The translations under genes and the position numbers were made by a program. The notes below the pieces were generated by a model. It was not told the DNA's origin. It searched no databases and saw only the letters and a list, made by a program, of their open reading frames with translations. 64,000 bases of DNA from an uncultured candidate division Zixibacteria bacterium (GTDB lineage Bacteria > Zixibacteria > MSB-5A5 > UBA10806 > 4484-95). This document shows positions 1 through 64,000 of this stretch, piece by piece (position 1 is the first letter of the stretch; each line of letters begins with the position of its first letter). The stretch is from NCBI GenBank assembly GCA_963668625.2, contig CAXXKA010000010.1:256001-320000 (forward strand), written 5' to 3'.

Positions 1-3000
1 ACCGGTTCGGGTCTGTTCGGATTCAACCCCGATTTCACTCAGGCCGGTATATATAATGTAGGATTCATAGCCTCGGACGGCGAACTGGTCGATACCGAGT
101 ACGTTGAGATAACGGTCAACCAGGTTAATATCGCACCCGAATTAAACCCGATTACTGATCAGGTAATCGATGAGGGGGATGTTTTCAATCTGGTTGTCAT
201 GTCAACTGATTACGATAACGATATATTGACCATGGTAGCGGAGGATTTACCTTCCAACGCCACGTTCACCGATAGCGGTAACGGTCACGGTCTATTCAGG
301 TTTAGCCCCGATTATACGCAAACAGGCGACTACACGGTTCGTTTCATTGTCAGTGATAGTGATCTGGCTGATACTTTAGATGTCGGGATTATCGTAAACA
401 ATACTAACCGTGTTCCTGTACTGGGTACGCTGACAGACCGAAGTGTGAATGAGGATGATTTCATTAGTTTCATCGTCGGCGCCTCCGATCCCGACGGCGT
501 TATCCCGGTGTTAACGACAATCGATTTGCCGGCTAATGCCTCTTTCGAGGACTATAGTACCGGTACCGGTTTGTTCACGTTCTCTCCCGATAACTCACAA
601 TCAGGCTTGTACACGATCGGCTTCGTCGCCTCTGACGGCGATCTGGCGGATACCGGCTATATTGATATCACGGTTAACCAGGTTAATTTAGCGCCGGTAC
701 TCAATCCACCGTCGCCACAATCGGTAGAGGAGGGTGGACATCTCGAGTTCGTGGTTACCTCCTCGGATTACGATTTGGATGCTTTAACGCTTAGCGCGGA
801 GGATATACCGCTTAACGCCACATTCACCGACTCGGGTAACGGCCACGGCTTATTCACTTTCGATCCGTCATTTGACCAGGCCGGAGTTTACCATGTGCGT
901 TTCATTGTTTCTGATTCCGAGTTCAGCGACAGCGCCCTGGTATCGATTACGGTAGGTGGAACCAACTTGCCGCCTGTCGGTGAAGCCATTACCGATAGGG
1001 AGGTTAATGAGGGTGGTTTCCTGTCAATTACCGTGAATTTCTCCGATCCCGACGGCCAATTGCTGGCTATCTCCTCGTTCGATAGGCCCTCGAATTCGTC
1101 ATTCGTGGATAACGGCAATAATTCGGGCCGCTTCGAGTTTAACCCCGATAGCTCACAGGCCGGATCATACATTGTTGGGTTTATCGGTTATGATGGTTCG
1201 CTTTCGGATACGATTTACGCAAATATAGATGTTAACGATATCAATGTCGCTCCTTATCTGGATCCGATCACGACACCGCAAACGGTTACCGAGGGGCAGA
1301 CTTTAACGTTTAACGTTTCCGCCTCCGATTACGACGGCAACACGTTAACCTTGACAACTTCCTCGTTGCCGGCTCACGCGGCGTTCACCGATTCGGGTAA
1401 CGGTGTCGGGACTTTCAGGTTCACTCCTAATTTCGAGCAATCCGGCGATTACGAAATCTGGTTTAATGTCAGCGATGGCTCCCTGAACGATTCGCAGTTG
1501 GTCGAGATAACGGTCAACGAGATCAACCGCGCCCCGGAGATTGCGGATATTATGTCACAGGTCATTGATGAGGGGAGCGATCTGTTCCTGTATATAAAGT
1601 CAAGTGATCCTGACGGCCAGATACCCGTATTGAGCGCGTTTGATATGCCTATCAGAACTGAGTTGATTGACAGTAGTAACGGCAGAGGTACTCTTATTTT
1701 CCGTCCTAATTACTCCCAGAGTGGTATTTATAATATCGGCATCGTTTCTAGTGATGGCGATCTTGCTGATACATTCGTAGTCGATATAACGGTAAACGAT
1801 ATAAATCTCGCTCCTGAAATCGATCCTTTAAATTCACAACTAACAAACGAGGGCGAGCATCTCGAGCTGGTCGTAACCTCCTCGGATTTCGATGAAGATA
1901 ACCTGGTATTCACGGTGAATGATTTACCGCTGAACGCTGTCTTTACCGACAGTTCTAACGGACACGGTCTGCTTACATTCGATCCCGATTACAGCCAGAG
2001 CGGTGTATATAATGTCCAGTTTATCGTAAGCGACGGAGATTTATCTGACACGGCCACGGTTGAGATTACGGTACTTCATATTAACATGCCGCCGGAGCTG
2101 GCCTCCATCGGCAGCAGGAGTGTCGCCGAATCGGGGCATCTGGAGCTGTTGATTACCGCTACCGATCTTGACGCTCAAACGTTGATATTAACCGCTGAAA
2201 GTCTGCCGCTAAACGCGGTATTCTCCGATAGTGGTAATGGTCACGGACTGTTCATGTTCGATCCCGACAATACGCAGGCCGGAACATATAATATAAGATT
2301 CATAGCCAGCGACGGTACATTAGCCGATAGCGAGCTGGTCGAGATAACGGTTAACGATGTCAACCAGGCGCCTGTTTTGGCCGCTCTTGGCGATACTACT
2401 GTCAATGAGGGTGGTACGCTGGTAATGACAGTAACGGCCACTGATTTCGATAATGATACGATAACACTTAATGCTTTCAACCTGCCGACTAACGCTTCCT
2501 TTACCGATAACGGCGGAGGATCGGGGACGTTCGATTTCAGTCCCGATTATTCGCAGGATGGGGCTTATACGGTCGGTTTCGTTGCCGGCGACGGCGATCT
2601 GGCGGACACTGTTCAGATAACCGTAACCGTAAACAATAGTAACCAGTCGCCCACGGTAGCTTCGATAACCGATAGAAATGTTAATGAGGGCGCTTACCTC
2701 AGCTTCATAGTTTCGGCAACCGATCCTGACGGAGTTACGCCGAGCCTTGCGATGATTGACGGACCTCTTAACGCAACGTTCGATGATAATGGTAACGGTT
2801 CCGGCCTGTTCACGTTCTCGCCCGGTTACACTCAAGCCGGCGCTTATGATATCGGTTTCGTAGGTTCCGATGGTGAACTGGCCGATACCGAGTACGTTCA
2901 AATTACGGTCAACCAGATTAATATCGGGCCGTCATTCGATCCGATTTCCGCGCAGGTTGTCAGCGAGGGCGGGCATCTGGAGTTCGCGGTTATCTCTACC

Positions 3001-6000
3001 GATTTCGATGATGATCCGCTGGTAGTTAATGAATATAGTTTACCGACTCACGCGGCTTTCGAGGATAGCGGTAACGGTCACGGCCTGTTTACCTTCGACC
3101 CCGACTATGGCCAGAGTGGAGTATATACGGTCAGATTCATCTCCAGTGATGGCAGTCTGTCCGATACTATCGATGTTGCCATAACGGTAACTAACAATAA
3201 CCTTCCGCCTACCCTGGGGAGCCTGGCCGACAGGATTATCGATGAGGATGATTACCTCGGTTTCGTAGTCAGCGCCGGTGATCCCGATGGCACCACGCCG
3301 GTTTTATCGGCTTTAGACGTGCCGGTAAACGGTACATTCGAGGACAACGGCAATGGTTCGGGGCTGTTCACTTTCAATCCTGACTACACTCAGTCCGGCG
3401 TTTATACTGTCACCTTCTTCGCCACCGACGGCGAACTTTCCGATACCGGTACTGTTGAAATTACCGTCAATAATGTCAACCTGGCTCCCGAGCTTGATCC
3501 CATCTCGCCGCAATCGGTCGAGGAGGGCGGAAATCTGGAGCTTGTAGTTTCCTCGACGGATTTCGATGGCGATCAGCTTTATCTGTCAGCCGAAAATATC
3601 CCCGCTAACTCATCATTTGCCGATAGCGGAAACGGTCATGGGCTGTTCACGTTCAACCCATCATTCGATCAGGACGGCGTGTATTATATAAGATTTATTT
3701 CATTCGACGGTAGCCTGGCCGATTCGCAGCTCGTTTCGGTTTCGGTTGGTCAGACGAATTTACCGCCGGTCGGGGAGGAGATATCGGCTCAGGTCATAGA
3801 TGAGCAGGCGACTCTTAATTTCCCCGTAAGTTTTACCGATCCCGACGGACAACTTCTGATACTATCCTCGATAAACGCCCCTGCTAATTCCTCATTCCAC
3901 GATAATAATGATGGCACGGGTGAGTTCGAGTTCAATCCCGACAGTTCGCAGGCGGGTGATTACACTGTCGGCTTTATCGGTTATGATGGTTTGTTGGCCG
4001 ATACGGTGTATGCCGAAATCACGGTTAATGATGTTAATGTCGCTCCGATACTGGGCCAGATTACCTCGCCGCAAACGGTGGCCGAGGGACAGCTTCTGAC
4101 ATTCGCCGTGGCAGCCTCCGATTTTGATGCAAATATTCTAACTCTGACAGCTTTGCCGCTGCCGACGAATGCCGTATTCGATGATTCGGGCAACGGTCAC
4201 GGGCTGTTCACGTTTAGCCCGGATTATACTCAATCCGGGCAGTACGATATCTGGTTCAAGGCCGCCGACTCATCACTGGCCGACTCACAATTGGTCGTGA
4301 TCAATGTTACCGAATTTAACCGCTCGCCGGTAATAACCTCGGTACCATCGCAGGTAATAAACGAGGGCGAGACATTACAGGTTGTTATCGAGGCTGTCGA
4401 TCCCGATGGCCAGATTCCTGTCCTTAGTGCTCTGGATATGCCGACGAATGCGGTTTTCACCGATAGCGGCAACGGTAACGGTTTATTCGAATTTACTCCC
4501 GATTTCAATCAGAATGGAAATTATACGGTCAGGTTCATAGCTACCGATTCGGAACTGTCCGATACGATTTCGGTCGAGATAACGGTTAACGAATCCAATC
4601 TGCCGCCGGAACTCGAAACTATAACCGATCAGGATATGGATGAAGGAACTCATCTCGAGTTCATTGTCAGTTCCTTCGATCCCGATCTGGATGAGTTAAC
4701 CCTGACTGCTCTTAACCTGCCCAGTAACGCAGCTTTCACCGATAGTGGAAACGGCCACGGCCTGTTTACCTTCGATCCTGATTACACGCAAGCCGGTGAT
4801 TATCAGGTTAGCTTCATCTCCAGCGACGGCGACCTGGCGGATACTATGGCGGCTAATATCACGGTCAACCATGTTAACCTTCCGCCGGAGCTGGCCGAGA
4901 TCGGCGCTCAGTCCGTTGACGAGAATGGCCATTTGGAGTTCGTAATTACCTCCAGTGATTTCGACGAGCAGGCATTGACATTGAACGTCGTCGATCTGCC
5001 GATAAACGCGGCATTCACCGATAGCGGTAATGGTCATGGGTTGTTTGCATTCGATCCCGATTACACCCAGGCCGGCGTCTATCCGGTATTATATATTGTC
5101 AGTGACGGCGAATTAGCCGATAGCGAGATGGTTAATATCACGGTGAACGATATAAACCTCGCTCCGGAGATAGCCGAGATAACCGACCAATCGGTTGCCG
5201 AGGGTGAACATCTGGAGTTTAACGTTATCGCGACAGATTTCGATGAGAACTCGCTTAGCCTAACAACAATCGATTTGCCGGCTAACGCAACGTTCGATGA
5301 TAGCGGCAATGGCCACGGCTTGTTTGCTTTCGATCCCGATTTCAACCAGCAGGGTGTTTATGATATCGGTTTCGTTGCCGGTGACGGTAACCTCGCCGAT
5401 ACCGAATACGTGCAGGTGACGGTATATGAAACAAACTTGCCGCCTGTTATAACCCCTGTTGCCGATAGAACACTCGATGAGGGCGCGTTCCAGAGTTTCG
5501 TGGTTAGCTCCTCTGATCCTGATGGTACGACGCCGACCTTAACCATGTTCAATAATCCCGCTAACACTCTTTTCGAAGATAACGGCAACGGTACGGGCTT
5601 GTTCCAGTTCTCGCCGGACTATACTCAGTCTGGTGTCTACGATATCGGCTTTATCGCCTCGGATGGCGTACTGGCGGATACCGAGATGGTTCAAGTAACC
5701 GTAAACCATATAAATATAGCGCCGGTGTTAGAGCCGGTTGCCTCACAGGTAGTAAGCGAGGGCGGTCATCTGGAATTCGTGGTTGCCTCCTCGGATTTCG
5801 ATGCGGATGTTCTGACATTACTGGCCTCCAACATGCCTTCTAACGCGACATTTGCCGATAGCGGCAACGGTCATGGGCTGTTCGAGTTCGATCCGGTTTA
5901 CGATCAGGGTGGTAACTACAATGTCCGCTTCATATGTTCGGATGGCGACCTGACCGATACGATTGATGTAACGATCACGGTAAATAACACTAACCAGTCG

Positions 6001-9000
6001 CCCGAACTCGGGACACTGACCGATAGAAATATCGATGAAGACCAGTATTTGGGTTTCGTGGTTTCGGCAACGGATCCGGACGGTACCACACCGATACTAA
6101 GTGTTTTCGATTTACCGACCAACGCCCAGTTCGAGGATAACGGTAACGGTACGGGGCTGTTTACGTTCCGTCCCGATTATTCGCAAGCGGGTGTTTTGAA
6201 TGTCGGATTTATAGCCAGCGATGGCGAGTTGCGCGATACCGGTTACGTCGAGATCACCGTAAACCAGGTTAACCTCGCTCCCGAGCTTGGTTCGATTCTG
6301 CCTCAATCCGTAGAGGAAGGCGGACACCTGGAGATGGTCGTACTATCCACTGATTTTGACAATGACGCACTGACACTATCCGCCGAGGACTTACCCGTTA
6401 ATGCGGTGTTCTCCGATAGCGGAAACGGTCACGGCTTGTTTGTCTTCGATCCTACATTCGATCAGGAAGGCATATATTATATCAGATTCATAGTGACGGA
6501 CGGTGCACTGGCCGATTCGCAGTTAGTTTCGGTTTCAGTCGGCGGCACAAACCTGCCACCGGTAGGAGAAGCTGTTGCCGACCAGGAGGTCGCCGAACAG
6601 GGTAATCTGCAGTTCGCGGTTACGTTCGCCGACCCGGACGGACAACTTCTGAGCCTGTCGAGTTTCGATCGACCGGGGAATTCATCATTTATTGATAATG
6701 AGGACGGCACCGGTTCGTTCACTTTCGATCCCGATAGTTCACAAGCGGGCGTCTATGATGTCGGCTTCGTCGGTTTCGATGGTTTACTGGCGGATACGGT
6801 GATGGTTAGTATAACCGTTACGGATGTTAATGTCAGGCCGAGTCTCGATACGATCCAGACACCTCAACTGGTTGTTGAGGGCGAAAGTTTGATTTTCGGT
6901 GTAACGGCTGATGATTTTGACGGTAACGTGTTGAACCTGACGACCTCGACCTTACCGACTAACGCGGCTTTCGTGGATTCAGGCAATAACGCCGGATCGT
7001 TTAGTTTCTCGCCCGACTTTACTCAGTCGGGAAGTTACGATATCTGGTTTATCGCCTCGGATACCGCTCTGGCCGATTCTCAGATGGTCACGATCTCTGT
7101 GGTCGAGGAGAATCTGCCGCCGGTGTTAGCTGATGTTCCGGCCCAGTCTATAGATGAGGGCGGACTGCTCGAGTTCGTGGTTATCTCCACCGATCCTGAC
7201 GGCCAAACCTTATCGTTATGGGCACTGGATATGCCGGATAATGCCACATTCGATGACAGCGGTAACGGTCATGGCCTGTTTAGTTTCTCGCCCGACAATG
7301 CTCAGGCAGGGGAATATGCGGTTGGCTTCGTTGCCAGTGATGGCGGTTTGAACGATACTATCAGTGTAGATATCACGGTAAATCATATAAACCTCGCGCC
7401 GGTGCTCGATACTATCGGTCCGTTGACATTATATGAGGGAACACGTTTCGAACTGGTTATCACCTCGAGTGATTTTGATCTGGATGAACTTACCCTTACC
7501 GCCTCGAACCTGCCGGTTAACGCCTCGTTCGCCGATAGCGGCAACGGTCACGGCCTGTTCGTATTTGATCCGGCTTATGGTCAGGCAGGTGATTATACGG
7601 TTACGTTCATCACTAATGACGGTGTGCTGGCTGATACCGAGATAGTTGAGATAACGGTGCAGCAATCTAACCGTCCCCCGAAATGGGAAACAATACCGAA
7701 CTACTCGGTACAGGAGGGCGGTATTCTTCAATTTACCGTAGCTGCCTCCGATCCAGATTCCACTACTCCGGCTCTTTCAATCGATAACTATCCGGCCAAT
7801 ATTACCTTCGTCGATTCCGGCAATGGTCATGGTTGGTTCAGGTTTGCCCCATCCTACACGCAATCCGGGGTGTACGATATATTGTTCTTGGCCTCTGATG
7901 GCGATCTGGTGGATACCGCGATCGTTCAGATTACGGTTAACGAGTCGGGCAACCAGCATCCGGTGATAACACCCGTTCAGTCACAAGAGGTCAACGAGGG
8001 CGAGCATCTCGAGTTCGTACTGATCGCTACCGATCCTGAAGGCTCGATACCGATTCTATCGGCTATGAATATGCCGGCCAACTCGGCGTTTATCGATTCG
8101 GGTAACGGTCATGGACTTTACCAGTTCGATCCTGATTTCTTCCAATCAGGCGTGTACGATGTCAGTTTTATCGCTTTTGACGGTCAGTATGCCGACACTG
8201 AATTGGTCGAGATCACCGTTTACGATGTAGGGTTCGCGCCGGAACTCGATCCGATAGGGCCGCAGACCGTTGCGGAGGGTTCGAGTTTAGAACTAACGAT
8301 AACCGGTTCCGATCCCGACCTGACATTCCCCGAGCTTATAGCCGAGAACTTGCCTGAAAACGCCACTTTCACCGATAGCGGTAACGGTGTCGGTGTGATG
8401 ATATTCAATCCCGATTATACTCAGGCGGGAGTTATTACGGTGCTGTTTATCGCTACGGATGGCGCGCTCTCCGATTCGGAATACGTTCAGGTGACAGTTA
8501 CCGAATTCGGTAATGTTGCGCCAATACTCGAACTGATACCCGATATTAGCTTGAGCGAGGGTGATTCGGTCGGTATAACTATTTCGGCTGCCGATCCCGA
8601 TGGCAACGTACCGTTCCTGTCGGTAACCGATACGCCGTCCAATACCGAGTTTGACGATAATCTCGATGGAACCGGGACATTCATTTTCCAACCCGATTAT
8701 TATCAGGCAGGCGAATACGATATCACGTTTATTGCGGATGATGGCGAACTGGCCGATTCCCAGATGGTTCATATAACGGTATCCGACCGCAATGGTCCAC
8801 CGGCTATCGACGAGATCATGGCGCAAAGCGTAACCGAGGGTGACAGCCTTGGATTCTTGATTAACTCGGTCGATCCCGATAACAATGCTGTTACATTAAG
8901 CGCTGACGATGTTCCTGAAAACGCTTACCTGGTTGATAATACCGATGGTACCGGTGTGTTCAATTTCCTGCCCGGCTACACTCAAGCAGGTTTATACGAG

Positions 9001-11919
9001 GTTTTCATAATTGCTAGTGATGGCGAAAGCAGCGATAGCCAGATTGTCAGTATCACCGTTAATGAGGCCGGCAATCAGGCGCCACAATTTAATCCAGTGG
9101 ATACTCTTCTGACAGTTGTAGAGGGCGACAGCCTTGGTGTCGTTATATCAGCTTACGATGAAGATGGAGATATGATCTCGTTTAATTACGGATCGCTGCC
9201 ATTTAACTCCGGCTTTACGAATCTGTCCGCAGATTCGATCCTGTTCTATTTCAAACCGAACTATACTCAGGTTGGAAGTTACACGGTGAATATGAATGTC
9301 AGTGACGGCAGTCTTTCGACTGATTTGAGAATAAGTATTGATGTTCTCGAGGCCGGCAGCCTGGCGCCGATTTTCGATCCGATTGAAGCGCAGAGTGTTG
9401 ATGAGGGGGATACGCTCCTGGTTAATCTTTCTGCGAATGACCCGGATGGTACCGAACCGCCGATTATTACTATCAACAACCCGCATCCGCACTCTGAATT
9501 TACCGATAACGGCGACGGCACCGCAATCTACAGGTATATGCCTGATTATCTCGATGCCGATCTCGATACACTTGTTTTCATTGCGATAGATTCGGAAAAT
9601 CTGCAAGGTATACTCAGGGTTGAGGTGACCACGGATGAAACTAACCTTCCGCCTGATTTGATGTACGAGGGTGATTCGGTTGCCATTCAAGGTGAAACCA
9701 TGAGAGCGCAATTGATCGCTACCGACACAACTGATTCGGATGGCGGTCCGTTATTCCTATCGGCATTATACCTGCCGGATAACGCCCAGTTTACCGATAA
9801 CGGTGATCATACCGGTGAATTCGAATTCTCGCCGGCATACGATCAGGTAGGATTGGATTCAGCAGTGTTCATCGCGGTGGATGATGATTTACCGTCAATG
9901 TCCTCGACGATAACTGTTCATATTGAGATAAGAAGTCAGAACCGACGACCCGTTTGGGATCCGATCGATTCTTATGAGATTGATCAGGCTGAAACGCTCA
10001 CTGTAGACATATCCGCCACCGATCCCGATGGGGATACATTGATACTGCAACTGGCCCAGACTCCCGCGCCCCCGAGAAACGCCAGTATTGTAGATAACGG
10101 TGACGGCACGGGCGAACTTATATTCGCACCGGATTATACTCAGCAGGGAGTATTCATTATAAATCTGGTGGCATACGATCTTCTGGATAGAGCCACAACT
10201 TATGCCTTTGTCATGGTAAACGATCTGGGGAATCAGCCACCTACGCTGAATTTCATAGAGGATATCACGCTTGATGAGGGAGATAGTATCGAGGTTGTCG
10301 TTACAGCCACCGATCCTGATTCGACCTCGCCCGCTATACTGGTTGAAGGCGCTCCGCACAGGTTTAATTATCTGGATAACGGTGACGGGACAATGGATAT
10401 ATCGTTTATTCCTCTTTTCAACCAGGCTGGAACTTATGAGCTGCTGTTTATGGCGATGGATTCCGATGGCGCCGCTGATTCACAATATGTAAATATAACC
10501 GTAATTGAGGTGGGCAACCAACCGCCGAGAATCGATGTTATCAGTTTCCTGCCCGTCGATGAAATGCAGACGGTGAACAGGTTGATCAGCGCCAGCGATC
10601 CAGATTCTACTATACCATCCTTGCGCCTGCTTAATCCGCCGGAGAACGCGACATTCGTCGATTCCGGCAACGGCTATGGAAGGTTTATCTGGACGCCTAA
10701 CTACTTCCAGTCAGGTACCGATACACTGGTATTCAGGGCTATCGATGAGGAGGATTCGACGGTTTTCTACGATCGCCAGGCGATTCTGGTAATCAATAAT
10801 GTGAATCGTCCTCCAACCATGGAGGAAATAGTTGGCCATGTCGTAGCCGAGGGTGAAACGCTTGGATTCCTGGTAACGGCCGACGACCCTGATAACACTT
10901 TCCCGATTTTACGTATGGTTACACAACTGAATAACACCACCTTTACGGACTCCGGTAACGGCGTGGGTTATTTCAGTTTCACGCCCGCCTATAATCAATC
11001 GGGATACCGACCGGTAATGTTCTATGCCAGGGATGTCGATGACACCACGGTATTTGCCGAGGCGCTCGCCAGAATCACGGTGACTAATGTCAATCGCCCG
11101 CCGGTTATGGAGAGTTTACCCGAAGACACGACTATTGCGGATGGCACTCAATTCGAGTTAACGATCACCGCTAGTGATCCTGATGGAAATACTCCGTCAT
11201 TGCTAGCCTCCAATATGCCGTCCACGGCAACATTCGTGGATAATGGCGATGGTACCGGACTATTCAGATTCCTGACTGATTTTGGCGATGTTGGAGATTA
11301 TGCGGTAACATTCTGGGCTCGCGATCCCGATAATTCATCAGTGTTGGTAAGCCAGACCGTGACTATTCATGTCATAGCCGCCGCTGAGCATGCACCGTAT
11401 TTCGTCAACAGTGATACTACGATTTCTACCCGACCTCTTGAATTGTTGAATATCATGATGGAGGCGATTGATTATGACGGCGATGCACTGACATTCTCTT
11501 ATATCGGTTCTCTGCCGACTGGAGCTGTTTTAACCGATGGTGGCGATGGAACCGCCGTGTTTAACTGGACGCCAAGCTATGCTCAGAACGATTCGCAATA
11601 TACACTACAATTCGTTGTTACCGATGCTACCGACAGATCGGATACATACACGATGCAGATTGAGGTGAGAAATTGGATCAGGGGTGACGCCAATGGTGAC
11701 GGAAGCGTACTTGGCTCGGACGTTGTTTATCTCGTGAATTATTTCAGATCGCTTGTCCCGAGACCCGAACCCGTACAGCGCGGTGATGCTAACGGCGACG
11801 GCGATATTCTTGGCTCGGATGTCACTTACCTGGTTAACTATTTCAGAGGTGTAGGCCCCCCGCCTCCGCCGGGTCCGGCCACAGATGATAACAATAACCT
11901 TTTTGAACTAAGGGACTAA
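1..11919 (+). CDS. Giant secreted tandem cadherin/Ig-like repeat protein with C-terminal dockerin (5'-truncated by window edge)
   Basis: Frame is open from base 1 (TGSGLFGFNPDFTQAG...), so the ATG at 199 is internal. 41 complete ~93-95 aa domains start at N-x-x-P linkers and carry SDPDG/TDFD and F.DSGNGHGLF.F.P.Y.Q.G.Y motifs. Ends RGDANGDGSVLGSDVVYLVNYF...RGDANGDGDILGSDVTYLVNYF (duplicated Ca-loop/helix = dockerin). Confidence 0.9.
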   Translation, partial: TGSGLFGFNPDFTQAGIYNVGFIASDGELVDTEYVEITVNQVNIAPELNPITDQVIDEGDVFNLVVMSTDYDNDILTMVAEDLPSNATFTDSGNGHGLFRFSPDYTQTGDYTVRFIVSDSDLADTLDVGIIVNNTNRVPVLGTLTDRSVNEDDFISFIVGASDPDGVIPVLTTIDLPANASFEDYSTGTGLFTFSPDNSQSGLYTIGFVASDGDLADTGYIDITVNQVNLAPVLNPPSPQSVEEGGHLEFVVTSSDYDLDALTLSAEDIPLNATFTDSGNGHGLFTFDPSFDQAGVYHVRFIVSDSEFSDSALVSITVGGTNLPPVGEAITDREVNEGGFLSITVNFSDPDGQLLAISSFDRPSNSSFVDNGNNSGRFEFNPDSSQAGSYIVGFIGYDGSLSDTIYANIDVNDINVAPYLDPITTPQTVTEGQTLTFNVSASDYDGNTLTLTTSSLPAHAAFTDSGNGVGTFRFTPNFEQSGDYEIWFNVSDGSLNDSQLVEITVNEINRAPEIADIMSQVIDEGSDLFLYIKSSDPDGQIPVLSAFDMPIRTELIDSSNGRGTLIFRPNYSQSGIYNIGIVSSDGDLADTFVVDITVNDINLAPEIDPLNSQLTNEGEHLELVVTSSDFDEDNLVFTVNDLPLNAVFTDSSNGHGLLTFDPDYSQSGVYNVQFIVSDGDLSDTATVEITVLHINMPPELASIGSRSVAESGHLELLITATDLDAQTLILTAESLPLNAVFSDSGNGHGLFMFDPDNTQAGTYNIRFIASDGTLADSELVEITVNDVNQAPVLAALGDTTVNEGGTLVMTVTATDFDNDTITLNAFNLPTNASFTDNGGGSGTFDFSPDYSQDGAYTVGFVAGDGDLADTVQITVTVNNSNQSPTVASITDRNVNEGAYLSFIVSATDPDGVTPSLAMIDGPLNATFDDNGNGSGLFTFSPGYTQAGAYDIGFVGSDGELADTEYVQITVNQINIGPSFDPISAQVVSEGGHLEFAVISTDFDDDPLVVNEYSLPTHAAFEDSGNGHGLFTFDPDYGQSGVYTVRFISSDGSLSDTIDVAITVTNNNLPPTLGSLADRIIDEDDYLGFVVSAGDPDGTTPVLSALDVPVNGTFEDNGNGSGLFTFNPDYTQSGVYTVTFFATDGELSDTGTVEITVNNVNLAPELDPISPQSVEEGGNLELVVSSTDFDGDQLYLSAENIPANSSFADSGNGHGLFTFNPSFDQDGVYYIRFISFDGSLADSQLVSVSVGQTNLPPVGEEISAQVIDEQATLNFPVSFTDPDGQLLILSSINAPANSSFHDNNDGTGEFEFNPDSSQAGDYTVGFIGYDGLLADTVYAEITVNDVNVAPILGQITSPQTVAEGQLLTFAVAASDFDANILTLTALPLPTNAVFDDSGNGHGLFTFSPDYTQSGQYDIWFKAADSSLADSQLVVINVTEFNRSPVITSVPSQVINEGETLQVVIEAVDPDGQIPVLSALDMPTNAVFTDSGNGNGLFEFTPDFNQNGNYTVRFIATDSELSDTISVEITVNESNLPPELETITDQDMDEGTHLEFIVSSFDPDLDELTLTALNLPSNAAFTDSGNGHGLFTFDPDYTQAGDYQVSFISSDGDLADTMAANITVNHVNLPPELAEIGAQSVDENGHLEFVITSSDFDEQALTLNVVDLPINAAFTDSGNGHGLFAFDPDYTQAGVYPVLYIVSDGELADSEMVNITVNDINLAPEIAEITDQSVAEGEHLEFNVIATDFDENSLSLTTIDLPANATFDDSGNGHGLFAFDPDFNQQGVYDIGFVAGDGNLADTEYVQVTVYETNLPPVITPVADRTLDEGAFQSFVVSSSDPDGTTPTLTMFNNPANTLFEDNGNGTGLFQFSPDYTQSGVYDIGFIASDGVLADTEMVQVTVNHINIAPVLEPVASQVVSEGGHLEFVVASSDFDADVLTLLASNMPSNATFADSGNGHGLFEFDPVYDQGGNYNVRFICSDGDLTDTIDVTITVNNTNQSPELGTLTDRNIDEDQYLGFVVSATDPDGTTPILSVFDLPTNAQFEDNGNGTGLFTFRPDYSQAGVLNVGFIASDGELRDTGYVEITVNQVNLAPELGSILPQSVEEGGHLEMVVLSTDFDNDALTLSAEDLPVNAVFSDSGNGHGLFVFDPTFDQEGIYYIRFIVTDGALADSQLVSVSVGGTNLPPVGEAVADQEVAEQGNLQFAVTFADPDGQLLSLSSFDRPGNSSFIDNEDGTGSFTFDPDSSQAGVYDVGFVGFDGLLADTVMVSITVTDVNVRPSLDTIQTPQLVVEGESLIFGVTADDFDGNVLNLTTSTLPTNAAFVDSGNNAGSFSFSPDFTQSGSYDIWFIASDTALADSQMVTISVVEENLPPVLADVPAQSIDEGGLLEFVVISTDPDGQTLSLWALDMPDNATFDDSGNGHGLFSFSPDNAQAGEYAVGFVASDGGLNDTISVDITVNHINLAPVLDTIGPLTLYEGTRFELVITSSDFDLDELTLTASNLPVNASFADSGNGHGLFVFDPAYGQAGDYTVTFITNDGVLADTEIVEITVQQSNRPPKWETIPNYSVQEGGILQFTVAASDPDSTTPALSIDNYPANITFVDSGNGHGWFRFAPSYTQSGVYDILFLASDGDLVDTAIVQITVNESGNQHPVITPVQSQEVNEGEHLEFVLIATDPEGSIPILSAMNMPANSAFIDSGNGHGLYQFDPDFFQSGVYDVSFIAFDGQYADTELVEITVYDVGFAPELDPIGPQTVAEGSSLELTITGSDPDLTFPELIAENLPENATFTDSGNGVGVMIFNPDYTQAGVITVLFIATDGALSDSEYVQVTVTEFGNVAPILELIPDISLSEGDSVGITISAADPDGNVPFLSVTDTPSNTEFDDNLDGTGTFIFQPDYYQAGEYDITFIADDGELADSQMVHITVSDRNGPPAIDEIMAQSVTEGDSLGFLINSVDPDNNAVTLSADDVPENAYLVDNTDGTGVFNFLPGYTQAGLYEVFIIASDGESSDSQIVSITVNEAGNQAPQFNPVDTLLTVVEGDSLGVVISAYDEDGDMISFNYGSLPFNSGFTNLSADSILFYFKPNYTQVGSYTVNMNVSDGSLSTDLRISIDVLEAGSLAPIFDPIEAQSVDEGDTLLVNLSANDPDGTEPPIITINNPHPHSEFTDNGDGTAIYRYMPDYLDADLDTLVFIAIDSENLQGILRVEVTTDETNLPPDLMYEGDSVAIQGETMRAQLIATDTTDSDGGPLFLSALYLPDNAQFTDNGDHTGEFEFSPAYDQVGLDSAVFIAVDDDLPSMSSTITVHIEIRSQNRRPVWDPIDSYEIDQAETLTVDISATDPDGDTLILQLAQTPAPPRNASIVDNGDGTGELIFAPDYTQQGVFIINLVAYDLLDRATTYAFVMVNDLGNQPPTLNFIEDITLDEGDSIEVVVTATDPDSTSPAILVEGAPHRFNYLDNGDGTMDISFIPLFNQAGTYELLFMAMDSDGAADSQYVNITVIEVGNQPPRIDVISFLPVDEMQTVNRLISASDPDSTIPSLRLLNPPENATFVDSGNGYGRFIWTPNYFQSGTDTLVFRAIDEEDSTVFYDRQAILVINNVNRPPTMEEIVGHVVAEGETLGFLVTADDPDNTFPILRMVTQLNNTTFTDSGNGVGYFSFTPAYNQSGYRPVMFYARDVDDTTVFAEALARITVTNVNRPPVMESLPEDTTIADGTQFELTITASDPDGNTPSLLASNMPSTATFVDNGDGTGLFRFLTDFGDVGDYAVTFWARDPDNSSVLVSQTVTIHVIAAAEHAPYFVNSDTTISTRPLELLNIMMEAIDYDGDALTFSYIGSLPTGAVLTDGGDGTAVFNWTPSYAQNDSQYTLQFVVTDATDRSDTYTMQIEVRNWIRGDANGDGSVLGSDVVYLVNYFRSLVPRPEPVQRGDANGDGDILGSDVTYLVNYFRGVGPPPPPGPATDDNNNLFELRD
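127..7668 (+). repeat. Intragenic 10-domain super-repeat, period 2793 nt (931 aa), about 2.7 copies in window
   Basis: G(G/Q)TNLPPVGE starts at 955, 3748 and 6541. NI(A/G)P linkers at 127, 2920 and 5713. The single 94-aa domain recurs every tenth unit. Confidence 0.9.
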
Positions 11920-11951
11920 GTTTAAAAGCTCCACCGTGAGGTTTGGTTGAG

Positions 11952-13460
11952 ATGAAAAAAATAGCAGTAAGTTTAATCATCCTGATAATGCTCCTGAGCG
12001 GCAGCGCTGCTTTTGGAGAGTTTAACCATAAAAATATGGTTTTACTCGAGGATCAGGATGGGTACGAAATTTCATTCGGGCCATCCGTGGAAGCCTACCA
12101 GGGACAGGAAAATATAATTGTACCGATTCGATTGGTAAGCGAGGAGGAGGTCAATTACATTTATTCGTATATTGAATATGACGCCTCGTTGCTGGCGCCG
12201 GTTACAGTGGCTCCATCCATGTTTTTTCAGCATTTCGAGTACGATTTCGTCTCTGAAGGTAAAATCGAACTGGAACTTCAATGCAACTTGCTGCCCCCGC
12301 CGGCGGTAGACCCGATTCCTCCCGGTGATACGGCTTTCGCTTATATAGTATTCGATGTTCTGGCGGAAAATATCGATCATGACCTGGCCGCTTTGCTGGA
12401 TTTTGCCGAGGATATAAACACGCCGTTTCCGGATAATTTTATCATGCTGGATAATGGTTACTTTATTGTACCTCCGCAACTCAGTCTTACCCCGGGCTCG
12501 GTTTTCATTTTTCGGCCTCTTTATGGAGATATCAATCTCAACAATATGGTTTATGAAATCGGAGATATGATTACATTTATTTCGCATTTGAGCGGGGAGA
12601 CAAGTTTCACTCCCCGCCAAACTGCGAATTCGGATTGTAATCGTGATGGCGTAGCGGCTACGGTTTCGGACCTGGTTTACATGCTAAATGTGATAAATGG
12701 AGAACCCGATACATTGCTGTACTCGCCGGGTATGCCGATTGAACCATATCAGCTCACGGAAATCTATACCATATATGCTCCAGATCGGCTTAAAATCCTT
12801 GACAATAATTATATAATCCATATATTTCTAATAGCTGAAGAGCCTCTTAACGGCTTTTTAATTTCGCTTAAAACTCCTGATTTTATTTCGAGTGTCGGTG
12901 ATGTAGCTCTTGGCAGCAACGGAAACGACAAGATAGTTCTGAATTCAAGATCAAACAACGACAACCTGAATATTATTGGTTGTTGTCAGGGTGATGCTTT
13001 GAGTTCAACCGGTAAAATTCATTTACAAATCCCGGTTACCAGTAATGTATGTTTTACCAAGTCGGATTTAAGCGTTACGTTCAAAGACTTTTCAGATGAA
13101 GTAGGGAATATGATTAACGCAGAATTTGAAGTGCAAATCGAAGAATTGAATACTATTGCTATTAATACTACGGAGGAGGAAGATATATCCTCAGATGTAA
13201 GCATTTATCCCAATCCTTTCAACTCACGCGTTAATATTTCTTACGCTCTCTCACAGCAGAGCCTGGTTTCGGTGGAGGTCTTCGATATACTTGGCAGAAA
13301 GGTCAAGGTACTCAAGGACGGTTACGAAAACGCCGGAGTTCAGCATGTTAGCTGGGATGGTCGCAACTCGAGCGGAAGAATCGTATCATCGGGAATGTAT
13401 TTTTGCAAGTTAAGGTTAAATTCGCAGGAACAAACTATCAAAATCCATTTTTTGAAGTAG
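11952..13460 (+). CDS. Secreted cohesin-like + dockerin-like + T9SS/FlgD-Ig C-terminal sorting domain protein (putative adaptor scaffoldin)
   Basis: Signal peptide MKKIAVSLIILIMLLSGSAAFG. Cohesin-like strand pattern (VEAYQGQENIIVPIRL...IEYDASLL...PIPPGDTAFAYIVFDV). Dockerin-like YGDINLNN.YEIGD...SDCNRDG..ATVSDLVYMLNVING. C-terminal YPNPFN...VFDILGRKV...WDGRNSSG..VSSGMYF. ATG 11952 preferred over TTG 11943. Confidence 0.75.
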   Translation: MKKIAVSLIILIMLLSGSAAFGEFNHKNMVLLEDQDGYEISFGPSVEAYQGQENIIVPIRLVSEEEVNYIYSYIEYDASLLAPVTVAPSMFFQHFEYDFVSEGKIELELQCNLLPPPAVDPIPPGDTAFAYIVFDVLAENIDHDLAALLDFAEDINTPFPDNFIMLDNGYFIVPPQLSLTPGSVFIFRPLYGDINLNNMVYEIGDMITFISHLSGETSFTPRQTANSDCNRDGVAATVSDLVYMLNVINGEPDTLLYSPGMPIEPYQLTEIYTIYAPDRLKILDNNYIIHIFLIAEEPLNGFLISLKTPDFISSVGDVALGSNGNDKIVLNSRSNNDNLNIIGCCQGDALSSTGKIHLQIPVTSNVCFTKSDLSVTFKDFSDEVGNMINAEFEVQIEELNTIAINTTEEEDISSDVSIYPNPFNSRVNISYALSQQSLVSVEVFDILGRKVKVLKDGYENAGVQHVSWDGRNSSGRIVSSGMYFCKLRLNSQEQTIKIHFLK

Positions 13461-13755
13461 TTGTATTTACCGGCTGTCAAATATGCTTCTATTCTTCAGT
13501 TGTTTCTTGAACTGCGTTTGCCTTGCATAGAGCTTTGAAAAGCATAAAATTAAATAAGAAAGTAACTTGCGTGTAATTGGTAAGTGTAAACTTATTTTTC
13601 TAAGAAAGGAAGGTGTCAATAGGTTAAAGGAAATTACAAGATTGATACTCATTACAATTAACTCTTTGGCTTTGGAAATCAGGGTAATCATAGAGAAAAA
13701 AAGAAGTGTAAGTTAGTTTAACAAATTACTCCAAAGATTTTATGGAGGAAAAGTA

Positions 13756-16700
13756 ATGAGAAAAACTCTGTTACTTACAACAGTAATTATTCTCGCATTC
13801 AGCTTGGTTTTTGCCTGGGCTGGTGACAAGAAGGACCAGGTAGAAAAGAAGATTACTGCGACCAGTAATACGCACGCGCCTCAGGTTGATGATGTTAAAG
13901 AACAGAAAGCTCCTGAAGTCGCTCCTGCCGAACAACCGGCCGTAGTTCCTGAAGCTAAGGCTAAATTCATCGATCCCAATGATGAAAGAGTAGCTAAAGC
14001 TGACGAAGAACTGTATTTGCAGAAACAGAATGGTGCCTTTAAACCTGTCGAGCAGGTTGAAGAGGTTAACACCGTAGTAAAAGCAAAGGCAAAAGAAGTC
14101 AAAGCCGAAGAAGAAAAAGCAGTACGCATCATATCCGAGCATGAATTATTGAAAATCAAAGCCTCGGAAATGGGTGTTTCCGTAGAAGAGCTTCTCCACA
14201 AGGAAAGTATTGTACCTCTTACTCCTCCCGGATTGACTACTGCTACCGGTGATAATTGCGCCGATCCTATCACTCTGACAATTCCCGCAGATTTGCCCTT
14301 TGTCGATCAAGATCAGGCTACATGCGGTAGAGGCAATTCAGACAGTACCTCTTGCATGGGGAACTATGACGGTGGTGAAGATATCGTCTACGAAATCACC
14401 GTTACTGCCGATACCTATGTTAATTTCATTTTTGATCCTAAGGGAACAATCTGGACCGGTTTTGCTTTAGCAGCCGAATGTCCCCCTGTGACCTGTATTT
14501 TTAACAATACTTCAGCATCCGGTTCCGAGAGATCTCAAGACGGCGTTTTACTTGAGGCTACAGTCGGCACTTATTACCTGATGATCGATACCTATCCCGA
14601 TCCCGATTGTATTCCGGATTTTGATTTGACTATCGAAGAGTATACGGCTCCTACGGGTCGTTGCTGTGATTACACTGATCCTCCGAACCCGGTTTGTACC
14701 GATGGTGTTGAAGAGGCTGACTGTGATGGCGCGGCCATGACCTGGGTTGAAGGTCTTCTGTGTTCCACAGATCCTTGTCCGTCATATATTGGTAACGATT
14801 GCGCATATCCGATTGTCATTACCGATGCTGATCTTCCTTATTCCGAAACCGGGCAGACTACCTGTATGCGCGGTAACACTTACTCGGAAACCTGTCTGGG
14901 TAACTACGACAATGACGAGGATATCCTTTATGCATTCACCAATACATCTGGTGCAGATATCTTTATCGATGTCGAGGTAACCAATGCTACCGCGGCATAT
15001 CTCGGTATATTAGCCGATACACTTTGCCCCGGTGGTTCTTCATGTTTAGACTATGAGACCGGCTATTACGGCTCTTATGATATCTCCTTAGAGATCGTAC
15101 CGGTTAATGCGGGTCAGACCGTATATATCATGGTTGATAACTATGAAGAGGGTTGTTTCGATTTCGATTTCGATATAACCCAGTACTTAGTTCCTACCGG
15201 ACGTTGCTGTAACTACGATACCGATCCTGATAACCCGACCTGTACTGACGCTATGGAAGAAGACGACTGTGTTGCTTCCGGTACTGATGTAAGCTGGGTT
15301 GAGGATTATGATTGTACCACCAATCCTTGCCCGGTTCCCCCGGTTAACGACGATTGCGCTGATGCTATGACCGTCGTTCCTGATGTCGAGTATACAGTGG
15401 ATAACACCAGAGCTACCGATGATGGCGATGGCGGTGAAGACATTAGACATAATGTCTGGTACTGCTATACAGCTACCTTGACCGGTACAGCTCAGATCAG
15501 ACTGTGCGATTCTGATTTCGATACCGAATTAGCGGTTTATGAAGGCTGCAATTGCGATGCCGGTATGGCCAGCCGCATGCTCGCGTATAACGATGACAAC
15601 TCTACGGTTTGCGGTTCCGGTGGTCGTTCCGCTCTCGATCTGGATATCACTCTTGGTGAGAGTTACCTGATTGAGGCTGGTACGTATTCATCTTATACCA
15701 CTTTTGGCGATATCGTGCTTATCATCGAAGAAACCGCGGCTCCGGTCGAGGGTGATTCGATTGAGAACGCCTACACTATTCCCAGCTTGCCGTACAGCGA
15801 TGCGGGTAACACCTCCGCCTTTACCGACAACTACGTAGGTAGCTGCGGCACTCATGTCAGTGCCCCGGATGTCGTTTACGCTTATACCGCCACTGTCGAT
15901 ACGTTTATCGATATAAGCCTTTGCGGTAGCTCGTACGACACTCGTTTGTATGTATACGAGAACGATACCAGCACTGAGGTTGCCTGTGACGACGATGGTT
16001 GTCCCTCCGTGACTACAACAACTCGGTCCTGGATTAATGCTCTCTATGTAACCTCCGGCGACACTTATTACTTTGTTATTGATGGTTATAGCTCAAACAG
16101 CGGCGATTATGTAATCGACGTTGACTTTGCCGATCCGCCGGCTCTTGGTGATGCCTGTTCGAATCCGATCGACATTACCGCTTTCCCATACACCTTCGCG
16201 GATAACTCCTGCAACTACACCAACAAAGTCAGATACGACGGCCCGGATGTAATCTGGAGATTCACCCTGGCTGCTGCTGCTCGTCTCCAGTTCTCGCTGT
16301 GTAACTCCGATAGCGTCTTCTACGATAACCTCTTCCTCCATGAAGATGGTACTTGCGGAGGCGATTATCTTACTTACGAGTACGATGGTTGCGCATCCTC
16401 AGCTATGACTGAGTTCACTTATGACCTTGGAGCCGGTACCTACTATCTGGTGCTCGATGGTTCTTCCTCAACTCCGAATTGCGGCGAGTTCCAGTTAGAC
16501 ATCGCGGAAATCGTGATTCCGACCGGTCGTTGCTGTTATTACGATACTAATCCTGCTGATCCATACAGCCCGATCTGTGTTGATGCTATTACCGAGGTCG
16601 ATTGCGATGCCTTGATCGATACATTCAGCGGTACCTGGACCGAAGGTCTGGATTGTACCTCTGATCCTTGCCCGGTTCCTGTTGACTTTACAGGCACTGA

Positions 16701-19700
16701 GACATTCGATGATGCGGTCAATTCGTTCTACAACTACTCGATGGCTGATGACGCTGCCTGGGAATGGACTGCTACTTATGGCAATCCCGCCCCTGGCATG
16801 TATCACAATGACACTTATGTCGAATGTGATGACTATCTGGTCTCCAACGGCTCATATACCGTTCCGGATGTCGAGATGATCTCACTGTACTTCGATCAGG
16901 ATTGTAATTATCCGACATATTATCAGCTGCATGAGGTCCTGGTATCCACCGACTTTGCCGGTGATCCTTCCACTGCTACCTGGGTTACTCTTTATGAAGG
17001 TTTCGGTGATGAAGCATGGACAACCATGTCGTTCAGCCTGGAAGCTTACAGAGGCCAGGATGTCAATTTCGCGTTCCATTATATGGGGAACGGCGATACC
17101 GAATGGTATATCGATAACGTTAAAGTGCAGATTCCGCCCACCGGTCGTTGCTGCGATTACACCGCAGATATCAACAACCCCGTTTGTACGGATGACGTAT
17201 ACGCCGATGCTTGCGCCGGCGAACTTATGACCTGGCTCGAGGCTGGCACATGTAGCACCGATCCTTGCCCGGTTCCGCCCGCCAACGACGATTGCGCGAA
17301 TGCCATTGATGTGACCGGTACATATCCTGTTTCCGGCACCGGTACTACCATTATGGCTCAACCGGATTGTCCCGATTCGCTCGATGAATTCCGTGCCGTA
17401 TGGTACAAATTCGACTTAGCTTATGCTTACAATAATGTCACTATTACTATGTGTGGTGATGACACTGATATAGATACCGTTGGCATTATTCTTACTGATG
17501 ATTGTGTCTGCGATGATTATATCTTGGCAACCGGTTACGATTTCGATACTACTTACTGCTCCACTGGTTATACGGGCGTTCAGTTATACATCAACTATCT
17601 CCCGGCTGGAACTTACTACTGGCCAGCTAAAATGACGGATGCCAACGGCGAAGGTATGGATTTCTCCTATACTATCGACGTAGTCGAGTACGTACCGCTT
17701 CCGGGTGATATGTGTGAAAACGCGTTAACCGTAGATGCTATGCCGTTTACTTCCGATACTCTCAACACCTGTAATTATGGTGACTTCTGCGATATCTCGG
17801 GTTTAAACTCTTCGGAAATCATTTTCGAGTGGGTTGTCCCGGCTGAGTATGTCTACACGGTTTCGTTGTGCGATAGTATTACCGACTATGACACCAAAAT
17901 CGCCATTTATGCCGATGAGTGTTGCACTGGACCCGAAACCTACTATGCTTACAACGATGATGCTTGTGGAACAGCTTCCGAGATCACCACAACTTTCTTC
18001 CCCGGCACTTATTATGTCGTGGTTGATGGTTATGATGGCGACTGTGGTCTGACCATCCTCGATATCTCTGAGTTTGGTGAGCCGCCGGTTGGCGCTTGCT
18101 GTTATGGTGATTTCTACAACCAGTCCTGTGCCGATGCGACTGAATTCGAGTGTATCGATACTTATGCTGGTTTCTCATGGGTCGAGGGCGATTCCTGTGC
18201 CACGGCCGAATGCCCCTCATACGGCGCATTCAACTCTGATGTCACAGCTATTGACGACTCTGTTGATGCTGTTGGACCTGGCAATGTTAAGACCCAGGTA
18301 ATCAATATCAGCAATACTGGTGCCGATACTCTGACATTTACCGCTAATGCTATTATCGATCCTCCTACTCCGGCTGTTGGTTTAAGCTCTGCTCAGTTTA
18401 CTACACTTAGTGGTATCTACAATGATGTCAACCTCCAAAAGGGTGACCCGCTAGATAGAGCCCAAGGCTTGAAATTCCAACAGAGCTTATTGGCTGATTA
18501 TACCGGTTTTGAAACATTTGATTCGAATATCGGTGAATTCACTGCCTACAATGTTGATACTGGTGATACTACTACATGGTACTGGTATGATAGCGATGGT
18601 AATCCTGCCGGCTGTGCTAGAATTGACTATAATTCCTACAACGCTGAGGATGATTACCTCATTTCGAACGGTACATTCACGGTTCCTGATGTTGACGATG
18701 TTGCCTTGACATTCGATCAGAGGGATGTATTCACTTATGGTTTATACTATAATACCCATGAGGTTTTAATCTCCTTAGATTTCGCTGGAGATCCTGCAAC
18801 AGCCACCTGGGTCCAGCTTTACGAAGATGATGCCCAGTCAACATGGGAAACTATTTCCATTAGTATGGAAACCTATAGAGGCGATGCTGTAAATATCGCC
18901 TTCCATTATATCGGTGATGACGCTGATGATTGGATGGTCGATAATGTTTACATCGGCACTCCGCAAACAGGTCGTTGCTGTTATGGTAGCATTTACGAGC
19001 CTGATTGTGTTGATGGTGTCACTCTTGACTCCTGTGATGCTCTTAGCGGAATATTTACTGCTGAGATCGACTGTAGCACCCCTTGCGAATACTGGCCGCA
19101 TTGTGATGATGATGCTCTCGTTGGTCAGTATCCGGATATGGAAACGTGGACTGGCGGAACGGCTGATGCCGGTGTTTCGTTAAAACGTTACGATAGCTAT
19201 GCCGGTGCTTATGGTCTCATCGAAGAGGTAACATTCTGGGGCTTCGACCGTTGGCATGACGGTACCAGCTGGGTTGAGTGCGATGAAGAGCCGATGGACT
19301 TCGAGATTCAGTTCTGGACTGACGATGCCGGTATTCCCGGAACCTTAGTTTACAGTGAATCATTATCGATTAATCCTGAAGCATACACCTGGGATCTTTC
19401 CGGCAGAACTCTTAAAGAGTTCCACGCTGTATTAAACACGGCTGTTGAGCTGGATAATGGTTGGATCTCGATTCAGGGTATCAGCATCAATGATCCTGAT
19501 TGCTGGTTCCTCTGGCTCTCCTCCACTGATGGTGATGATCAGTCACTCACCGACGATGGTACAGGTTTGGCAGTTGAAGCTTTTGACTTAAACTTCTGCT
19601 TCAATGGTACCTACCAGGCTCCGTGGTTGACTATCGATGTCGATGAAGGCGAAATTGCTGCCGGCGATCCGGCTATTGCGATTACCGCTAGAATGGATGC

Positions 19701-20142
19701 CGAGTTCCTGAGCTGCGGTAATACCTACACTGGTAGCATTAACTTCACCAGTAACGATCCGCAGGTTCCCACGTACTCCGTGCCTGTTTCATTCACTACA
19801 GATTGCGGTCCTAACGGATACGAATATCTGCCTGGTGATGCCAATATGGCTGCCGGTGCCTGGCCGCCGAACGTAATCGGCGCTGACGTGACCTACCTGG
19901 TCAACTACTTCCGCGCTATCGCCTCGCCGTGTCTGCTCGGTGGTTACTATGCCTCCGGTGACGCTAACGGTGATTGCTTGGTAATCGGTGCCGACGTTAC
20001 TTATCTCGTCCAGTATTTCCGTGGTGCTAATACGATCAAGTACTGCGGCGATGATGTTGGCGAGGATGACTACACACCTGCATGGCTTAATACTGGGGAA
20101 CTACCCCCGAGTGCGCCTGCCGGTTGGCCGAACTGCGAATAG
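13756..20142 (+). CDS. Large secreted acidic Cys-rich multidomain protein (PPC-like and cleaved-adhesin-like domains, six G(R/A)CC modules, C-terminal variant dockerin)
   Basis: GGAGGA RBS and signal peptide. Repeated D.VY..T...CGS.YDT.L.VY...DD.C domains. Two copies of DDYL.SNG..TVP...HEVL.S.DF.GDP.TATW.....YRG..VN.AFHY.G....W..DNV. Ends PGDANM...VIGADVTYLVNYFR...GDANGDCLVIGADVTYLVQYFRG. Confidence 0.85.
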   Translation: MRKTLLLTTVIILAFSLVFAWAGDKKDQVEKKITATSNTHAPQVDDVKEQKAPEVAPAEQPAVVPEAKAKFIDPNDERVAKADEELYLQKQNGAFKPVEQVEEVNTVVKAKAKEVKAEEEKAVRIISEHELLKIKASEMGVSVEELLHKESIVPLTPPGLTTATGDNCADPITLTIPADLPFVDQDQATCGRGNSDSTSCMGNYDGGEDIVYEITVTADTYVNFIFDPKGTIWTGFALAAECPPVTCIFNNTSASGSERSQDGVLLEATVGTYYLMIDTYPDPDCIPDFDLTIEEYTAPTGRCCDYTDPPNPVCTDGVEEADCDGAAMTWVEGLLCSTDPCPSYIGNDCAYPIVITDADLPYSETGQTTCMRGNTYSETCLGNYDNDEDILYAFTNTSGADIFIDVEVTNATAAYLGILADTLCPGGSSCLDYETGYYGSYDISLEIVPVNAGQTVYIMVDNYEEGCFDFDFDITQYLVPTGRCCNYDTDPDNPTCTDAMEEDDCVASGTDVSWVEDYDCTTNPCPVPPVNDDCADAMTVVPDVEYTVDNTRATDDGDGGEDIRHNVWYCYTATLTGTAQIRLCDSDFDTELAVYEGCNCDAGMASRMLAYNDDNSTVCGSGGRSALDLDITLGESYLIEAGTYSSYTTFGDIVLIIEETAAPVEGDSIENAYTIPSLPYSDAGNTSAFTDNYVGSCGTHVSAPDVVYAYTATVDTFIDISLCGSSYDTRLYVYENDTSTEVACDDDGCPSVTTTTRSWINALYVTSGDTYYFVIDGYSSNSGDYVIDVDFADPPALGDACSNPIDITAFPYTFADNSCNYTNKVRYDGPDVIWRFTLAAAARLQFSLCNSDSVFYDNLFLHEDGTCGGDYLTYEYDGCASSAMTEFTYDLGAGTYYLVLDGSSSTPNCGEFQLDIAEIVIPTGRCCYYDTNPADPYSPICVDAITEVDCDALIDTFSGTWTEGLDCTSDPCPVPVDFTGTETFDDAVNSFYNYSMADDAAWEWTATYGNPAPGMYHNDTYVECDDYLVSNGSYTVPDVEMISLYFDQDCNYPTYYQLHEVLVSTDFAGDPSTATWVTLYEGFGDEAWTTMSFSLEAYRGQDVNFAFHYMGNGDTEWYIDNVKVQIPPTGRCCDYTADINNPVCTDDVYADACAGELMTWLEAGTCSTDPCPVPPANDDCANAIDVTGTYPVSGTGTTIMAQPDCPDSLDEFRAVWYKFDLAYAYNNVTITMCGDDTDIDTVGIILTDDCVCDDYILATGYDFDTTYCSTGYTGVQLYINYLPAGTYYWPAKMTDANGEGMDFSYTIDVVEYVPLPGDMCENALTVDAMPFTSDTLNTCNYGDFCDISGLNSSEIIFEWVVPAEYVYTVSLCDSITDYDTKIAIYADECCTGPETYYAYNDDACGTASEITTTFFPGTYYVVVDGYDGDCGLTILDISEFGEPPVGACCYGDFYNQSCADATEFECIDTYAGFSWVEGDSCATAECPSYGAFNSDVTAIDDSVDAVGPGNVKTQVINISNTGADTLTFTANAIIDPPTPAVGLSSAQFTTLSGIYNDVNLQKGDPLDRAQGLKFQQSLLADYTGFETFDSNIGEFTAYNVDTGDTTTWYWYDSDGNPAGCARIDYNSYNAEDDYLISNGTFTVPDVDDVALTFDQRDVFTYGLYYNTHEVLISLDFAGDPATATWVQLYEDDAQSTWETISISMETYRGDAVNIAFHYIGDDADDWMVDNVYIGTPQTGRCCYGSIYEPDCVDGVTLDSCDALSGIFTAEIDCSTPCEYWPHCDDDALVGQYPDMETWTGGTADAGVSLKRYDSYAGAYGLIEEVTFWGFDRWHDGTSWVECDEEPMDFEIQFWTDDAGIPGTLVYSESLSINPEAYTWDLSGRTLKEFHAVLNTAVELDNGWISIQGISINDPDCWFLWLSSTDGDDQSLTDDGTGLAVEAFDLNFCFNGTYQAPWLTIDVDEGEIAAGDPAIAITARMDAEFLSCGNTYTGSINFTSNDPQVPTYSVPVSFTTDCGPNGYEYLPGDANMAAGAWPPNVIGADVTYLVNYFRAIASPCLLGGYYASGDANGDCLVIGADVTYLVQYFRGANTIKYCGDDVGEDDYTPAWLNTGELPPSAPAGWPNCE

Positions 20143-20166
20143 TAGATATTCAAGTACGGCAAATAC

Positions 20167-20263
20167 ATGGTCGTTCCGTTCTAAACGGAGCGACCATTCC
20201 TTAGCCAATAGGAATGGTAAAATAAAGATTAGGGAGTCGCTTATGGTGGCTCCCTATCTTATT
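20167..20263 (+). terminator. Two tandem stem-loops after the 2128-aa gene
   Basis: ATGGTCGTTCCGTT-cta-AACGGAGCGACCAT (20167-20197) and AGGGAGTCGC-ttatg-GTGGCTCCCT (20231-20255) followed by ATCTTATT. Confidence 0.6.
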
Positions 20264-20290
20264 GTCTAGCATAGTATTAGTAGATTTAAG

Positions 20291-20319
20291 TTGACAAAGC
20301 GTATTATTTTTTTTACTTT
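20291..20319 (+). promoter_or_regulatory. Sigma70-type promoter for GH35 gene
   Basis: TTGACA-17 nt-TACTTT, ~60 nt upstream of the start. Confidence 0.55.
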
Positions 20320-20377
20320 ACTACTCGGTTGTAAATAATTAATGAGAAATATGGTTTTTAAAGAGAAATAAAGTAAA

Positions 20378-22543
20378 TTGTTAGGACTAATTGACAACAA
20401 ATTCATGATTGGCCGCGATACGTTCCTGCCTGTATCCGCTGAAATACATTATTTCAGAGTTCCTAAGAGATATTGGTCTATTTGTTTCGAAAGAATCAAA
20501 AGGGCTGGTTTCAGGATAATATCCAGTTACGTCCCCTGGAATCTTCATGAGGAAAAACCCGGCCAATTCGATTTTCAGGGACTTGATAATCCGCATAAGG
20601 ATTTGATCGTTTTTCTCGAGTTAGCGCGCGAATTCGGTTTTAAGATAATTCTCCGGCCCGGTCCATGGATTAAATCGGAATGGCCCGATGGCGGTTTGCC
20701 CAAATACATTTTTTCGGATGAATCGATCATCGCCCGTGACAGCACCGGCGAGTTATTGATTGCCAAAAACAGTGGTGGGGTTAAACCCAGTTACCAACCG
20801 TCATACCTTCACCCGAAATATATGAATCATGTCAAGCGCTACATAGGTGGCCTGGTGGAGGCTATTCAAAATTACATTTTCCCAAAAGGGCCCGTGTTTC
20901 TGGTTCAACTCGATAATGAAATTAATTTCGGGGGGAACGATAAATTACTCGAATCCGATTATAACAATTATGTCGTAAGTGAATTATATCCGGCGTTTTT
21001 AGAGGATAAATACGAAAACGTTAAAAACTTGCCGTCATGTTATGGCAAGAATAGAAGTTTTAACGGTATACTCCCGCCGACCGAGATAACAGTAAAGAAG
21101 GCCGAGCAACTCGTTCATTATTTCGATTGGCTCGAATTTAAAGGTACGATAGTCAGAGATTATATTAACCAGTTGCGCGATAGATGGGAATCTATGGGCG
21201 TTGGCTGTATGTTCTCAGTGACGATACCGTCCTCATTCGATTTTAATATACCGATACCATGGGGCGAAATTCGCGGCGAGCGTACTATACTCGGTACCTC
21301 GATCGAGCACGAGGATGATATCACCCAGGTTACCCGCAAACTGAGACTGACCGAAAGCATAACAGGCTACTGCTGGTCATCCCAGTTGGCAACCGGCGAA
21401 CCGGGTGAAATCTCGGGAAAAGCCTCTGAGGATATATATAAAAAACAGCGTTTCCTGCTTATCTCCTCGCTGGCTGCCGGCCTTAAAGGATTGAACTATT
21501 ACATGTTCGTCGGACGCGATCACTGGAAAGGCTCAGCGCTCGATGCTGATGGCACTGTTAATCCTAATTACGATGATATCCGGAAACTGAATGTCGCGCT
21601 TGAGGTGATGGATTTAGGCACGGCTTCGTCGAAATCCAGTGTCTCGATAGGCTTGTATAAACCTTATCAGTGGTATTCCGAAATCGATCCTAAAGGCGAG
21701 TTCGCTTATATCAGCGATCTGGTCGATCAAACTTTCTCGAATATTTTAGCCGATCTTTCAGGCTTGAATTATGACTATAATATTTACGACCTGGACAGCC
21801 TGGATGAGAGCTGGCATGCCGAGGATTTCAGTGAGACGAAACTGATGTTCGTACCCTGCGCCGAATATATGTCCGATCATTTGCAGAAAAAGCTGTTAGA
21901 TTTGGTTAACGATGGTATGATAATCGTGTTCATCGGCCTGTTGCCGAGATTCAACCTTCAGTTCAAATCCTCGAGAATTCTTGCTAAAGGCCTGGGTATT
22001 CAAACAAGAGCCGGTTATTCGCCGGGATTCATTGAGGCCAATAACCATTCGTTCCGATCGATTATTTACGGTACCATTCAGGGCAAAGACTCAACCAAAG
22101 TGATAGCTAAAGCGGGGCCGAAGATTGTCGGAGTTAGCAGGAAACTAGGCAAAGGCAAATCTTATTTCTTCAGTTACGATATCGCCGCCGGCGGTGAGCC
22201 GGGGCGTCTTTGTTTCTTAAAAGATATACTGATGGAAAACGAAATAACCACAGCTATTAATTGCTCCGAATCGGATATCGACGTGGTGATTAAAACCAAC
22301 GATAAAGGCGCCGCCTTGTTCCTGATGAATGCCGGATCAGGGCAATTAATCAGGCATAAACGCAAGAAAGTTGTGGTCTCCGTCGATCTATCCCAGTGCG
22401 GAATCAGGCAGGCTAAAATAGTTCTACATGACATTTTCGATATGGAAAATGTTATAAAAACTACCTCACAGGAATTGCGTGATGGTTTGATATTCGAGAT
22501 GGATTATCTTGATGCCCGAGTGTTCTGGATTCCCAAGAAATAA
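20378..22543 (+). CDS. Glycoside hydrolase family 35 (beta-galactosidase-like) protein with trimerisation-type domain
   Basis: EIHYFRVP..YW, YVPWNLHE..PGQFDF, ILRPGPWI.SEW.DGGLP, VQLDNE and GLNYYMFVG motifs. TTG start. Confidence 0.85.
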   Translation: MLGLIDNKFMIGRDTFLPVSAEIHYFRVPKRYWSICFERIKRAGFRIISSYVPWNLHEEKPGQFDFQGLDNPHKDLIVFLELAREFGFKIILRPGPWIKSEWPDGGLPKYIFSDESIIARDSTGELLIAKNSGGVKPSYQPSYLHPKYMNHVKRYIGGLVEAIQNYIFPKGPVFLVQLDNEINFGGNDKLLESDYNNYVVSELYPAFLEDKYENVKNLPSCYGKNRSFNGILPPTEITVKKAEQLVHYFDWLEFKGTIVRDYINQLRDRWESMGVGCMFSVTIPSSFDFNIPIPWGEIRGERTILGTSIEHEDDITQVTRKLRLTESITGYCWSSQLATGEPGEISGKASEDIYKKQRFLLISSLAAGLKGLNYYMFVGRDHWKGSALDADGTVNPNYDDIRKLNVALEVMDLGTASSKSSVSIGLYKPYQWYSEIDPKGEFAYISDLVDQTFSNILADLSGLNYDYNIYDLDSLDESWHAEDFSETKLMFVPCAEYMSDHLQKKLLDLVNDGMIIVFIGLLPRFNLQFKSSRILAKGLGIQTRAGYSPGFIEANNHSFRSIIYGTIQGKDSTKVIAKAGPKIVGVSRKLGKGKSYFFSYDIAAGGEPGRLCFLKDILMENEITTAINCSESDIDVVIKTNDKGAALFLMNAGSGQLIRHKRKKVVVSVDLSQCGIRQAKIVLHDIFDMENVIKTTSQELRDGLIFEMDYLDARVFWIPKK

Positions 22544-22548
22544 AATAA

Positions 22549-22574
22549 AACCGGGCTTGATGGCAAACCCGGTT
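22549..22574. terminator. Stem-loop between convergent genes
   Basis: AACCGGG...CCCGGTT preceded by an A-tract. Confidence 0.55.
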
Positions 22575-22599
22575 GGATAGATTCTAATTTAATCCCATA

Positions 22600-24891
22600 T
22601 TAAAATTCATACTCGATGCCACCGATAGGGATGAAGCTCCATTGATATTCGGTTTCTATTTCATTGTCATACTCATCCCATGTATACGCTGCCACGTTTT
22701 TTCGATTATAGACGTTCCACAGGCTCAGATAGGCAACTATAGCCGAGTTTTTGAAATTATAGCGTTCATCATACCTGATATTCAGCGAGTGGTAGGCGGG
22801 GTAACGTTCGCCGTTAAGCCTGCTGATATCCACTATACCGGTACCGTATTGAGCGGAGAGGTTCTCATCTAACGGCGTATAGGGCACGCCACCTGCGTAG
22901 ATCCATTTGAAACTGAATTCGTATTTATCGTTTAGCTTGTAACCGCTTATTACGCTGAAAATATATTTATTATCGTAAGCGCGGTCTCTCCATACGCCGT
23001 TTAAATCTTTATAGCGCGATCTGAAAAACGAGCCGCTTACTAAGCCATACAGTTTTCGAGCAAGCTTTTTCTGTATTAAGACCTCAATGCCGCGCGTATA
23101 TGCTTCGCCTAAATCCACCAGCTCGATATACTGAGACGCCTGCCCGCCGATACTGATGGCGTCATCGATAATGAATTTTGCGGGGTCACCGGTATCGAGC
23201 GGAAAATGCTCGTATTCCTTATCGTACGCCTCGACCGTAAATTTGGTATCCTCGGTCAGCATGTAATCGAAACCAACCACATAATGAGTCGCTTTAAGGT
23301 CTTTCAACTTTTTGTAACTATCATCTAATGATAAAATGGTCATGGGCAAATTTTGATAGAAAATACCCGTGGAGCCGTTAAGCGTGAGACGATTGGTTAA
23401 GTTCAGAGAGGTGGTAAAGCGAGGGGAGAAGTGAATGTTTTCGTTATACGAGAAATAATCGGCGCGGCAGCCTAATGTCGTGGTGAGACGTTTAACCGGT
23501 TTGAAACTGTAGTTAGCGAATCCTCCCGATTTCCAGGAGTTGAACCTGTCATTTATATCTATCTCAGGCACCGTTTCCCCCAGACGGTTATACTCCTCGG
23601 CCACGAACCAATCGTAATCGGCCAATTCGTATTCGCCGGTGAGGCCCAGTTGAACGGAGTTGGAGTTGTTGATTCTATAATGATTGACATTACGCAGCCT
23701 TACCTGCCCCTCGATATAATCGTTGTCGAAATTCAGGCTATGGTCATCGACCTTGTACCATGTCATATCGGTTTTTACGAACGAGCATGATACGGAGGTG
23801 TTGGAATAGCCGTTCCTGCTCCATAAGGACCGCCAGTTGATACCGCTCGTGTTCATGTAAGCTAAGTAATCGCCGTAGGCTGATGTTCCTATGTCGATAG
23901 CGTCCTCGCGTGAATATTTGATATGGCTGTGCCCGAATATATCAATTAATGTAATAATGTTGGATGGATTGATATGATAGGTTGCCTTAACGTGAGCATC
24001 CCCGTAGCGCGGCACCGAACCCGACCCGATGGCGTCGGCGAAAAGATCGAGGTAGCTTTCGCGCGCGGACACGATGAATGAGCCTTTGCTTTCATGAAGA
24101 GGTCCCTCGACCACGCAACCGGCGCCGCCCATGCTCAAATCGAGCTGTGCGTCGTACTCATCCGGGTTGCCCTCTCGAAGCTTGATATCGACCACCGATG
24201 ACAGCCTGTTACCATAGGCGGCGGAAAACCCGCCGGCGTAGAATGTGGCGTCCTCGATGAGATCGACATTTAGAAGCCCGATCGGCCCGCCGGATGATCC
24301 CTGTACGGGAAAGTGGTTGATATTGTTAATCTGAATATTATCAACGAAAAAGCCGTTCTCTGTCGGGCTGCCCCCTCTCACGGCAAGATCGTTGGCGTTA
24401 TCGGAAACCATCGCGGTGCTGGGTAGGCTCATCAATATACGGCTAACATCCCCCGCCGAACCCGGCATTCGTCTCACCTCCTCGCCGCTGAAATCCACTA
24501 CGCTGGTGGGATCGATATCATCCTTGATGTAATAACTGGTGGTTACCACGATATCATCGCCTGGTACGGTTGCCTGTTGAAGTTCGGCGTTTACGAAAGT
24601 AATACGACCTGAGCGGATAATTATATCCGGCTTAATTGTCTTCTGATAGCCTATTTGCTGGTACGAAAGCGAGTAACTGCCGACCGGTACGTTTTTGATC
24701 TCGAACTCGCCGTTGGTATCGGTGGCTTTGCCTATATTCAGGCGGGTAATGGTAACAGCCACACCGGTCAATGGCTCCAGGGTAGATATATCGACAACTT
24801 TTCCCTTGATACTTCCGACCGGCGTTTGAGAAAGTATAGGTTGGCAGGCGATAAATACTGATAATAGCGTAAACAGGGTTTTCTTCATCAT
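22600..24891 (-). CDS. TonB-dependent receptor with N-terminal carboxypeptidase-regulatory-like domain
   Basis: Signal peptide. GSIKGKVVD..T.EPL.GV.V. Plug VRGGSPTEN.F.VD and GGFSA.YGNRLSSVVDI. C-terminal YEF. Confidence 0.9.
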   Translation of the reverse strand: MMKKTLFTLLSVFIACQPILSQTPVGSIKGKVVDISTLEPLTGVAVTITRLNIGKATDTNGEFEIKNVPVGSYSLSYQQIGYQKTIKPDIIIRSGRITFVNAELQQATVPGDDIVVTTSYYIKDDIDPTSVVDFSGEEVRRMPGSAGDVSRILMSLPSTAMVSDNANDLAVRGGSPTENGFFVDNIQINNINHFPVQGSSGGPIGLLNVDLIEDATFYAGGFSAAYGNRLSSVVDIKLREGNPDEYDAQLDLSMGGAGCVVEGPLHESKGSFIVSARESYLDLFADAIGSGSVPRYGDAHVKATYHINPSNIITLIDIFGHSHIKYSREDAIDIGTSAYGDYLAYMNTSGINWRSLWSRNGYSNTSVSCSFVKTDMTWYKVDDHSLNFDNDYIEGQVRLRNVNHYRINNSNSVQLGLTGEYELADYDWFVAEEYNRLGETVPEIDINDRFNSWKSGGFANYSFKPVKRLTTTLGCRADYFSYNENIHFSPRFTTSLNLTNRLTLNGSTGIFYQNLPMTILSLDDSYKKLKDLKATHYVVGFDYMLTEDTKFTVEAYDKEYEHFPLDTGDPAKFIIDDAISIGGQASQYIELVDLGEAYTRGIEVLIQKKLARKLYGLVSGSFFRSRYKDLNGVWRDRAYDNKYIFSVISGYKLNDKYEFSFKWIYAGGVPYTPLDENLSAQYGTGIVDISRLNGERYPAYHSLNIRYDERYNFKNSAIVAYLSLWNVYNRKNVAAYTWDEYDNEIETEYQWSFIPIGGIEYEF

Positions 24892-25061
24892 TTCGATATT
24901 CCTTTCGTTACTGATAAATTACTATCTTCATGATCCAGTATACGAAAGGTGATTGAAATTATAGCCCTGATGAGTCAATCGGGACGTTCGACTTTATAAA
25001 GTTGTACTCATAGGGATGATTAATTAGGGTATTATTAGGATTGGCTCTTGTCGTCTCGATT

Positions 25062-26183
25062 TCAGGCAATCGTTTTACGGTATTCCGAGGGGGTCATTTT
25101 CATGTATTTCTTGAACGAGGTATTGAAAACGGATTTTGAGTTGAATCCGGCCTCGTAGGCGATTGCCAGGATGGAATAACTTTCGTAGTGTTTATCGGAA
25201 AGCATTCGTTTGACATCCTCGATCCGATAGCGGTTGATGAAATCGAAAAAGTTCTGGTTCAGCTTCTCGTTTATTATCTGCGAAATATGGTAGCTTGGGA
25301 TTTTGACTTTCGAGGAAAGATCTTTTATCGTCAGGTTGCTTTCCCGATATGGCTTTTCGGATTCCATGAATTCGAGCAGTTTCTCCTGGTATGACTGTGC
25401 TTTATCATCCGTGAGTGAGGATTTCTCGTACCGTTTGCCGCCTTCCTGTTCATCCTTGCCTATGAAAATCTCCGGCTGATGGATAGTTTTATATGTATCG
25501 TAAAACAGCACCGTGGCTACCAAAATCGGGATGATCAACTGCAAATAAATCCCCCACACGGACTGGCCGCCGCCGAAACTTATTAATATAAGCGTCATCA
25601 TGATGGCGAAAATCAGGGCCATACCGTAGATAGAGTGCCGAAGCCACCTGAGATTAATTTTATCCAGTGAGGAGTAAGAGTTTTTGACTTTTTCCTCATA
25701 GTTATTTAAGACTTTCTGAGAGAGGAGTAAATATATAAAGACATGCGCTACTATAAATATCGAAACGATAAGTTCTATAATCATCTCATCATCGCTGTCG
25801 GTCCTGATAATTTCCAGTTTGCTTTCGGCTGGCAATAGATATATTGGCGAGAGGGGTATTATATAGATGATAAAAGGCAGAAAATGTAACGTGAATTTCA
25901 AGCCGGGTTTGTAATCACCGTAGGTTATATAGCGAGTGTATAGCATCATTAGCGGCCCGAATAGCAAAACCAGCGGGTGTCCTGTCATATATAAATGGGG
26001 AGCGTAAGTTATATACCCGGAGGTAATAAGCACTACCGGGAGTATGCTGAATCCGAACAAGATAAGCAACAGCCCCCAGACACGATTGGCTTTCCTGTTG
26101 CCGCGAGTGAGTGTGATCATGAGTATTCCCATGAAAGTGCCCTGGGCTATCGCGAACAGTATTATTATTGTTAAGACATTCAT
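25062..26183 (-). CDS. Membrane-anchored AraC-family transcriptional regulator
   Basis: About 7 hydrophobic helices, then YEKSSL, KPY..S.LT, NFFDFINRYRIE and IAYEAGFNSKS.FN..FKK...TPSEY. Confidence 0.9.
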   Translation of the reverse strand: MNVLTIIILFAIAQGTFMGILMITLTRGNRKANRVWGLLLILFGFSILPVVLITSGYITYAPHLYMTGHPLVLLFGPLMMLYTRYITYGDYKPGLKFTLHFLPFIIYIIPLSPIYLLPAESKLEIIRTDSDDEMIIELIVSIFIVAHVFIYLLLSQKVLNNYEEKVKNSYSSLDKINLRWLRHSIYGMALIFAIMMTLILISFGGGQSVWGIYLQLIIPILVATVLFYDTYKTIHQPEIFIGKDEQEGGKRYEKSSLTDDKAQSYQEKLLEFMESEKPYRESNLTIKDLSSKVKIPSYHISQIINEKLNQNFFDFINRYRIEDVKRMLSDKHYESYSILAIAYEAGFNSKSVFNTSFKKYMKMTPSEYRKTIA

Positions 26184-26346
26184 CCGTAATATTATATACG
26201 GCTTGAACGCTATTCTTGAAAGAAATAATTTACTGTTTTTCGTTAGTTAATATGTGAAATTCGGCGTGAAGTAATATTACGGTTATTACCGGCACTATAA
26301 CATACTTTATGAAAAACTTGAGATTTAATCCTAAACGACAAATGCT

Positions 26347-26592
26347 TTACATCATCATATCAACAGAACCTGTCTGAGATTGTTTTTTGTCCATCATGTT
26401 GGGTTTGGAGGGGGCGTAGGCCATTCCCTTCTCTTTGTCTGCTTGCATCGTCTTTTTATCTTTCTCTTTTTGCTGCTCGATTATGTTTTGCTTATCTTTT
26501 TCTTGTTGCATCTGAGTGACAGGCTTGTTTGTCGTTCTGGATGACATCATATCTTCTCTGCCAATCATTCCGCTATATGAACCTACTCTCAT
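26347..26592 (-). CDS. Small low-complexity hypothetical protein
   Basis: GGGGG RBS 6 nt upstream of ATG. Q/K/E/M-rich, 81 aa. Confidence 0.5.
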   Translation of the reverse strand: MRVGSYSGMIGREDMMSSRTTNKPVTQMQQEKDKQNIIEQQKEKDKKTMQADKEKGMAYAPSKPNMMDKKQSQTGSVDMMM

Positions 26593-26724
26593 CTTATTTC
26601 CCCCGTGTTCGGTTTTATTGGTTTGGTCATGTAAACGATCCGATATAATGAATGGTTTTCGATTTTCTAAGAATGTTCAATGATTATACAGTATTGCAAA
26701 CGGAGAAAATTAGATCTTCAATTA

Positions 26725-27084
26725 TTACTTATCCAACCATATGGAGTCGCCGGATTCGTGGTTGGTTTTAAAAACGAACACTTTCCAGGCTTTATCGGAA
26801 TCGTTTTTGACACTGTGTATATCGTCAGGTTCGGTCAGGATAATATCGCCCGGAGCGGTATGAACGATTTCGCCCTTAATAATCATTAACGCATTGCCCT
26901 CGACAACATAGATTACCTCGAATGCGCCGGCGTGATAATGCGGCTTAACCTCACTGCCCGGCTCGACGACTACGATCTGGGCCAATGTGCCGGGTTGATG
27001 TAAATCATCTTCGTCGAAAAATATCTTTTTCTTATAGCCGTCGGCGATCGTCCATTCGGTATTTTCATTTTTAATAATTTTCAT
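26725..27084 (-). CDS. Cupin domain protein
   Basis: PG..VKPHYH....EVIYVVEG...PGD.I...P..IHSV.N cupin motifs. Confidence 0.85.
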   Translation of the reverse strand: MKIIKNENTEWTIADGYKKKIFFDEDDLHQPGTLAQIVVVEPGSEVKPHYHAGAFEVIYVVEGNALMIIKGEIVHTAPGDIILTEPDDIHSVKNDSDKAWKVFVFKTNHESGDSIWLDK

Positions 27085-27210
27085 GATATGAATGTAAACT
27101 AGTTTAACGAGATTCGAGTTTCATCATCACCTTTTCGTTATTGATATGGCGGCGATTAAAGTAAAAATTGTATTTTCTTAATATTATAGCCCTCTATTGT
27201 TATTAATTCC

Positions 27211-27240
27211 TTGACACTGTACGTTTTGTTTTCTTATAAT
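27211..27240 (+). promoter_or_regulatory. Consensus sigma70 promoter
   Basis: TTGACA (27211-27216), 18-nt spacer, TATAAT (27235-27240). Confidence 0.65.
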
Positions 27241-27383
27241 CAGGTTAATTCGACATTTTTTTTAGCTATCAGATTAACACTAATAATTGCAAGCATAATA
27301 GTTAAATATTACTTGTTATTTCCAGTATTGATATATTGGAAGATTCTCTATTTATCACAACATTAACCAATAGGAGGCAAAAC

Positions 27384-27641
27384 ATGGCTTGTAGTGCGGT
27401 AACTTATCACGGCGTAAACCAGAAAGTGTTCGATTGTCTTAAATCGGCGCTGGAAAAGGCCGGCATCAAAGTGCCGGATAGTCATAGCGGGACGATATCG
27501 GGACACGGCATCAAAGCTGATTTCAAATGGGATGGCAACGATAGCCTTTGGATTAAGGTGACCGATAAACCGTTTATCATTACCTGTAGCTATGTTGTCG
27601 GAAAAATACATTCTGCGATACATGGCTGCGGCGGTCAGTAG
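27384..27641 (+). CDS. Small 4-Cys hypothetical protein (85 aa)
   Basis: AGGAGG RBS before ATG 27384. MACSAVTY...FDCLK...WDG...DKPFIITC...GCGGQ. Confidence 0.7.
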   Translation: MACSAVTYHGVNQKVFDCLKSALEKAGIKVPDSHSGTISGHGIKADFKWDGNDSLWIKVTDKPFIITCSYVVGKIHSAIHGCGGQ

Positions 27642-27767
27642 TCGATAGATTTGGGAAGGGATTCCTCTTGTCATATGCTGCGAACATCAAGAGCTGGATT
27701 TCCTTCCCTTATTAATATCTTTTCTCCCGATACTCATCATGGGAGTCAACAAACCGGAAATAATATC

Positions 27768-28889
27768 TTACCTGCAGACATCTTTGAATAATCTCAGAAA
27801 ATTGCCATATGCTATTTTATGAATATCATCCTTTTTATAACCATGTAAAATTAATTCCGCCGGTATATTTTGCACCATCGAGCAATCCTCGAGTCCCGTA
27901 GGCGTGGAGGATATACCATCGAAATCCGAACCGATCCCGACATGTTCGATACCGGCCAGTTTCGTCACGTAGTCAAGATGATCGGCTATTTGTTTAACGC
28001 CGGGTCTTAGATGCCGGTAACTTCGTTCGCCCTCTAGTATGAACTTGAAATCGCGTTTCAACGCCTCCTGATATTCGGACTCGCTTATTTCGGAGGTATA
28101 AAGCTTTAACAGCTCTTTTAATTTCTCGGCGGGTACCAGGCTCCAGAACTGCTCGTAAGCTTTATCGAATTCATCGGAGATGAAATTGTTAACGAATGTT
28201 ATGCCTATCAAACCGCCTGATTTTGCTATGCAAGTGATGAGCTCATCCGGTAAATTACGGCTGTGTCGGGCCAGTGCGCGGGCGTTCGAGTGCGAGGCGA
28301 TTACCGGCGCGGAGGATATCCCGAGCACATCGGCGGTGGTTTTATCGCCGCTATGTGATAAATCTATAATCATACCAAGCCTGTTCAACTCGGCGATAAT
28401 CTCCCGGCCGAGATCGTCAAGTCCCCTGGTTTTGGAGTCGACCTCCTTGTGGCAGGTACACCAATCCAACGGTAACTCGTGCGCGATGGTGAAAATACGT
28501 ACGCCTTCATCATAGAAACGCTCGAGTTTGTAGGGATCATTCGTCAGCGCCTGTCCACCTTCTATTGCCAGTATGGCTGCGATTTTACCGGATGAGCCGA
28601 CGCGCTCGATATCATCCGAGCAGGTGCATAACTCGATCGATTCGGAAAGCCTGCAGAATTCGCGTTTTAGTAATTCGATCTGCTTACTCACATTATCGAA
28701 ATGATCTCCCGGTTTTTCGGCGTAGACCGAAGTCGTGGCGAATACCTGAAGTTTCACGCCGCCCTCGATCAGTCGGGGAATATCTATATGATTCCTGTCG
28801 TGGCGTTTACCGATATCATAACCACGTTGCATCGGTAATACGGTGTCACAGTGAAAGTCAGCTATGGGGAATTTATCTTTTTTATTCAT
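27768..28889 (-). CDS. Membrane dipeptidase (peptidase family M19)
   Basis: DFHCDT, AIEGG, IDLSH, IASHSN, RNLPD and GIGSDFDG motifs. Confidence 0.92.
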   Translation of the reverse strand: MNKKDKFPIADFHCDTVLPMQRGYDIGKRHDRNHIDIPRLIEGGVKLQVFATTSVYAEKPGDHFDNVSKQIELLKREFCRLSESIELCTCSDDIERVGSSGKIAAILAIEGGQALTNDPYKLERFYDEGVRIFTIAHELPLDWCTCHKEVDSKTRGLDDLGREIIAELNRLGMIIDLSHSGDKTTADVLGISSAPVIASHSNARALARHSRNLPDELITCIAKSGGLIGITFVNNFISDEFDKAYEQFWSLVPAEKLKELLKLYTSEISESEYQEALKRDFKFILEGERSYRHLRPGVKQIADHLDYVTKLAGIEHVGIGSDFDGISSTPTGLEDCSMVQNIPAELILHGYKKDDIHKIAYGNFLRLFKDVCR

Positions 28890-28999
28890 TCATGATTTCC
28901 AGTCGGTGATTCGTTATTTTACCGGAAAAAGTAGAGATACCTCTAGCGACTCTACTTCTTTAATCGGTTGTATTTATTTGTTTACGACTTACGAGTGCT

Positions 29000-31579
29000 T
29001 TATTTTACCAGTGTCATCTTCCTGGAACTCTGACCATCCGCCGTCCTCATGCTCAGGAAATACGTTCCGCTGGCGAGTGGGGAAGCGTCATAGGTTAGCT
29101 TATGTTCACCTGCTGAAACTTCGCGATCGACCAGCGTGGCGGCTAATCGTCCTGTTATATCATAAACCGAGAGATTGACATGACCTGGTTTTAAGAGCTC
29201 GTACGAAATCGTAGTTGCGGCATTGAACGGATTGGGATAGTTCTGATTTAGTTTATAGGATACGGGACGCGACCGGTCGGGATCATCGATACCGACCGCG
29301 CCGAGATCGAACTCATACATCGAACGGCCGTGCGTCCCCGATATCAGCTTGAATGGATTGGAGCAGATATCGATATCGAACACCGGGCAGATCGGGTGAT
29401 CCGGGCTCATACCCTGCCAGGTAGTACCGTTGTTGTCGCTGTAGAACATGCCGAAATCGGTACCGATATATAACCATCCCCTACGTTGCGGGTCGGGCAG
29501 TATATCGTTAACCGGCACGCCCTCGAGGTTACCCGAGATATCGCTCCAGGTGGCTCCCAGGGTTTCGGTTTTGAAAATGTGCGGCATTAAATCATCAACT
29601 TTATAGCCTGTGAAAGTGACATAACATACGGTCTCATCGTAAACATCCGCACTGACACGACTGCACCAGCGATCCGGTAGATCATCCGAAACCATCTCCC
29701 ACGAACCGCCGCCGTCCTCCGTAACCCACACCCGCGAATCATCCGTGCCCGCCCAGATAATATCCGGGTTGAGAGGGGACTGGCTGATAGTAGTGATCGT
29801 ACCGAAAAGCAAACTGCCATCACCTGGCCCGCCTGTCAAATCGGGACTGATCGCGTTGAATGACAGGCCGGCGTTGGTTGTTTTGTACACTCGCTGAGCG
29901 CCATAGAATAGTATGTCGTTATCGAAATGACTCATTACTACCGGAGTACACCAGTTGGACCTCTCGCCATGAATGTTCGAGTTAAATATCAGGTCCCAGT
30001 TATTTCCCAGATCTGTTGATTTCCCCAGGTAGCCGTATTGTGCCTCGGCGTAGATAGTATTCGAGTTGGTGAAATCGACATTGACATAGAAACCATCCCC
30101 GTAGAATAACGTCTCCCAATCATCCACGCCCCCCGTGATAGTACCCGGTGTGCTGTTATCCTGAGTGCCGCCATATATACGATACGGCGTATTTTTATCG
30201 ATGGTGATAGCGTAGAACTGGGTGATAGGCAGATCGTAGCATTTGGTCCAGCTATTGCCTCCGTTTTCCGTGATAAACACGCCGCCGTCATTGCCGTTTA
30301 TCATGTACTCCGGGTTGGTCGGGTCGATATAAAGCGCGTGATGGTCTACGTGCGTAATTCCCGAGATATCGTACCAGTAAGAACCGCCGTTATAAGAACG
30401 CCATAAGCTGACATCCCCGAAACACACGATATCCTGATCTACGGGGTGCGCCCATATTTGCCCGAAATACCACCCAAACGAGGAAAACGAGCCGACATTG
30501 GGATTGACCAGCATATCGCTCCAGTTATCACCGCCGTTATCAGTGCGGTAGAAATCGATAAGATCGCCGGGATGATTTACCACGCTGGCGTACAACCGTG
30601 ACGGGTTGCTCGGGCAGATAGCCAGCCCGATACGGCCGATATCCTCACCAGATGGCAATCCGGTTGTCAGGCGATCCCAGTTATCTCCGCCATCGATAGA
30701 CCGATAGATACCGCTATGCGTGCCTCCCACGCGACGGTCTTCCGGTCCACGTATGCGTTGCCACATTGAGGCATATACTATATCGGTGTTGCTCGGATTA
30801 ATCACGATATCGATACAGCCGGTAGAATCGTTGGTGAAAAGCACCTGCTCCCAGTTCGTGCCGCCATTGGTGGAACGATACACGCCGCGGTCGTTGCTGG
30901 TGGAAAACAGCGAACCCATCGAGGCCACGAACAGCTTCGTGTTATCGGAGGGATCGATAGCCACCCGGCCGATATGGCAGCTATTGGCAAAACCCAAAAA
31001 CTCCCAATCATCACCGCCGTTGGTAGTGCGATATAAACCGGTACCGGCGTACGAGTCACCCGAGGAATTCGCCTCGCCCGTGCCCAGATAGAGCACATCC
31101 GGATCATCAGGATCGACCGCCAGGTCACCGACCGAAAGCGAGGGGACATCATCGGAGATGAACTCCCAGCTCTGCCCACGGTCATCCGATTTCAGCACTC
31201 CGCCCAACGCCGCGCCGGCGTATATCAGGTCGGGGGAATCCGGATGAGCGGCGATAGCCGTAATCCGACCGCCCACGTTGTAAGGTCCCACCTGGCTGCA
31301 GGGAAAATCGACTAAACCGACGGAGGCGTGATGTACCGCCCGGGCTATATGGAGAGCTGCTTTGTACTCGGCTTTAGGGATGTCACGATAGGGGTATGCA
31401 CGCGAGATAGTGAACCACTCGGTTGGCTTTTTGGAGGTCAGGCCTTCGCGTTTTTCTATCTTATATTTAGTAAATTGCTCTTTGGTGGATGGGCTTCCAT
31501 CTATGCCAAGTTGATATATGGCAAAACCCGTGATTAACGCGACTACGATTCCCGCGATAATATATTTCCAGACAGACAT
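29000..31579 (-). CDS. BNR/Asp-box (VPS10/sortilin-like) beta-propeller protein with T9SS-type C-terminal sorting domain
   Basis: Many S/T.DGG..W Asp-boxes. GRITAIA, GTGEAN, HVDHHAL, GGTQDN and THGRS motifs. C-terminal QNYPNPFN...YDITGR...ASGTYF...KMTLVK. GGAGG RBS favours ATG 31579. Confidence 0.85.
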   Translation of the reverse strand: MSVWKYIIAGIVVALITGFAIYQLGIDGSPSTKEQFTKYKIEKREGLTSKKPTEWFTISRAYPYRDIPKAEYKAALHIARAVHHASVGLVDFPCSQVGPYNVGGRITAIAAHPDSPDLIYAGAALGGVLKSDDRGQSWEFISDDVPSLSVGDLAVDPDDPDVLYLGTGEANSSGDSYAGTGLYRTTNGGDDWEFLGFANSCHIGRVAIDPSDNTKLFVASMGSLFSTSNDRGVYRSTNGGTNWEQVLFTNDSTGCIDIVINPSNTDIVYASMWQRIRGPEDRRVGGTHSGIYRSIDGGDNWDRLTTGLPSGEDIGRIGLAICPSNPSRLYASVVNHPGDLIDFYRTDNGGDNWSDMLVNPNVGSFSSFGWYFGQIWAHPVDQDIVCFGDVSLWRSYNGGSYWYDISGITHVDHHALYIDPTNPEYMINGNDGGVFITENGGNSWTKCYDLPITQFYAITIDKNTPYRIYGGTQDNSTPGTITGGVDDWETLFYGDGFYVNVDFTNSNTIYAEAQYGYLGKSTDLGNNWDLIFNSNIHGERSNWCTPVVMSHFDNDILFYGAQRVYKTTNAGLSFNAISPDLTGGPGDGSLLFGTITTISQSPLNPDIIWAGTDDSRVWVTEDGGGSWEMVSDDLPDRWCSRVSADVYDETVCYVTFTGYKVDDLMPHIFKTETLGATWSDISGNLEGVPVNDILPDPQRRGWLYIGTDFGMFYSDNNGTTWQGMSPDHPICPVFDIDICSNPFKLISGTHGRSMYEFDLGAVGIDDPDRSRPVSYKLNQNYPNPFNAATTISYELLKPGHVNLSVYDITGRLAATLVDREVSAGEHKLTYDASPLASGTYFLSMRTADGQSSRKMTLVK

Positions 31580-32033
31580 GATTAGCCTCCAGTTTTTGAT
31601 ATTAGTAGTTTGTATCAATATACGAAAAATTAACAGGATGGGGAAATACTAATTTGGAAGAGATCCAAAGAAGCAGGGGATTTCAGTACAAAAAGTATTA
31701 TCTATCGTAAGGTGATAAGCTAAACCCGACCCGCCGGCGACCTGTCCAGCATGATGTTTGCTCTGTTCTCGAATCAACCCCTTATTTACCATCTACAGAA
31801 AAAACGCCGGTACGATCTAACGGATATCGAGTATGATATATTTGCGGAAAAATTATCATTAAGTTGTATTTTGACTAAACGGCTAAAATATTTTCGTGAA
31901 ATGTCAGGTTAAACCAGAACCTACCGACAGGTTTGACTGGAGTCGCAATACCTCGGAATTGAGGTTTATCGATATCCTGCCACGATATCCCGGTGAAAGA
32001 GTGAATCTAATTACATCTTACTTATCTTTTGCC

Positions 32034-32237
32034 TTATCTTTTTTTCAAATTCATCAGGGTTGCCGCCGGTCCCCAGATTAAAATTAGATGAATACCGGCG
32101 CCGGCGCCAAGTACCGTTGAGATCAAATCGTAACAATCAGTACCTTTTAGTTTAAGCGAGCAACCGAGTATAGTAGCCCCCCAGATAATGGCGCTACCGA
32201 TTATAAGCGCCCCAAGTGACCATGCGTTCTTTTTCAT
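32034..32237 (-). CDS. Small two-TM membrane protein
   Basis: AAGGAG RBS. 67 aa with two hydrophobic helices. Confidence 0.65.
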   Translation of the reverse strand: MKKNAWSLGALIIGSAIIWGATILGCSLKLKGTDCYDLISTVLGAGAGIHLILIWGPAATLMNLKKR

Positions 32238-32330
32238 TCCAGCTCCTTTGCAGAGTGTATAAATTAACCAAACATTACGGATGATTAATTATTATAGCAT
32301 TAAAAATTATCAAATGAGGTAGGATTTATT

Positions 32331-32427
32331 CTATGTGATTGGTTTATGGCTGACCGCCTCATCCCGCCAGAGCTTGCACTCGGAGTCCTCGCGGTTGGAA
32401 CATCGGGCCGGCTAAATAGATTTTCAT
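32331..32427 (-). pseudogene. Truncated, frameshifted nucleoside 2-deoxyribosyltransferase-like fragment
   Basis: MKIYLAGPMF, then after one extra base NREDSECKLWRDEAVSHKPIT*. The K.YLAGP N-terminus is typical of that family. Confidence 0.45.
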
Positions 32428-32632
32428 AAAGCCATCACCCCCTGTTTGTAATATTTCTTACTCGATGAAATAATAAGTCTTACATTACCATTCAAGCAAG
32501 TGAAAGAATGTAATTCACATGATAAACTTATCTGTCAACAAATGTAACCGGGAGATTATCTAAAATATTTTCATCTGTTTTAATAAAATGACGTATAATA
32601 TATTTAATTTATGAATTGCGAAAGGGGTTCTA

Positions 32633-33262
32633 ATGAGCATAAACGAGTTCTTCTCCAGGCAGGCAAGAAAGCCATCGGGGCTGTTCGGTAGAATCGTCAT
32701 GAAACAGCTTTTCGATCTCGGTCACAAAACCATTAATGAAATGGTGAAAGAGCAACTGGGATTAAATCAGGATGATCGTGTTTTGGAAATCGGTTACGGT
32801 ACGGGGAAACTGCTTAAAGACATAGCTGAGAAAATTGAAAGCGGCTTAATTGAGGGAATTGATTTTTCCGAGGCGATGTTCTCGGTGGACGCGGAGGGCG
32901 ACTGAGTAAGCAAATCAACGATGGCAGGGTTATATTGCGATGCGGCGATTTCATGGATGTCTCTTATGAGGACGGCTATTTCGATACGAGTCTACTCATT
33001 GAACACGATTTATTTCTGGCCTGACCCCAATGAGTGCCTGGGTAAAATCTATCGCATACTAAAACCCGGCGGCAGCATGGTTTTAGCTTTCGGTGATAAA
33101 GATGAGTTGGAGCAAAGGTCGTTCAGCCCGGAGATATTTCGCTTTTACTCCGTTGATGAGGTGAAAGAGATGCTGATTCGAATTGGCTTTAATGATGATA
33201 TCAGCAGGTCATCTCGCGGGAGTAAAGCGCACAAATGTCATTGTGTTAAGGCGGTGAAATAA
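32633..33262 (+). pseudogene. Class I SAM-dependent methyltransferase, disrupted by compensating frameshifts
   Basis: VLEIGYGTG and GIDFSEAM in ORF1. LSKQINDGRVILRCGDFMDVSYEDGYFD lies in a shifted frame (32902-32988). VYSLNTIYFWPD...RILKPGG returns to the original frame. Confidence 0.8.
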
Positions 33263-33310
33263 GCCGTGTTAAAAATAAACTCCTGCCGGTACCTATAGAT
33301 AGAGATAAAT

Positions 33311-33769
33311 ATGAAAACACCATCAAAATCCAGCAAGGTAACCCTGCGCGAGATAAACGCCGAGACAGTGCGTACGATTTGTAATCTCTCGGTAGCCGAT
33401 AACCAGAAACACTTCGTGGCCCCGAACGCGATCTCGATTGCCGAGGCATATTTTTCCGAGGTTGCCTGGTTCCGGGCTGTCTATGCCGGTGATGACCCGG
33501 TTGGTTTCGTCATGCTCTATGATGATCCGGTAAAGCCCGAGTACTACCTCTGGCGGTTCATGATCGACCAGCGCTACCAGGGGATGGGGTTCGGTTATCA
33601 GGCGATGACATTACTGATCGAGCACGTTAGAACCCGCCCCAACGCCACCGAGCTGTTAACCAGCGTAGTAGAGGGCGAGGGCAGCCCGCAGGGATTTTAC
33701 GAGAAGCTGGGCTTTAAGCTAACCGGCGAGTACGAGGATGACGAGGCGGTAATGCGTCTGGAGCTATGA
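33311..33769 (+). CDS. GNAT N-acetyltransferase (spermidine/diamine acetyltransferase-like)
   Basis: L.V...Q..FVAPNA.SIAEA, WRFMID.RYQG.G.G and FYEKLGF motifs. Confidence 0.9.
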   Translation: MKTPSKSSKVTLREINAETVRTICNLSVADNQKHFVAPNAISIAEAYFSEVAWFRAVYAGDDPVGFVMLYDDPVKPEYYLWRFMIDQRYQGMGFGYQAMTLLIEHVRTRPNATELLTSVVEGEGSPQGFYEKLGFKLTGEYEDDEAVMRLEL

Positions 33770-33782
33770 TAGTCATCAACCC

Positions 33783-34485
33783 GTAGGGCGTCGAGCTAAG
33801 CTCGACCCGCCGGCAGTTGAGTAGGTTGAAACCCCTGCGGTTTCGACGCGTGTTGGAAGGAAAAGTCAAAACCACAGGGAGGGTTTTGACCTACTGGGCT
33901 GGTTGGGCGCGCTACCCGGGCTGGTCTTAGACACAGCCCCTACGATTATATTGTCACATGCATCAGGATGGAAGCTATGCGACATCCTGATGCTGGTTGT
34001 AGCGCGTTGCCCTCAGGATGTCGTTCCTTCCATCCTGAGGGATATGATTATCGAGTAGGTTGAAACCCCTGTGGTTTCGACGCGTGTTGGTAGCTGAAAG
34101 TCAAAACCGCAAGGAGGGTTTTGAGCTACTCGGTGCCTTCGAAAAACATCTTGGTAATTTTGACAGATTGCTTCGTCCCTCCGGTCCTCGCAATGACAGC
34201 CCTTGGAGGCATTGTTATCCGTAGGGTGTCGAGCTAAGCTCGACCCGCCGGCAGCAACTCGGTGCGCTACCCGGGCTGGTCTTAGACACAGCCCCTACGA
34301 TTATATTGTCACATGCATCAGGATGGAAAGCGAAGCGACATCCTGATGCTGTCTGTAGCGCGTTGCCCTCAGGATGTCGTTCCTTCCATCCTGAGGGATA
34401 TGATTATCGAGTAGGTTGAAACCCCTGTGGTTTCGACGTGTGTTGGTAGCTGAAAGTCAAAACCGCAAGGAGGGTTTTGACCTAC
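33783..34485. repeat. Mosaic cluster of REP-like palindromes (GTAG-type and others) containing a ~221-bp direct duplication
   Basis: GTAGGTTGAAACC..GGTTTCGAC paired with inverted GTCAAAACC..GGTTTTGA(C/G)CTAC (3 doublets). GTAGGG(C/T)GTCGAGCTAAGCTCGACCC paired with GGGCTGGTCTTAGACACAGCCCCTAC. CATCAGGATG..CATCCTGATG paired with CCTCAGGATG..CATCCTGAGG. GATTGCTTCG..CCTCGCAATGAC. 33909-34129 is nearly identical to 34264-34485. Confidence 0.85.
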
Positions 34486-34519
34486 AGGGCTGAGGGATGT
34501 GATATTTTCATCTTTTACT

Positions 34520-34894
34520 TTATTTAAGTACCATTTTGACAAAATCTGTAAATGACTTTGCTATAGGTGTTGAATAGCTGGCGTCGTATACTGCACCACT
34601 ATCAGGGCGAATAAAAACCGTACCATCAATATCGTTGGAAAATACTTCAAGAAATCCATAACGAAAATGTTCTTTGTATTTGTTATTATTGTATATATCT
34701 ATCATTTTATCATCCGGATGTATACCATAAATCGGATCATGATAAAGCTCAGCGTAATTCAATTCACACAAGTATTCTTTGAAATCATCGGGAATGGTTA
34801 TACTTAATTTCAGTTCTAAATCCCGAACGCGTTTATTGTGAACACCTTCACCTAATGCTTCTGAATGATCTTTTAACATTTCAACTAAGCCCAT
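34520..34894 (-). CDS. SMI1/KNR4-family protein (putative immunity protein)
   Basis: GV....V..LE.KL.ITIP.DFKEYL..LN, IYGI and IAKSFTDF pattern. AT-rich. Confidence 0.75.
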   Translation of the reverse strand: MGLVEMLKDHSEALGEGVHNKRVRDLELKLSITIPDDFKEYLCELNYAELYHDPIYGIHPDDKMIDIYNNNKYKEHFRYGFLEVFSNDIDGTVFIRPDSGAVYDASYSTPIAKSFTDFVKMVLK

Positions 34895-34916
34895 ATAAAC
34901 TCATTTGAATTGTATG

Positions 34917-35228
34917 TTAAGGTCCTTCGTATTCGATATTGCTCAAATGCTCAGGCATTGGCGAAAGCGCCGGCAGAGCTATCTGGCCGTTTGGTGTAAG
35001 CAAGGGTTTATTAAAATCTAAATAATGGAAGAAGAATGCCCATCGCGTTCCAGTGTTGTCCAGTGGGCGCTCATCCAAGGGGACTTGCCAATTATCTTGA
35101 GGCTCTCCTGGCAACTCCTGGGTGACTTCGTCCCAATTGTAGTCAGTCTCTGGGGGATCGAGTTGGACTTCTACGAGATAACATGGCTCAGGGGCATCGA
35201 CATAATGTACACCTAGAATAGTAATCAT
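34917..35228 (-). CDS. Hypothetical protein (103 aa)
   Basis: AGAGGA RBS before ATG 35228. Ordered sequence NWQVPLDE...FFFHYLDFNKPLLTP. Confidence 0.65.
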   Translation of the reverse strand: MITILGVHYVDAPEPCYLVEVQLDPPETDYNWDEVTQELPGEPQDNWQVPLDERPLDNTGTRWAFFFHYLDFNKPLLTPNGQIALPALSPMPEHLSNIEYEGP

Positions 35229-35292
35229 CTTGTATCCTCTAATAAATGTATAATTTCGGGCTTCAGGTCTCAATATTAAGCATCAGCCAAAA

Positions 35293-35322
35293 GTCAAAAC
35301 CACAAGGAGGGTTTTGACCTAC
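35293..35322 (-). repeat. Solo GTAG-type REP
   Basis: Reverse complement GTAGGTCAAAACCCTCCTTGTGGTTTTGAC, same family as 34456-34485. Confidence 0.8.
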
Positions 35323-35330
35323 TTAGCTAG

Positions 35331-36194
35331 TTACTCAATATTGTTATCTGCTAGTAATGCTCGATTTTGCCGTATTCGCGAGTAAATAACACTTGCTATT
35401 AATGATGACGCAACACCAAGAATAAAACCAAGTAGATAATTTAACGCTGTTTTCTGCCAAGATTGACTTCGTAATGCACTTTTTACCGCTTCAAGCTGCT
35501 CATGAGTAAGTTTTTCAAGCTCTTTTGCTTTAGCATACTCTTCTTCGATGACTTTACTCGCCTTTTCGGTTTCTACCATGTCTCCTTTTATTTCCACCAA
35601 TTGCTTTTCAAGGTCTTTTAAGTTTCCTATGGCACTTTCTACTGTTTCAATACGTTCTTGAAGTTGTGGTTTTTCTGGTTGAACAAAATAGAATATACCA
35701 GAAAACAATATACCAATAATTGAAATAAAAGACATAGTAGAGCCTAATATCATTTCCCAACGTTGTCGAATGGTTCGCCTTTGAGCAGGTATCACTTGTA
35801 AATGTTGGATTTCAGGATGAGCGTTCAGTACTTTAAGGATTTCATTTTGGTCTATGAGCTTAAGGTTAAAGTCTTTCTGTAAATCTTGAATAGAATCTTT
35901 CAGCGAGTGAGAAAGAATTGCGGAGGACATAATTATAATCTGCTTTGGCTTGAAAGTGCTTACTTGGATTTGACTGATAATTCTCCGAATCGTTGAAATA
36001 GACAATTGTTTTGTATGTTTTACTTGAACCGCAATTTGTTGGCCTTCCGCTTCTGCAATAATGTCAACGCCTTGGTCATTGTACCCACCTACAAGTTCTA
36101 CACGCTTGAATCCTAGCGCTTTGAGTATCTCTGTACATAGTTTCTCAAATTCGTCTGGAGTAAGCTGAAATAAGCTGTTCCTATCAATTGTCAT
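35331..36194 (-). CDS. Mrr-like PD-(D/E)xK restriction endonuclease domain fused to TM-coiled coil-TM
   Basis: LTPDEFEKLC..IL..LGF..V...GG..DQGVDIIA....IAVQVK. Hydrophobic helices flank a heptad-rich segment. Confidence 0.75.
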   Translation of the reverse strand: MTIDRNSLFQLTPDEFEKLCTEILKALGFKRVELVGGYNDQGVDIIAEAEGQQIAVQVKHTKQLSISTIRRIISQIQVSTFKPKQIIIMSSAILSHSLKDSIQDLQKDFNLKLIDQNEILKVLNAHPEIQHLQVIPAQRRTIRQRWEMILGSTMSFISIIGILFSGIFYFVQPEKPQLQERIETVESAIGNLKDLEKQLVEIKGDMVETEKASKVIEEEYAKAKELEKLTHEQLEAVKSALRSQSWQKTALNYLLGFILGVASSLIASVIYSRIRQNRALLADNNIE

Positions 36195-36474
36195 TTTTAT
36201 TTGCCTCGATTATTTTTTATATTTCTCAGGGTTTCCAATAATTTATATATGATTTCTTCATAACACCTTAAATCCGCGTTACTGTCCTTAAGTGCTTTTG
36301 TCTGAATTTAAATAAATAAGATATTTTAATACGTCTGGGTATAAATATTCCCCTGTATACATGTTATGTCTACTTTTCGCCAATTCACAATTTTTAAAAT
36401 ACTATCGCCAAAACAAATTGTTCGCCTAAAGCTAAGCAATCTTGGCTTTCGCGTCAAGTATAATATCCCAACAT

Positions 36475-36509
36475 AAAAAAACCGGGCGCCCTCTCCGCAC
36501 GCCCGGTTG
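36475..36509 (-). terminator. Rho-independent terminator after nrdJ
   Basis: AAAAAAACCGGGCG...CGCCCGGTT; U-tract on the minus strand. Confidence 0.75.
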
Positions 36510-36549
36510 TAATTCCCAATCTATCTATCAGATTATAGCAATATCACAC

Positions 36550-38832
36550 CTACTTGCACTTGCTGTAGCCGCAGTTGGGGCAGGTTATGCAGCCCGACTC
36601 GTGTACCAGCTTGCCCGAACAGTCCGGACAGGTGTCGGTCGAGAGGTCGGTCTCCTGCTTTATCACCTTGCCGTTGCCGAAATGCTTGCGCAGTATCTTG
36701 GCGATAGCATCCGGCATGGACTTGACCACGCCGCCATGCCCGAATACCTGGGCATCGCCGCCGATACCCTGCAACTGCTCGATCACGTTCTCGACAGATA
36801 CGCCCGAACGCAGGCACAGCGAAATCAGACGGGTAACCGCCTCGGTGTCGGCCATCGTGTCGTGACCCGATTTGCCGAGCTGGGCGAATACCTCGAACGG
36901 TATGCCGTTATGCTGATTTATCGTAACGTACAGGTTGCCGAATCCGGTCTTGATCTTCTCGGTAATACCGGTCAGGGTCTCAGGACGGTTGCGCGGGATA
37001 GTTTCCGAGCTGTCGGCCGCTTCCTTATCGGCCTCTTTAGTCGACTTGGTGGAGAGCACCTGCATGGGACGGCTACCATCCCGATAGACCGTGACGCCTT
37101 TACAGGATAAGCTGTAGGCCAGCTCGTAAGCTTTACGTACGTCATCCTTGGAGGCCTTGTTCGGCAGGTTGATAGTTTTCGAGACAGCGTTCTCGGTATG
37201 TTTCTGGAAAGCATCCTGCATACGTATATGCCATTCCGGGGTGACATCATGACTGGTAACGAACACGCGCCTAATTTGCTCGGGGATATCCGTAATATCG
37301 GCAACCGAGTTTTTATTGGCGATCTTTTCCAGAAGTCCCTCGGAGTAGAACCCCATCTGTTTGGCTTTCTGCTTGAAATACGGATTAACCTCGATCAGCC
37401 GGGTGTTGTCCATCACGTTGCGCTCGTAAGCGACCGCGAACAACGGTTCGATGCCCGAGGAGCAACCGGCGATAATCGAGATAGTGCCGGTCGGGGCAAT
37501 CGTGGTGACTGTCGAGTTGCGGCGCGGCCTGCCGCTGCCTGTCTCGGCATCGAAAAACGACGAACTCTGCCAGTTGGGAAACGAGCCACGTGTTTTGGCC
37601 AACTCGTGCGAGGCCGCATCGGCCTCTGTCTGGATGAACTCCATCACCTTACCGCCGAGGCTCAACGCTTCATCCGAATCGTAAGGCACATCGAGCATCA
37701 CCAGGAGATCGGCCCAGCCCATAACGCCCAGGCCTATGCGACGGTTGTCCTTAGTGGCCTTATCGATTTCCGGCAGCGGATATTTATTGGCCTCGATCAC
37801 GTTATCGAGGAAATGCACGCAGCTATGCACGGTCTTATTCAGCTTAGCCCAGTCGATCTCGCATCTGAACAGGTCTGTCTCGGGCGATACGCCGACCGTG
37901 GTTTTAACCATTTTGGCCAGGTTGATAGAGCCGAGATTGCAGCTCTCGAACGGCAGAAGCGGTTGTTCACCGCAGGGATTAGTTGCCTCGATCAGCCCGA
38001 CTTTGGTGGTACGCTCCAGGGCGTTTATCTTATCGAGGAAGACCACGCCGGGTTCGCCGGAGGCGTGAGCGTGATCGACGATAGTGTTGAACACCTCGCG
38101 GGCATCCAGCGATTGCGGGACGCCATCGACCACATGCTGCTTCCAGGTACGGGGATCGATTAGCGCGTAATCGGCGCCCTCGGCCGCCGCTTTCATGAAA
38201 ACATCCGTGATACCGACCGAGATATTGAAATTAGTCAATTCGGACAGATTATCCTTACAGGATATGAAATCGAGTATATCGGGATGGTCGATCCGGAGAA
38301 TGCCCATGTTGGCGCCGCGCCTGGTGCCGCCCTGTTTTACCGCCTCGGTGGCGGAGTTGATTACTTTCATGAATGATACCGGCCCCGAGGCCACGCCCGA
38401 GGTCGAGGCGACTATCGCGTTTTTCGGGCGAAGCCGCGAGAACGCGAATCCGGTGCCGCCGCCGGATTTATGTATCAACGCCGCCGACTTGACAGCGTCG
38501 AATATCGATTCCATCGAATCATCCACGGGTATGACGAAACAAGCTGAAAGCTGGCCCAATGGTCTGCCGGCGTTCATGAGCGTCGGAGAATTCGGGATGA
38601 ACTCGAGTTCCGCCATCATGGAATAGAACTCGTTGGCTGTCCTCTCGGCTTCCTCGGCTGTCGCGCCGTAGTTGATATCGGGCTTGGCTATTGCCTCCGC
38701 CACTCGTGCGAATAAGTTTTCCGGCGTCTCGATAACCCGCCCTTTATCATCTTTGGCGAGATATCTTCGCCGCAGGACAGTCATCGAGTTATCGGTCAAC
38801 TCGATCTTGGTGCCTGTTGTCTTGATCTCCAT
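36550..38832 (-). CDS. nrdJ: Adenosylcobalamin-dependent (class II) ribonucleotide reductase with C-terminal TSCPD and Zn-ribbon domains
   Basis: PNSPTLMNAG, QLSACFV, GGTRRGANM, TNPCGEQPL, SCNLGSINL, TIAPTGT, AVSKTIN, KGVTVYRDGSR; C-terminal CPDC...CPNCGYSKC. Confidence 0.95.
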   Translation of the reverse strand: MEIKTTGTKIELTDNSMTVLRRRYLAKDDKGRVIETPENLFARVAEAIAKPDINYGATAEEAERTANEFYSMMAELEFIPNSPTLMNAGRPLGQLSACFVIPVDDSMESIFDAVKSAALIHKSGGGTGFAFSRLRPKNAIVASTSGVASGPVSFMKVINSATEAVKQGGTRRGANMGILRIDHPDILDFISCKDNLSELTNFNISVGITDVFMKAAAEGADYALIDPRTWKQHVVDGVPQSLDAREVFNTIVDHAHASGEPGVVFLDKINALERTTKVGLIEATNPCGEQPLLPFESCNLGSINLAKMVKTTVGVSPETDLFRCEIDWAKLNKTVHSCVHFLDNVIEANKYPLPEIDKATKDNRRIGLGVMGWADLLVMLDVPYDSDEALSLGGKVMEFIQTEADAASHELAKTRGSFPNWQSSSFFDAETGSGRPRRNSTVTTIAPTGTISIIAGCSSGIEPLFAVAYERNVMDNTRLIEVNPYFKQKAKQMGFYSEGLLEKIANKNSVADITDIPEQIRRVFVTSHDVTPEWHIRMQDAFQKHTENAVSKTINLPNKASKDDVRKAYELAYSLSCKGVTVYRDGSRPMQVLSTKSTKEADKEAADSSETIPRNRPETLTGITEKIKTGFGNLYVTINQHNGIPFEVFAQLGKSGHDTMADTEAVTRLISLCLRSGVSVENVIEQLQGIGGDAQVFGHGGVVKSMPDAIAKILRKHFGNGKVIKQETDLSTDTCPDCSGKLVHESGCITCPNCGYSKCK

Positions 38833-38872
38833 AATATCCCCTCTCTAGATATTAAAGCATATTATGCGACTC

Positions 38873-39583
38873 TTAAGTTTCAATTTCGCCTGTCGCCGAC
38901 ATGTTTTCTTCATCTATGGTAAAATCCCAGAAAGAGATTGGAGCCTCTTTCTGGAGAATTTTCAGTATCTCGATTGCCACCTTGCGTATTTCCCAGTGAG
39001 CGCGCGGATTGGTGCGCAGCCATATAAAGTGACGCCATTCCCGGAAATTAGCCGTAATCACTATCTCCGAGGTAGTGGCGTTCGGTAGTATATAGCGGGC
39101 ATCCTCAGGCGGGACACCATCATCCAGCATTTTCTCGTATAGATCGTAACAGCGGTTGGCCATCTCGGCGTATTCATCGCTGTAATCGTAGGCGTTGCTT
39201 ACGAAACTGGGCGGCGTGACGAACTCGAACTCGCGAGTTTTCTTTCGACCCGGTTTATCGGCATAGCATACATACCGCTGGCTCTCCTGCGAGGGAGAGA
39301 TCAGCCTGTGACGGACTAATTCGTGGGTAAATACCCGCGAGCCGCCCTTGATCCTGAAAGTAGCGTGGGCATGCTCCAATACGGAATGATGCCTTTTGCG
39401 GATGACTTTTTGTATCAGCTCTCTGGTGGAATTCGGTGGATCGTACCTGTGAAATGAAAGATAACAGGTGCGACAAGCACGCTCTATGATATCCTCCGCG
39501 TTGGGAGTGATGCTTTCAAGTATTATTTCCAACTTATTTTCCACGGACAAACTCACACTTAAATCACTTTTAGAAGTGTTCAT
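38873..39583 (-). CDS. thyX: FAD-dependent thymidylate synthase
   Basis: H.SVLEH, RHRLISPSQESQRY (RHRx7S), EDARYILP and AHWEIR. Confidence 0.95.
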   Translation of the reverse strand: MNTSKSDLSVSLSVENKLEIILESITPNAEDIIERACRTCYLSFHRYDPPNSTRELIQKVIRKRHHSVLEHAHATFRIKGGSRVFTHELVRHRLISPSQESQRYVCYADKPGRKKTREFEFVTPPSFVSNAYDYSDEYAEMANRCYDLYEKMLDDGVPPEDARYILPNATTSEIVITANFREWRHFIWLRTNPRAHWEIRKVAIEILKILQKEAPISFWDFTIDEENMSATGEIET

Positions 39584-40066
39584 ACCGGTCCTGTCTTCAG
39601 TTTTATGTTCTCAGATTTTCACTGAATTTATTCGCCCCTCCCCGCGACTAATTCATCAGCGAAGGGATTATATTATTATTTTTTTTGAGCCGATAAGTCA
39701 AGAATTAGTTTGTCAAAAATTGAACAATTTTACAATCACAAGAGGTTCAAGACCTTACAAAAGCTTAATATTTTAGATGCCATTTTTGTTATCGTTATAT
39801 TTTGCCCGTGTTAATTTATTGTATTGTTTAATCCATTGAATATAAACAAGTTGCCGGAAAAATGTGTTATTGTCAGGAGACTATTGTAAAGCGTTGTATA
39901 GTAAAAAAATTGCTCTTTTTTGTGCTTATATTTATTATCTTCAATAGCAATAATTATGAAACTATTGCTAAGTTTAAAACCGTTTTATACTTGCAATTAT
40001 TCCTCCAGATAGTAAGATACTATCTGGGATACGTGGATAAATTTAGAGAATAGGAAAGTTGACAAT

Positions 40067-40780
40067 ATGATTGACACGGATAATCCGAAAAAATATAAAA
40101 TTAAAAGCGTAGATAGTATAACCCACGATACCAGCGCTTTCAAATTCGAACTGGCTGAGGGCGAATCGCTGGATTTCCTGCCCGGAGATCATATGATGAT
40201 GAGCGCGGAAATAGAGGGCGGGAAACATCAGCGACCATATACACCATCCTCGACCCCGGATGACAACGGTTATTTCGAGATTATTATCAAACGCTATGAG
40301 AACGGTTTGATGTCCAGTTATGTACATGAAAAATCCGTTGGGGATGAGGTAATCCTTCAGGGGCCGACAAAAGGCGGACATTTCAACCAGGGGATGGCCA
40401 AGCGTATAGGCATGGTGGCCGGTGGCGCCGGCGTTACCCCGTTTATCAGTATCGTGCGTACGGCGATAAGGCGCAATTGGGAGGTCGACATGACCCTGCT
40501 TTTCGCCAATAAGTCGGCAGAGGATATAATATTAAAGGATGAATTCGATAAATACGCCGCCGAGCATGATAATTTCAAAATAGTGCATACCATTGATGAG
40601 GAAGAGGAGGGCTGGAACGGTCATGTCGGCCATATCGATCAGGATATGTTAAAAGCTAACCTGCCCGAACCCGGCAGCGACACGCTGATATTTTTATGCG
40701 GCCCGCCCATGATGGAGTTTCAGCTTCGCAAAGCGGTACTGGCGCTGGGGTATGATAAGAAGCAGTTGGTGATACCGTAG
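40067..40780 (+). CDS. Cytochrome b5 reductase-like FAD/NAD(P) oxidoreductase
   Basis: RPYTP, K.Y..G.MS, MVAGGAGVTP and LCGPPMM motifs. Confidence 0.9.
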   Translation: MIDTDNPKKYKIKSVDSITHDTSAFKFELAEGESLDFLPGDHMMMSAEIEGGKHQRPYTPSSTPDDNGYFEIIIKRYENGLMSSYVHEKSVGDEVILQGPTKGGHFNQGMAKRIGMVAGGAGVTPFISIVRTAIRRNWEVDMTLLFANKSAEDIILKDEFDKYAAEHDNFKIVHTIDEEEEGWNGHVGHIDQDMLKANLPEPGSDTLIFLCGPPMMEFQLRKAVLALGYDKKQLVIP

Positions 40781-40834
40781 GGGTACATCCTACTGGTGTA
40801 AAAATAGCTAGGCTTGTTGATAAACTCAAAAGAG

Positions 40835-40915
40835 GCAGTCGTTAAGAGCGAAACGAAGTAATCTATCTAATAACTTACGGATTGCCATGTCGACCTTTGG
40901 ACTCCTCGCAATGAC
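40835..40915. repeat. Degenerate ...GATTGC...CCTCGCAATGAC palindromic repeat
   Basis: GGATTGCCA...CTCCTCGCAATGAC resembles 34166-34197. Preceded by a degenerate inverted half (GTCGTTAAGAG...GAAGTAATCT). Confidence 0.5.
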
Positions 40916-41041
40916 TTTTCCAACAATCCCGGTTCTTCGTAACAGGGGGGTATGATATGCAAAACCTGTCTTTTACGAGTACAGGCGAGATGCAGTGATC
41001 CGTCCATTATTCTCTTGTCATCTGAAAACCAAACCTATTGT

Positions 41042-41629
41042 TTACCGCCCAAACCGGCCCATCAAAGCAGCCTGCGCCAGAATATGACCTTCCATGGCCT
41101 TCTCGGCATCTGCTTTATCGGCTTTCGTATCCAATTCAAGCATCCTATCCAGCGCGTAGAGTTTGAAAAAATACCTGTGCACCGGGCCTTTAGGAGGACA
41201 TGGGCCTCCATACTGAACCCTGTCGAAACTGTTGTGGCATTCGATTGTACCGGCCAAGAGAGAGTCTTTGTCGAATACAATACCCTCACTCAGTTCTGAA
41301 ATCTCGGGTGGAATATTTATCACTACCCAGTGAACCCAGGTGCCCATCGGCGCGTCCGGGTCATCGCAAACCAGCGCCAGCGATTTGACACCCTCGGGAA
41401 TATTACTCCATTCGAGTGGCACTGAGATATCCTCACCCTCGCAGGTGTATTTCACCGGAATTGTTTCACCATCGTTAAAAGCTGATGATTTAATGGTAAT
41501 TTTACCGGTGGTCATTTCTTTTTGAGCCCGGCTATTTTGCGAATCCGATTTCCGGCCGCAATAGCTTAAATTGATAAATAGTATCAGTGCGATCGAAACG
41601 CAGTATATTTTTACTATCCTGAATGTCAT
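41042..41629 (-). CDS. YbhB/YbcL family (PEBP/Raf kinase inhibitor-like) protein, exported
   Basis: SSAF.DG..IP.KYTC.G.D.S.PL.W, DDPDAP..TWVHW and YGGPCPP.G.HRYFFKLYALD. GGAGGA RBS before ATG 41629. Confidence 0.9.
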   Translation of the reverse strand: MTFRIVKIYCVSIALILFINLSYCGRKSDSQNSRAQKEMTTGKITIKSSAFNDGETIPVKYTCEGEDISVPLEWSNIPEGVKSLALVCDDPDAPMGTWVHWVVINIPPEISELSEGIVFDKDSLLAGTIECHNSFDRVQYGGPCPPKGPVHRYFFKLYALDRMLELDTKADKADAEKAMEGHILAQAALMGRFGR

Positions 41630-41798
41630 ACAATCCTCCAGTGTAGGAAATACGTATAAATGTAAATTACATTTACGTATTTTACCAGTCATCCCGGGGT
41701 CGGTCAATCGATTTTAACTATTTATAGAAAAGGCTTTGCGCTTAAGCATAATATATTATATTTGCATCCTGAATAAGATAATTGCGGGAGTTTGCTTA

Positions 41799-42779
41799 AT
41801 GGCCAAGAAAGTACTGATTACGGGGATAAACGGATTCGTCGGCTACCATCTGGCGAAACTACTTATAGATGACGGTTGCGATATTGTCGGGCTGGATATC
41901 AATATCGAGAATATAGATAGAGGCCTTCGGGCACTTTTGAAAGATATCGAACTGATTGGCGGCGATCTTCGCGATGAATATAAAATTAACGAGATATTCG
42001 ATAACCGTAAACTGGATATGGTGATTCACCTGGCGGCGCAATCATCGGTAAAGCTCTCGTTCGAAAATCCGGCCGAGACCTTATCGATAAATGTGAATGG
42101 TACGCTTAATATTCTCGAGTCGATTTCCCGTCTCGAAACGCCGCCCAAAACACTGATTATATCATCCTCCGAAATATACGGGCAGTTGAAACCGGATCAG
42201 GTGCCGGTGACTGAATCGGCGGCCTTAATGCCGGTTAATCCCTACGCCGTTTCCAAAGCCACGGTCGATATGATGTCATATCAATATTTTAAAGCTTACG
42301 GTCTTCCCATTTACTGGGCGCGGGCTTTCTCGCATTCGGGACCCGGCCAGCGAACCGTGGCAGTGCTTTCCGACTGGTGTTTCCAGACCGCTAAAATCGA
42401 GCTGGGAATACGCCAACCGGAGATTTCGATCGGCAACATGGAGGTTACGCGTGACTATACGGATGTTCGCGATATCGCTCGGGGCTATTTGACGATTCTG
42501 GAAAAAGGCCAACCCGGCAAACCATACAACGTCTGTTCCGGTAAGGGATATCGTCTGGATGATCTACTCGATTTAATCATTTCATTCAGTAGTAAAAAAA
42601 TCGAAAAAGTGCCCGATCCCTCACGTCTAAGGCCGGTGGATATACCGATTCTGGTAGGCTCTCCGGAAAGATTGAAAAGCGAGACAGGCTGGCAGCCTCG
42701 AATAGAAATCCAACAAACCCTCAGGGATCTATACGATTATTGGATCGACTATCTGGCGCCCCAAATCGAGAACGATTAG
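41799..42779 (+). CDS. NAD-dependent epimerase/dehydratase, GDP-mannose dehydratase / Rmd reductase-like
   Basis: LITGINGFVG, HLAAQSSV, SSSEIYG, NPYAVSK, RDYTDVRD and RLRPVD. Confidence 0.85.
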   Translation: MAKKVLITGINGFVGYHLAKLLIDDGCDIVGLDINIENIDRGLRALLKDIELIGGDLRDEYKINEIFDNRKLDMVIHLAAQSSVKLSFENPAETLSINVNGTLNILESISRLETPPKTLIISSSEIYGQLKPDQVPVTESAALMPVNPYAVSKATVDMMSYQYFKAYGLPIYWARAFSHSGPGQRTVAVLSDWCFQTAKIELGIRQPEISIGNMEVTRDYTDVRDIARGYLTILEKGQPGKPYNVCSGKGYRLDDLLDLIISFSSKKIEKVPDPSRLRPVDIPILVGSPERLKSETGWQPRIEIQQTLRDLYDYWIDYLAPQIEND

Positions 42780-42939
42780 GGTGGTCACGATATTTTCATT
42801 TATATAAAAATTTATTAAAACTTATATTACATGTCATAAGTTTAATCATTGTTGTTGACCTGAACTTATTTTTTAATTATTACTGACGATAAATTGTACA
42901 GTTAATTGAAGATACGGTTTTTCTATAAAAGGAGTCATC

Positions 42940-44376
42940 GTGAAAAAGAAAAAAGCAAAAGCCGGAGCCAAAACCAAGGCCGGAACTAAAACTAAAACCG
43001 TGGCAAAGAAAAAAACAGTGAAAAAGACTGCTCCTGCCGCTACTAAAAATGTCAAAGGCGCGCAACTGGCCAAGATGCTCGAGAGCAAGATTCTCGACCG
43101 TGATGCCGTCGTCGGTGTTATCGGTATGGGCTATGTCGGTTTGCCGCTGGCGGTGGAATTCGGCCGTGTAGGTTTGAAAGTACTTGGCATTGATGTTAAC
43201 CCGGCGACCGTTAAAATTCTCAATTCGGGTAAATCGCATGTCGAGGATATCAAGGATTACCAGGTTAAAGAACTCACCGACTTGAAACGCCTGCAATGCA
43301 CAACCGATTTTTCGGTATTGAAAAATGCCGATTGCGTAACCATTGCCGTTCCGACTCCGCTCAATAAAACCAAAGATCCCGATGTCTCATTCATTCTGTC
43401 GGCGGTGAACCAGATCAAGGAATACCTTCACCCGGGACAGCTTGTCGTTCTCGAATCGACCACCTATCCCGGTACAACCGAGGAACTCATTCTGCCGATG
43501 CTGGAGGAGAGAGGTTTCAAAGTCGGTACCGATTTCTTCCTGGCTTTTTCGCCTGAGCGTGTCGATCCCGGCAACCCGACATACGGTACGCATAATACGC
43601 CGAAAGTGGTCGGTGGCGTAACCCCGGCTTGCTCGAGAGTCGCTAAAGCGCTGTACGAGCAGATTATCACTAAGGTCATCCCGGTTACCTCTACGAAAGC
43701 CGCTGAGATGGTCAAACTTCTGGAGAACACTTTCCGCTCGGTAAACATAGGTCTGGTAAACGAGGTAGCCTTAATGTGTGATCGTCTCGAGATAGATGTC
43801 TGGGAGGTTATCGATGCCGCGGGTACCAAGCCATTCGGTTTCATGCCTTTCTATCCCGGCCCCGGTTTGGGAGGACACTGTATACCGATCGACCCGCATT
43901 ATCTTTCATGGAAATTGCGTTCGCTCAACTATTACGCCCGCTTTATCGAGCTGGCCGGAGATATCAACTCCAGTATGCCCGAATATGTAGTCGAGAAAGT
44001 GACGGGCGCTTTAAACAGCCATAAAAAATCACTGCGCGGCTCTAAGGTACTGGTGATGGGTGTAGCATACAAGAAAGATATCAGTGATGTTCGCGAATCG
44101 CCCGCTCTGGATATTATCAGGATATTGGAACGTAAGGGAGCCAATGTCACTTATGTAGACCCTTATGTTACGCATCTCACTCTGGATGGCGGCCAGAAAT
44201 ATAAAGCCACACCGATAAGCGCTAAATTAGTCTCAAGCGCCGATTGCGTTGCCATAGTTACCAATCATAGTGATTTCAACTATCAATGGATCGTTGATAA
44301 AGCTAAGTTGGTTGTCGATACTCGGAACGCCACCAAGCTGGTGAAAAACGGCCGTAAGAAAATATTCAAGCTGTAA
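42940..44376 (+). CDS. Nucleotide-sugar (UDP-GlcNAc/ManNAc-type) 6-dehydrogenase with basic N-terminal tail
   Basis: GMGYVGLP, AVPTP, ESTTYPGTT, FSPERVDPGN, KLLENTFR, GGHCIPIDP and DVRESP. AAGGAG RBS, GTG start. Confidence 0.92.
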   Translation: MKKKKAKAGAKTKAGTKTKTVAKKKTVKKTAPAATKNVKGAQLAKMLESKILDRDAVVGVIGMGYVGLPLAVEFGRVGLKVLGIDVNPATVKILNSGKSHVEDIKDYQVKELTDLKRLQCTTDFSVLKNADCVTIAVPTPLNKTKDPDVSFILSAVNQIKEYLHPGQLVVLESTTYPGTTEELILPMLEERGFKVGTDFFLAFSPERVDPGNPTYGTHNTPKVVGGVTPACSRVAKALYEQIITKVIPVTSTKAAEMVKLLENTFRSVNIGLVNEVALMCDRLEIDVWEVIDAAGTKPFGFMPFYPGPGLGGHCIPIDPHYLSWKLRSLNYYARFIELAGDINSSMPEYVVEKVTGALNSHKKSLRGSKVLVMGVAYKKDISDVRESPALDIIRILERKGANVTYVDPYVTHLTLDGGQKYKATPISAKLVSSADCVAIVTNHSDFNYQWIVDKAKLVVDTRNATKLVKNGRKKIFKL

Positions 44377-44402
44377 TGGCTCTGAAATAAGCTATCGATT
44401 TT

Positions 44403-44432
44403 AAAACCGGGGCGGCTGTCCCGGTTTTTTTT
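44403..44432 (+). terminator. Rho-independent terminator
   Basis: AAAACCGGG-gcggctgt-CCCGGTTTTTTTT. Confidence 0.8.
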
Positions 44433-44488
44433 ATTGATCCTTATTATTTCTCCGGATTATAATCGGTAAAATAAATTTCTGATATGAT

Positions 44489-44688
44489 TTCACTGAGGAG
44501 GAAAGAATCCTTCCCTTCCTGCTGTTTTCATGCAGTCTATCGCCGAGAACGGATGAATAAAGGATTTCGCCTGCCTGCCGGATCAGGTATGTTTTCAATG
44601 CTTCCGCGAATTTTAGAATCAGGTACATATATCTAGCTGAATTTTGCATGAATAATAATAGCACGTAAGGCCTATTAAGTCGAGCAGG
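44489..44688. repeat. Dispersed ~200-bp intergenic element, copy 1
   Basis: 59/76 ungapped identity of 44489-44564 to 47938-48013. Further shared blocks TTTTCAA..GAATTTT.GAA.CAG and TTAAGTCG.GCAGG. Confidence 0.7.
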
Positions 44689-44749
44689 TGCATTCTCTTT
44701 TAAAAGAAAATTTATACTCGCAATTATATATGATGATTCTTTAAAATAG

Positions 44750-44778
44750 TTGACATAAGTTATGATTTTATATATTTT
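44750..44778 (+). promoter_or_regulatory. Sigma70-type promoter upstream of FadL-like gene
   Basis: TTGACA-17 nt-TATTTT. Confidence 0.45.
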
Positions 44779-45111
44779 CGATTTTTGTTAGATTAGCTTG
44801 AACCCAGCTAATTGGATTATCTGCTCGTTTATTAGTGAGAGCCGGGTTAATTATAACTGAAAATTGATTGATATATGTATAGCTCATTTAATTATAATGA
44901 ATTATGCGAGGCAAAACGAACCTGTGTTAAATTATTAAGTTTAAGTCAAAGATTAGCTTGCGTAGCTCGGTTAAAAAGATTAACTTTATCGATTGTTGAG
45001 CGAATCGAAAGCAATTGAGCTAAACGATTCGGTGGTTAGTACCTTATCGCGTTTAGGTACTGGAACTTTGACGTGAAAAATAAAAACATTTAAAAATAGC
45101 GGGAGATTGGA

Positions 45112-46542
45112 ATGGCAAAAAGAGCATTGTTATTATTTCTTATGGTTGCGGTTTTAACTACCGTGGCCAATGCTGGGGGGTTCGCTTTATCTGGTGTTGG
45201 TTCGAAAGCTATTGGTATGGGCGGAGCATTCAGAGGGTTGGCGGATAATTGGTCTGCTGCCTATTGGAATCCGGCCGGATTGGCTCAACTTGAAGAGTCC
45301 GAATTGAATTTTATGGCGATCGCGATTAACCCGGTTCCCAAAATGAAACCCAATATTACTTACGGCGATTATGAAGTAGGTTACAAAAACGGCGAATGGC
45401 GCTATCCTCAGAACAAAACTCACATTGCAGCCAATATGTCCGGTTTTATAAAACTCTCCTCGCGTGAGGATATGACTATCGGGCTTGCGATTTTTGCTCC
45501 CTATGCTCTGGGCAGCAGGTGGAATCTTTTCAATCCGATAAATGGTGATGCGGTTGAGGAGTATCCCAAATGGGATCACGAGGCTACCCTCAAAGTGATT
45601 GATTTCCATCCCTCGATCGCCAAGTCGTTTATGGATGAAAAATTGATGCTGGGCGCTGGAGTTTCCATATACAAGGGGACTATCGATTTCCAGAAAACCC
45701 TGCCGATGCAAACATCATTACCCATACCGCACAATAACCTTGCTATCGATACTTTCCTTAAAGGCGATGGCTGGGGTTATGGCGCGAATTTCGGATTGCT
45801 GTATAAATTGAATGATAAATTACAGGTTGGTATCAGCGGAAAAACTCCCTCGAAACTTAAATTCGAGGGCGATGTATCCAATGCGTTATACGCTATCTAT
45901 AATCAGGCATTGCAAAATACTCTTCTGGGACAGGCTTACACCCTGGCCGACTCCATTTTGCTTAACTATGTATTTTCTACTCCGGAAGATGGCGCAAGAA
46001 GATGGAAAAGCGACGCTAAAGCGGATCTCAAGTTGCCCGGCGATATCGGCATAGGTTTCGCGTATAAGGCCACCGAGAAATTAACGATGACTCTGGATTT
46101 TAGTTACACTTTGTGGTCAAACCTCGACTCGATCATCATAGAACTCGATCCGACCACTACTTCCGGTGATGCTCCTCCTGGCGGCGCTGACGAACTGGTG
46201 ATTAGAACCAAGTGGGAGGATGTACTCAGGGTGAGTGTCGGTGGTTTATATTATGTCGCCGATCCCCTGGATGTGCGTTTCGGATTCTATTACGATCCTA
46301 CGCCGATTCCTGATGAAACATTCAGTCCTCTCTTTCTTGATATAGGTGATAAATACAGTTTCAATATTGGTTTGGCATACAGAATATCTAAACTCGAGTT
46401 CGGATACAATTTCGAGTACATCTATTTCGCTCCCAGGAGTATTGACCCTGACGGTAGCGCCGGTGATGATCTGGATAATTATCCCGGAGACTATGAGGCT
46501 CATCTTATTGCCAACCATCTTTCTCTAACTTATAGATTTTAA
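45112..46542 (+). CDS. OmpP1/FadL/TodX family outer-membrane transporter
   Basis: Signal peptide. GGFAL..VG.KA.GMGGA, AAYWNPAGL and G.GWGYG.NFG; C-terminal YRF. Confidence 0.9.
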   Translation: MAKRALLLFLMVAVLTTVANAGGFALSGVGSKAIGMGGAFRGLADNWSAAYWNPAGLAQLEESELNFMAIAINPVPKMKPNITYGDYEVGYKNGEWRYPQNKTHIAANMSGFIKLSSREDMTIGLAIFAPYALGSRWNLFNPINGDAVEEYPKWDHEATLKVIDFHPSIAKSFMDEKLMLGAGVSIYKGTIDFQKTLPMQTSLPIPHNNLAIDTFLKGDGWGYGANFGLLYKLNDKLQVGISGKTPSKLKFEGDVSNALYAIYNQALQNTLLGQAYTLADSILLNYVFSTPEDGARRWKSDAKADLKLPGDIGIGFAYKATEKLTMTLDFSYTLWSNLDSIIIELDPTTTSGDAPPGGADELVIRTKWEDVLRVSVGGLYYVADPLDVRFGFYYDPTPIPDETFSPLFLDIGDKYSFNIGLAYRISKLEFGYNFEYIYFAPRSIDPDGSAGDDLDNYPGDYEAHLIANHLSLTYRF

Positions 46543-46550
46543 TCGGGAGG

Positions 46551-47840
46551 ATGATGATGAAAAAATTAGCGATTTTAGGTTTGATTTCAATACTGGCTTT
46601 TATGGGATGTACCAATGACGACAACCCCCTGGATCCGGTTTATGAATCGGGAAGCATGACCCGTGGATTCGTTAACTCTACCAGCCTGCAGGGGAATCTT
46701 TCCGAGGTGCCTTTCGGCCGTGCCATTTACGTTTACGAGCCACCTGATTACCAGATTGCCAGCGTGGACTCTTATGAGGTTTATATCGATTCCACTCAAC
46801 CGGGTGGCTATCACTATGACACCACCTATGTCAATTATGTTGTTACTGCTGCCGATTACCCGGTGCTTTACCTGCTTCACGGTTATGGTTTCGACCATGC
46901 TTATTACCGGGATCTATTCTTGCTGCAGGATATCATGGATGAGATGATTACAAACGGTGAAATTATCCCGATGTTAGTGGTAACTCCCGATTGCAGCAAC
47001 GATTTCGGCGGTAGTTTTTACACCAACTCGCCAGTCATAAATTCATTGGATGGTGGTGGTAGCCCAATTGCTGCCTCGTTTGCCGGTAATTTCGAGGATT
47101 TCGTGGTTAACGATCTTATCGACTATATGAACGAGAGATTCAGCGCCGACACGACTGCCGCCGGCAGAGCTATTGGCGGTCATTCGATGGGCGGATATGG
47201 AGCCATGAAACTGGCTATGAAATATCCCGAACTGTTTAGTTCTGTTTCATCCATGTCAGGTGTGCTGGCATTCGATTATATGGAATTATTGTTGCCGTCA
47301 TTGTTTGACGAAAACGGCCTTACGGTAGACGACACCACCGGTTTTTACACCATGGAACCATCGGGACAGAAAAGGCTGACCTCCATGGCTTTCGCGATGG
47401 GCGCCGCTTTCAGCCCGCATGATCATCTGAATTTCGCCGATTCGACATATTTCCATCGTTTGTTAGATGTTCCCCTAATGGTTGGTATTGATTTGCCGTT
47501 CGATTATCACGCGGAATTAGTCAAGGATGATTCGCTTTCGATGTGGTGGAAATGGCAAAATAACGACCCGACTTATATGTTAAGCACGGGCGCTTATGAA
47601 GCCGGTTTCGCCGACTTACCGATTTATCTGGATTGTGCGGAAACCGATGAACTCGGTTTGCATGCGCATGCTCAGGCTTTCAGCCAGGCTTTAACTACAG
47701 CCGGTATCACCAATTATGAGATCGATTTTTATGAGGGTTATTCGGGTAATCCTGCAGATCACACCACATTTATCGCAGAAAGACTTCGCGAAGTGTTGAA
47801 ATTCCACAGCGATATTTTCCAGGAGCAGATGTCTCAATAG
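46551..47840 (+). CDS. Lipoprotein alpha/beta-hydrolase (putative esterase)
   Basis: Lipobox AFMGC. YPVLYLLHG and GHSMGGYGA nucleophile elbow; D and H near C-terminus. Confidence 0.88.
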   Translation: MMMKKLAILGLISILAFMGCTNDDNPLDPVYESGSMTRGFVNSTSLQGNLSEVPFGRAIYVYEPPDYQIASVDSYEVYIDSTQPGGYHYDTTYVNYVVTAADYPVLYLLHGYGFDHAYYRDLFLLQDIMDEMITNGEIIPMLVVTPDCSNDFGGSFYTNSPVINSLDGGGSPIAASFAGNFEDFVVNDLIDYMNERFSADTTAAGRAIGGHSMGGYGAMKLAMKYPELFSSVSSMSGVLAFDYMELLLPSLFDENGLTVDDTTGFYTMEPSGQKRLTSMAFAMGAAFSPHDHLNFADSTYFHRLLDVPLMVGIDLPFDYHAELVKDDSLSMWWKWQNNDPTYMLSTGAYEAGFADLPIYLDCAETDELGLHAHAQAFSQALTTAGITNYEIDFYEGYSGNPADHTTFIAERLREVLKFHSDIFQEQMSQ

Positions 47841-47866
47841 CGTTTGCTTACTCGTATAAATTAATT

Positions 47867-47894
47867 AAGCCGGGTCGTAAGCGACTCGGCTTTT
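47867..47894 (+). terminator. Rho-independent terminator
   Basis: AAGCCGGGTCG-taag-CGACTCGGCTTTT. Confidence 0.8.
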
Positions 47895-48054
47895 CTATTG
47901 CCATAAAGCATTGCCAAGTACGATTATCATCACTCTTTTCACTGAGCAGGATGGAATCCTTTCCTGCTTGCTTTTCGCATGCAGTGCGTGGCCGGGAATG
48001 AATGAACAAAGGACACCGTCCGTCCAGCGATGCAAGTGAAGAGCTTTTTCAACC

Positions 48055-49382
48055 CATTACTGTCCCAACGTTTTGTTTTTGAGTTGCTGTAAGTAGATAA
48101 CTGGCAAGGGATTTTAGCAAAAAATAGAATTTTTCGATTTGAACTTGGAAAGCCGATTTAGCCATACTTCCGAGGGGGGAACTCGGAAGGAGATGGCTGA
48201 TGCATTCAGGCAAGATTCTTTTATCGCAGCTTATGGACTTTGTCCCGAGATACGAATTTCTCAAATGTGTGGGACGTTACCGGGGCAATTACAAGATCAA
48301 AAGCTTTTCCTGCTGGGACCAATATCTTTGCATGGCTTTTGCTCAGCTTACTTACCGAGAGAGTCTGCGGGATATCGAGGCTTGCCTGAGGGCGGCTCAT
48401 GTTAAGCTTTATCATATGGGTATCAGAGGCAAAGTATCACGCAATACTCTAGCTCATGCCAATGAGGTGAGGGATTATCGCATTTATGAGGATTTTACCA
48501 GGACACTTATCAGCACGGCCAGAGGGTTGTATGTTAACGAGCCTTTCGGAGTGGAATTGGAGCAGACTGTTTATGCTCTCGATTCGACTACCATCGATTT
48601 GTGTTTGTCTCTTTTCCCCTGGGCTGAATTCAGGCGAAGGAAGGGAGCTATAAAGATGCACACTCTTCTGGATTTGCGCGGCAATATACCCAGCATGGTA
48701 ATTGTTACTCCCGGAAAGGTTCATGATGTAAATATCCTGGATAATCTGATGGTGGAAGCCGGCGCGATTTATATTCTGGACAAGGCTTATATAGATTATG
48801 CTCGTCTATACGGCATTCACAAATCTCTGGCATTTTTTGTAACTCGTGCCAAGAAGAACTTCAACTACAGACGCCTTTACTCTCATCCCAAGAATGTAAA
48901 AGCCGGAATAAGAAGTGACCAGACGGTTATGCTTAAAGGTTATTATGCCGGATTAGATTATCCTGAGAAGCTCAGACGCATAAGTTATATTGATCAGATA
49001 TTGGACAAACGCTTTATCTTTCTGACCAATAACTTTGATTTACCGGCAATAACAATTGCTGAACTATATCGCTGTCGTTGGCAGGTGGAACTGTTCTTCA
49101 AATGGATTAAAAGCCATCTCAGGATAAAGAAGTTTTTCGGGCTATCAGACAATGCAGTCAAGACTCAGATATGGATAGCAATCAGCATCTATGTGCTGGT
49201 AGCGATAGTGAAGAAACGTTTAAATCTTAGAGCGAGCTTATATCAAATTCTACAGATTTTAAGCGTTACCCTGTTTGAGAAAATCCCTATAGAACAAGCA
49301 CTTAGCGATATTGATACGGAAGAAATTATAACCGAAATCCCTAACCAATTGAAACTATTCAACTAACGTTGGGACAGTAGTG
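48055..49382 (+). mobile_element. IS4-family insertion sequence, 1328 bp
   Basis: Terminal IRs CATTACTGTCCCAACGTT and AACGTTGGGACAGTAGTG (17/18). 9-bp target duplication TTTTCAACC at 48046-48054 and 49383-49391. Confidence 0.95.
48200..49366 (+). CDS. IS4-family DDE transposase (DUF4372-type N-terminus)
   Basis: FAQLTYRESLRDIE, ALDSTTIDL, HDV..LD, DKAYIDY and LYRCRWQVELFFKWIK (YREK-like motif). Confidence 0.95.
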   Translation: MHSGKILLSQLMDFVPRYEFLKCVGRYRGNYKIKSFSCWDQYLCMAFAQLTYRESLRDIEACLRAAHVKLYHMGIRGKVSRNTLAHANEVRDYRIYEDFTRTLISTARGLYVNEPFGVELEQTVYALDSTTIDLCLSLFPWAEFRRRKGAIKMHTLLDLRGNIPSMVIVTPGKVHDVNILDNLMVEAGAIYILDKAYIDYARLYGIHKSLAFFVTRAKKNFNYRRLYSHPKNVKAGIRSDQTVMLKGYYAGLDYPEKLRRISYIDQILDKRFIFLTNNFDLPAITIAELYRCRWQVELFFKWIKSHLRIKKFFGLSDNAVKTQIWIAISIYVLVAIVKKRLNLRASLYQILQILSVTLFEKIPIEQALSDIDTEEIITEIPNQLKLFN

Positions 49383-49488
49383 TTTTCAACCATCTCCTGA
49401 ATTTTGGAACCAGTGGCACCGACTTAAGTCGGCAGGATAAAAGCTACCGGCCCTGTGACCGGTGATAGTTTACTGCCATAAAGCATTG

Positions 49489-49692
49489 TCAAATACGATT
49501 ATCATCATTCTTTTTCGTATCTTGCTTTTCATGACCAATCCTGGCGATATTTTTAGGTTTTATCATCATATCAATCCCGATACAGATAATTAGAATAGGC
49601 CACGCCCAATCCCATATTCCGCCATGAATTATGCCCGCATTTTTCAATAAATATATGATGCCCAGGGCAACCAGAAAAATTCCTAGCCACAT
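49489..49692 (-). CDS. Small two-TM protein (DUF5668/LiaF-TM-like)
   Basis: G..L..LG..YLL.N.G....W...WPIL.I..GI pattern; GGGAGA RBS. Confidence 0.7.
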   Translation of the reverse strand: MWLGIFLVALGIIYLLKNAGIIHGGIWDWAWPILIICIGIDMMIKPKNIARIGHEKQDTKKNDDNRI

Positions 49693-49845
49693 ATCATCTC
49701 CCTTTTCTATGTATTAGTAGAATTCTCTTTTTATTACATCTTTGCTCTTTTTTCCGATATTGATCGTTCAGTTATTTGCCGGTATAACGATACCAATAAA
49801 TAAAACTTGGAACTTAATGACCAAATGTATATTATTATAATTAAT

Positions 49846-52383
49846 ATGCTGAGAAAACTGATTTTTACGATATTCGCGCTGGTTATGTTAATTACCTCCG
49901 GATGCGTGTACTATAATCTATTTTATAATGCCGAGCATAAATTCAGAGAGGCGGAGACTAACCAGGCCAACGCCAACCAGAATAAATCAGGCAGAAGCGC
50001 AGAGGTAATTCATAATCGAGCCGGCGAACCCATCGCACCCTCGATATCGATAAACGATAAAAATTTATATAAAGCGGCTATCGATAAAGCAAACAAAGTC
50101 GTCCAATACCATCCTGATTCCAAGTATATCGATGATGCCCTCTGGCTGATCGGTAAATCTCGCTTTAATATGACTGAATATATCACGGCCGATAAGAAGT
50201 TGAGGGAATTAATTGTCAGGGATCCCAATTCCGAATATGTCGATGATGCTTATTTCTACATAGGTATGAGCCAGTTCTGGCTAAATGAATATGACAGGGC
50301 TTTGACTGCTTTCAATAATGTTCTTAACTTGAAGAAAAGTAAATATAAAGATGACGCCGCTTTTAATATCGCTTATATCGACTACCTGGAGGGTAATTTT
50401 AACAGCGCTATTACCTCGTTCAAGAAGATGATAGATGATTATCCGAAATCTGATTCCGCGGCTACCGCCCAGTTCTTTATCGCCGTAAGCTATGACAGCC
50501 TGAGGGAGAATCAATCCGCTCTGGCGGCGTACCGGTTAGTAAAAAAGTATGGCCCCTCGCATGAACTTTATTTCGATGCGCAGTTCGCCTATGGAACCTC
50601 GGCATTCAGCGCCGACTCGATCAAACTTGGTATGGGTATTTTTACGGACCTTGCCGGCGAGGAAAGGTACTACGAGAAATCATCCATTATAAAAGTTAAA
50701 TATGCCGAGGGATTATATTTGATGGGGCAAGTGGAGGAGGCGGTAAAAGAATTTCTTGATGTATGCGAAAAATATTCCAGGACCGAACAATCGACTGAGT
50801 CTTATTATCGCCTGGGTTTGATCTATCAGGATTATTATTTCGATTTGAATCAGGCTAAGGAATATTTTAATAAAGCAACGCAGGAGAAGAGGGATTCGGA
50901 TTTCAGAAATCTCGCTCTTGCCCGCTCGGCTCAGATATCCAAGCTCGAATCGTATCGTATTCAACTCGGCCTCGATACCGAGGAGATATCCGCGCCGGAC
51001 AGCGCTAAGGCCGACTCGTTAAAGGACGAACAGACCGCGGTTGATTCGGTTGCCTCGCAAGATAGACTGGATATATCACTAAAGCCGACCGGTGAAAATC
51101 CTTACGATGGTATGGATTCGGCTCAAATCGCTAATATGCCGCCGGCAATCCGTCAGATGATGGAACGTATGGATGTTAACAAGCCACAATCTAAAGATTC
51201 GCTGATTGCCGCCGAGCCGACGACTGTCGATTCGTTCACGTACTATCCCGAGTTACTTAATAGCCCTCCGTACGATATGCTTTCCATGTATTACGAGGAT
51301 ACGAATGAGGATAGTTTACTGCTGATTGCCAATCAGAATGTTAAAATCGATAGCAGCGATATCAAAAAGGGAATAGAGGTAAGATTTCTTCTGGCCGAGT
51401 TATACCATCACGATTTGAACAGACCTGATTCCGCACTGAACGAATACATACAATTGATAGATAACTATCCGGAGTCGGAATATGCCCCGAAAGCGCTATT
51501 GGCTGCAGCCTCTATTTATGAAAACAAGGCAGATACGATATTAGCCGACTCGCTGTATCGTCAATTGGTAAAAAATTATCCATCAACCGACCAGGCCCAG
51601 TTAGCGGCCGATAAAATAGAAGACGCACGAATTCCCGAGAAATACGATATCCCGGCCATGTATAGAACTGCCGAGGATCTTTTCTATGTTCAAAACGATC
51701 CGCAAGGCGCGCTCGAGAAGTTTGCCTATATCGAGGAGAACTTCCCGGAATCCGATTATGCCGCCAAAAGCGCTTTTGCCAGAGTTTATATCGAGGATCA
51801 GATAAGGCAGGAGAGAAACGATAGCTCTATTTATTTGCTGTATGCCGATATCGTGGAAAGATACCCGGAAACCCCATATGCCTATGGCGCCAAGCTGGCG
51901 ATGGGGATCGAGAAACGTGTCGATCCGCGAGTGAAAAAATCTCCGGTTAATGTCAAGAAACGTTCGAGTCAACCGGAATCACAGGATTCTCTCGATCAAG
52001 AGCTCGAGGATTCGCTGTTTGTCGGTATGCCCTGGGCGCCGCCCGCCGCCGATAGTTTCGCTTTTCTTTATCCTGAGTCGCTGCTGGATGAGGGACATCG
52101 CGAAAAAGGCAAGGTTATTTTCAAAATCAGGCTCGATCTATTCGGCAATATCACGGAACATCAGTTACTGGGAACCTCCGGCAATGAGGTCATAGATTCT
52201 GTAGCTACCGAAACTCTTTTATTAACAACATTTGACACCTCGGGTCTCGATGACTTATCTTTACTCGACGGGTATTTCAGGTATGATATCCGGTTCGAGC
52301 CTCCGGAAAACTGGGAAGACAGATACGACCGGGCCGGAGAGTATGATGAGCGATATAATCAACAGCGAGAGAGGGGACCTTGA
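49846..52383 (+). CDS. TPR-repeat lipoprotein with C-terminal TonB-like domain
   Basis: Lipobox TSGC-VYYNLFYNA. Many YP.S....A TPR repeats. C-terminal YPE...G.KGKVIFKIRLD..G.I...LLGTSGN..IDS.A. Confidence 0.75.
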   Translation: MLRKLIFTIFALVMLITSGCVYYNLFYNAEHKFREAETNQANANQNKSGRSAEVIHNRAGEPIAPSISINDKNLYKAAIDKANKVVQYHPDSKYIDDALWLIGKSRFNMTEYITADKKLRELIVRDPNSEYVDDAYFYIGMSQFWLNEYDRALTAFNNVLNLKKSKYKDDAAFNIAYIDYLEGNFNSAITSFKKMIDDYPKSDSAATAQFFIAVSYDSLRENQSALAAYRLVKKYGPSHELYFDAQFAYGTSAFSADSIKLGMGIFTDLAGEERYYEKSSIIKVKYAEGLYLMGQVEEAVKEFLDVCEKYSRTEQSTESYYRLGLIYQDYYFDLNQAKEYFNKATQEKRDSDFRNLALARSAQISKLESYRIQLGLDTEEISAPDSAKADSLKDEQTAVDSVASQDRLDISLKPTGENPYDGMDSAQIANMPPAIRQMMERMDVNKPQSKDSLIAAEPTTVDSFTYYPELLNSPPYDMLSMYYEDTNEDSLLLIANQNVKIDSSDIKKGIEVRFLLAELYHHDLNRPDSALNEYIQLIDNYPESEYAPKALLAAASIYENKADTILADSLYRQLVKNYPSTDQAQLAADKIEDARIPEKYDIPAMYRTAEDLFYVQNDPQGALEKFAYIEENFPESDYAAKSAFARVYIEDQIRQERNDSSIYLLYADIVERYPETPYAYGAKLAMGIEKRVDPRVKKSPVNVKKRSSQPESQDSLDQELEDSLFVGMPWAPPAADSFAFLYPESLLDEGHREKGKVIFKIRLDLFGNITEHQLLGTSGNEVIDSVATETLLLTTFDTSGLDDLSLLDGYFRYDIRFEPPENWEDRYDRAGEYDERYNQQRERGP

Positions 52384-53210
52384 GGAAGCACTCAGGCCTA
52401 TGTAAAATCGAAAAGGTTACCAGCTTAACCTCCAGTATTTTCAGTATAGAAATCGAATGCCCCGCCATAGCAGATAAATGTCATCCAGGACAATTCGTAC
52501 AATTGAAAATTAACGATTATCCATCATTGATATGGCCCCGACCGTTTTCCATCCATAACGCCGAAAACGGTAATATCACTTTAAGCTTAAAAAAATTCGG
52601 CACTATCACCAATCTGCTGGAAAAAAAGAAACCTGGAGATTATATACAGGTGACCGGTCCACTGGGAAATTATTTCCAGATGCCACGACCGGATAAGGAT
52701 ATTTATTTCATTGCCGGAGGAGTCGGTTTGCCCCCACTTCACTATTGTTGTATGAAAATTCTTGATTCGGGCCATCCCGCCGATAAAATTCATTTCTATT
52801 CGGGAGCGGCAACCGGTGATGATTTATTCTGCCAACAACAGATGGAGGAGTTGGGAGTGGACTATGTAGCTGCCACTGATGACGGCTCGTTCGGCATTCA
52901 AGGCTACGTTACAGAGCCGTTCTATGTGGAACTGATGAGACGTAGAACGGCCGGAGAGTCTTTCGAGCCGGTGGTTTACGGTTGTGGCCCCATGCCCATG
53001 CTCAAGCGAGTAGCCGAGATAAGCTATGGTATACCCTGCTTCGTATCATTGGAGCAACTTATGCCCTGTGGCTGGGGTGTGTGCAACGGTTGCGCGGTGA
53101 AACTGAAAAAGACCGATAATCATAAAACCGAGGATAACCGAAATTTCCGCCTTGCCAGGGTTTGCAAGGAAGGGCCTATATTTGACGCCTCGGAGGTAAT
53201 GTGGGAATAA
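52380..53210 (+). CDS. pyrK: Dihydroorotate dehydrogenase electron transfer subunit
   Basis: PGQFV, PRPFSI, GPLGN, AGGVGLPP, CGPMPML and MPCGWGVCNGC...VCKEGPIF [2Fe-2S]. Confidence 0.92.
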   Translation: MRKHSGLCKIEKVTSLTSSIFSIEIECPAIADKCHPGQFVQLKINDYPSLIWPRPFSIHNAENGNITLSLKKFGTITNLLEKKKPGDYIQVTGPLGNYFQMPRPDKDIYFIAGGVGLPPLHYCCMKILDSGHPADKIHFYSGAATGDDLFCQQQMEELGVDYVAATDDGSFGIQGYVTEPFYVELMRRRTAGESFEPVVYGCGPMPMLKRVAEISYGIPCFVSLEQLMPCGWGVCNGCAVKLKKTDNHKTEDNRNFRLARVCKEGPIFDASEVMWE

Positions 53211-54124
53211 AGCTCGAAATAGATTTAGCCGGTGTGAAACTGGTTAATCCGCTTCTAACGGCCTCCGGATGTTTCGGGTATGGCGAGGAGGCCGCCGAAT
53301 TTTATGATCTGAAATTATTGGGTGGCGTTGTCACCAAGTCGATTACACCCCATCCCCGAACCGGTCATCCCCCGCCGAAAGTGGTCGAGACTCATTCGGG
53401 TATGCTAAATGCGATTGGTCTTACCAATGTTGGTGTCGAGGAGTTTTTACGATCCAAAATGCCGTTCCTTCGCAAGTGTGGCAGTAGGGTTATAGTCAAT
53501 ATCGCCGGTACTACGGTGGATGACTATGCCGTGTTGGCCGAGCGAGTGTCCGCCGAATCCGGCGTTGACGCTCTCGAGATAAATATATCCTGCCCCAATG
53601 TCGAACGAGGAGGGATGGAGTTCGGCGCCTCGCCCGAGGGAGCCTCTAAGGTTACCGAGGCGGTCAAGAAAGTAAGCCGGGTTCCGGTCATCCCCAAGCT
53701 CTCGCCCAATGTCAGCGATATCGTAGCCGTGGCCACCGCCGTGGAAAACGCCGGAGCGGATGCTGTTTCGCTCATAAACACTCTGGTCGGTACGGCTATT
53801 GATATCGATACCGGTCAATTCAAGCTCTCAAACCGCTTTGGCGGCCTCTCCGGGCATGCTATAAAGCCGGTAGCGCTGGCTATGGTATACAAGGTAGCTA
53901 AGGCCGTCAAAATCCCCGTAATCGGCCTGGGGGGGATATCAGGCGGCGCGGATGTCATAGAGTTCATGCTAGCCGGGGCCTCCGCCGTGCAGATAGGTAC
54001 CGCCTGTTTCGCGGAGCCGATGATATTCAGCCGTATCCTAAACGAAATAGAAACTTATCTCGAAAAGCATGGCTATGAGGATATAAACCAGATTATAGGC
54101 AAAGCCGGAGAAAATATATCATGA
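53201..54124 (+). CDS. pyrD: Dihydroorotate dehydrogenase B catalytic subunit
   Basis: TASGCFG, GMLNAIGL.N.G, EINISCPN, KLSPNV, LINTL and GGLSG.AIKP. Confidence 0.95.
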   Translation: MGIKLEIDLAGVKLVNPLLTASGCFGYGEEAAEFYDLKLLGGVVTKSITPHPRTGHPPPKVVETHSGMLNAIGLTNVGVEEFLRSKMPFLRKCGSRVIVNIAGTTVDDYAVLAERVSAESGVDALEINISCPNVERGGMEFGASPEGASKVTEAVKKVSRVPVIPKLSPNVSDIVAVATAVENAGADAVSLINTLVGTAIDIDTGQFKLSNRFGGLSGHAIKPVALAMVYKVAKAVKIPVIGLGGISGGADVIEFMLAGASAVQIGTACFAEPMIFSRILNEIETYLEKHGYEDINQIIGKAGENIS

Positions 54125-54942
54125 AATTCAAAGAGAAACTTCTAGAAGCCGCCCAAACCAATAAAAGCTGGCTATGTGTAGGATTGGATCCCGACCTGAA
54201 TAAGCTGCCCGGGCCGGTCGAGAAATCAGTTGAAGGCATCGAGATATTTCTTAAAAATATCATAGATACCACGAAGGATCTGGTTTGCGCTTATAAACCC
54301 AATTCGGCATTCTACGAGCAGTTCGGCGCCGAGGGAATTACACTTCTGAAAGAAGTTATAACGTATATCCCCGATAACATCCCTGTTATTCTCGATGCCA
54401 AACGCGGGGATATCGGCAACACCTCCAGGATGTACGCTATAACAGCTTTCGAAAGCCTGGGAGCGGATGCTATCACGGTTCATCCGTATATGGGCATCGA
54501 TTCGGTCGGGCCGTTTATCGATTATGAGGATAAAGGCGTGTTCATCCTGTGTCTCACCTCCAATCCCTCCTCCGGTGATTTCCAGAAGCAGGTGCTCGAC
54601 AGCGCTAATATTTTCTACAAGCTGGTGGCTCAAACCTCTCTCGAATGGAATAAGAACGATAATATCGGACTGGTTGTCGGGGCTACCAAACCCGGCGAGT
54701 TGAAAGATATACGGAAGCTTATAGGCCAGGATATACCGCTTCTGATTCCGGGTATAGGAGCCCAGGGAGGAGACCTGCAGGAGTCTCTTAAAAGCGGCGC
54801 TAATGCAAACGGTCAACTGGCGATTATTAACGCTTCCCGTTCGGTACTATATGCCTCGGTAGAACAGGATTATCCTGATAAATCCCGGGATGAGGCTTTC
54901 AATCTGGTTTCCGCCATGAGAAGTATCTTGAATCTTAAATAA
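54121..54942 (+). CDS. pyrF: Orotidine-5'-phosphate decarboxylase
   Basis: LCVGLDP, YKPNSAFY, LDAKRGDIGNT, VVGAT and PGIGAQGG. Confidence 0.95.
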   Translation: MKFKEKLLEAAQTNKSWLCVGLDPDLNKLPGPVEKSVEGIEIFLKNIIDTTKDLVCAYKPNSAFYEQFGAEGITLLKEVITYIPDNIPVILDAKRGDIGNTSRMYAITAFESLGADAITVHPYMGIDSVGPFIDYEDKGVFILCLTSNPSSGDFQKQVLDSANIFYKLVAQTSLEWNKNDNIGLVVGATKPGELKDIRKLIGQDIPLLIPGIGAQGGDLQESLKSGANANGQLAIINASRSVLYASVEQDYPDKSRDEAFNLVSAMRSILNLK

Positions 54943-55035
54943 CATTCGTTGGACTTGGCTGTTAAGTAAACAGCTAATACTATTGTAAACTGAATATAAA
55001 ATACCTATCGGGCTATAGATAAAGGAGTGCGCAGG

Positions 55036-56313
55036 ATGGATAGATTTGTCGGGTTGTTAGGGCTAATCGTAATGTTAGCTATCGCTTACGGGCTTTCTAA
55101 AAGCCGGAAAGATATTAGCTGGCGCCTTGTTGGCTGGGGAATGGGCTTGCAGCTTATTTTCGCGGTACTTATACTTAAAACAAGCCCCGGAAAATGGATA
55201 TTCGAAAAATGCAATGATGTTATCCTGGGGGTGCTGGGATGCGCCGAATCGGGAGCGCGATTCGTGTTCGGCAACCTGGTAACGCAGTACGCGCCTGTCG
55301 GTAATCTCTCCGATGCCGGCCAGTTCGTGGAAACTCCCGGATTGTTTGTCAATAACGGTATGGCCTTTTTCGCCTTCAGCGTGTTGCCAACCATTATCTT
55401 TTTCTCTGCCCTGATTACGGTACTCTATCATTACGGTTTAATGCAAAAGCTTGTGCTTCTGCTGGCCAAGCTGATGGCCTGGACTATGAAGACCTCCGGC
55501 TCCGAATCGCTTTCGGCGGCGGCCAATATATTTGTCGGCCAAACAGAGGCGCCACTGGTGGTAAAGCCATATGTCAGCAAGATGACCTATTCTGAGCTGT
55601 GCGCCATTATGACAGGTGGATTTGCCACAATTGCAGGGGGCGTGATGGCGGCATATGTTGGCCTTTTGAAAGACGCCGTCCCCGGAATCGCCGGTCATTT
55701 GATGGCGGCTTCTATTATGTCAGCGCCGGCGGGGTTGGTTTTCGCCAAGCTGTTTACCCCGGAAACCGAGGAGTCTGTCACCGCCGGTGAGGTTAAGTTT
55801 CATGTCGAGAAGCTTGATAAAAACGGCGTTGATGCTGCCTCTCGAGGAGCTACCGATGGCTTGAGACTAGCTCTCAATGTAGGTGCTATGCTTATAGCAT
55901 TCATAGGCTTAGTTACATTGATAAACATTATCCTCGGACTTTTCTGGGAGGATTTATCCCTGGCCTGGATATTCGGCAAAGCCTTAGCGCCGCTGGCCTG
56001 GATGATGGGAGTGCCCTGGGATGACTGCGCCAGGCTGGGTGACATACTCGGTACCAAGGTGATGATAAACGAATTTGTAGCCTTCTTGAAATTTCAGGCT
56101 TACGCGGCCGATCTCTCGCCTAAAGCGCAGGTCATCGCGGCCTATGCGATATGCGGTTTCGCCAACTTGAGCTCGATCGGCATACAGATCGGCGGAATCT
56201 CGGGCATTGCCCCGGAGCGCAGAAGCGACCTGGCCAGCCTGGCATTCCGGGCCATGACAGCCGGCGCGTTCGCCTCCTGGAGCACTGCCTGCATCGCGGG
56301 GATGTTGATATAA
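55036..56313 (+). CDS. nupC: CNT-family Na+/nucleoside cotransporter
   Basis: FAFSVLPTIIFFS, SGSESLSAAANIFVGQTEAP, GFATIAGGV, NEFVAF and CGFANLSSIGIQIGG. Confidence 0.92.
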   Translation: MDRFVGLLGLIVMLAIAYGLSKSRKDISWRLVGWGMGLQLIFAVLILKTSPGKWIFEKCNDVILGVLGCAESGARFVFGNLVTQYAPVGNLSDAGQFVETPGLFVNNGMAFFAFSVLPTIIFFSALITVLYHYGLMQKLVLLLAKLMAWTMKTSGSESLSAAANIFVGQTEAPLVVKPYVSKMTYSELCAIMTGGFATIAGGVMAAYVGLLKDAVPGIAGHLMAASIMSAPAGLVFAKLFTPETEESVTAGEVKFHVEKLDKNGVDAASRGATDGLRLALNVGAMLIAFIGLVTLINIILGLFWEDLSLAWIFGKALAPLAWMMGVPWDDCARLGDILGTKVMINEFVAFLKFQAYAADLSPKAQVIAAYAICGFANLSSIGIQIGGISGIAPERRSDLASLAFRAMTAGAFASWSTACIAGMLI

Positions 56314-56327
56314 AAGATGAAAAGGAG

Positions 56328-56356
56328 AGTAGGTTGAAACCCCGCGGTTCCGACGC
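56328..56356 (+). repeat. Solo GTAG-type REP
   Basis: GTAGGTTGAAACCCCGCGGTTCCGACG, same family as 33821. Confidence 0.7.
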
Positions 56357-56541
56357 CCCGTAATCTTGATAGAATAAAGCGAACCTTCTCCACAGTCAGG
56401 GTGGGGTACTTTTTGTCAGTGCTAGAATATTTCGGTTTCTTTGCCTGAATCATCGTACACCCAAGCGCGCCATCTTATTTTATTGGTATTCTGACTTTCT
56501 TTATTGCCAATAATATAAATATATTCTGATTTATCATTTAA

Positions 56542-56569
56542 AGCCGTCAGGAATCTTTTCCTGACGGCT
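56542..56569. terminator. Stem-loop after creD
   Basis: AGCCGTCAGGA-atcttt-TCCTGACGGCT. Confidence 0.7.
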
Positions 56570-56601
56570 CTTTACTTTGTTAACTAAAGATGAAATCGAT
56601 C

Positions 56602-57930
56602 CTACTTCTCGAACTTGATATCGTACCAGTCGATCTTGCGCGTGAAAAACATCACCAGCCCTAGCACCACGAATAAGCCGATACTGCCCATCAACAGGGC
56701 GTAGTCCTCCAGTTGCAGGATTATGTATAAAAATCCGTACAGCACGGTCAGTATCCCGCCAACCATCAAGGCCATCCTGGCTTTTTTCAGTATGCTTTTC
56801 GAATAGCCGGTTATCAGCCCGATAATGCTCAGGCACGATATCCAGTAGGCGATATCGAAATTGGTATGTTCTGATATCGAGATTAGTAGCGAATAAAATA
56901 GCACTATTGCCAGCCCGATAAGCAGGTATTGTATCGGGTGAAGTTTAATCCTGTTGAACACCTCGGAGAAGAAGAAAGCCGTGAAAGCAAACACGATGAA
57001 CATCAGGGCATATTTAACCGTGCGGGTGGATTTCTGATAAATATCCACGGGGATAGCCAGCTTGATGCCAAAAGCCGAGCTTTCCAAATCGTACTTAATA
57101 TTCGTCCAGTACTGAGGATAATTCCTGTTCAAATCGAGGATTTTCCAGGATGCTGAGAAACCGCTTTCGGTTATATCTCTTGTTACCGGTAAAAATGCGC
57201 CATCGAATCCCGGATCGGGCCAGCCCGACTCGATAGAGACCGTGGTTTGTTTGCCGACCGGTATGAAATCGATTCGCTGGCTGCCGTTTAAGTTAATATC
57301 GAATTCGTAATAAAGGCTATCCATTTGCCAGTCTATACCGATTTTGGAACTGACCCCGGATTTGATGACCTCGTTGGTAACCAGTCCCGGATTCATGACC
57401 AGAGAGTCGCCATTGATACTGGCCTTTATTTGATCCCCGACACCTCGCATATCGGCTATGCCAAGCGAGATAACTACTCCATCCCATATGATATCACTGT
57501 TAAGTACATTCAATTGATCGAATTGCAATTTGGGAAATACGCCTTTGATGCTTAAACTCGATTTATATAGTACCGTTTCATATATCCCCAGGTATCTGAT
57601 CTCAGGATTTATTCGCCCCCTGATATCCGCGCTATCGGGCAAAAAGTGCATATAGCGGATAGTATATGAGTTGTTCTCGGTATCATTGGTGTTATATTTC
57701 TTATACGGGATTGATATTATCGGGCCGGTTATGGTTTGCTTATCGCCCCATTTAGAACTAAGTTTGCCTATCACCTCCTCTTTTCTGGCTTTTCTCTCCT
57801 TTATCAATGAGGATACCATGCTAGTGGGTATCAACAGAAGTAAGACTAAAAACACCATCACGATCAGTTTCAAGGTTACGGAATTGCGCAGACTTACTGC
57901 CATACTTTTTGATTCTTCCTTGCGATTCAT
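56602..57930 (-). CDS. creD: Inner membrane protein CreD
   Basis: LLLIP...LI.ER..R, W...QTI.GP, W.DP.FDGAFLP, YQKS.R..KYA, HPIQYLLIGLA, L.LEDYALL.GS and TRKIDWY. Confidence 0.92.
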   Translation of the reverse strand: MNRKEESKSMAVSLRNSVTLKLIVMVFLVLLLLIPTSMVSSLIKERKARKEEVIGKLSSKWGDKQTITGPIISIPYKKYNTNDTENNSYTIRYMHFLPDSADIRGRINPEIRYLGIYETVLYKSSLSIKGVFPKLQFDQLNVLNSDIIWDGVVISLGIADMRGVGDQIKASINGDSLVMNPGLVTNEVIKSGVSSKIGIDWQMDSLYYEFDINLNGSQRIDFIPVGKQTTVSIESGWPDPGFDGAFLPVTRDITESGFSASWKILDLNRNYPQYWTNIKYDLESSAFGIKLAIPVDIYQKSTRTVKYALMFIVFAFTAFFFSEVFNRIKLHPIQYLLIGLAIVLFYSLLISISEHTNFDIAYWISCLSIIGLITGYSKSILKKARMALMVGGILTVLYGFLYIILQLEDYALLMGSIGLFVVLGLVMFFTRKIDWYDIKFEK

Positions 57931-58414
57931 ACCATCCTTTCGAATAATATTTTATGAATTTTAGTAATTTTAGATCATAGGTTATACCACCATATGATAG
58001 TGGAGTTCCAATGAGAGGTACGGTTTGTATAATTTTAACGTTTTAGGATATTGAATGATGATCTCTGCCGGATTGAAAAGAGTCAATCGAAGTAGCTTTA
58101 AAAACTCTTTCAGCTAACTACTACTATTCGGAACAGGATACGGACAGATTAGTGATCTTCTCTATTATGACTTAAACACTGCCTGGATAAGCTTACTAGT
58201 TCAAAGAAAAGCGCAATATAGAAAAAATGTTATTATTTAAGAGGATTTGAGATAGCTACGCGCTGAGATCATAATTATATCATAACTTATTGATAAATAA
58301 CATGAAATTACAGTAGCGTTGCGTACCTTGCCTGTTTAGCCTGTCAGGCATATATTGATAGCTAATAGTTAACTTATTATATATCAACTCGGTATAAGAT
58401 AAGCAATTTTTTGC

Positions 58415-58680
58415 TTGACTGAAAATAGTTATATTTTTAAATTTAGATCAATACAAAATACGTAACATTGTACTCATTGCGTTCTGGTCTGAATATCAAG
58501 TACATGTTACAATCGACTTCAGGTTCAGCATCACTGATTTTACATCAAGTCATCTAATTTGTGGGCAAAAATAAACCCCACCTGCAGATGGGGCTTATTT
58601 CTCTGGTATACCCTGGGGGGAATCCAAGGGGCATACGCTGCGTAGACCGGCAGTCGAAAAGGGCTGCCGGTTATTTATTT
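58415..58680 (+). ncRNA. Candidate small structured RNA (promoter, hairpins, terminators; no CDS)
   Basis: TTGACT-17-TAAATT at 58415-58443. Stems at 58462-58510, 58515-58551, 58569-58600 and 58646-58671, the last followed by a plus-strand T-rich tract. Confidence 0.3.
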
Positions 58681-58699
58681 TAAACTATCTTAATTAATA

Positions 58700-61177
58700 T
58701 TACTCCTCAATGCCATTTCCGTTCCCGTTACCGTTTCCATTCGTGTTTTCCCTCGGGACATTGGCAACATCGATGAGCTTATCATCCTTATCCAGATTCA
58801 TCAGCCTGACTCCCTGAGTATTTCTGCCGATTGATCTGACCTGGCTGATAGCGATTCGGTTGATTATACCTTTCTGGGTGATCAGAAGCAGTTCATCGTC
58901 ATCGACCACCTCTTTAACGGTAACAACTTCACCGTTTCGATTGGAGGCTTTGATATTGATAATTCCCTTACCGCCGCGATTGGTAACCCGGTAGTCGGCC
59001 ACATTCGATCGTTTGCCGTAGCCGAATTCGGTCACTGTCAAAATCGTGCCCTCGCGCATGATAACCACCATGCCGATCACGAAATCACCCTTGGCCAGGT
59101 TGATACCACGCACGCCGTAAGCAGTTCGTCCCATAGCCCTGACCTTATCCTCGGGGAACCTGATCGCCTGACCTTTGCGGGTGGCCAATACGATATCGCA
59201 GGAGCCGTCGGTAAGCCCGACCTCGACTACTTTATCTGTATCGGGAATGTTCATGGCTATGATACCGTCCCGGCGCGGGTTGGAGAACGCCTGAAGCTCG
59301 GTTTTCTTGATCTGGCCGTTCTCTGTGGCCATCACCACGTAGGAATCATCCTCGAACGAACGCACCGGCACGAACGCCGCTATTTTGTCTGCTTTGCTGT
59401 CTATGCCGATCAGGTTGACAATCGGCTTGCCTTTTGCCAGACGGCCGCCCTGGGGTACCTCGTGCACTTTTAACCAGTAGCATTTGCCCAGTTCGGTGAA
59501 GAACAATATATATTGATGGGTTGAGGCAACGAACATGTGTTCGACGAAGTCCTCTTCTTTCATCTCCATGCCGATTTTACCGCGAGTACCGCGAGCCTGC
59601 TTTTTATACGAGGAGATCGAGATACGTTTGATATAGCCGGTATGGGAGATCGTGACCACCATATCCTCCTCGGCGATCAGATCCTCTATGGTGAAGTCCT
59701 CGGTAATATCCTCCTCGATGATAATAGTCCGACGCTCATCACCGTATTTTTCCTGTATCTCTTTGAGTTCGTCCTTGATAATCATCATACGCTGAGTGAG
59801 GCTTTCGAGAATACCTTTCAGCTTGGCGATCAGTTTGATAATAGCCCGGTATTCATCCTCGATTTTCTGGCGTTCCAGGCCGGTAAGCCTCTGTAAACGC
59901 ATATCTAAAATAGCCTGAGCCTGGATTTCCGAAAGCTTGAATGTGTTTATCAAGCCGACTTTAGCCTCGGCCGGTGATTTCGATTTCTTGATCAGCTCGA
60001 TTACCGCATCGATATTATCCAGCGCGATTTTATAACCCTCGAGAATATGGGCGCGTTTTTCGGCCTCATCGAGTTCGTATTTCGTGCGCCTGACGATTAC
60101 CTCGTGGCGGTGATCGATGAATTTCTGAAGTATCTCTTTTAGGTTCAGTACTTTCGGGATACCCTTATCCAGCGCCAGCATATTCATGCCGAAAGCTGTC
60201 TGCATCTGGGTCATCTTGAATAACTGGTTGAGGACTACCTCCGCCTGGGCGTCACGCTTTAGCTCGATAACGATGCGCATACCGTCACGATCCGACTCGT
60301 CGCGAAGATCGGAGATGCCTGCCATTTTCTTGTTGCGCACCAGGTCGGCGATTTTCTCCAACAGGTTGGCTTTATTGACCTGGTAAGGAATTTCGGATAC
60401 TATAATACTATCCTTGCCGTTTTTACCTGTTTCGATATTGGCTTTTGAACGGATGAAAAACCTGCCATGTCCGGTTTTATAACCATTGCGCATACCATCC
60501 AGGCCGAATATGATTCCGCCGGTCGGAAAATCAGGGCCTTTGACATATTGCAGCAGGTCATCTATACTCGCGTCGGGTTCATCTATGAGATGGTTTAGCG
60601 CCTCGACGACTTCGTTAAGATTATGAGGCGGGATATTAGTTGCCATACCGACTGCGATACCGGTAGCGCCATTGCATATTAGATTGGGGAATTTTCCCGG
60701 CAATACTGTCGGCTCCTGACGGGTATCATCATAATTGGGAATGAAATCAACGGTGTTCTTTTGAAGGTCGGACAGCATCTCGACACTCGGCGGCGTCATC
60801 CTGGCCTCGGTGTATCTCATGGCCGCCGGTGAGTCGCCATCAACGGAACCGAAGTTACCCTGGCCGTCCACCATAAGGTAACGCATATTGAAATCCTGCG
60901 CCATACGAACTAAAGTGGGGTATACCACCTGTTCGCCGTGCGGGTGGTAGTTACCGGAGGTATCACCGGCGATTTTGGCGCATTTTCTGTACGGTCGACC
61001 CGGATTAAGATTGAGATCGTTCATTGCCACTAAAATTCGTCGGTTGGATGGTTTCAAACCATCCCTGACATCCGGCAGTGCGCGATTGGTAATTACAGAC
61101 ATAGAGTAGTCGATATAGGATTTTTTCATCTCCTCTTCGATATAAACAGAAAGAATTTTTTCCGAGCCCAGAGGCAT
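58700..61177 (-). CDS. gyrA: DNA gyrase subunit A
   Basis: [40 protein letters not shown]. GyrA-box variant QARGTRG and C-terminal pinwheel repeats. Confidence 0.95.
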
Positions 61178-61387
61178 ATTATCTATCTCCTTTACCCGTT
61201 AAACGGGCCTGCTTTTTCAAACTAAATCAACCCGGCGTAAATTGCCTCTATAGGGCTTACCCGGATTTTTCCATAATCATTAATAATACTATAAATCTTA
61301 AGTATTTTCAAGTAAATTCTAGTTATAAGATATAAATTAACTTATTGTCAGCCAGTAAGATATAGTAAGCTTTGCGTAGCCATGTAA

Positions 61388-63064
61388 TTATTTTTTGGAT
61401 GATTGAGATTCTCTTTTACCGAACTGAAATTCGCGTAGTACCGCCTGGGCGATGTTGGTTAAATGGTCGCCGATTTTTTCGAGATTGTTCAAAACATCGA
61501 TATAGATTATACCATCATGTGATTTGCAGACACCTGAGTTCAATCTCTGTATTTGTGCTTCGCGAAATTCTATGAACATGCTATTTATTTTATCCTCACA
61601 GGCTAAGGCTTTATAGCCGCTCTCTCGCTTGTTGTCGCTGATAGCGGTTACGATATGATCGCCCATATCGATAATCGTAGCATACATGGTTTGAAGCTCG
61701 TTTTTGGCCGCAGATGATAATTGTGCTTTATGCCTTATAGCGCGTTCGGTAAGCTCTACCAGGTTTTCGGTGTGGTCCCCGATTCGTTCGAGGTCGTTAA
61801 CGGTGTGCATCCAAACAGGCAATTGGTCTGACTGGAACTGCTCGAGTTTCTGTTGCGAAACTTCAACGAGAAATCCGGTAATCTCATCCTGGAGGTTATC
61901 GATTGCGTCCTCGATCTCGCTTAATTTCTTGAAATCTTTGGAATTTCTATGGATGAACGCACTGAACGACATCTCCAGCGCCTCACGGGCCATCTCCGCC
62001 ATACGTAATATCTCCTTACGGGCCTGCAAAAGGGCTGTACCGGGAGAGTTTAAAAGCCTTTTATCGAGATAAACCGGTGTACCGTTTATTTCCGCCCGGC
62101 CTTTCGGGGTAAGGTAAATTGCCGTTTTTTCGATTATTCCAATCGCGGGCAGGATGAGAATAGCATTGACGATGTTGAATGCCGAGTGGGCAACAGCCAA
62201 GTATATCATGATGTTTGCAGTGGAAAGATCACCCGGAATAATATAAAAGATGAATTTCTGGTATATTCCCAGCATCACGAGTGGCAAAATATATGCTGTT
62301 CCGAAAAGGTTGAACAACGTATGCGCCATTGCTGTTCGCCGGGCGTTGGTATTGGTATTCAAAGCCGCTATTTGTGCGGTGATAGTCGTGCCGATATTTT
62401 CTCCGAGTACAAGCGGAACCGCGGCATCAAAACTGATTAATCCCTGGAATGCTAGAAGCTGTACCATGGCTATTGTGGCCGATGATGATTGAAGAATAAC
62501 TGTCGCCAATGCGCCGATCAATACTCCCAGCAGTGGATTGGTGCCAAGAGACTGAAAAGCATGAAGTATAACCTGACTTTCTTTTAACGGTATGAAGGCA
62601 TCCTTCATGAAATCGAGGCCTAAAAACAGAAGCCCCAGCCCGATAAATATCCGTCCCCGGTTGGTATTGCCGGAACCGCGCGGCAGTAAAGTCAGGAAGA
62701 ATCCGACGCCAACAAACAAAAGCGCATAATCGGTTATCTTAAATACGCCAATTACCGAGACTATCCAGGCTGTTAATGTAGTCCCGATATTGGCGCCCAT
62801 AACAACGCCGATAGCCTGGCGTAATGTCAAAAGGCCGGAGTTGACAAGGCCAACCGTGATAACTGTCATGCCGGATGATGATTGAATAATAGCGGTTAAA
62901 CCCGCTCCTAAAAGAACACCTAATATCCTATTTTTTGTCAGAAGAGTAAGGATTCTTTTAACTCTTTGGCTGGAGGTGGCTTTCAAACCATCGGACATCA
63001 TGCTCATGCCGTAGAGGAACATGCCCAGTCCGCCAACCAGAAGTATTATCAAATTAAAAATCAT
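61388..63064 (-). CDS. Na/Pi cotransporter family protein with PhoU-like C-terminal domains
   Basis: GGLGMFLYGM, two QSSS motifs, GANIGTT/GENIGTT and DLERIGDH...NLEKIGDH. Confidence 0.92.
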   Translation of the reverse strand: MIFNLIILLVGGLGMFLYGMSMMSDGLKATSSQRVKRILTLLTKNRILGVLLGAGLTAIIQSSSGMTVITVGLVNSGLLTLRQAIGVVMGANIGTTLTAWIVSVIGVFKITDYALLFVGVGFFLTLLPRGSGNTNRGRIFIGLGLLFLGLDFMKDAFIPLKESQVILHAFQSLGTNPLLGVLIGALATVILQSSSATIAMVQLLAFQGLISFDAAVPLVLGENIGTTITAQIAALNTNTNARRTAMAHTLFNLFGTAYILPLVMLGIYQKFIFYIIPGDLSTANIMIYLAVAHSAFNIVNAILILPAIGIIEKTAIYLTPKGRAEINGTPVYLDKRLLNSPGTALLQARKEILRMAEMAREALEMSFSAFIHRNSKDFKKLSEIEDAIDNLQDEITGFLVEVSQQKLEQFQSDQLPVWMHTVNDLERIGDHTENLVELTERAIRHKAQLSSAAKNELQTMYATIIDMGDHIVTAISDNKRESGYKALACEDKINSMFIEFREAQIQRLNSGVCKSHDGIIYIDVLNNLEKIGDHLTNIAQAVLREFQFGKRESQSSKK

Positions 63065-63320
63065 TACACTATGGGTGGAATGGAGAAGGGGGAGGTATTT
63101 TTTGAAATCATCATCTACAATCAGGATTTCGTTAAAGTGTTCCTTAATTTTTGCGGCATATTAGCTTTTATGATCGAGACTGTCAATCGAATTCTAATAT
63201 TTTCCTAATATAATTATGACAATTTTATAATCGGCCGTATGTTGTGTGATGATTTCAAAAATATCTATCAAATGCACAAATATTGCGTTATAATAACTAA
63301 CTTGAATTTAGTCTGAAACG

Positions 63321-63809
63321 GTGGTGTTAATGAACGATCTGATGTATTCTATAATCCTGTCCCTGTTGCCTATTGCCGAATTAAGAGGTGGTTTGCCATA
63401 TGCTTACCTGGTTGGTGGCTATCCAATCTGGATTTCGTATCTGGTATCTGTAGGGGCTAATTTCTTCGTTGGCCCGATTGTTTTTATATTCCTGGAGACT
63501 GTTCATAAGTGGCTCATTAACTGGACGTTTTACAGTAAGATTTTTAATAAACTGGTAAGCAGGGTCAGACGGAAAACCTCTCATCTGATCGAGAAGTATG
63601 GTTTCTGGGGGATTGCCCTGTTCGTAGCGGTTCCCTTGCCGGTTACGGGCGCTTACACCGGCACGATGGCTGCCTGGCTATTTGGTTTGGATAAGAAAAA
63701 ATCGATGCTGGCAGTACTGGTGGGAGTTTGCGTGTCAGGTTTGATTGTCTCGATCGTGGTTTATTTCGGGCTGGAGGGTTTTGAATTTATGTATAAAAGA
63801 GTTAAGTAA
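63321..63809 (+). CDS. Small multi-drug export (COG2426-like) membrane protein
   Basis: SLLPIAELRGGLP and KYG..G..LFVAVPLP.TGAYTG motifs. Confidence 0.85.
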   Translation: MVLMNDLMYSIILSLLPIAELRGGLPYAYLVGGYPIWISYLVSVGANFFVGPIVFIFLETVHKWLINWTFYSKIFNKLVSRVRRKTSHLIEKYGFWGIALFVAVPLPVTGAYTGTMAAWLFGLDKKKSMLAVLVGVCVSGLIVSIVVYFGLEGFEFMYKRVK

Positions 63810-63933
63810 ACTCTCGAATGAATAATGCTTTGGTAGTGACTGCCGAACTTGAATTCGATGGTGGGTTTAGTCTCACTTATTAGTTTCAATACCGATAGAG
63901 CGCTTTTGTTATTTTCAATATGAGAGATATGTA

Positions 63934-64000
63934 ATGAGTAGGAAAAACGAAACGGTCTGCAATATAGGCCCTAAAGAATCGCAGAATCGCCTGATTATTG
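63934..64000 (+). CDS. Start of a hypothetical protein (3'-truncated)
   Basis: Open frame MSRKNETVCNIGPKESQNRLII to the window end. Confidence 0.35.
   Translation, partial: MSRKNETVCNIGPKESQNRLII

Follow-up and report, generated by a model that had tools for sequence, protein, structure and literature searches.

Three co-oriented genes at the locus

The window, i.e., the whole stretch of 64,000 nucleotides that was analysed, begins with three co-oriented open reading frames (ORFs), referred to as genes 1, 2, and 3, which lie where the initial annotation had placed them. The genes and their features are as follows:

1..11919, + strand: gene 1, 3′ part, open at the 5′ end of the window
11683..11844, + strand: gene 1 dockerin, residues 3895-3948 of the window translation (Dockerin_1 35.4 bits, cut-off 22.9)
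11943..13460, + strand: gene 2, 505 aa from TTG
12057..12518, + strand: gene 2 first cohesin module (Coh1), residues 39-192, type I cohesin fold in the model
12519..12701, + strand: gene 2 internal dockerin, residues 193-253 (41.0 bits, genome-specific dockerin HMM)
12789..13154, + strand: gene 2 second module (Coh2), residues 283-404, compact cohesin-like β-sandwich
13203..13457, + strand: gene 2 T9SS type A C-terminal sorting domain (CTD), residues 421-505
13756..20142, + strand: gene 3, 2,128 aa
18508..18954, + strand: best choice-of-anchor J domain of gene 3, residues 1585-1733 (NF038128 81.6 bits, in two stretches)
19828..20139, + strand: gene 3 dockerin (residues 2025-2090, nt 19828-20025; genome HMM 99.8 bits) and 38-aa tail
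20230..20256, + strand: terminator-like hairpin with a 12-bp stem, 88 nt past the gene 3 stop (consensus match only)

The window covers the 3′ two thirds of gene 1, the full ORF of which comprises 5,816 aa and begins 5,531 nt 5′ of the window (G000:C10:250469). The encoded protein consists of a signal peptide, repeats, a dockerin, and a poly-Pro tail, in this order, and a repeat HMM resolves 62 tandem units of ~93 aa that cover 5,531 of the 5,816 residues and are of the Big_9/Cadherin-like/tandem-95 type, i.e., Ig/cadherin-like. The C-terminal dockerin, previously assigned to positions 11680-11850, was located at almost the same place and belongs to the short canonical subtype A3 (78.7 bits with the genome-specific dockerin HMM); as read from the sequence, it contains two canonical 12-residue Ca loops with the spacing D-x-N-x-D-G...D, and it is kept in six orthologues together with the GPPPPP tail. 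In the gene 3 protein, a signal peptide is followed by a Lys/Glu/Ala-rich stretch, then by Cys-rich β-sandwich modules that recur and are connected by four ‘GRCC...PCP’ linkers, and finally by a C-terminal dockerin. It includes two choice-of-anchor J (MAM-like) domains, the second and weaker copy of which lies near residues 1086-1126, and an InhA-like_MAM profile gave a weak match. Its dockerin, also proposed in the initial annotation, was recovered by the genome-specific HMM, with no match to Pfam Dockerin_1, and is of subtype A1; the first repeat carries a 5-residue insert (‘AGAWPP’; WPP), the second is canonical, and the Cys-bearing tail ends in WPNCE. Over the stretch printed, dockerin and tail are letter-for-letter identical to C4_99734.

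A duplicated Ca-binding loop and helix (F-hand) can be read in the dockerin sequences of all three genes. In agreement with the initial annotation, Pfam, NCBIfam, and the genome-specific CTD HMM detected no T9SS tail in either giant, and a recognizable catalytic domain was found in neither gene 1 nor gene 3. Paralogues of the gene 3 body domains end in a CTD in place of the dockerin, which is in keeping with dockerin and CTD being alternative surface anchors. No terminator-like site was found in the gap between genes 1 and 2 or in that between genes 2 and 3, and the regional count of such sites, which include the hairpin downstream of gene 3, is not above that of shuffled sequences. The only glycoside hydrolase (GH) nearby is a GH35-like gene (20378-22543), in which neither Pfam nor the genome dockerin HMM detected a dockerin.

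Domain architecture of gene 2

The true start of gene 2 is likely the ATG at 11952, which gives the 502-aa form found in the database. The protein is composed of a signal peptide, seen as a hydrophobic N-terminus in the sequence, followed by Coh1, the dockerin, Coh2, and the CTD. The cohesin-like character of the N-terminal domain, as initially proposed, is borne out by an AF2 model with pLDDT 81-96 over most of the domain, which adopts the nine-stranded jelly-roll fold of cohesins and superposes on 5nrm_A with Z 17.7 and rmsd 1.8 over 135 of 141 residues (VIA structure search). The 24 best matches by Z are all single cohesin modules, as are cohesins the 13 best Foldseek matches. A profile of 16 cohesin modules of the same genome, built without gene 2, aligned with Coh1 at 81% and E 1.2e-5 in hhalign (dockerin control, 1%), and Coh1 first joined an iterative cohesin HMM at E 4.9e-4. 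As an isolated domain, Coh1 stays below the gathering score of Pfam Cohesin PF00963 (13.6 bits, E 0.077, versus 24.1), and it is not among the Pfam Cohesin matches of the whole-genome scan at E ≤ 1.

The internal dockerin, which had been described as different from those of the giants, is indeed a divergent class B module, in which each Ca loop is one residue longer than the canonical loop, as read from the sequence; Pfam Dockerin_1 covers residues ~194-241 with 20.3 bits, under its cut-off of 22.9. This stretch is the most conserved of the family and is poorly placed in the full-length model (pLDDT ~48-67).

Coh2 had been annotated as a second β-sandwich, which is correct, although it is more exactly a second cohesin-like module. 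When a domain model of pLDDT 88.5 was compared with 48,161 chains without preselection, the top 20 matches were all cohesins, though with Z of only 9.5-6.7; the best Foldseek match was the cohesin 2vo8 (E 3e-4), and the genome cohesin profile aligned at 89% and E 2.2e-6 in hhalign. Canonical cohesins have nine strands; since eight are predicted in Coh2, it appears to be a compact cohesin variant. The T9SS/FlgD-type CTD noted previously was confirmed at residues 421-501 by PF18962 Por_Secre_tail (38.3 bits, cut-off 27) and TIGR04183 (42.6 bits, cut-off 23), along with PF13860 (29.3 bits). With a CTD above curated cut-offs and an N-terminal signal peptide, gene 2 has the features of T9SS type A cargo.

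Conserved gene order and the genome-wide complement

The three genes form the 3′ end of a co-oriented conserved cluster of ~34 kb (G000:C10, ~242.7-276.1 kb), and its main cohesin-plus-CTD proteins, four in number, are encoded upstream of the window. From the most distal of the neighbours listed toward gene 1, all co-oriented, these are:

first: 261-aa dockerin protein
second: 776-aa Coh-Doc-CTD protein
third: 279-aa Coh-CTD protein
fourth: 276-aa Coh-CTD protein
fifth, followed by gene 1: 807-aa 3xCoh-Doc-CTD protein

Among 18 genomes from the same family and its sister family, 16 contain an orthologue of gene 2 (E < 1e-70). The conservation of gene order, on which the initial annotation had staked its proposal, was observed: an ORF with a dockerin and poly-Pro ends directly upstream of the gene 2 orthologue at 15 of 16 loci, the sixteenth being a contig edge. 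In all six loci that were extended, this ORF is the gene 1 orthologue (42-46% identity over ~1,480 aa), which either overlaps the gene 2 orthologue or is separated from it by up to ~26 nt. Three shorter Coh-Doc proteins of another family have the same dockerin neighbour upstream.

These data bear on the possibility, which we consider rather unlikely, that gene 2 serves self-assembly, its dockerin binding either cohesin module (Coh1 or Coh2) in further copies of the protein or in related Coh-Doc-Coh-CTD proteins to yield a surface lattice or fibre, whereas the giants would dock elsewhere, e.g., on the upstream 276-, 279-, and 807-aa cohesin proteins. The strong conservation of the internal dockerin would fit such a role, as would the occurrence of Coh-Doc-Coh-CTD, or at least Doc-Coh-CTD, in at least four proteins of the genome and the match of the gene 2 profile to the Doc-Coh-CTD part of ~800-aa scaffoldins in relatives. 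Moreover, a Coh-Doc didomain profile retrieved 1,652 cluster representatives at E ≤ 1e-3 and 335 at E ≤ 1e-10, many of the matches lying inside ~800-aa proteins. However, self-assembly leaves the constant dockerin-ended giant directly upstream unexplained, and the poor placement of the dockerin in the model of gene 2 also argues against it.

For genome-wide counts, HMMs of our own were run on 7,479 six-frame ORFs with a minimum length of 80 aa; dockerins were detected in 78 of these, cohesins in 16, and a C-terminal CTD in 216. Dockerin and CTD nearly exclude each other, 73 dockerin ORFs being without a CTD and only five having both; these five all carry divergent internal dockerins, and four of them are cohesin proteins. 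By contrast, a CTD is present in 10 of the 16 cohesin ORFs. The motif G(S/A)DV(V/T)YLV(N/Q)YFR, which the initial annotation had noted as shared by genes 1 and 3, does occur in both giants but is the genome-wide dockerin consensus helix rather than special to them: motif sorting placed 71 of the 78 dockerin ORFs in three cargo subtypes that share it, and genes 1 and 3 differ in subtype (A3 versus A1); the shared motif does not tie them to gene 2. Subtype A1 is the commonest in the genome (44 ORFs), and its module is 73-79% identical across ~20 otherwise different proteins.

The dockerin cargo includes at least 14 peptidases (seven C25, three S8, two M14, and two C1), together with arylsulfotransferase-like proteins, β-helix proteins, and adhesins. 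The view that the complex is structural or adhesive rather than degradative is in line with the giants, which are without enzyme domains, but across the genome the system is not purely structural. No GH family and no carbohydrate-binding module (CBM) was detected at E ≤ 1e-5 in the 77 further dockerin/cohesin ORFs scanned, or, with less stringent cut-offs, in the genes of the cluster; accordingly, the dockerin-borne GHs and CBM-bearing scaffoldin that functionally define a cellulosome were not found.

It is improbable, in our estimation, that the modules do not pair at all, the dockerin-like ones being Ca-binding stabilizing or ligand-binding modules, the cohesin-like ones Ig-like spacers, and gene adjacency mere co-regulation of surface proteins. 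Many non-cellulosomal dockerin-like and cohesin-like modules reportedly have no known partner, as Peer and colleagues are said to have described in 2009, and Coh1 and the dockerins of genes 2 and 3 fall below Pfam cut-offs; nevertheless, the near exclusion of dockerin and CTD, the co-occurrence of cohesin and CTD, the recurrence of one dockerin module at 73-79% identity on some 20 unrelated bodies, and the clustering of cohesin and dockerin genes in conserved order all argue for pairing.

Of the T9SS core genes, for which the initial annotation had called, the genome scan detected PorU (681.8 bits, cut-off 420), SprA (SprA_N 110 bits, cut-off 27), and, a few hundred bases downstream of PorU, a PorV-like gene that scores 87.8 bits, below its cut-off of 250. 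Bacteroidota models of GldL and GldM gave no match, but two of the three models gave none in control genomes either, so that this negative carries little weight. As a possible route across the outer membrane, only two PilMNO-secretin loci came to light, which could be assigned to type IV pili or to the T2SS class, and no dedicated T2SS was clearly identified. The N-termini of the CTD-less dockerin ORFs, judged by eye among those printed, resemble Sec signal peptides.

This combination could also indicate that cohesin-CTD carriers bind their dockerin partners in the periplasm and take them through the T9SS translocon, so that the dockerin would be an indirect type IX secretion tag and not a surface anchor only. 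In that case, the 5,816-aa adhesin would be both exported and anchored by a single adaptor with a CTD, and a few carriers would serve ~70 CTD-less proteins. The 73 CTD-less dockerin ORFs with Sec-like N-termini, the CTDs of the cohesin ORFs, the lack of a clearly identified dedicated T2SS, and the tight coupling of genes 1 and 2, which would suit a 1:1 assembly, are consistent with this route. It is nonetheless unlikely: piggy-back transport through a T9SS has no precedent known to us, a rod of 5,816 aa would be difficult to carry along, and the cargo could be exported by the two PilMNO-secretin systems if these are T2SS-like.

A putative surface docking system and its relation to known systems

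We propose, with a probability of roughly 0.6, that the cluster encodes the central components of a cohesin-dockerin system for docking proteins at the outer surface of this Zixibacteria-like diderm; each binding step is inferred, as are the location at the surface and the way in which the dockerin proteins are exported. Cohesin-bearing proteins with T9SS type A tails would leave the cell through the type IX system, with PorU/PorV attaching them to the outer membrane, and proteins with a C-terminal dockerin and no T9SS tail would be exported by Sec and then held on the cohesins; because the latter are without this tail, their passage across the outer membrane is unaccounted for in the model. 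Gene 2 would be a dedicated adaptor-anchor (Coh1-Doc-Coh2-CTD), whose Coh1 is strongly conserved and most likely binds the canonical dockerin of the adjacent upstream adhesin, gene 1, whereas the divergent dockerin and Coh2 would connect it with other scaffoldins or with its own copies. Self-assembly is in this respect compatible with docking rather than exclusive of it. Gene 3 would be a non-enzymatic binding protein, probably docked on a different cohesin. The earlier suggestion that gene 2 is an exported adaptor for dockerin-tagged adhesins thus retains the support of its cohesin fold, dockerin, and T9SS tail, but not that of the shared motif. The assignment of cohesins to dockerins is ambiguous because 78 dockerin ORFs compare with ~20 cohesin modules, and a cohesin tree gave no clear pairing; for the gene 1 dockerin, any of the four cohesin proteins encoded upstream would be as plausible a partner as gene 2.

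T9SS type A cargo of Bacteroidota, e.g., gingipains, is anchored by its CTD through PorU/PorV, each cargo having its own CTD. The present genome is similar in that gene 2 and 215 other ORFs carry the same CTD family and PorU, PorV-like, and SprA genes are present, whereas 73 proteins, including the seven gingipain-like C25 peptidases, have a dockerin in place of the CTD. Regarding clostridial and ruminococcal cellulosomes, Coh1 superposes on the type I cohesins of A. cellulolyticus ScaA/ScaB/ScaC, R. flavefaciens ScaA/B/C/E, and C. thermocellum OlpA/OlpC with Z 16-17.7, and common features are the adaptor-scaffoldin design of cohesins with their own dockerin, the clustered scaffoldin genes, and several dockerin subtypes, which suggest specificity classes. 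However, those systems belong to Gram-positive organisms with SLH or sortase anchoring, whereas a diderm with T9SS tails is concerned here; the cargo is of peptidase, arylsulfotransferase-like, β-helix, and adhesin type, with no GH at E ≤ 1e-5 in the ORFs scanned, and the gene 2 dockerin lies between two cohesins rather than at the C-terminus.

In the FCB-group bacterium Chlorobium chlorochromatii, Cag_2038 and Cag_2037 are modelled by the authors as a binding pair (bioRxiv 10.64898/2026.03.19.712371). This pair is likewise non-cellulosomal, with a filamentous protein of many bacterial Ig-like folds ending in a dockerin and an adjoining gene for a protein with an N-terminal cohesin; however, the cohesin protein there is a giant RTX-type T1SS substrate and the pair is single, whereas here a 505-aa T9SS-tailed adaptor belongs to a system of 78 dockerins. 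A similar idea has already been published in silico for Cloacimonadota, in which a cellulosome-like complex acting on polypeptides and polysaccharides was proposed for Ca. Stygibacter (Williams et al., 2021; PMC8542988). Ca. Stygibacter is also an FCB-group diderm having signal-peptide enzymes with C-terminal dockerins, including S8 and C25 peptidases, and a cohesin scaffoldin with a conserved C-terminal cell-surface attachment domain. By contrast, it has one 3,755-aa scaffoldin with tandem cohesins and CBMs, whereas the present genome, from a different phylum, encodes many small cohesin-CTD proteins with internal dockerins, a Coh-Doc-Coh-CTD cassette, and a dedicated adaptor beside a giant adhesin, with no CBM or GH cargo seen; both systems are sequence inference only. 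Combined with T9SS anchors, cellulosome-style plug-and-socket modules would display a giant adhesin, along with many proteases, at the surface of the cell.

A cohesin/dockerin gene between two giant genes

The genome studied (4.3 Mb in 10 contigs, 95.9% complete) encodes three ORFs on the + strand at the start of the window, in agreement with the three co-oriented genes of the initial annotation. In genome coordinates, the window corresponds to G000:C10:256001-320000. These ORFs belong to a larger cluster that is cut by the window edge, and co-oriented genes continue immediately upstream. In the following list, Coh denotes a cohesin module, Doc a dockerin, CTD a T9SS type A C-terminal sorting domain, and A3 one of the dockerin subtypes of this genome.

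Genes of the cluster, in order
Upstream of the window, first gene, co-oriented: 261 aa, A3-dockerin protein
Upstream of the window, second gene, co-oriented: 776 aa, Coh-Doc-CTD
Upstream of the window, third gene, co-oriented: 279 aa, Coh-CTD
Upstream of the window, fourth gene, co-oriented: 276 aa, Coh-CTD
Upstream of the window, fifth gene, co-oriented, followed by gene 1: 807 aa, three cohesins, Big_9, internal dockerin, CTD
1..11919, + strand, open at the window start: gene 1, ORF of a giant repeat protein
11943..13460, + strand: gene 2, ORF of a putative adaptor
13756..20142, + strand: gene 3, ORF of a second giant

Another protein, of the order beta-helix-Coh-Doc-Coh-CTD, is encoded 40 kb upstream. 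Promoter and terminator counts between 11800 and 20500 were not above those of shuffled sequences, the sole notable site being a terminator-like hairpin 3′ of gene 3 (20230..20256, + strand). Directly past this hairpin lies a 721-aa GH35/GH42-like beta-galactosidase homologue (20378-22543, + strand) with neither a dockerin nor a CTD; its full-length orthologue (48-55% identity) is found downstream of the cluster in five of the six relatives examined. Further on, the - strand encodes two proteins at 22600-26183, a 763-aa TonB-dependent receptor whose N-domain is of the CarboxypepD_reg type and a 373-aa AraC-type regulator, and an 872-aa ORF with a T9SS CTD, detected by a genome-specific HMM, at 29000-31618. 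On the 5′ side of the cluster lie the genes for a 574-aa GAF-PAS histidine kinase and a 1,163-aa Ser/Thr kinase-TPR protein (L001:890-6020 of a fetched stretch; G000:C10:236890-242020), the latter with a 32-39% identical counterpart at the same position in the relative G028; the two proteins may be regulators of the cluster.

The nearest named relatives of gene 2 carry the label "candidate division Zixibacteria" in database matches. The gene encodes 505 aa from a TTG codon, and the 502-aa database form fits a start at ATG 11952. Fold, profile, and sorting-domain matches give the order signal peptide, Coh1 (residues 39-192), Doc, Coh2 (residues 283-404), and CTD. Coh1 scores only 13.6 bits with the Pfam Cohesin model. 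In the AF2 model of gene 2 (39-row alignment), the mean pLDDT is 78 and exceeds 90 across most of the N-domain, which superimposes on type I cohesins with Z 17.7 and an rmsd of 1.8 over 135 residues; every one of the best 24 rows by Z is a single cohesin module, and the 13 best Foldseek matches are cohesins. Furthermore, a genome cohesin profile seeded from seven Pfam cohesin matches, with gene 2 left out, matched Coh1 at 81% (E 1.2e-5) and Coh2 at 89% (E 2.2e-6), against 1% for a dockerin control. Coh2 folded alone reached a pLDDT of 88.5, and in a comparison with 48,161 chains cohesins took all of its top 20 places, at moderate Z (9.5-6.7), with weaker agreement in Foldseek (best E 3e-4). 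Thus, the cohesin-like N-domain proposed initially is borne out, and the module described as a second beta-sandwich is present and further identified here as cohesin-like. Residues 193-253 form a dockerin that scores 20.3 bits in Pfam, slightly below the cut-off; an HMM iterated on the dockerins of this genome raises its score to 41 bits. This dockerin is the most conserved stretch of the family in an alignment of 39 members; it belongs to the divergent subtype B, and direct reading places one residue more than the canonical 12 in both of its Ca-loop repeats, as fits the "own, different dockerin" claimed for gene 2. The claimed T9SS-type CTD is likewise found, at residues 421-501, above the cut-off in Pfam and NCBIfam.

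The complete gene 1 ORF comprises 5,816 aa and starts upstream of the window at L001:14469 (C10:250469). Following a signal peptide, tandem units repeating every 93-98 aa, 62 in all, cover 5,531 of the 5,816 residues and match Big_9, Cadherin_4/5, He_PIG, and the NCBIfam tandem-95 model. The C-terminus consists of a canonical A3 dockerin (nt 11683-11844; Dockerin_1 35.4 bits, cut-off 22.9) and a poly-Pro tail; neither an enzyme family nor a T9SS tail was found with Pfam, NCBIfam, and the genome-wide CTD profile, so that both the dockerin end and the absence of a sorting domain stand as first described. Gene 3 encodes 2,128 aa with a signal peptide, 91 cysteines, four "GRCC...PCP" linkers, and two choice-of-anchor J (MAM-like) domains (NF038128, 81.6 bits); the searches detected no enzyme family in it. 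The dockerin end claimed for gene 3 is confirmed by a genome-specific HMM (99.8 bits at residues 2025-2090), though missed by Pfam; it is of subtype A1, and its printed dockerin-plus-tail stretch is letter-for-letter equal to that of the paralogue C4_99734. Paralogues of the body domains of gene 3 exist that end in a CTD in place of a dockerin, which fits dockerin and CTD as alternative anchors.

Dockerins, cohesins, and sorting domains across the genome

A dockerin HMM iterated from 24 Pfam-level matches over 7,479 six-frame ORFs of at least 80 aa identified 78 dockerin ORFs. Nearly all of them contain the helix G(A/S)DV(T/S)YLVNYFRG. Because this motif is found genome-wide, it marks no private pair, and the special tie between genes 1 and 3 that had been read from it is rejected. 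Simple motifs divide the dockerins into 44 A1, 15 A2, 12 A3, and 7 divergent "B/other" members. In subtype A1, repeat 1 carries a WPP insert and a conserved Cys tail ends in WPNCE; subtype A2 is marked by a long Cys-containing linker, and subtype A3 by a short, canonical form. Across approximately 20 otherwise unrelated proteins, the A1 module retains 73-79% identity. Its tail of approximately 32 aa follows the pattern C-P-D-Y ... W ... L-P ... A-P ... W-P-N-C-E with paired cysteines (for example, window 20026-20139), and the 5-residue WPP insert disrupts the canonical Ca loop.

Own HMMs identified 16 cohesin ORFs, which together contain approximately 20 modules, and a T9SS type A CTD at the C-terminus of 216 ORFs. 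As C-terminal tags, dockerin and CTD are mutually exclusive: 73 of the 78 dockerin ORFs have no CTD, and in all five ORFs with both, four of which are cohesin proteins, the dockerin is divergent and internal. A CTD is found in 10 of the 16 cohesin ORFs. A tree built from 20 cohesin modules did not group them in a way that would assign partners. Contig C7 carries another small pair of cohesin and dockerin genes (G000:C7:6629-9510; L078, L079), in which a C1 papain-like peptidase that combines a lectin-like domain with a divergent dockerin and a CTD is directly followed by a 170-aa free-standing cohesin protein without a CTD.

Cohesin-dockerin assembly is a textbook feature of Gram-positive cellulose degraders. 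In this genome of an uncultured diderm phylum, the count of 78 dockerin proteins is about equal to that of a cellulosome producer, but none of these proteins showed a glycoside hydrolase domain; cohesins are on T9SS-tailed proteins, and dockerins are on peptidases (gingipain-like ones and others), on adhesin-like giants, and on many unknown proteins. A Pfam scan (E up to 1e-5) of 77 further dockerin or cohesin ORFs found 7 Peptidase_C25, 3 S8, 2 M14, and 2 C1 peptidases, 4 arylsulfotransferase-like proteins, 4 beta-helix proteins, 3 FG-GAP proteins, 2 phosphoesterases, and single cases of further families, whereas 33 ORFs had no match; no glycoside hydrolase and no CBM was detected among the 77 at this threshold. 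Among the seven C25 peptidases, six have subtype A2 and one has A1; of the three S8 peptidases, two are also A2. Since no GH or CBM cargo was found among the ORFs scanned, the reading of the system as a cellulosome is rejected. The view of the complex as structural or adhesive rather than degradative holds for the two giants of the locus, which have no enzyme domain, but not genome-wide, where the peptidase cargo indicates that the whole system is not purely adhesive.

Conservation of the gene pair in relatives

Gene 2 has a match at E up to 1e-20 in 50 of 201 genomes of the phylum, including the genome studied; of the 18 genomes in its own and the sister family, 16 have a full-length orthologue (E below 1e-70). 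An ORF ending in a dockerin and poly-Pro lies immediately upstream in 15 of the 16 orthologue loci, and the sixteenth locus stops at a contig edge; for this gene pair, the expected conservation of gene order is therefore observed. In six relatives the contigs extend further, and there this ORF is in every case a gene 1 orthologue (42-46% identity over approximately 1,480 aa); its length ranges from 1,486 aa to over 6,397 aa, and it overlaps or abuts the gene 2 orthologue. One or two dockerin proteins follow directly downstream in five of the six, with only partial homology to gene 3, in three of the six. The entire upstream cohesin set is retained in the same order in G028, and the relative G187, as far as the fetched stretch extends, encodes a Coh-Doc-CTD protein, a pair of Coh-CTD proteins, and the protein with three cohesins. 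In G187, the gene 1 orthologue appears as five consecutive ORFs of 749, 1,152, 520, 705, and 1,486 aa (L033:5483-19060), all gene 1 homologues, which reflects either a broken gene or frame errors from repeat assembly.

Three shorter Coh-Doc proteins of another family, which have neither Coh2 nor a CTD, also follow a dockerin-ended ORF. Searching a name-free library with a Coh1-Doc didomain profile returned 1,652 cluster representatives with E up to 1e-3, of which 335 remained at up to 1e-10 and 17 at up to 1e-30.

A putative docking system on the outer membrane

PorU is encoded in the genome (681.8 bits; cut-off 420), a PorV-like ORF lies some hundred bases downstream of it, and SprA is also present. 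The Bacteroidota-trained GldM/GldL models (TIGR03517, PF12081, TIGR03513) gave no match, TIGR03517 and TIGR03513 being silent in control genomes as well; the T9SS motor may be too divergent for these models or absent. In addition, the genome has two PilMNO-secretin loci, whose class is that of type IV pili or T2SS.

These components suggest that the T9SS would export cohesin-CTD proteins and fix them to the outer membrane and that dockerin proteins would be held on them, a general model to which we assign a probability of roughly 0.7. The 73 dockerin proteins without a CTD would cross the outer membrane either through the PilMNO-secretin loci or by riding out on a cohesin carrier, the latter being the novel case. 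Within this general model, gene 2 may be a dedicated adaptor-anchor for the giant adhesin encoded by gene 1, probably via Coh1, the conservation of which far exceeds that of Coh2; its own dockerin and Coh2 could provide links to other scaffoldins or to further gene 2 copies. The specific pairing of the gene 1 dockerin with Coh1 is a tentative prediction, to which we give slightly less than an even chance; complex prediction with Coh1 (residues 38-192, 39-row alignment) and the gene 1 dockerin (7-row), run without controls, gave ipSAE values of 0.10 and 0.09, the threshold being 0.32, an outcome that weighs on neither side of the binding question. Overall, the observation behind the initial annotation is confirmed and its interpretation partly supported.

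The closest published idea, proposed in silico for Ca. Stygibacter (Cloacimonadota), involves dockerin-tagged S8, C25, and GH enzymes paired with a 3,755-aa cohesin scaffoldin bearing a CTD (PMC8542988). A 2026 preprint models a neighbouring pair in a Chlorobiota epibiont, namely a filamentous protein of Ig-like fold ending in a dockerin and a cohesin protein (10.64898/2026.03.19.712371). In the literature searched, Zixibacteria and dockerin did not occur together in any paper, the 15 best matches on cellulosomes, cohesins, or scaffoldins included none mentioning Zixibacteria, and a 2024 survey of cellulosome-displaying bacteria contained none of the terms sought (PMC11557425). If binding is confirmed, the question is raised of how 73 CTD-less proteins cross the outer membrane, and the Coh-Doc profile family, with its 1,652 cluster representatives, would gain a function. 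The system would then represent a second, independent route to a surface multi-protein machine, on the outer membrane.
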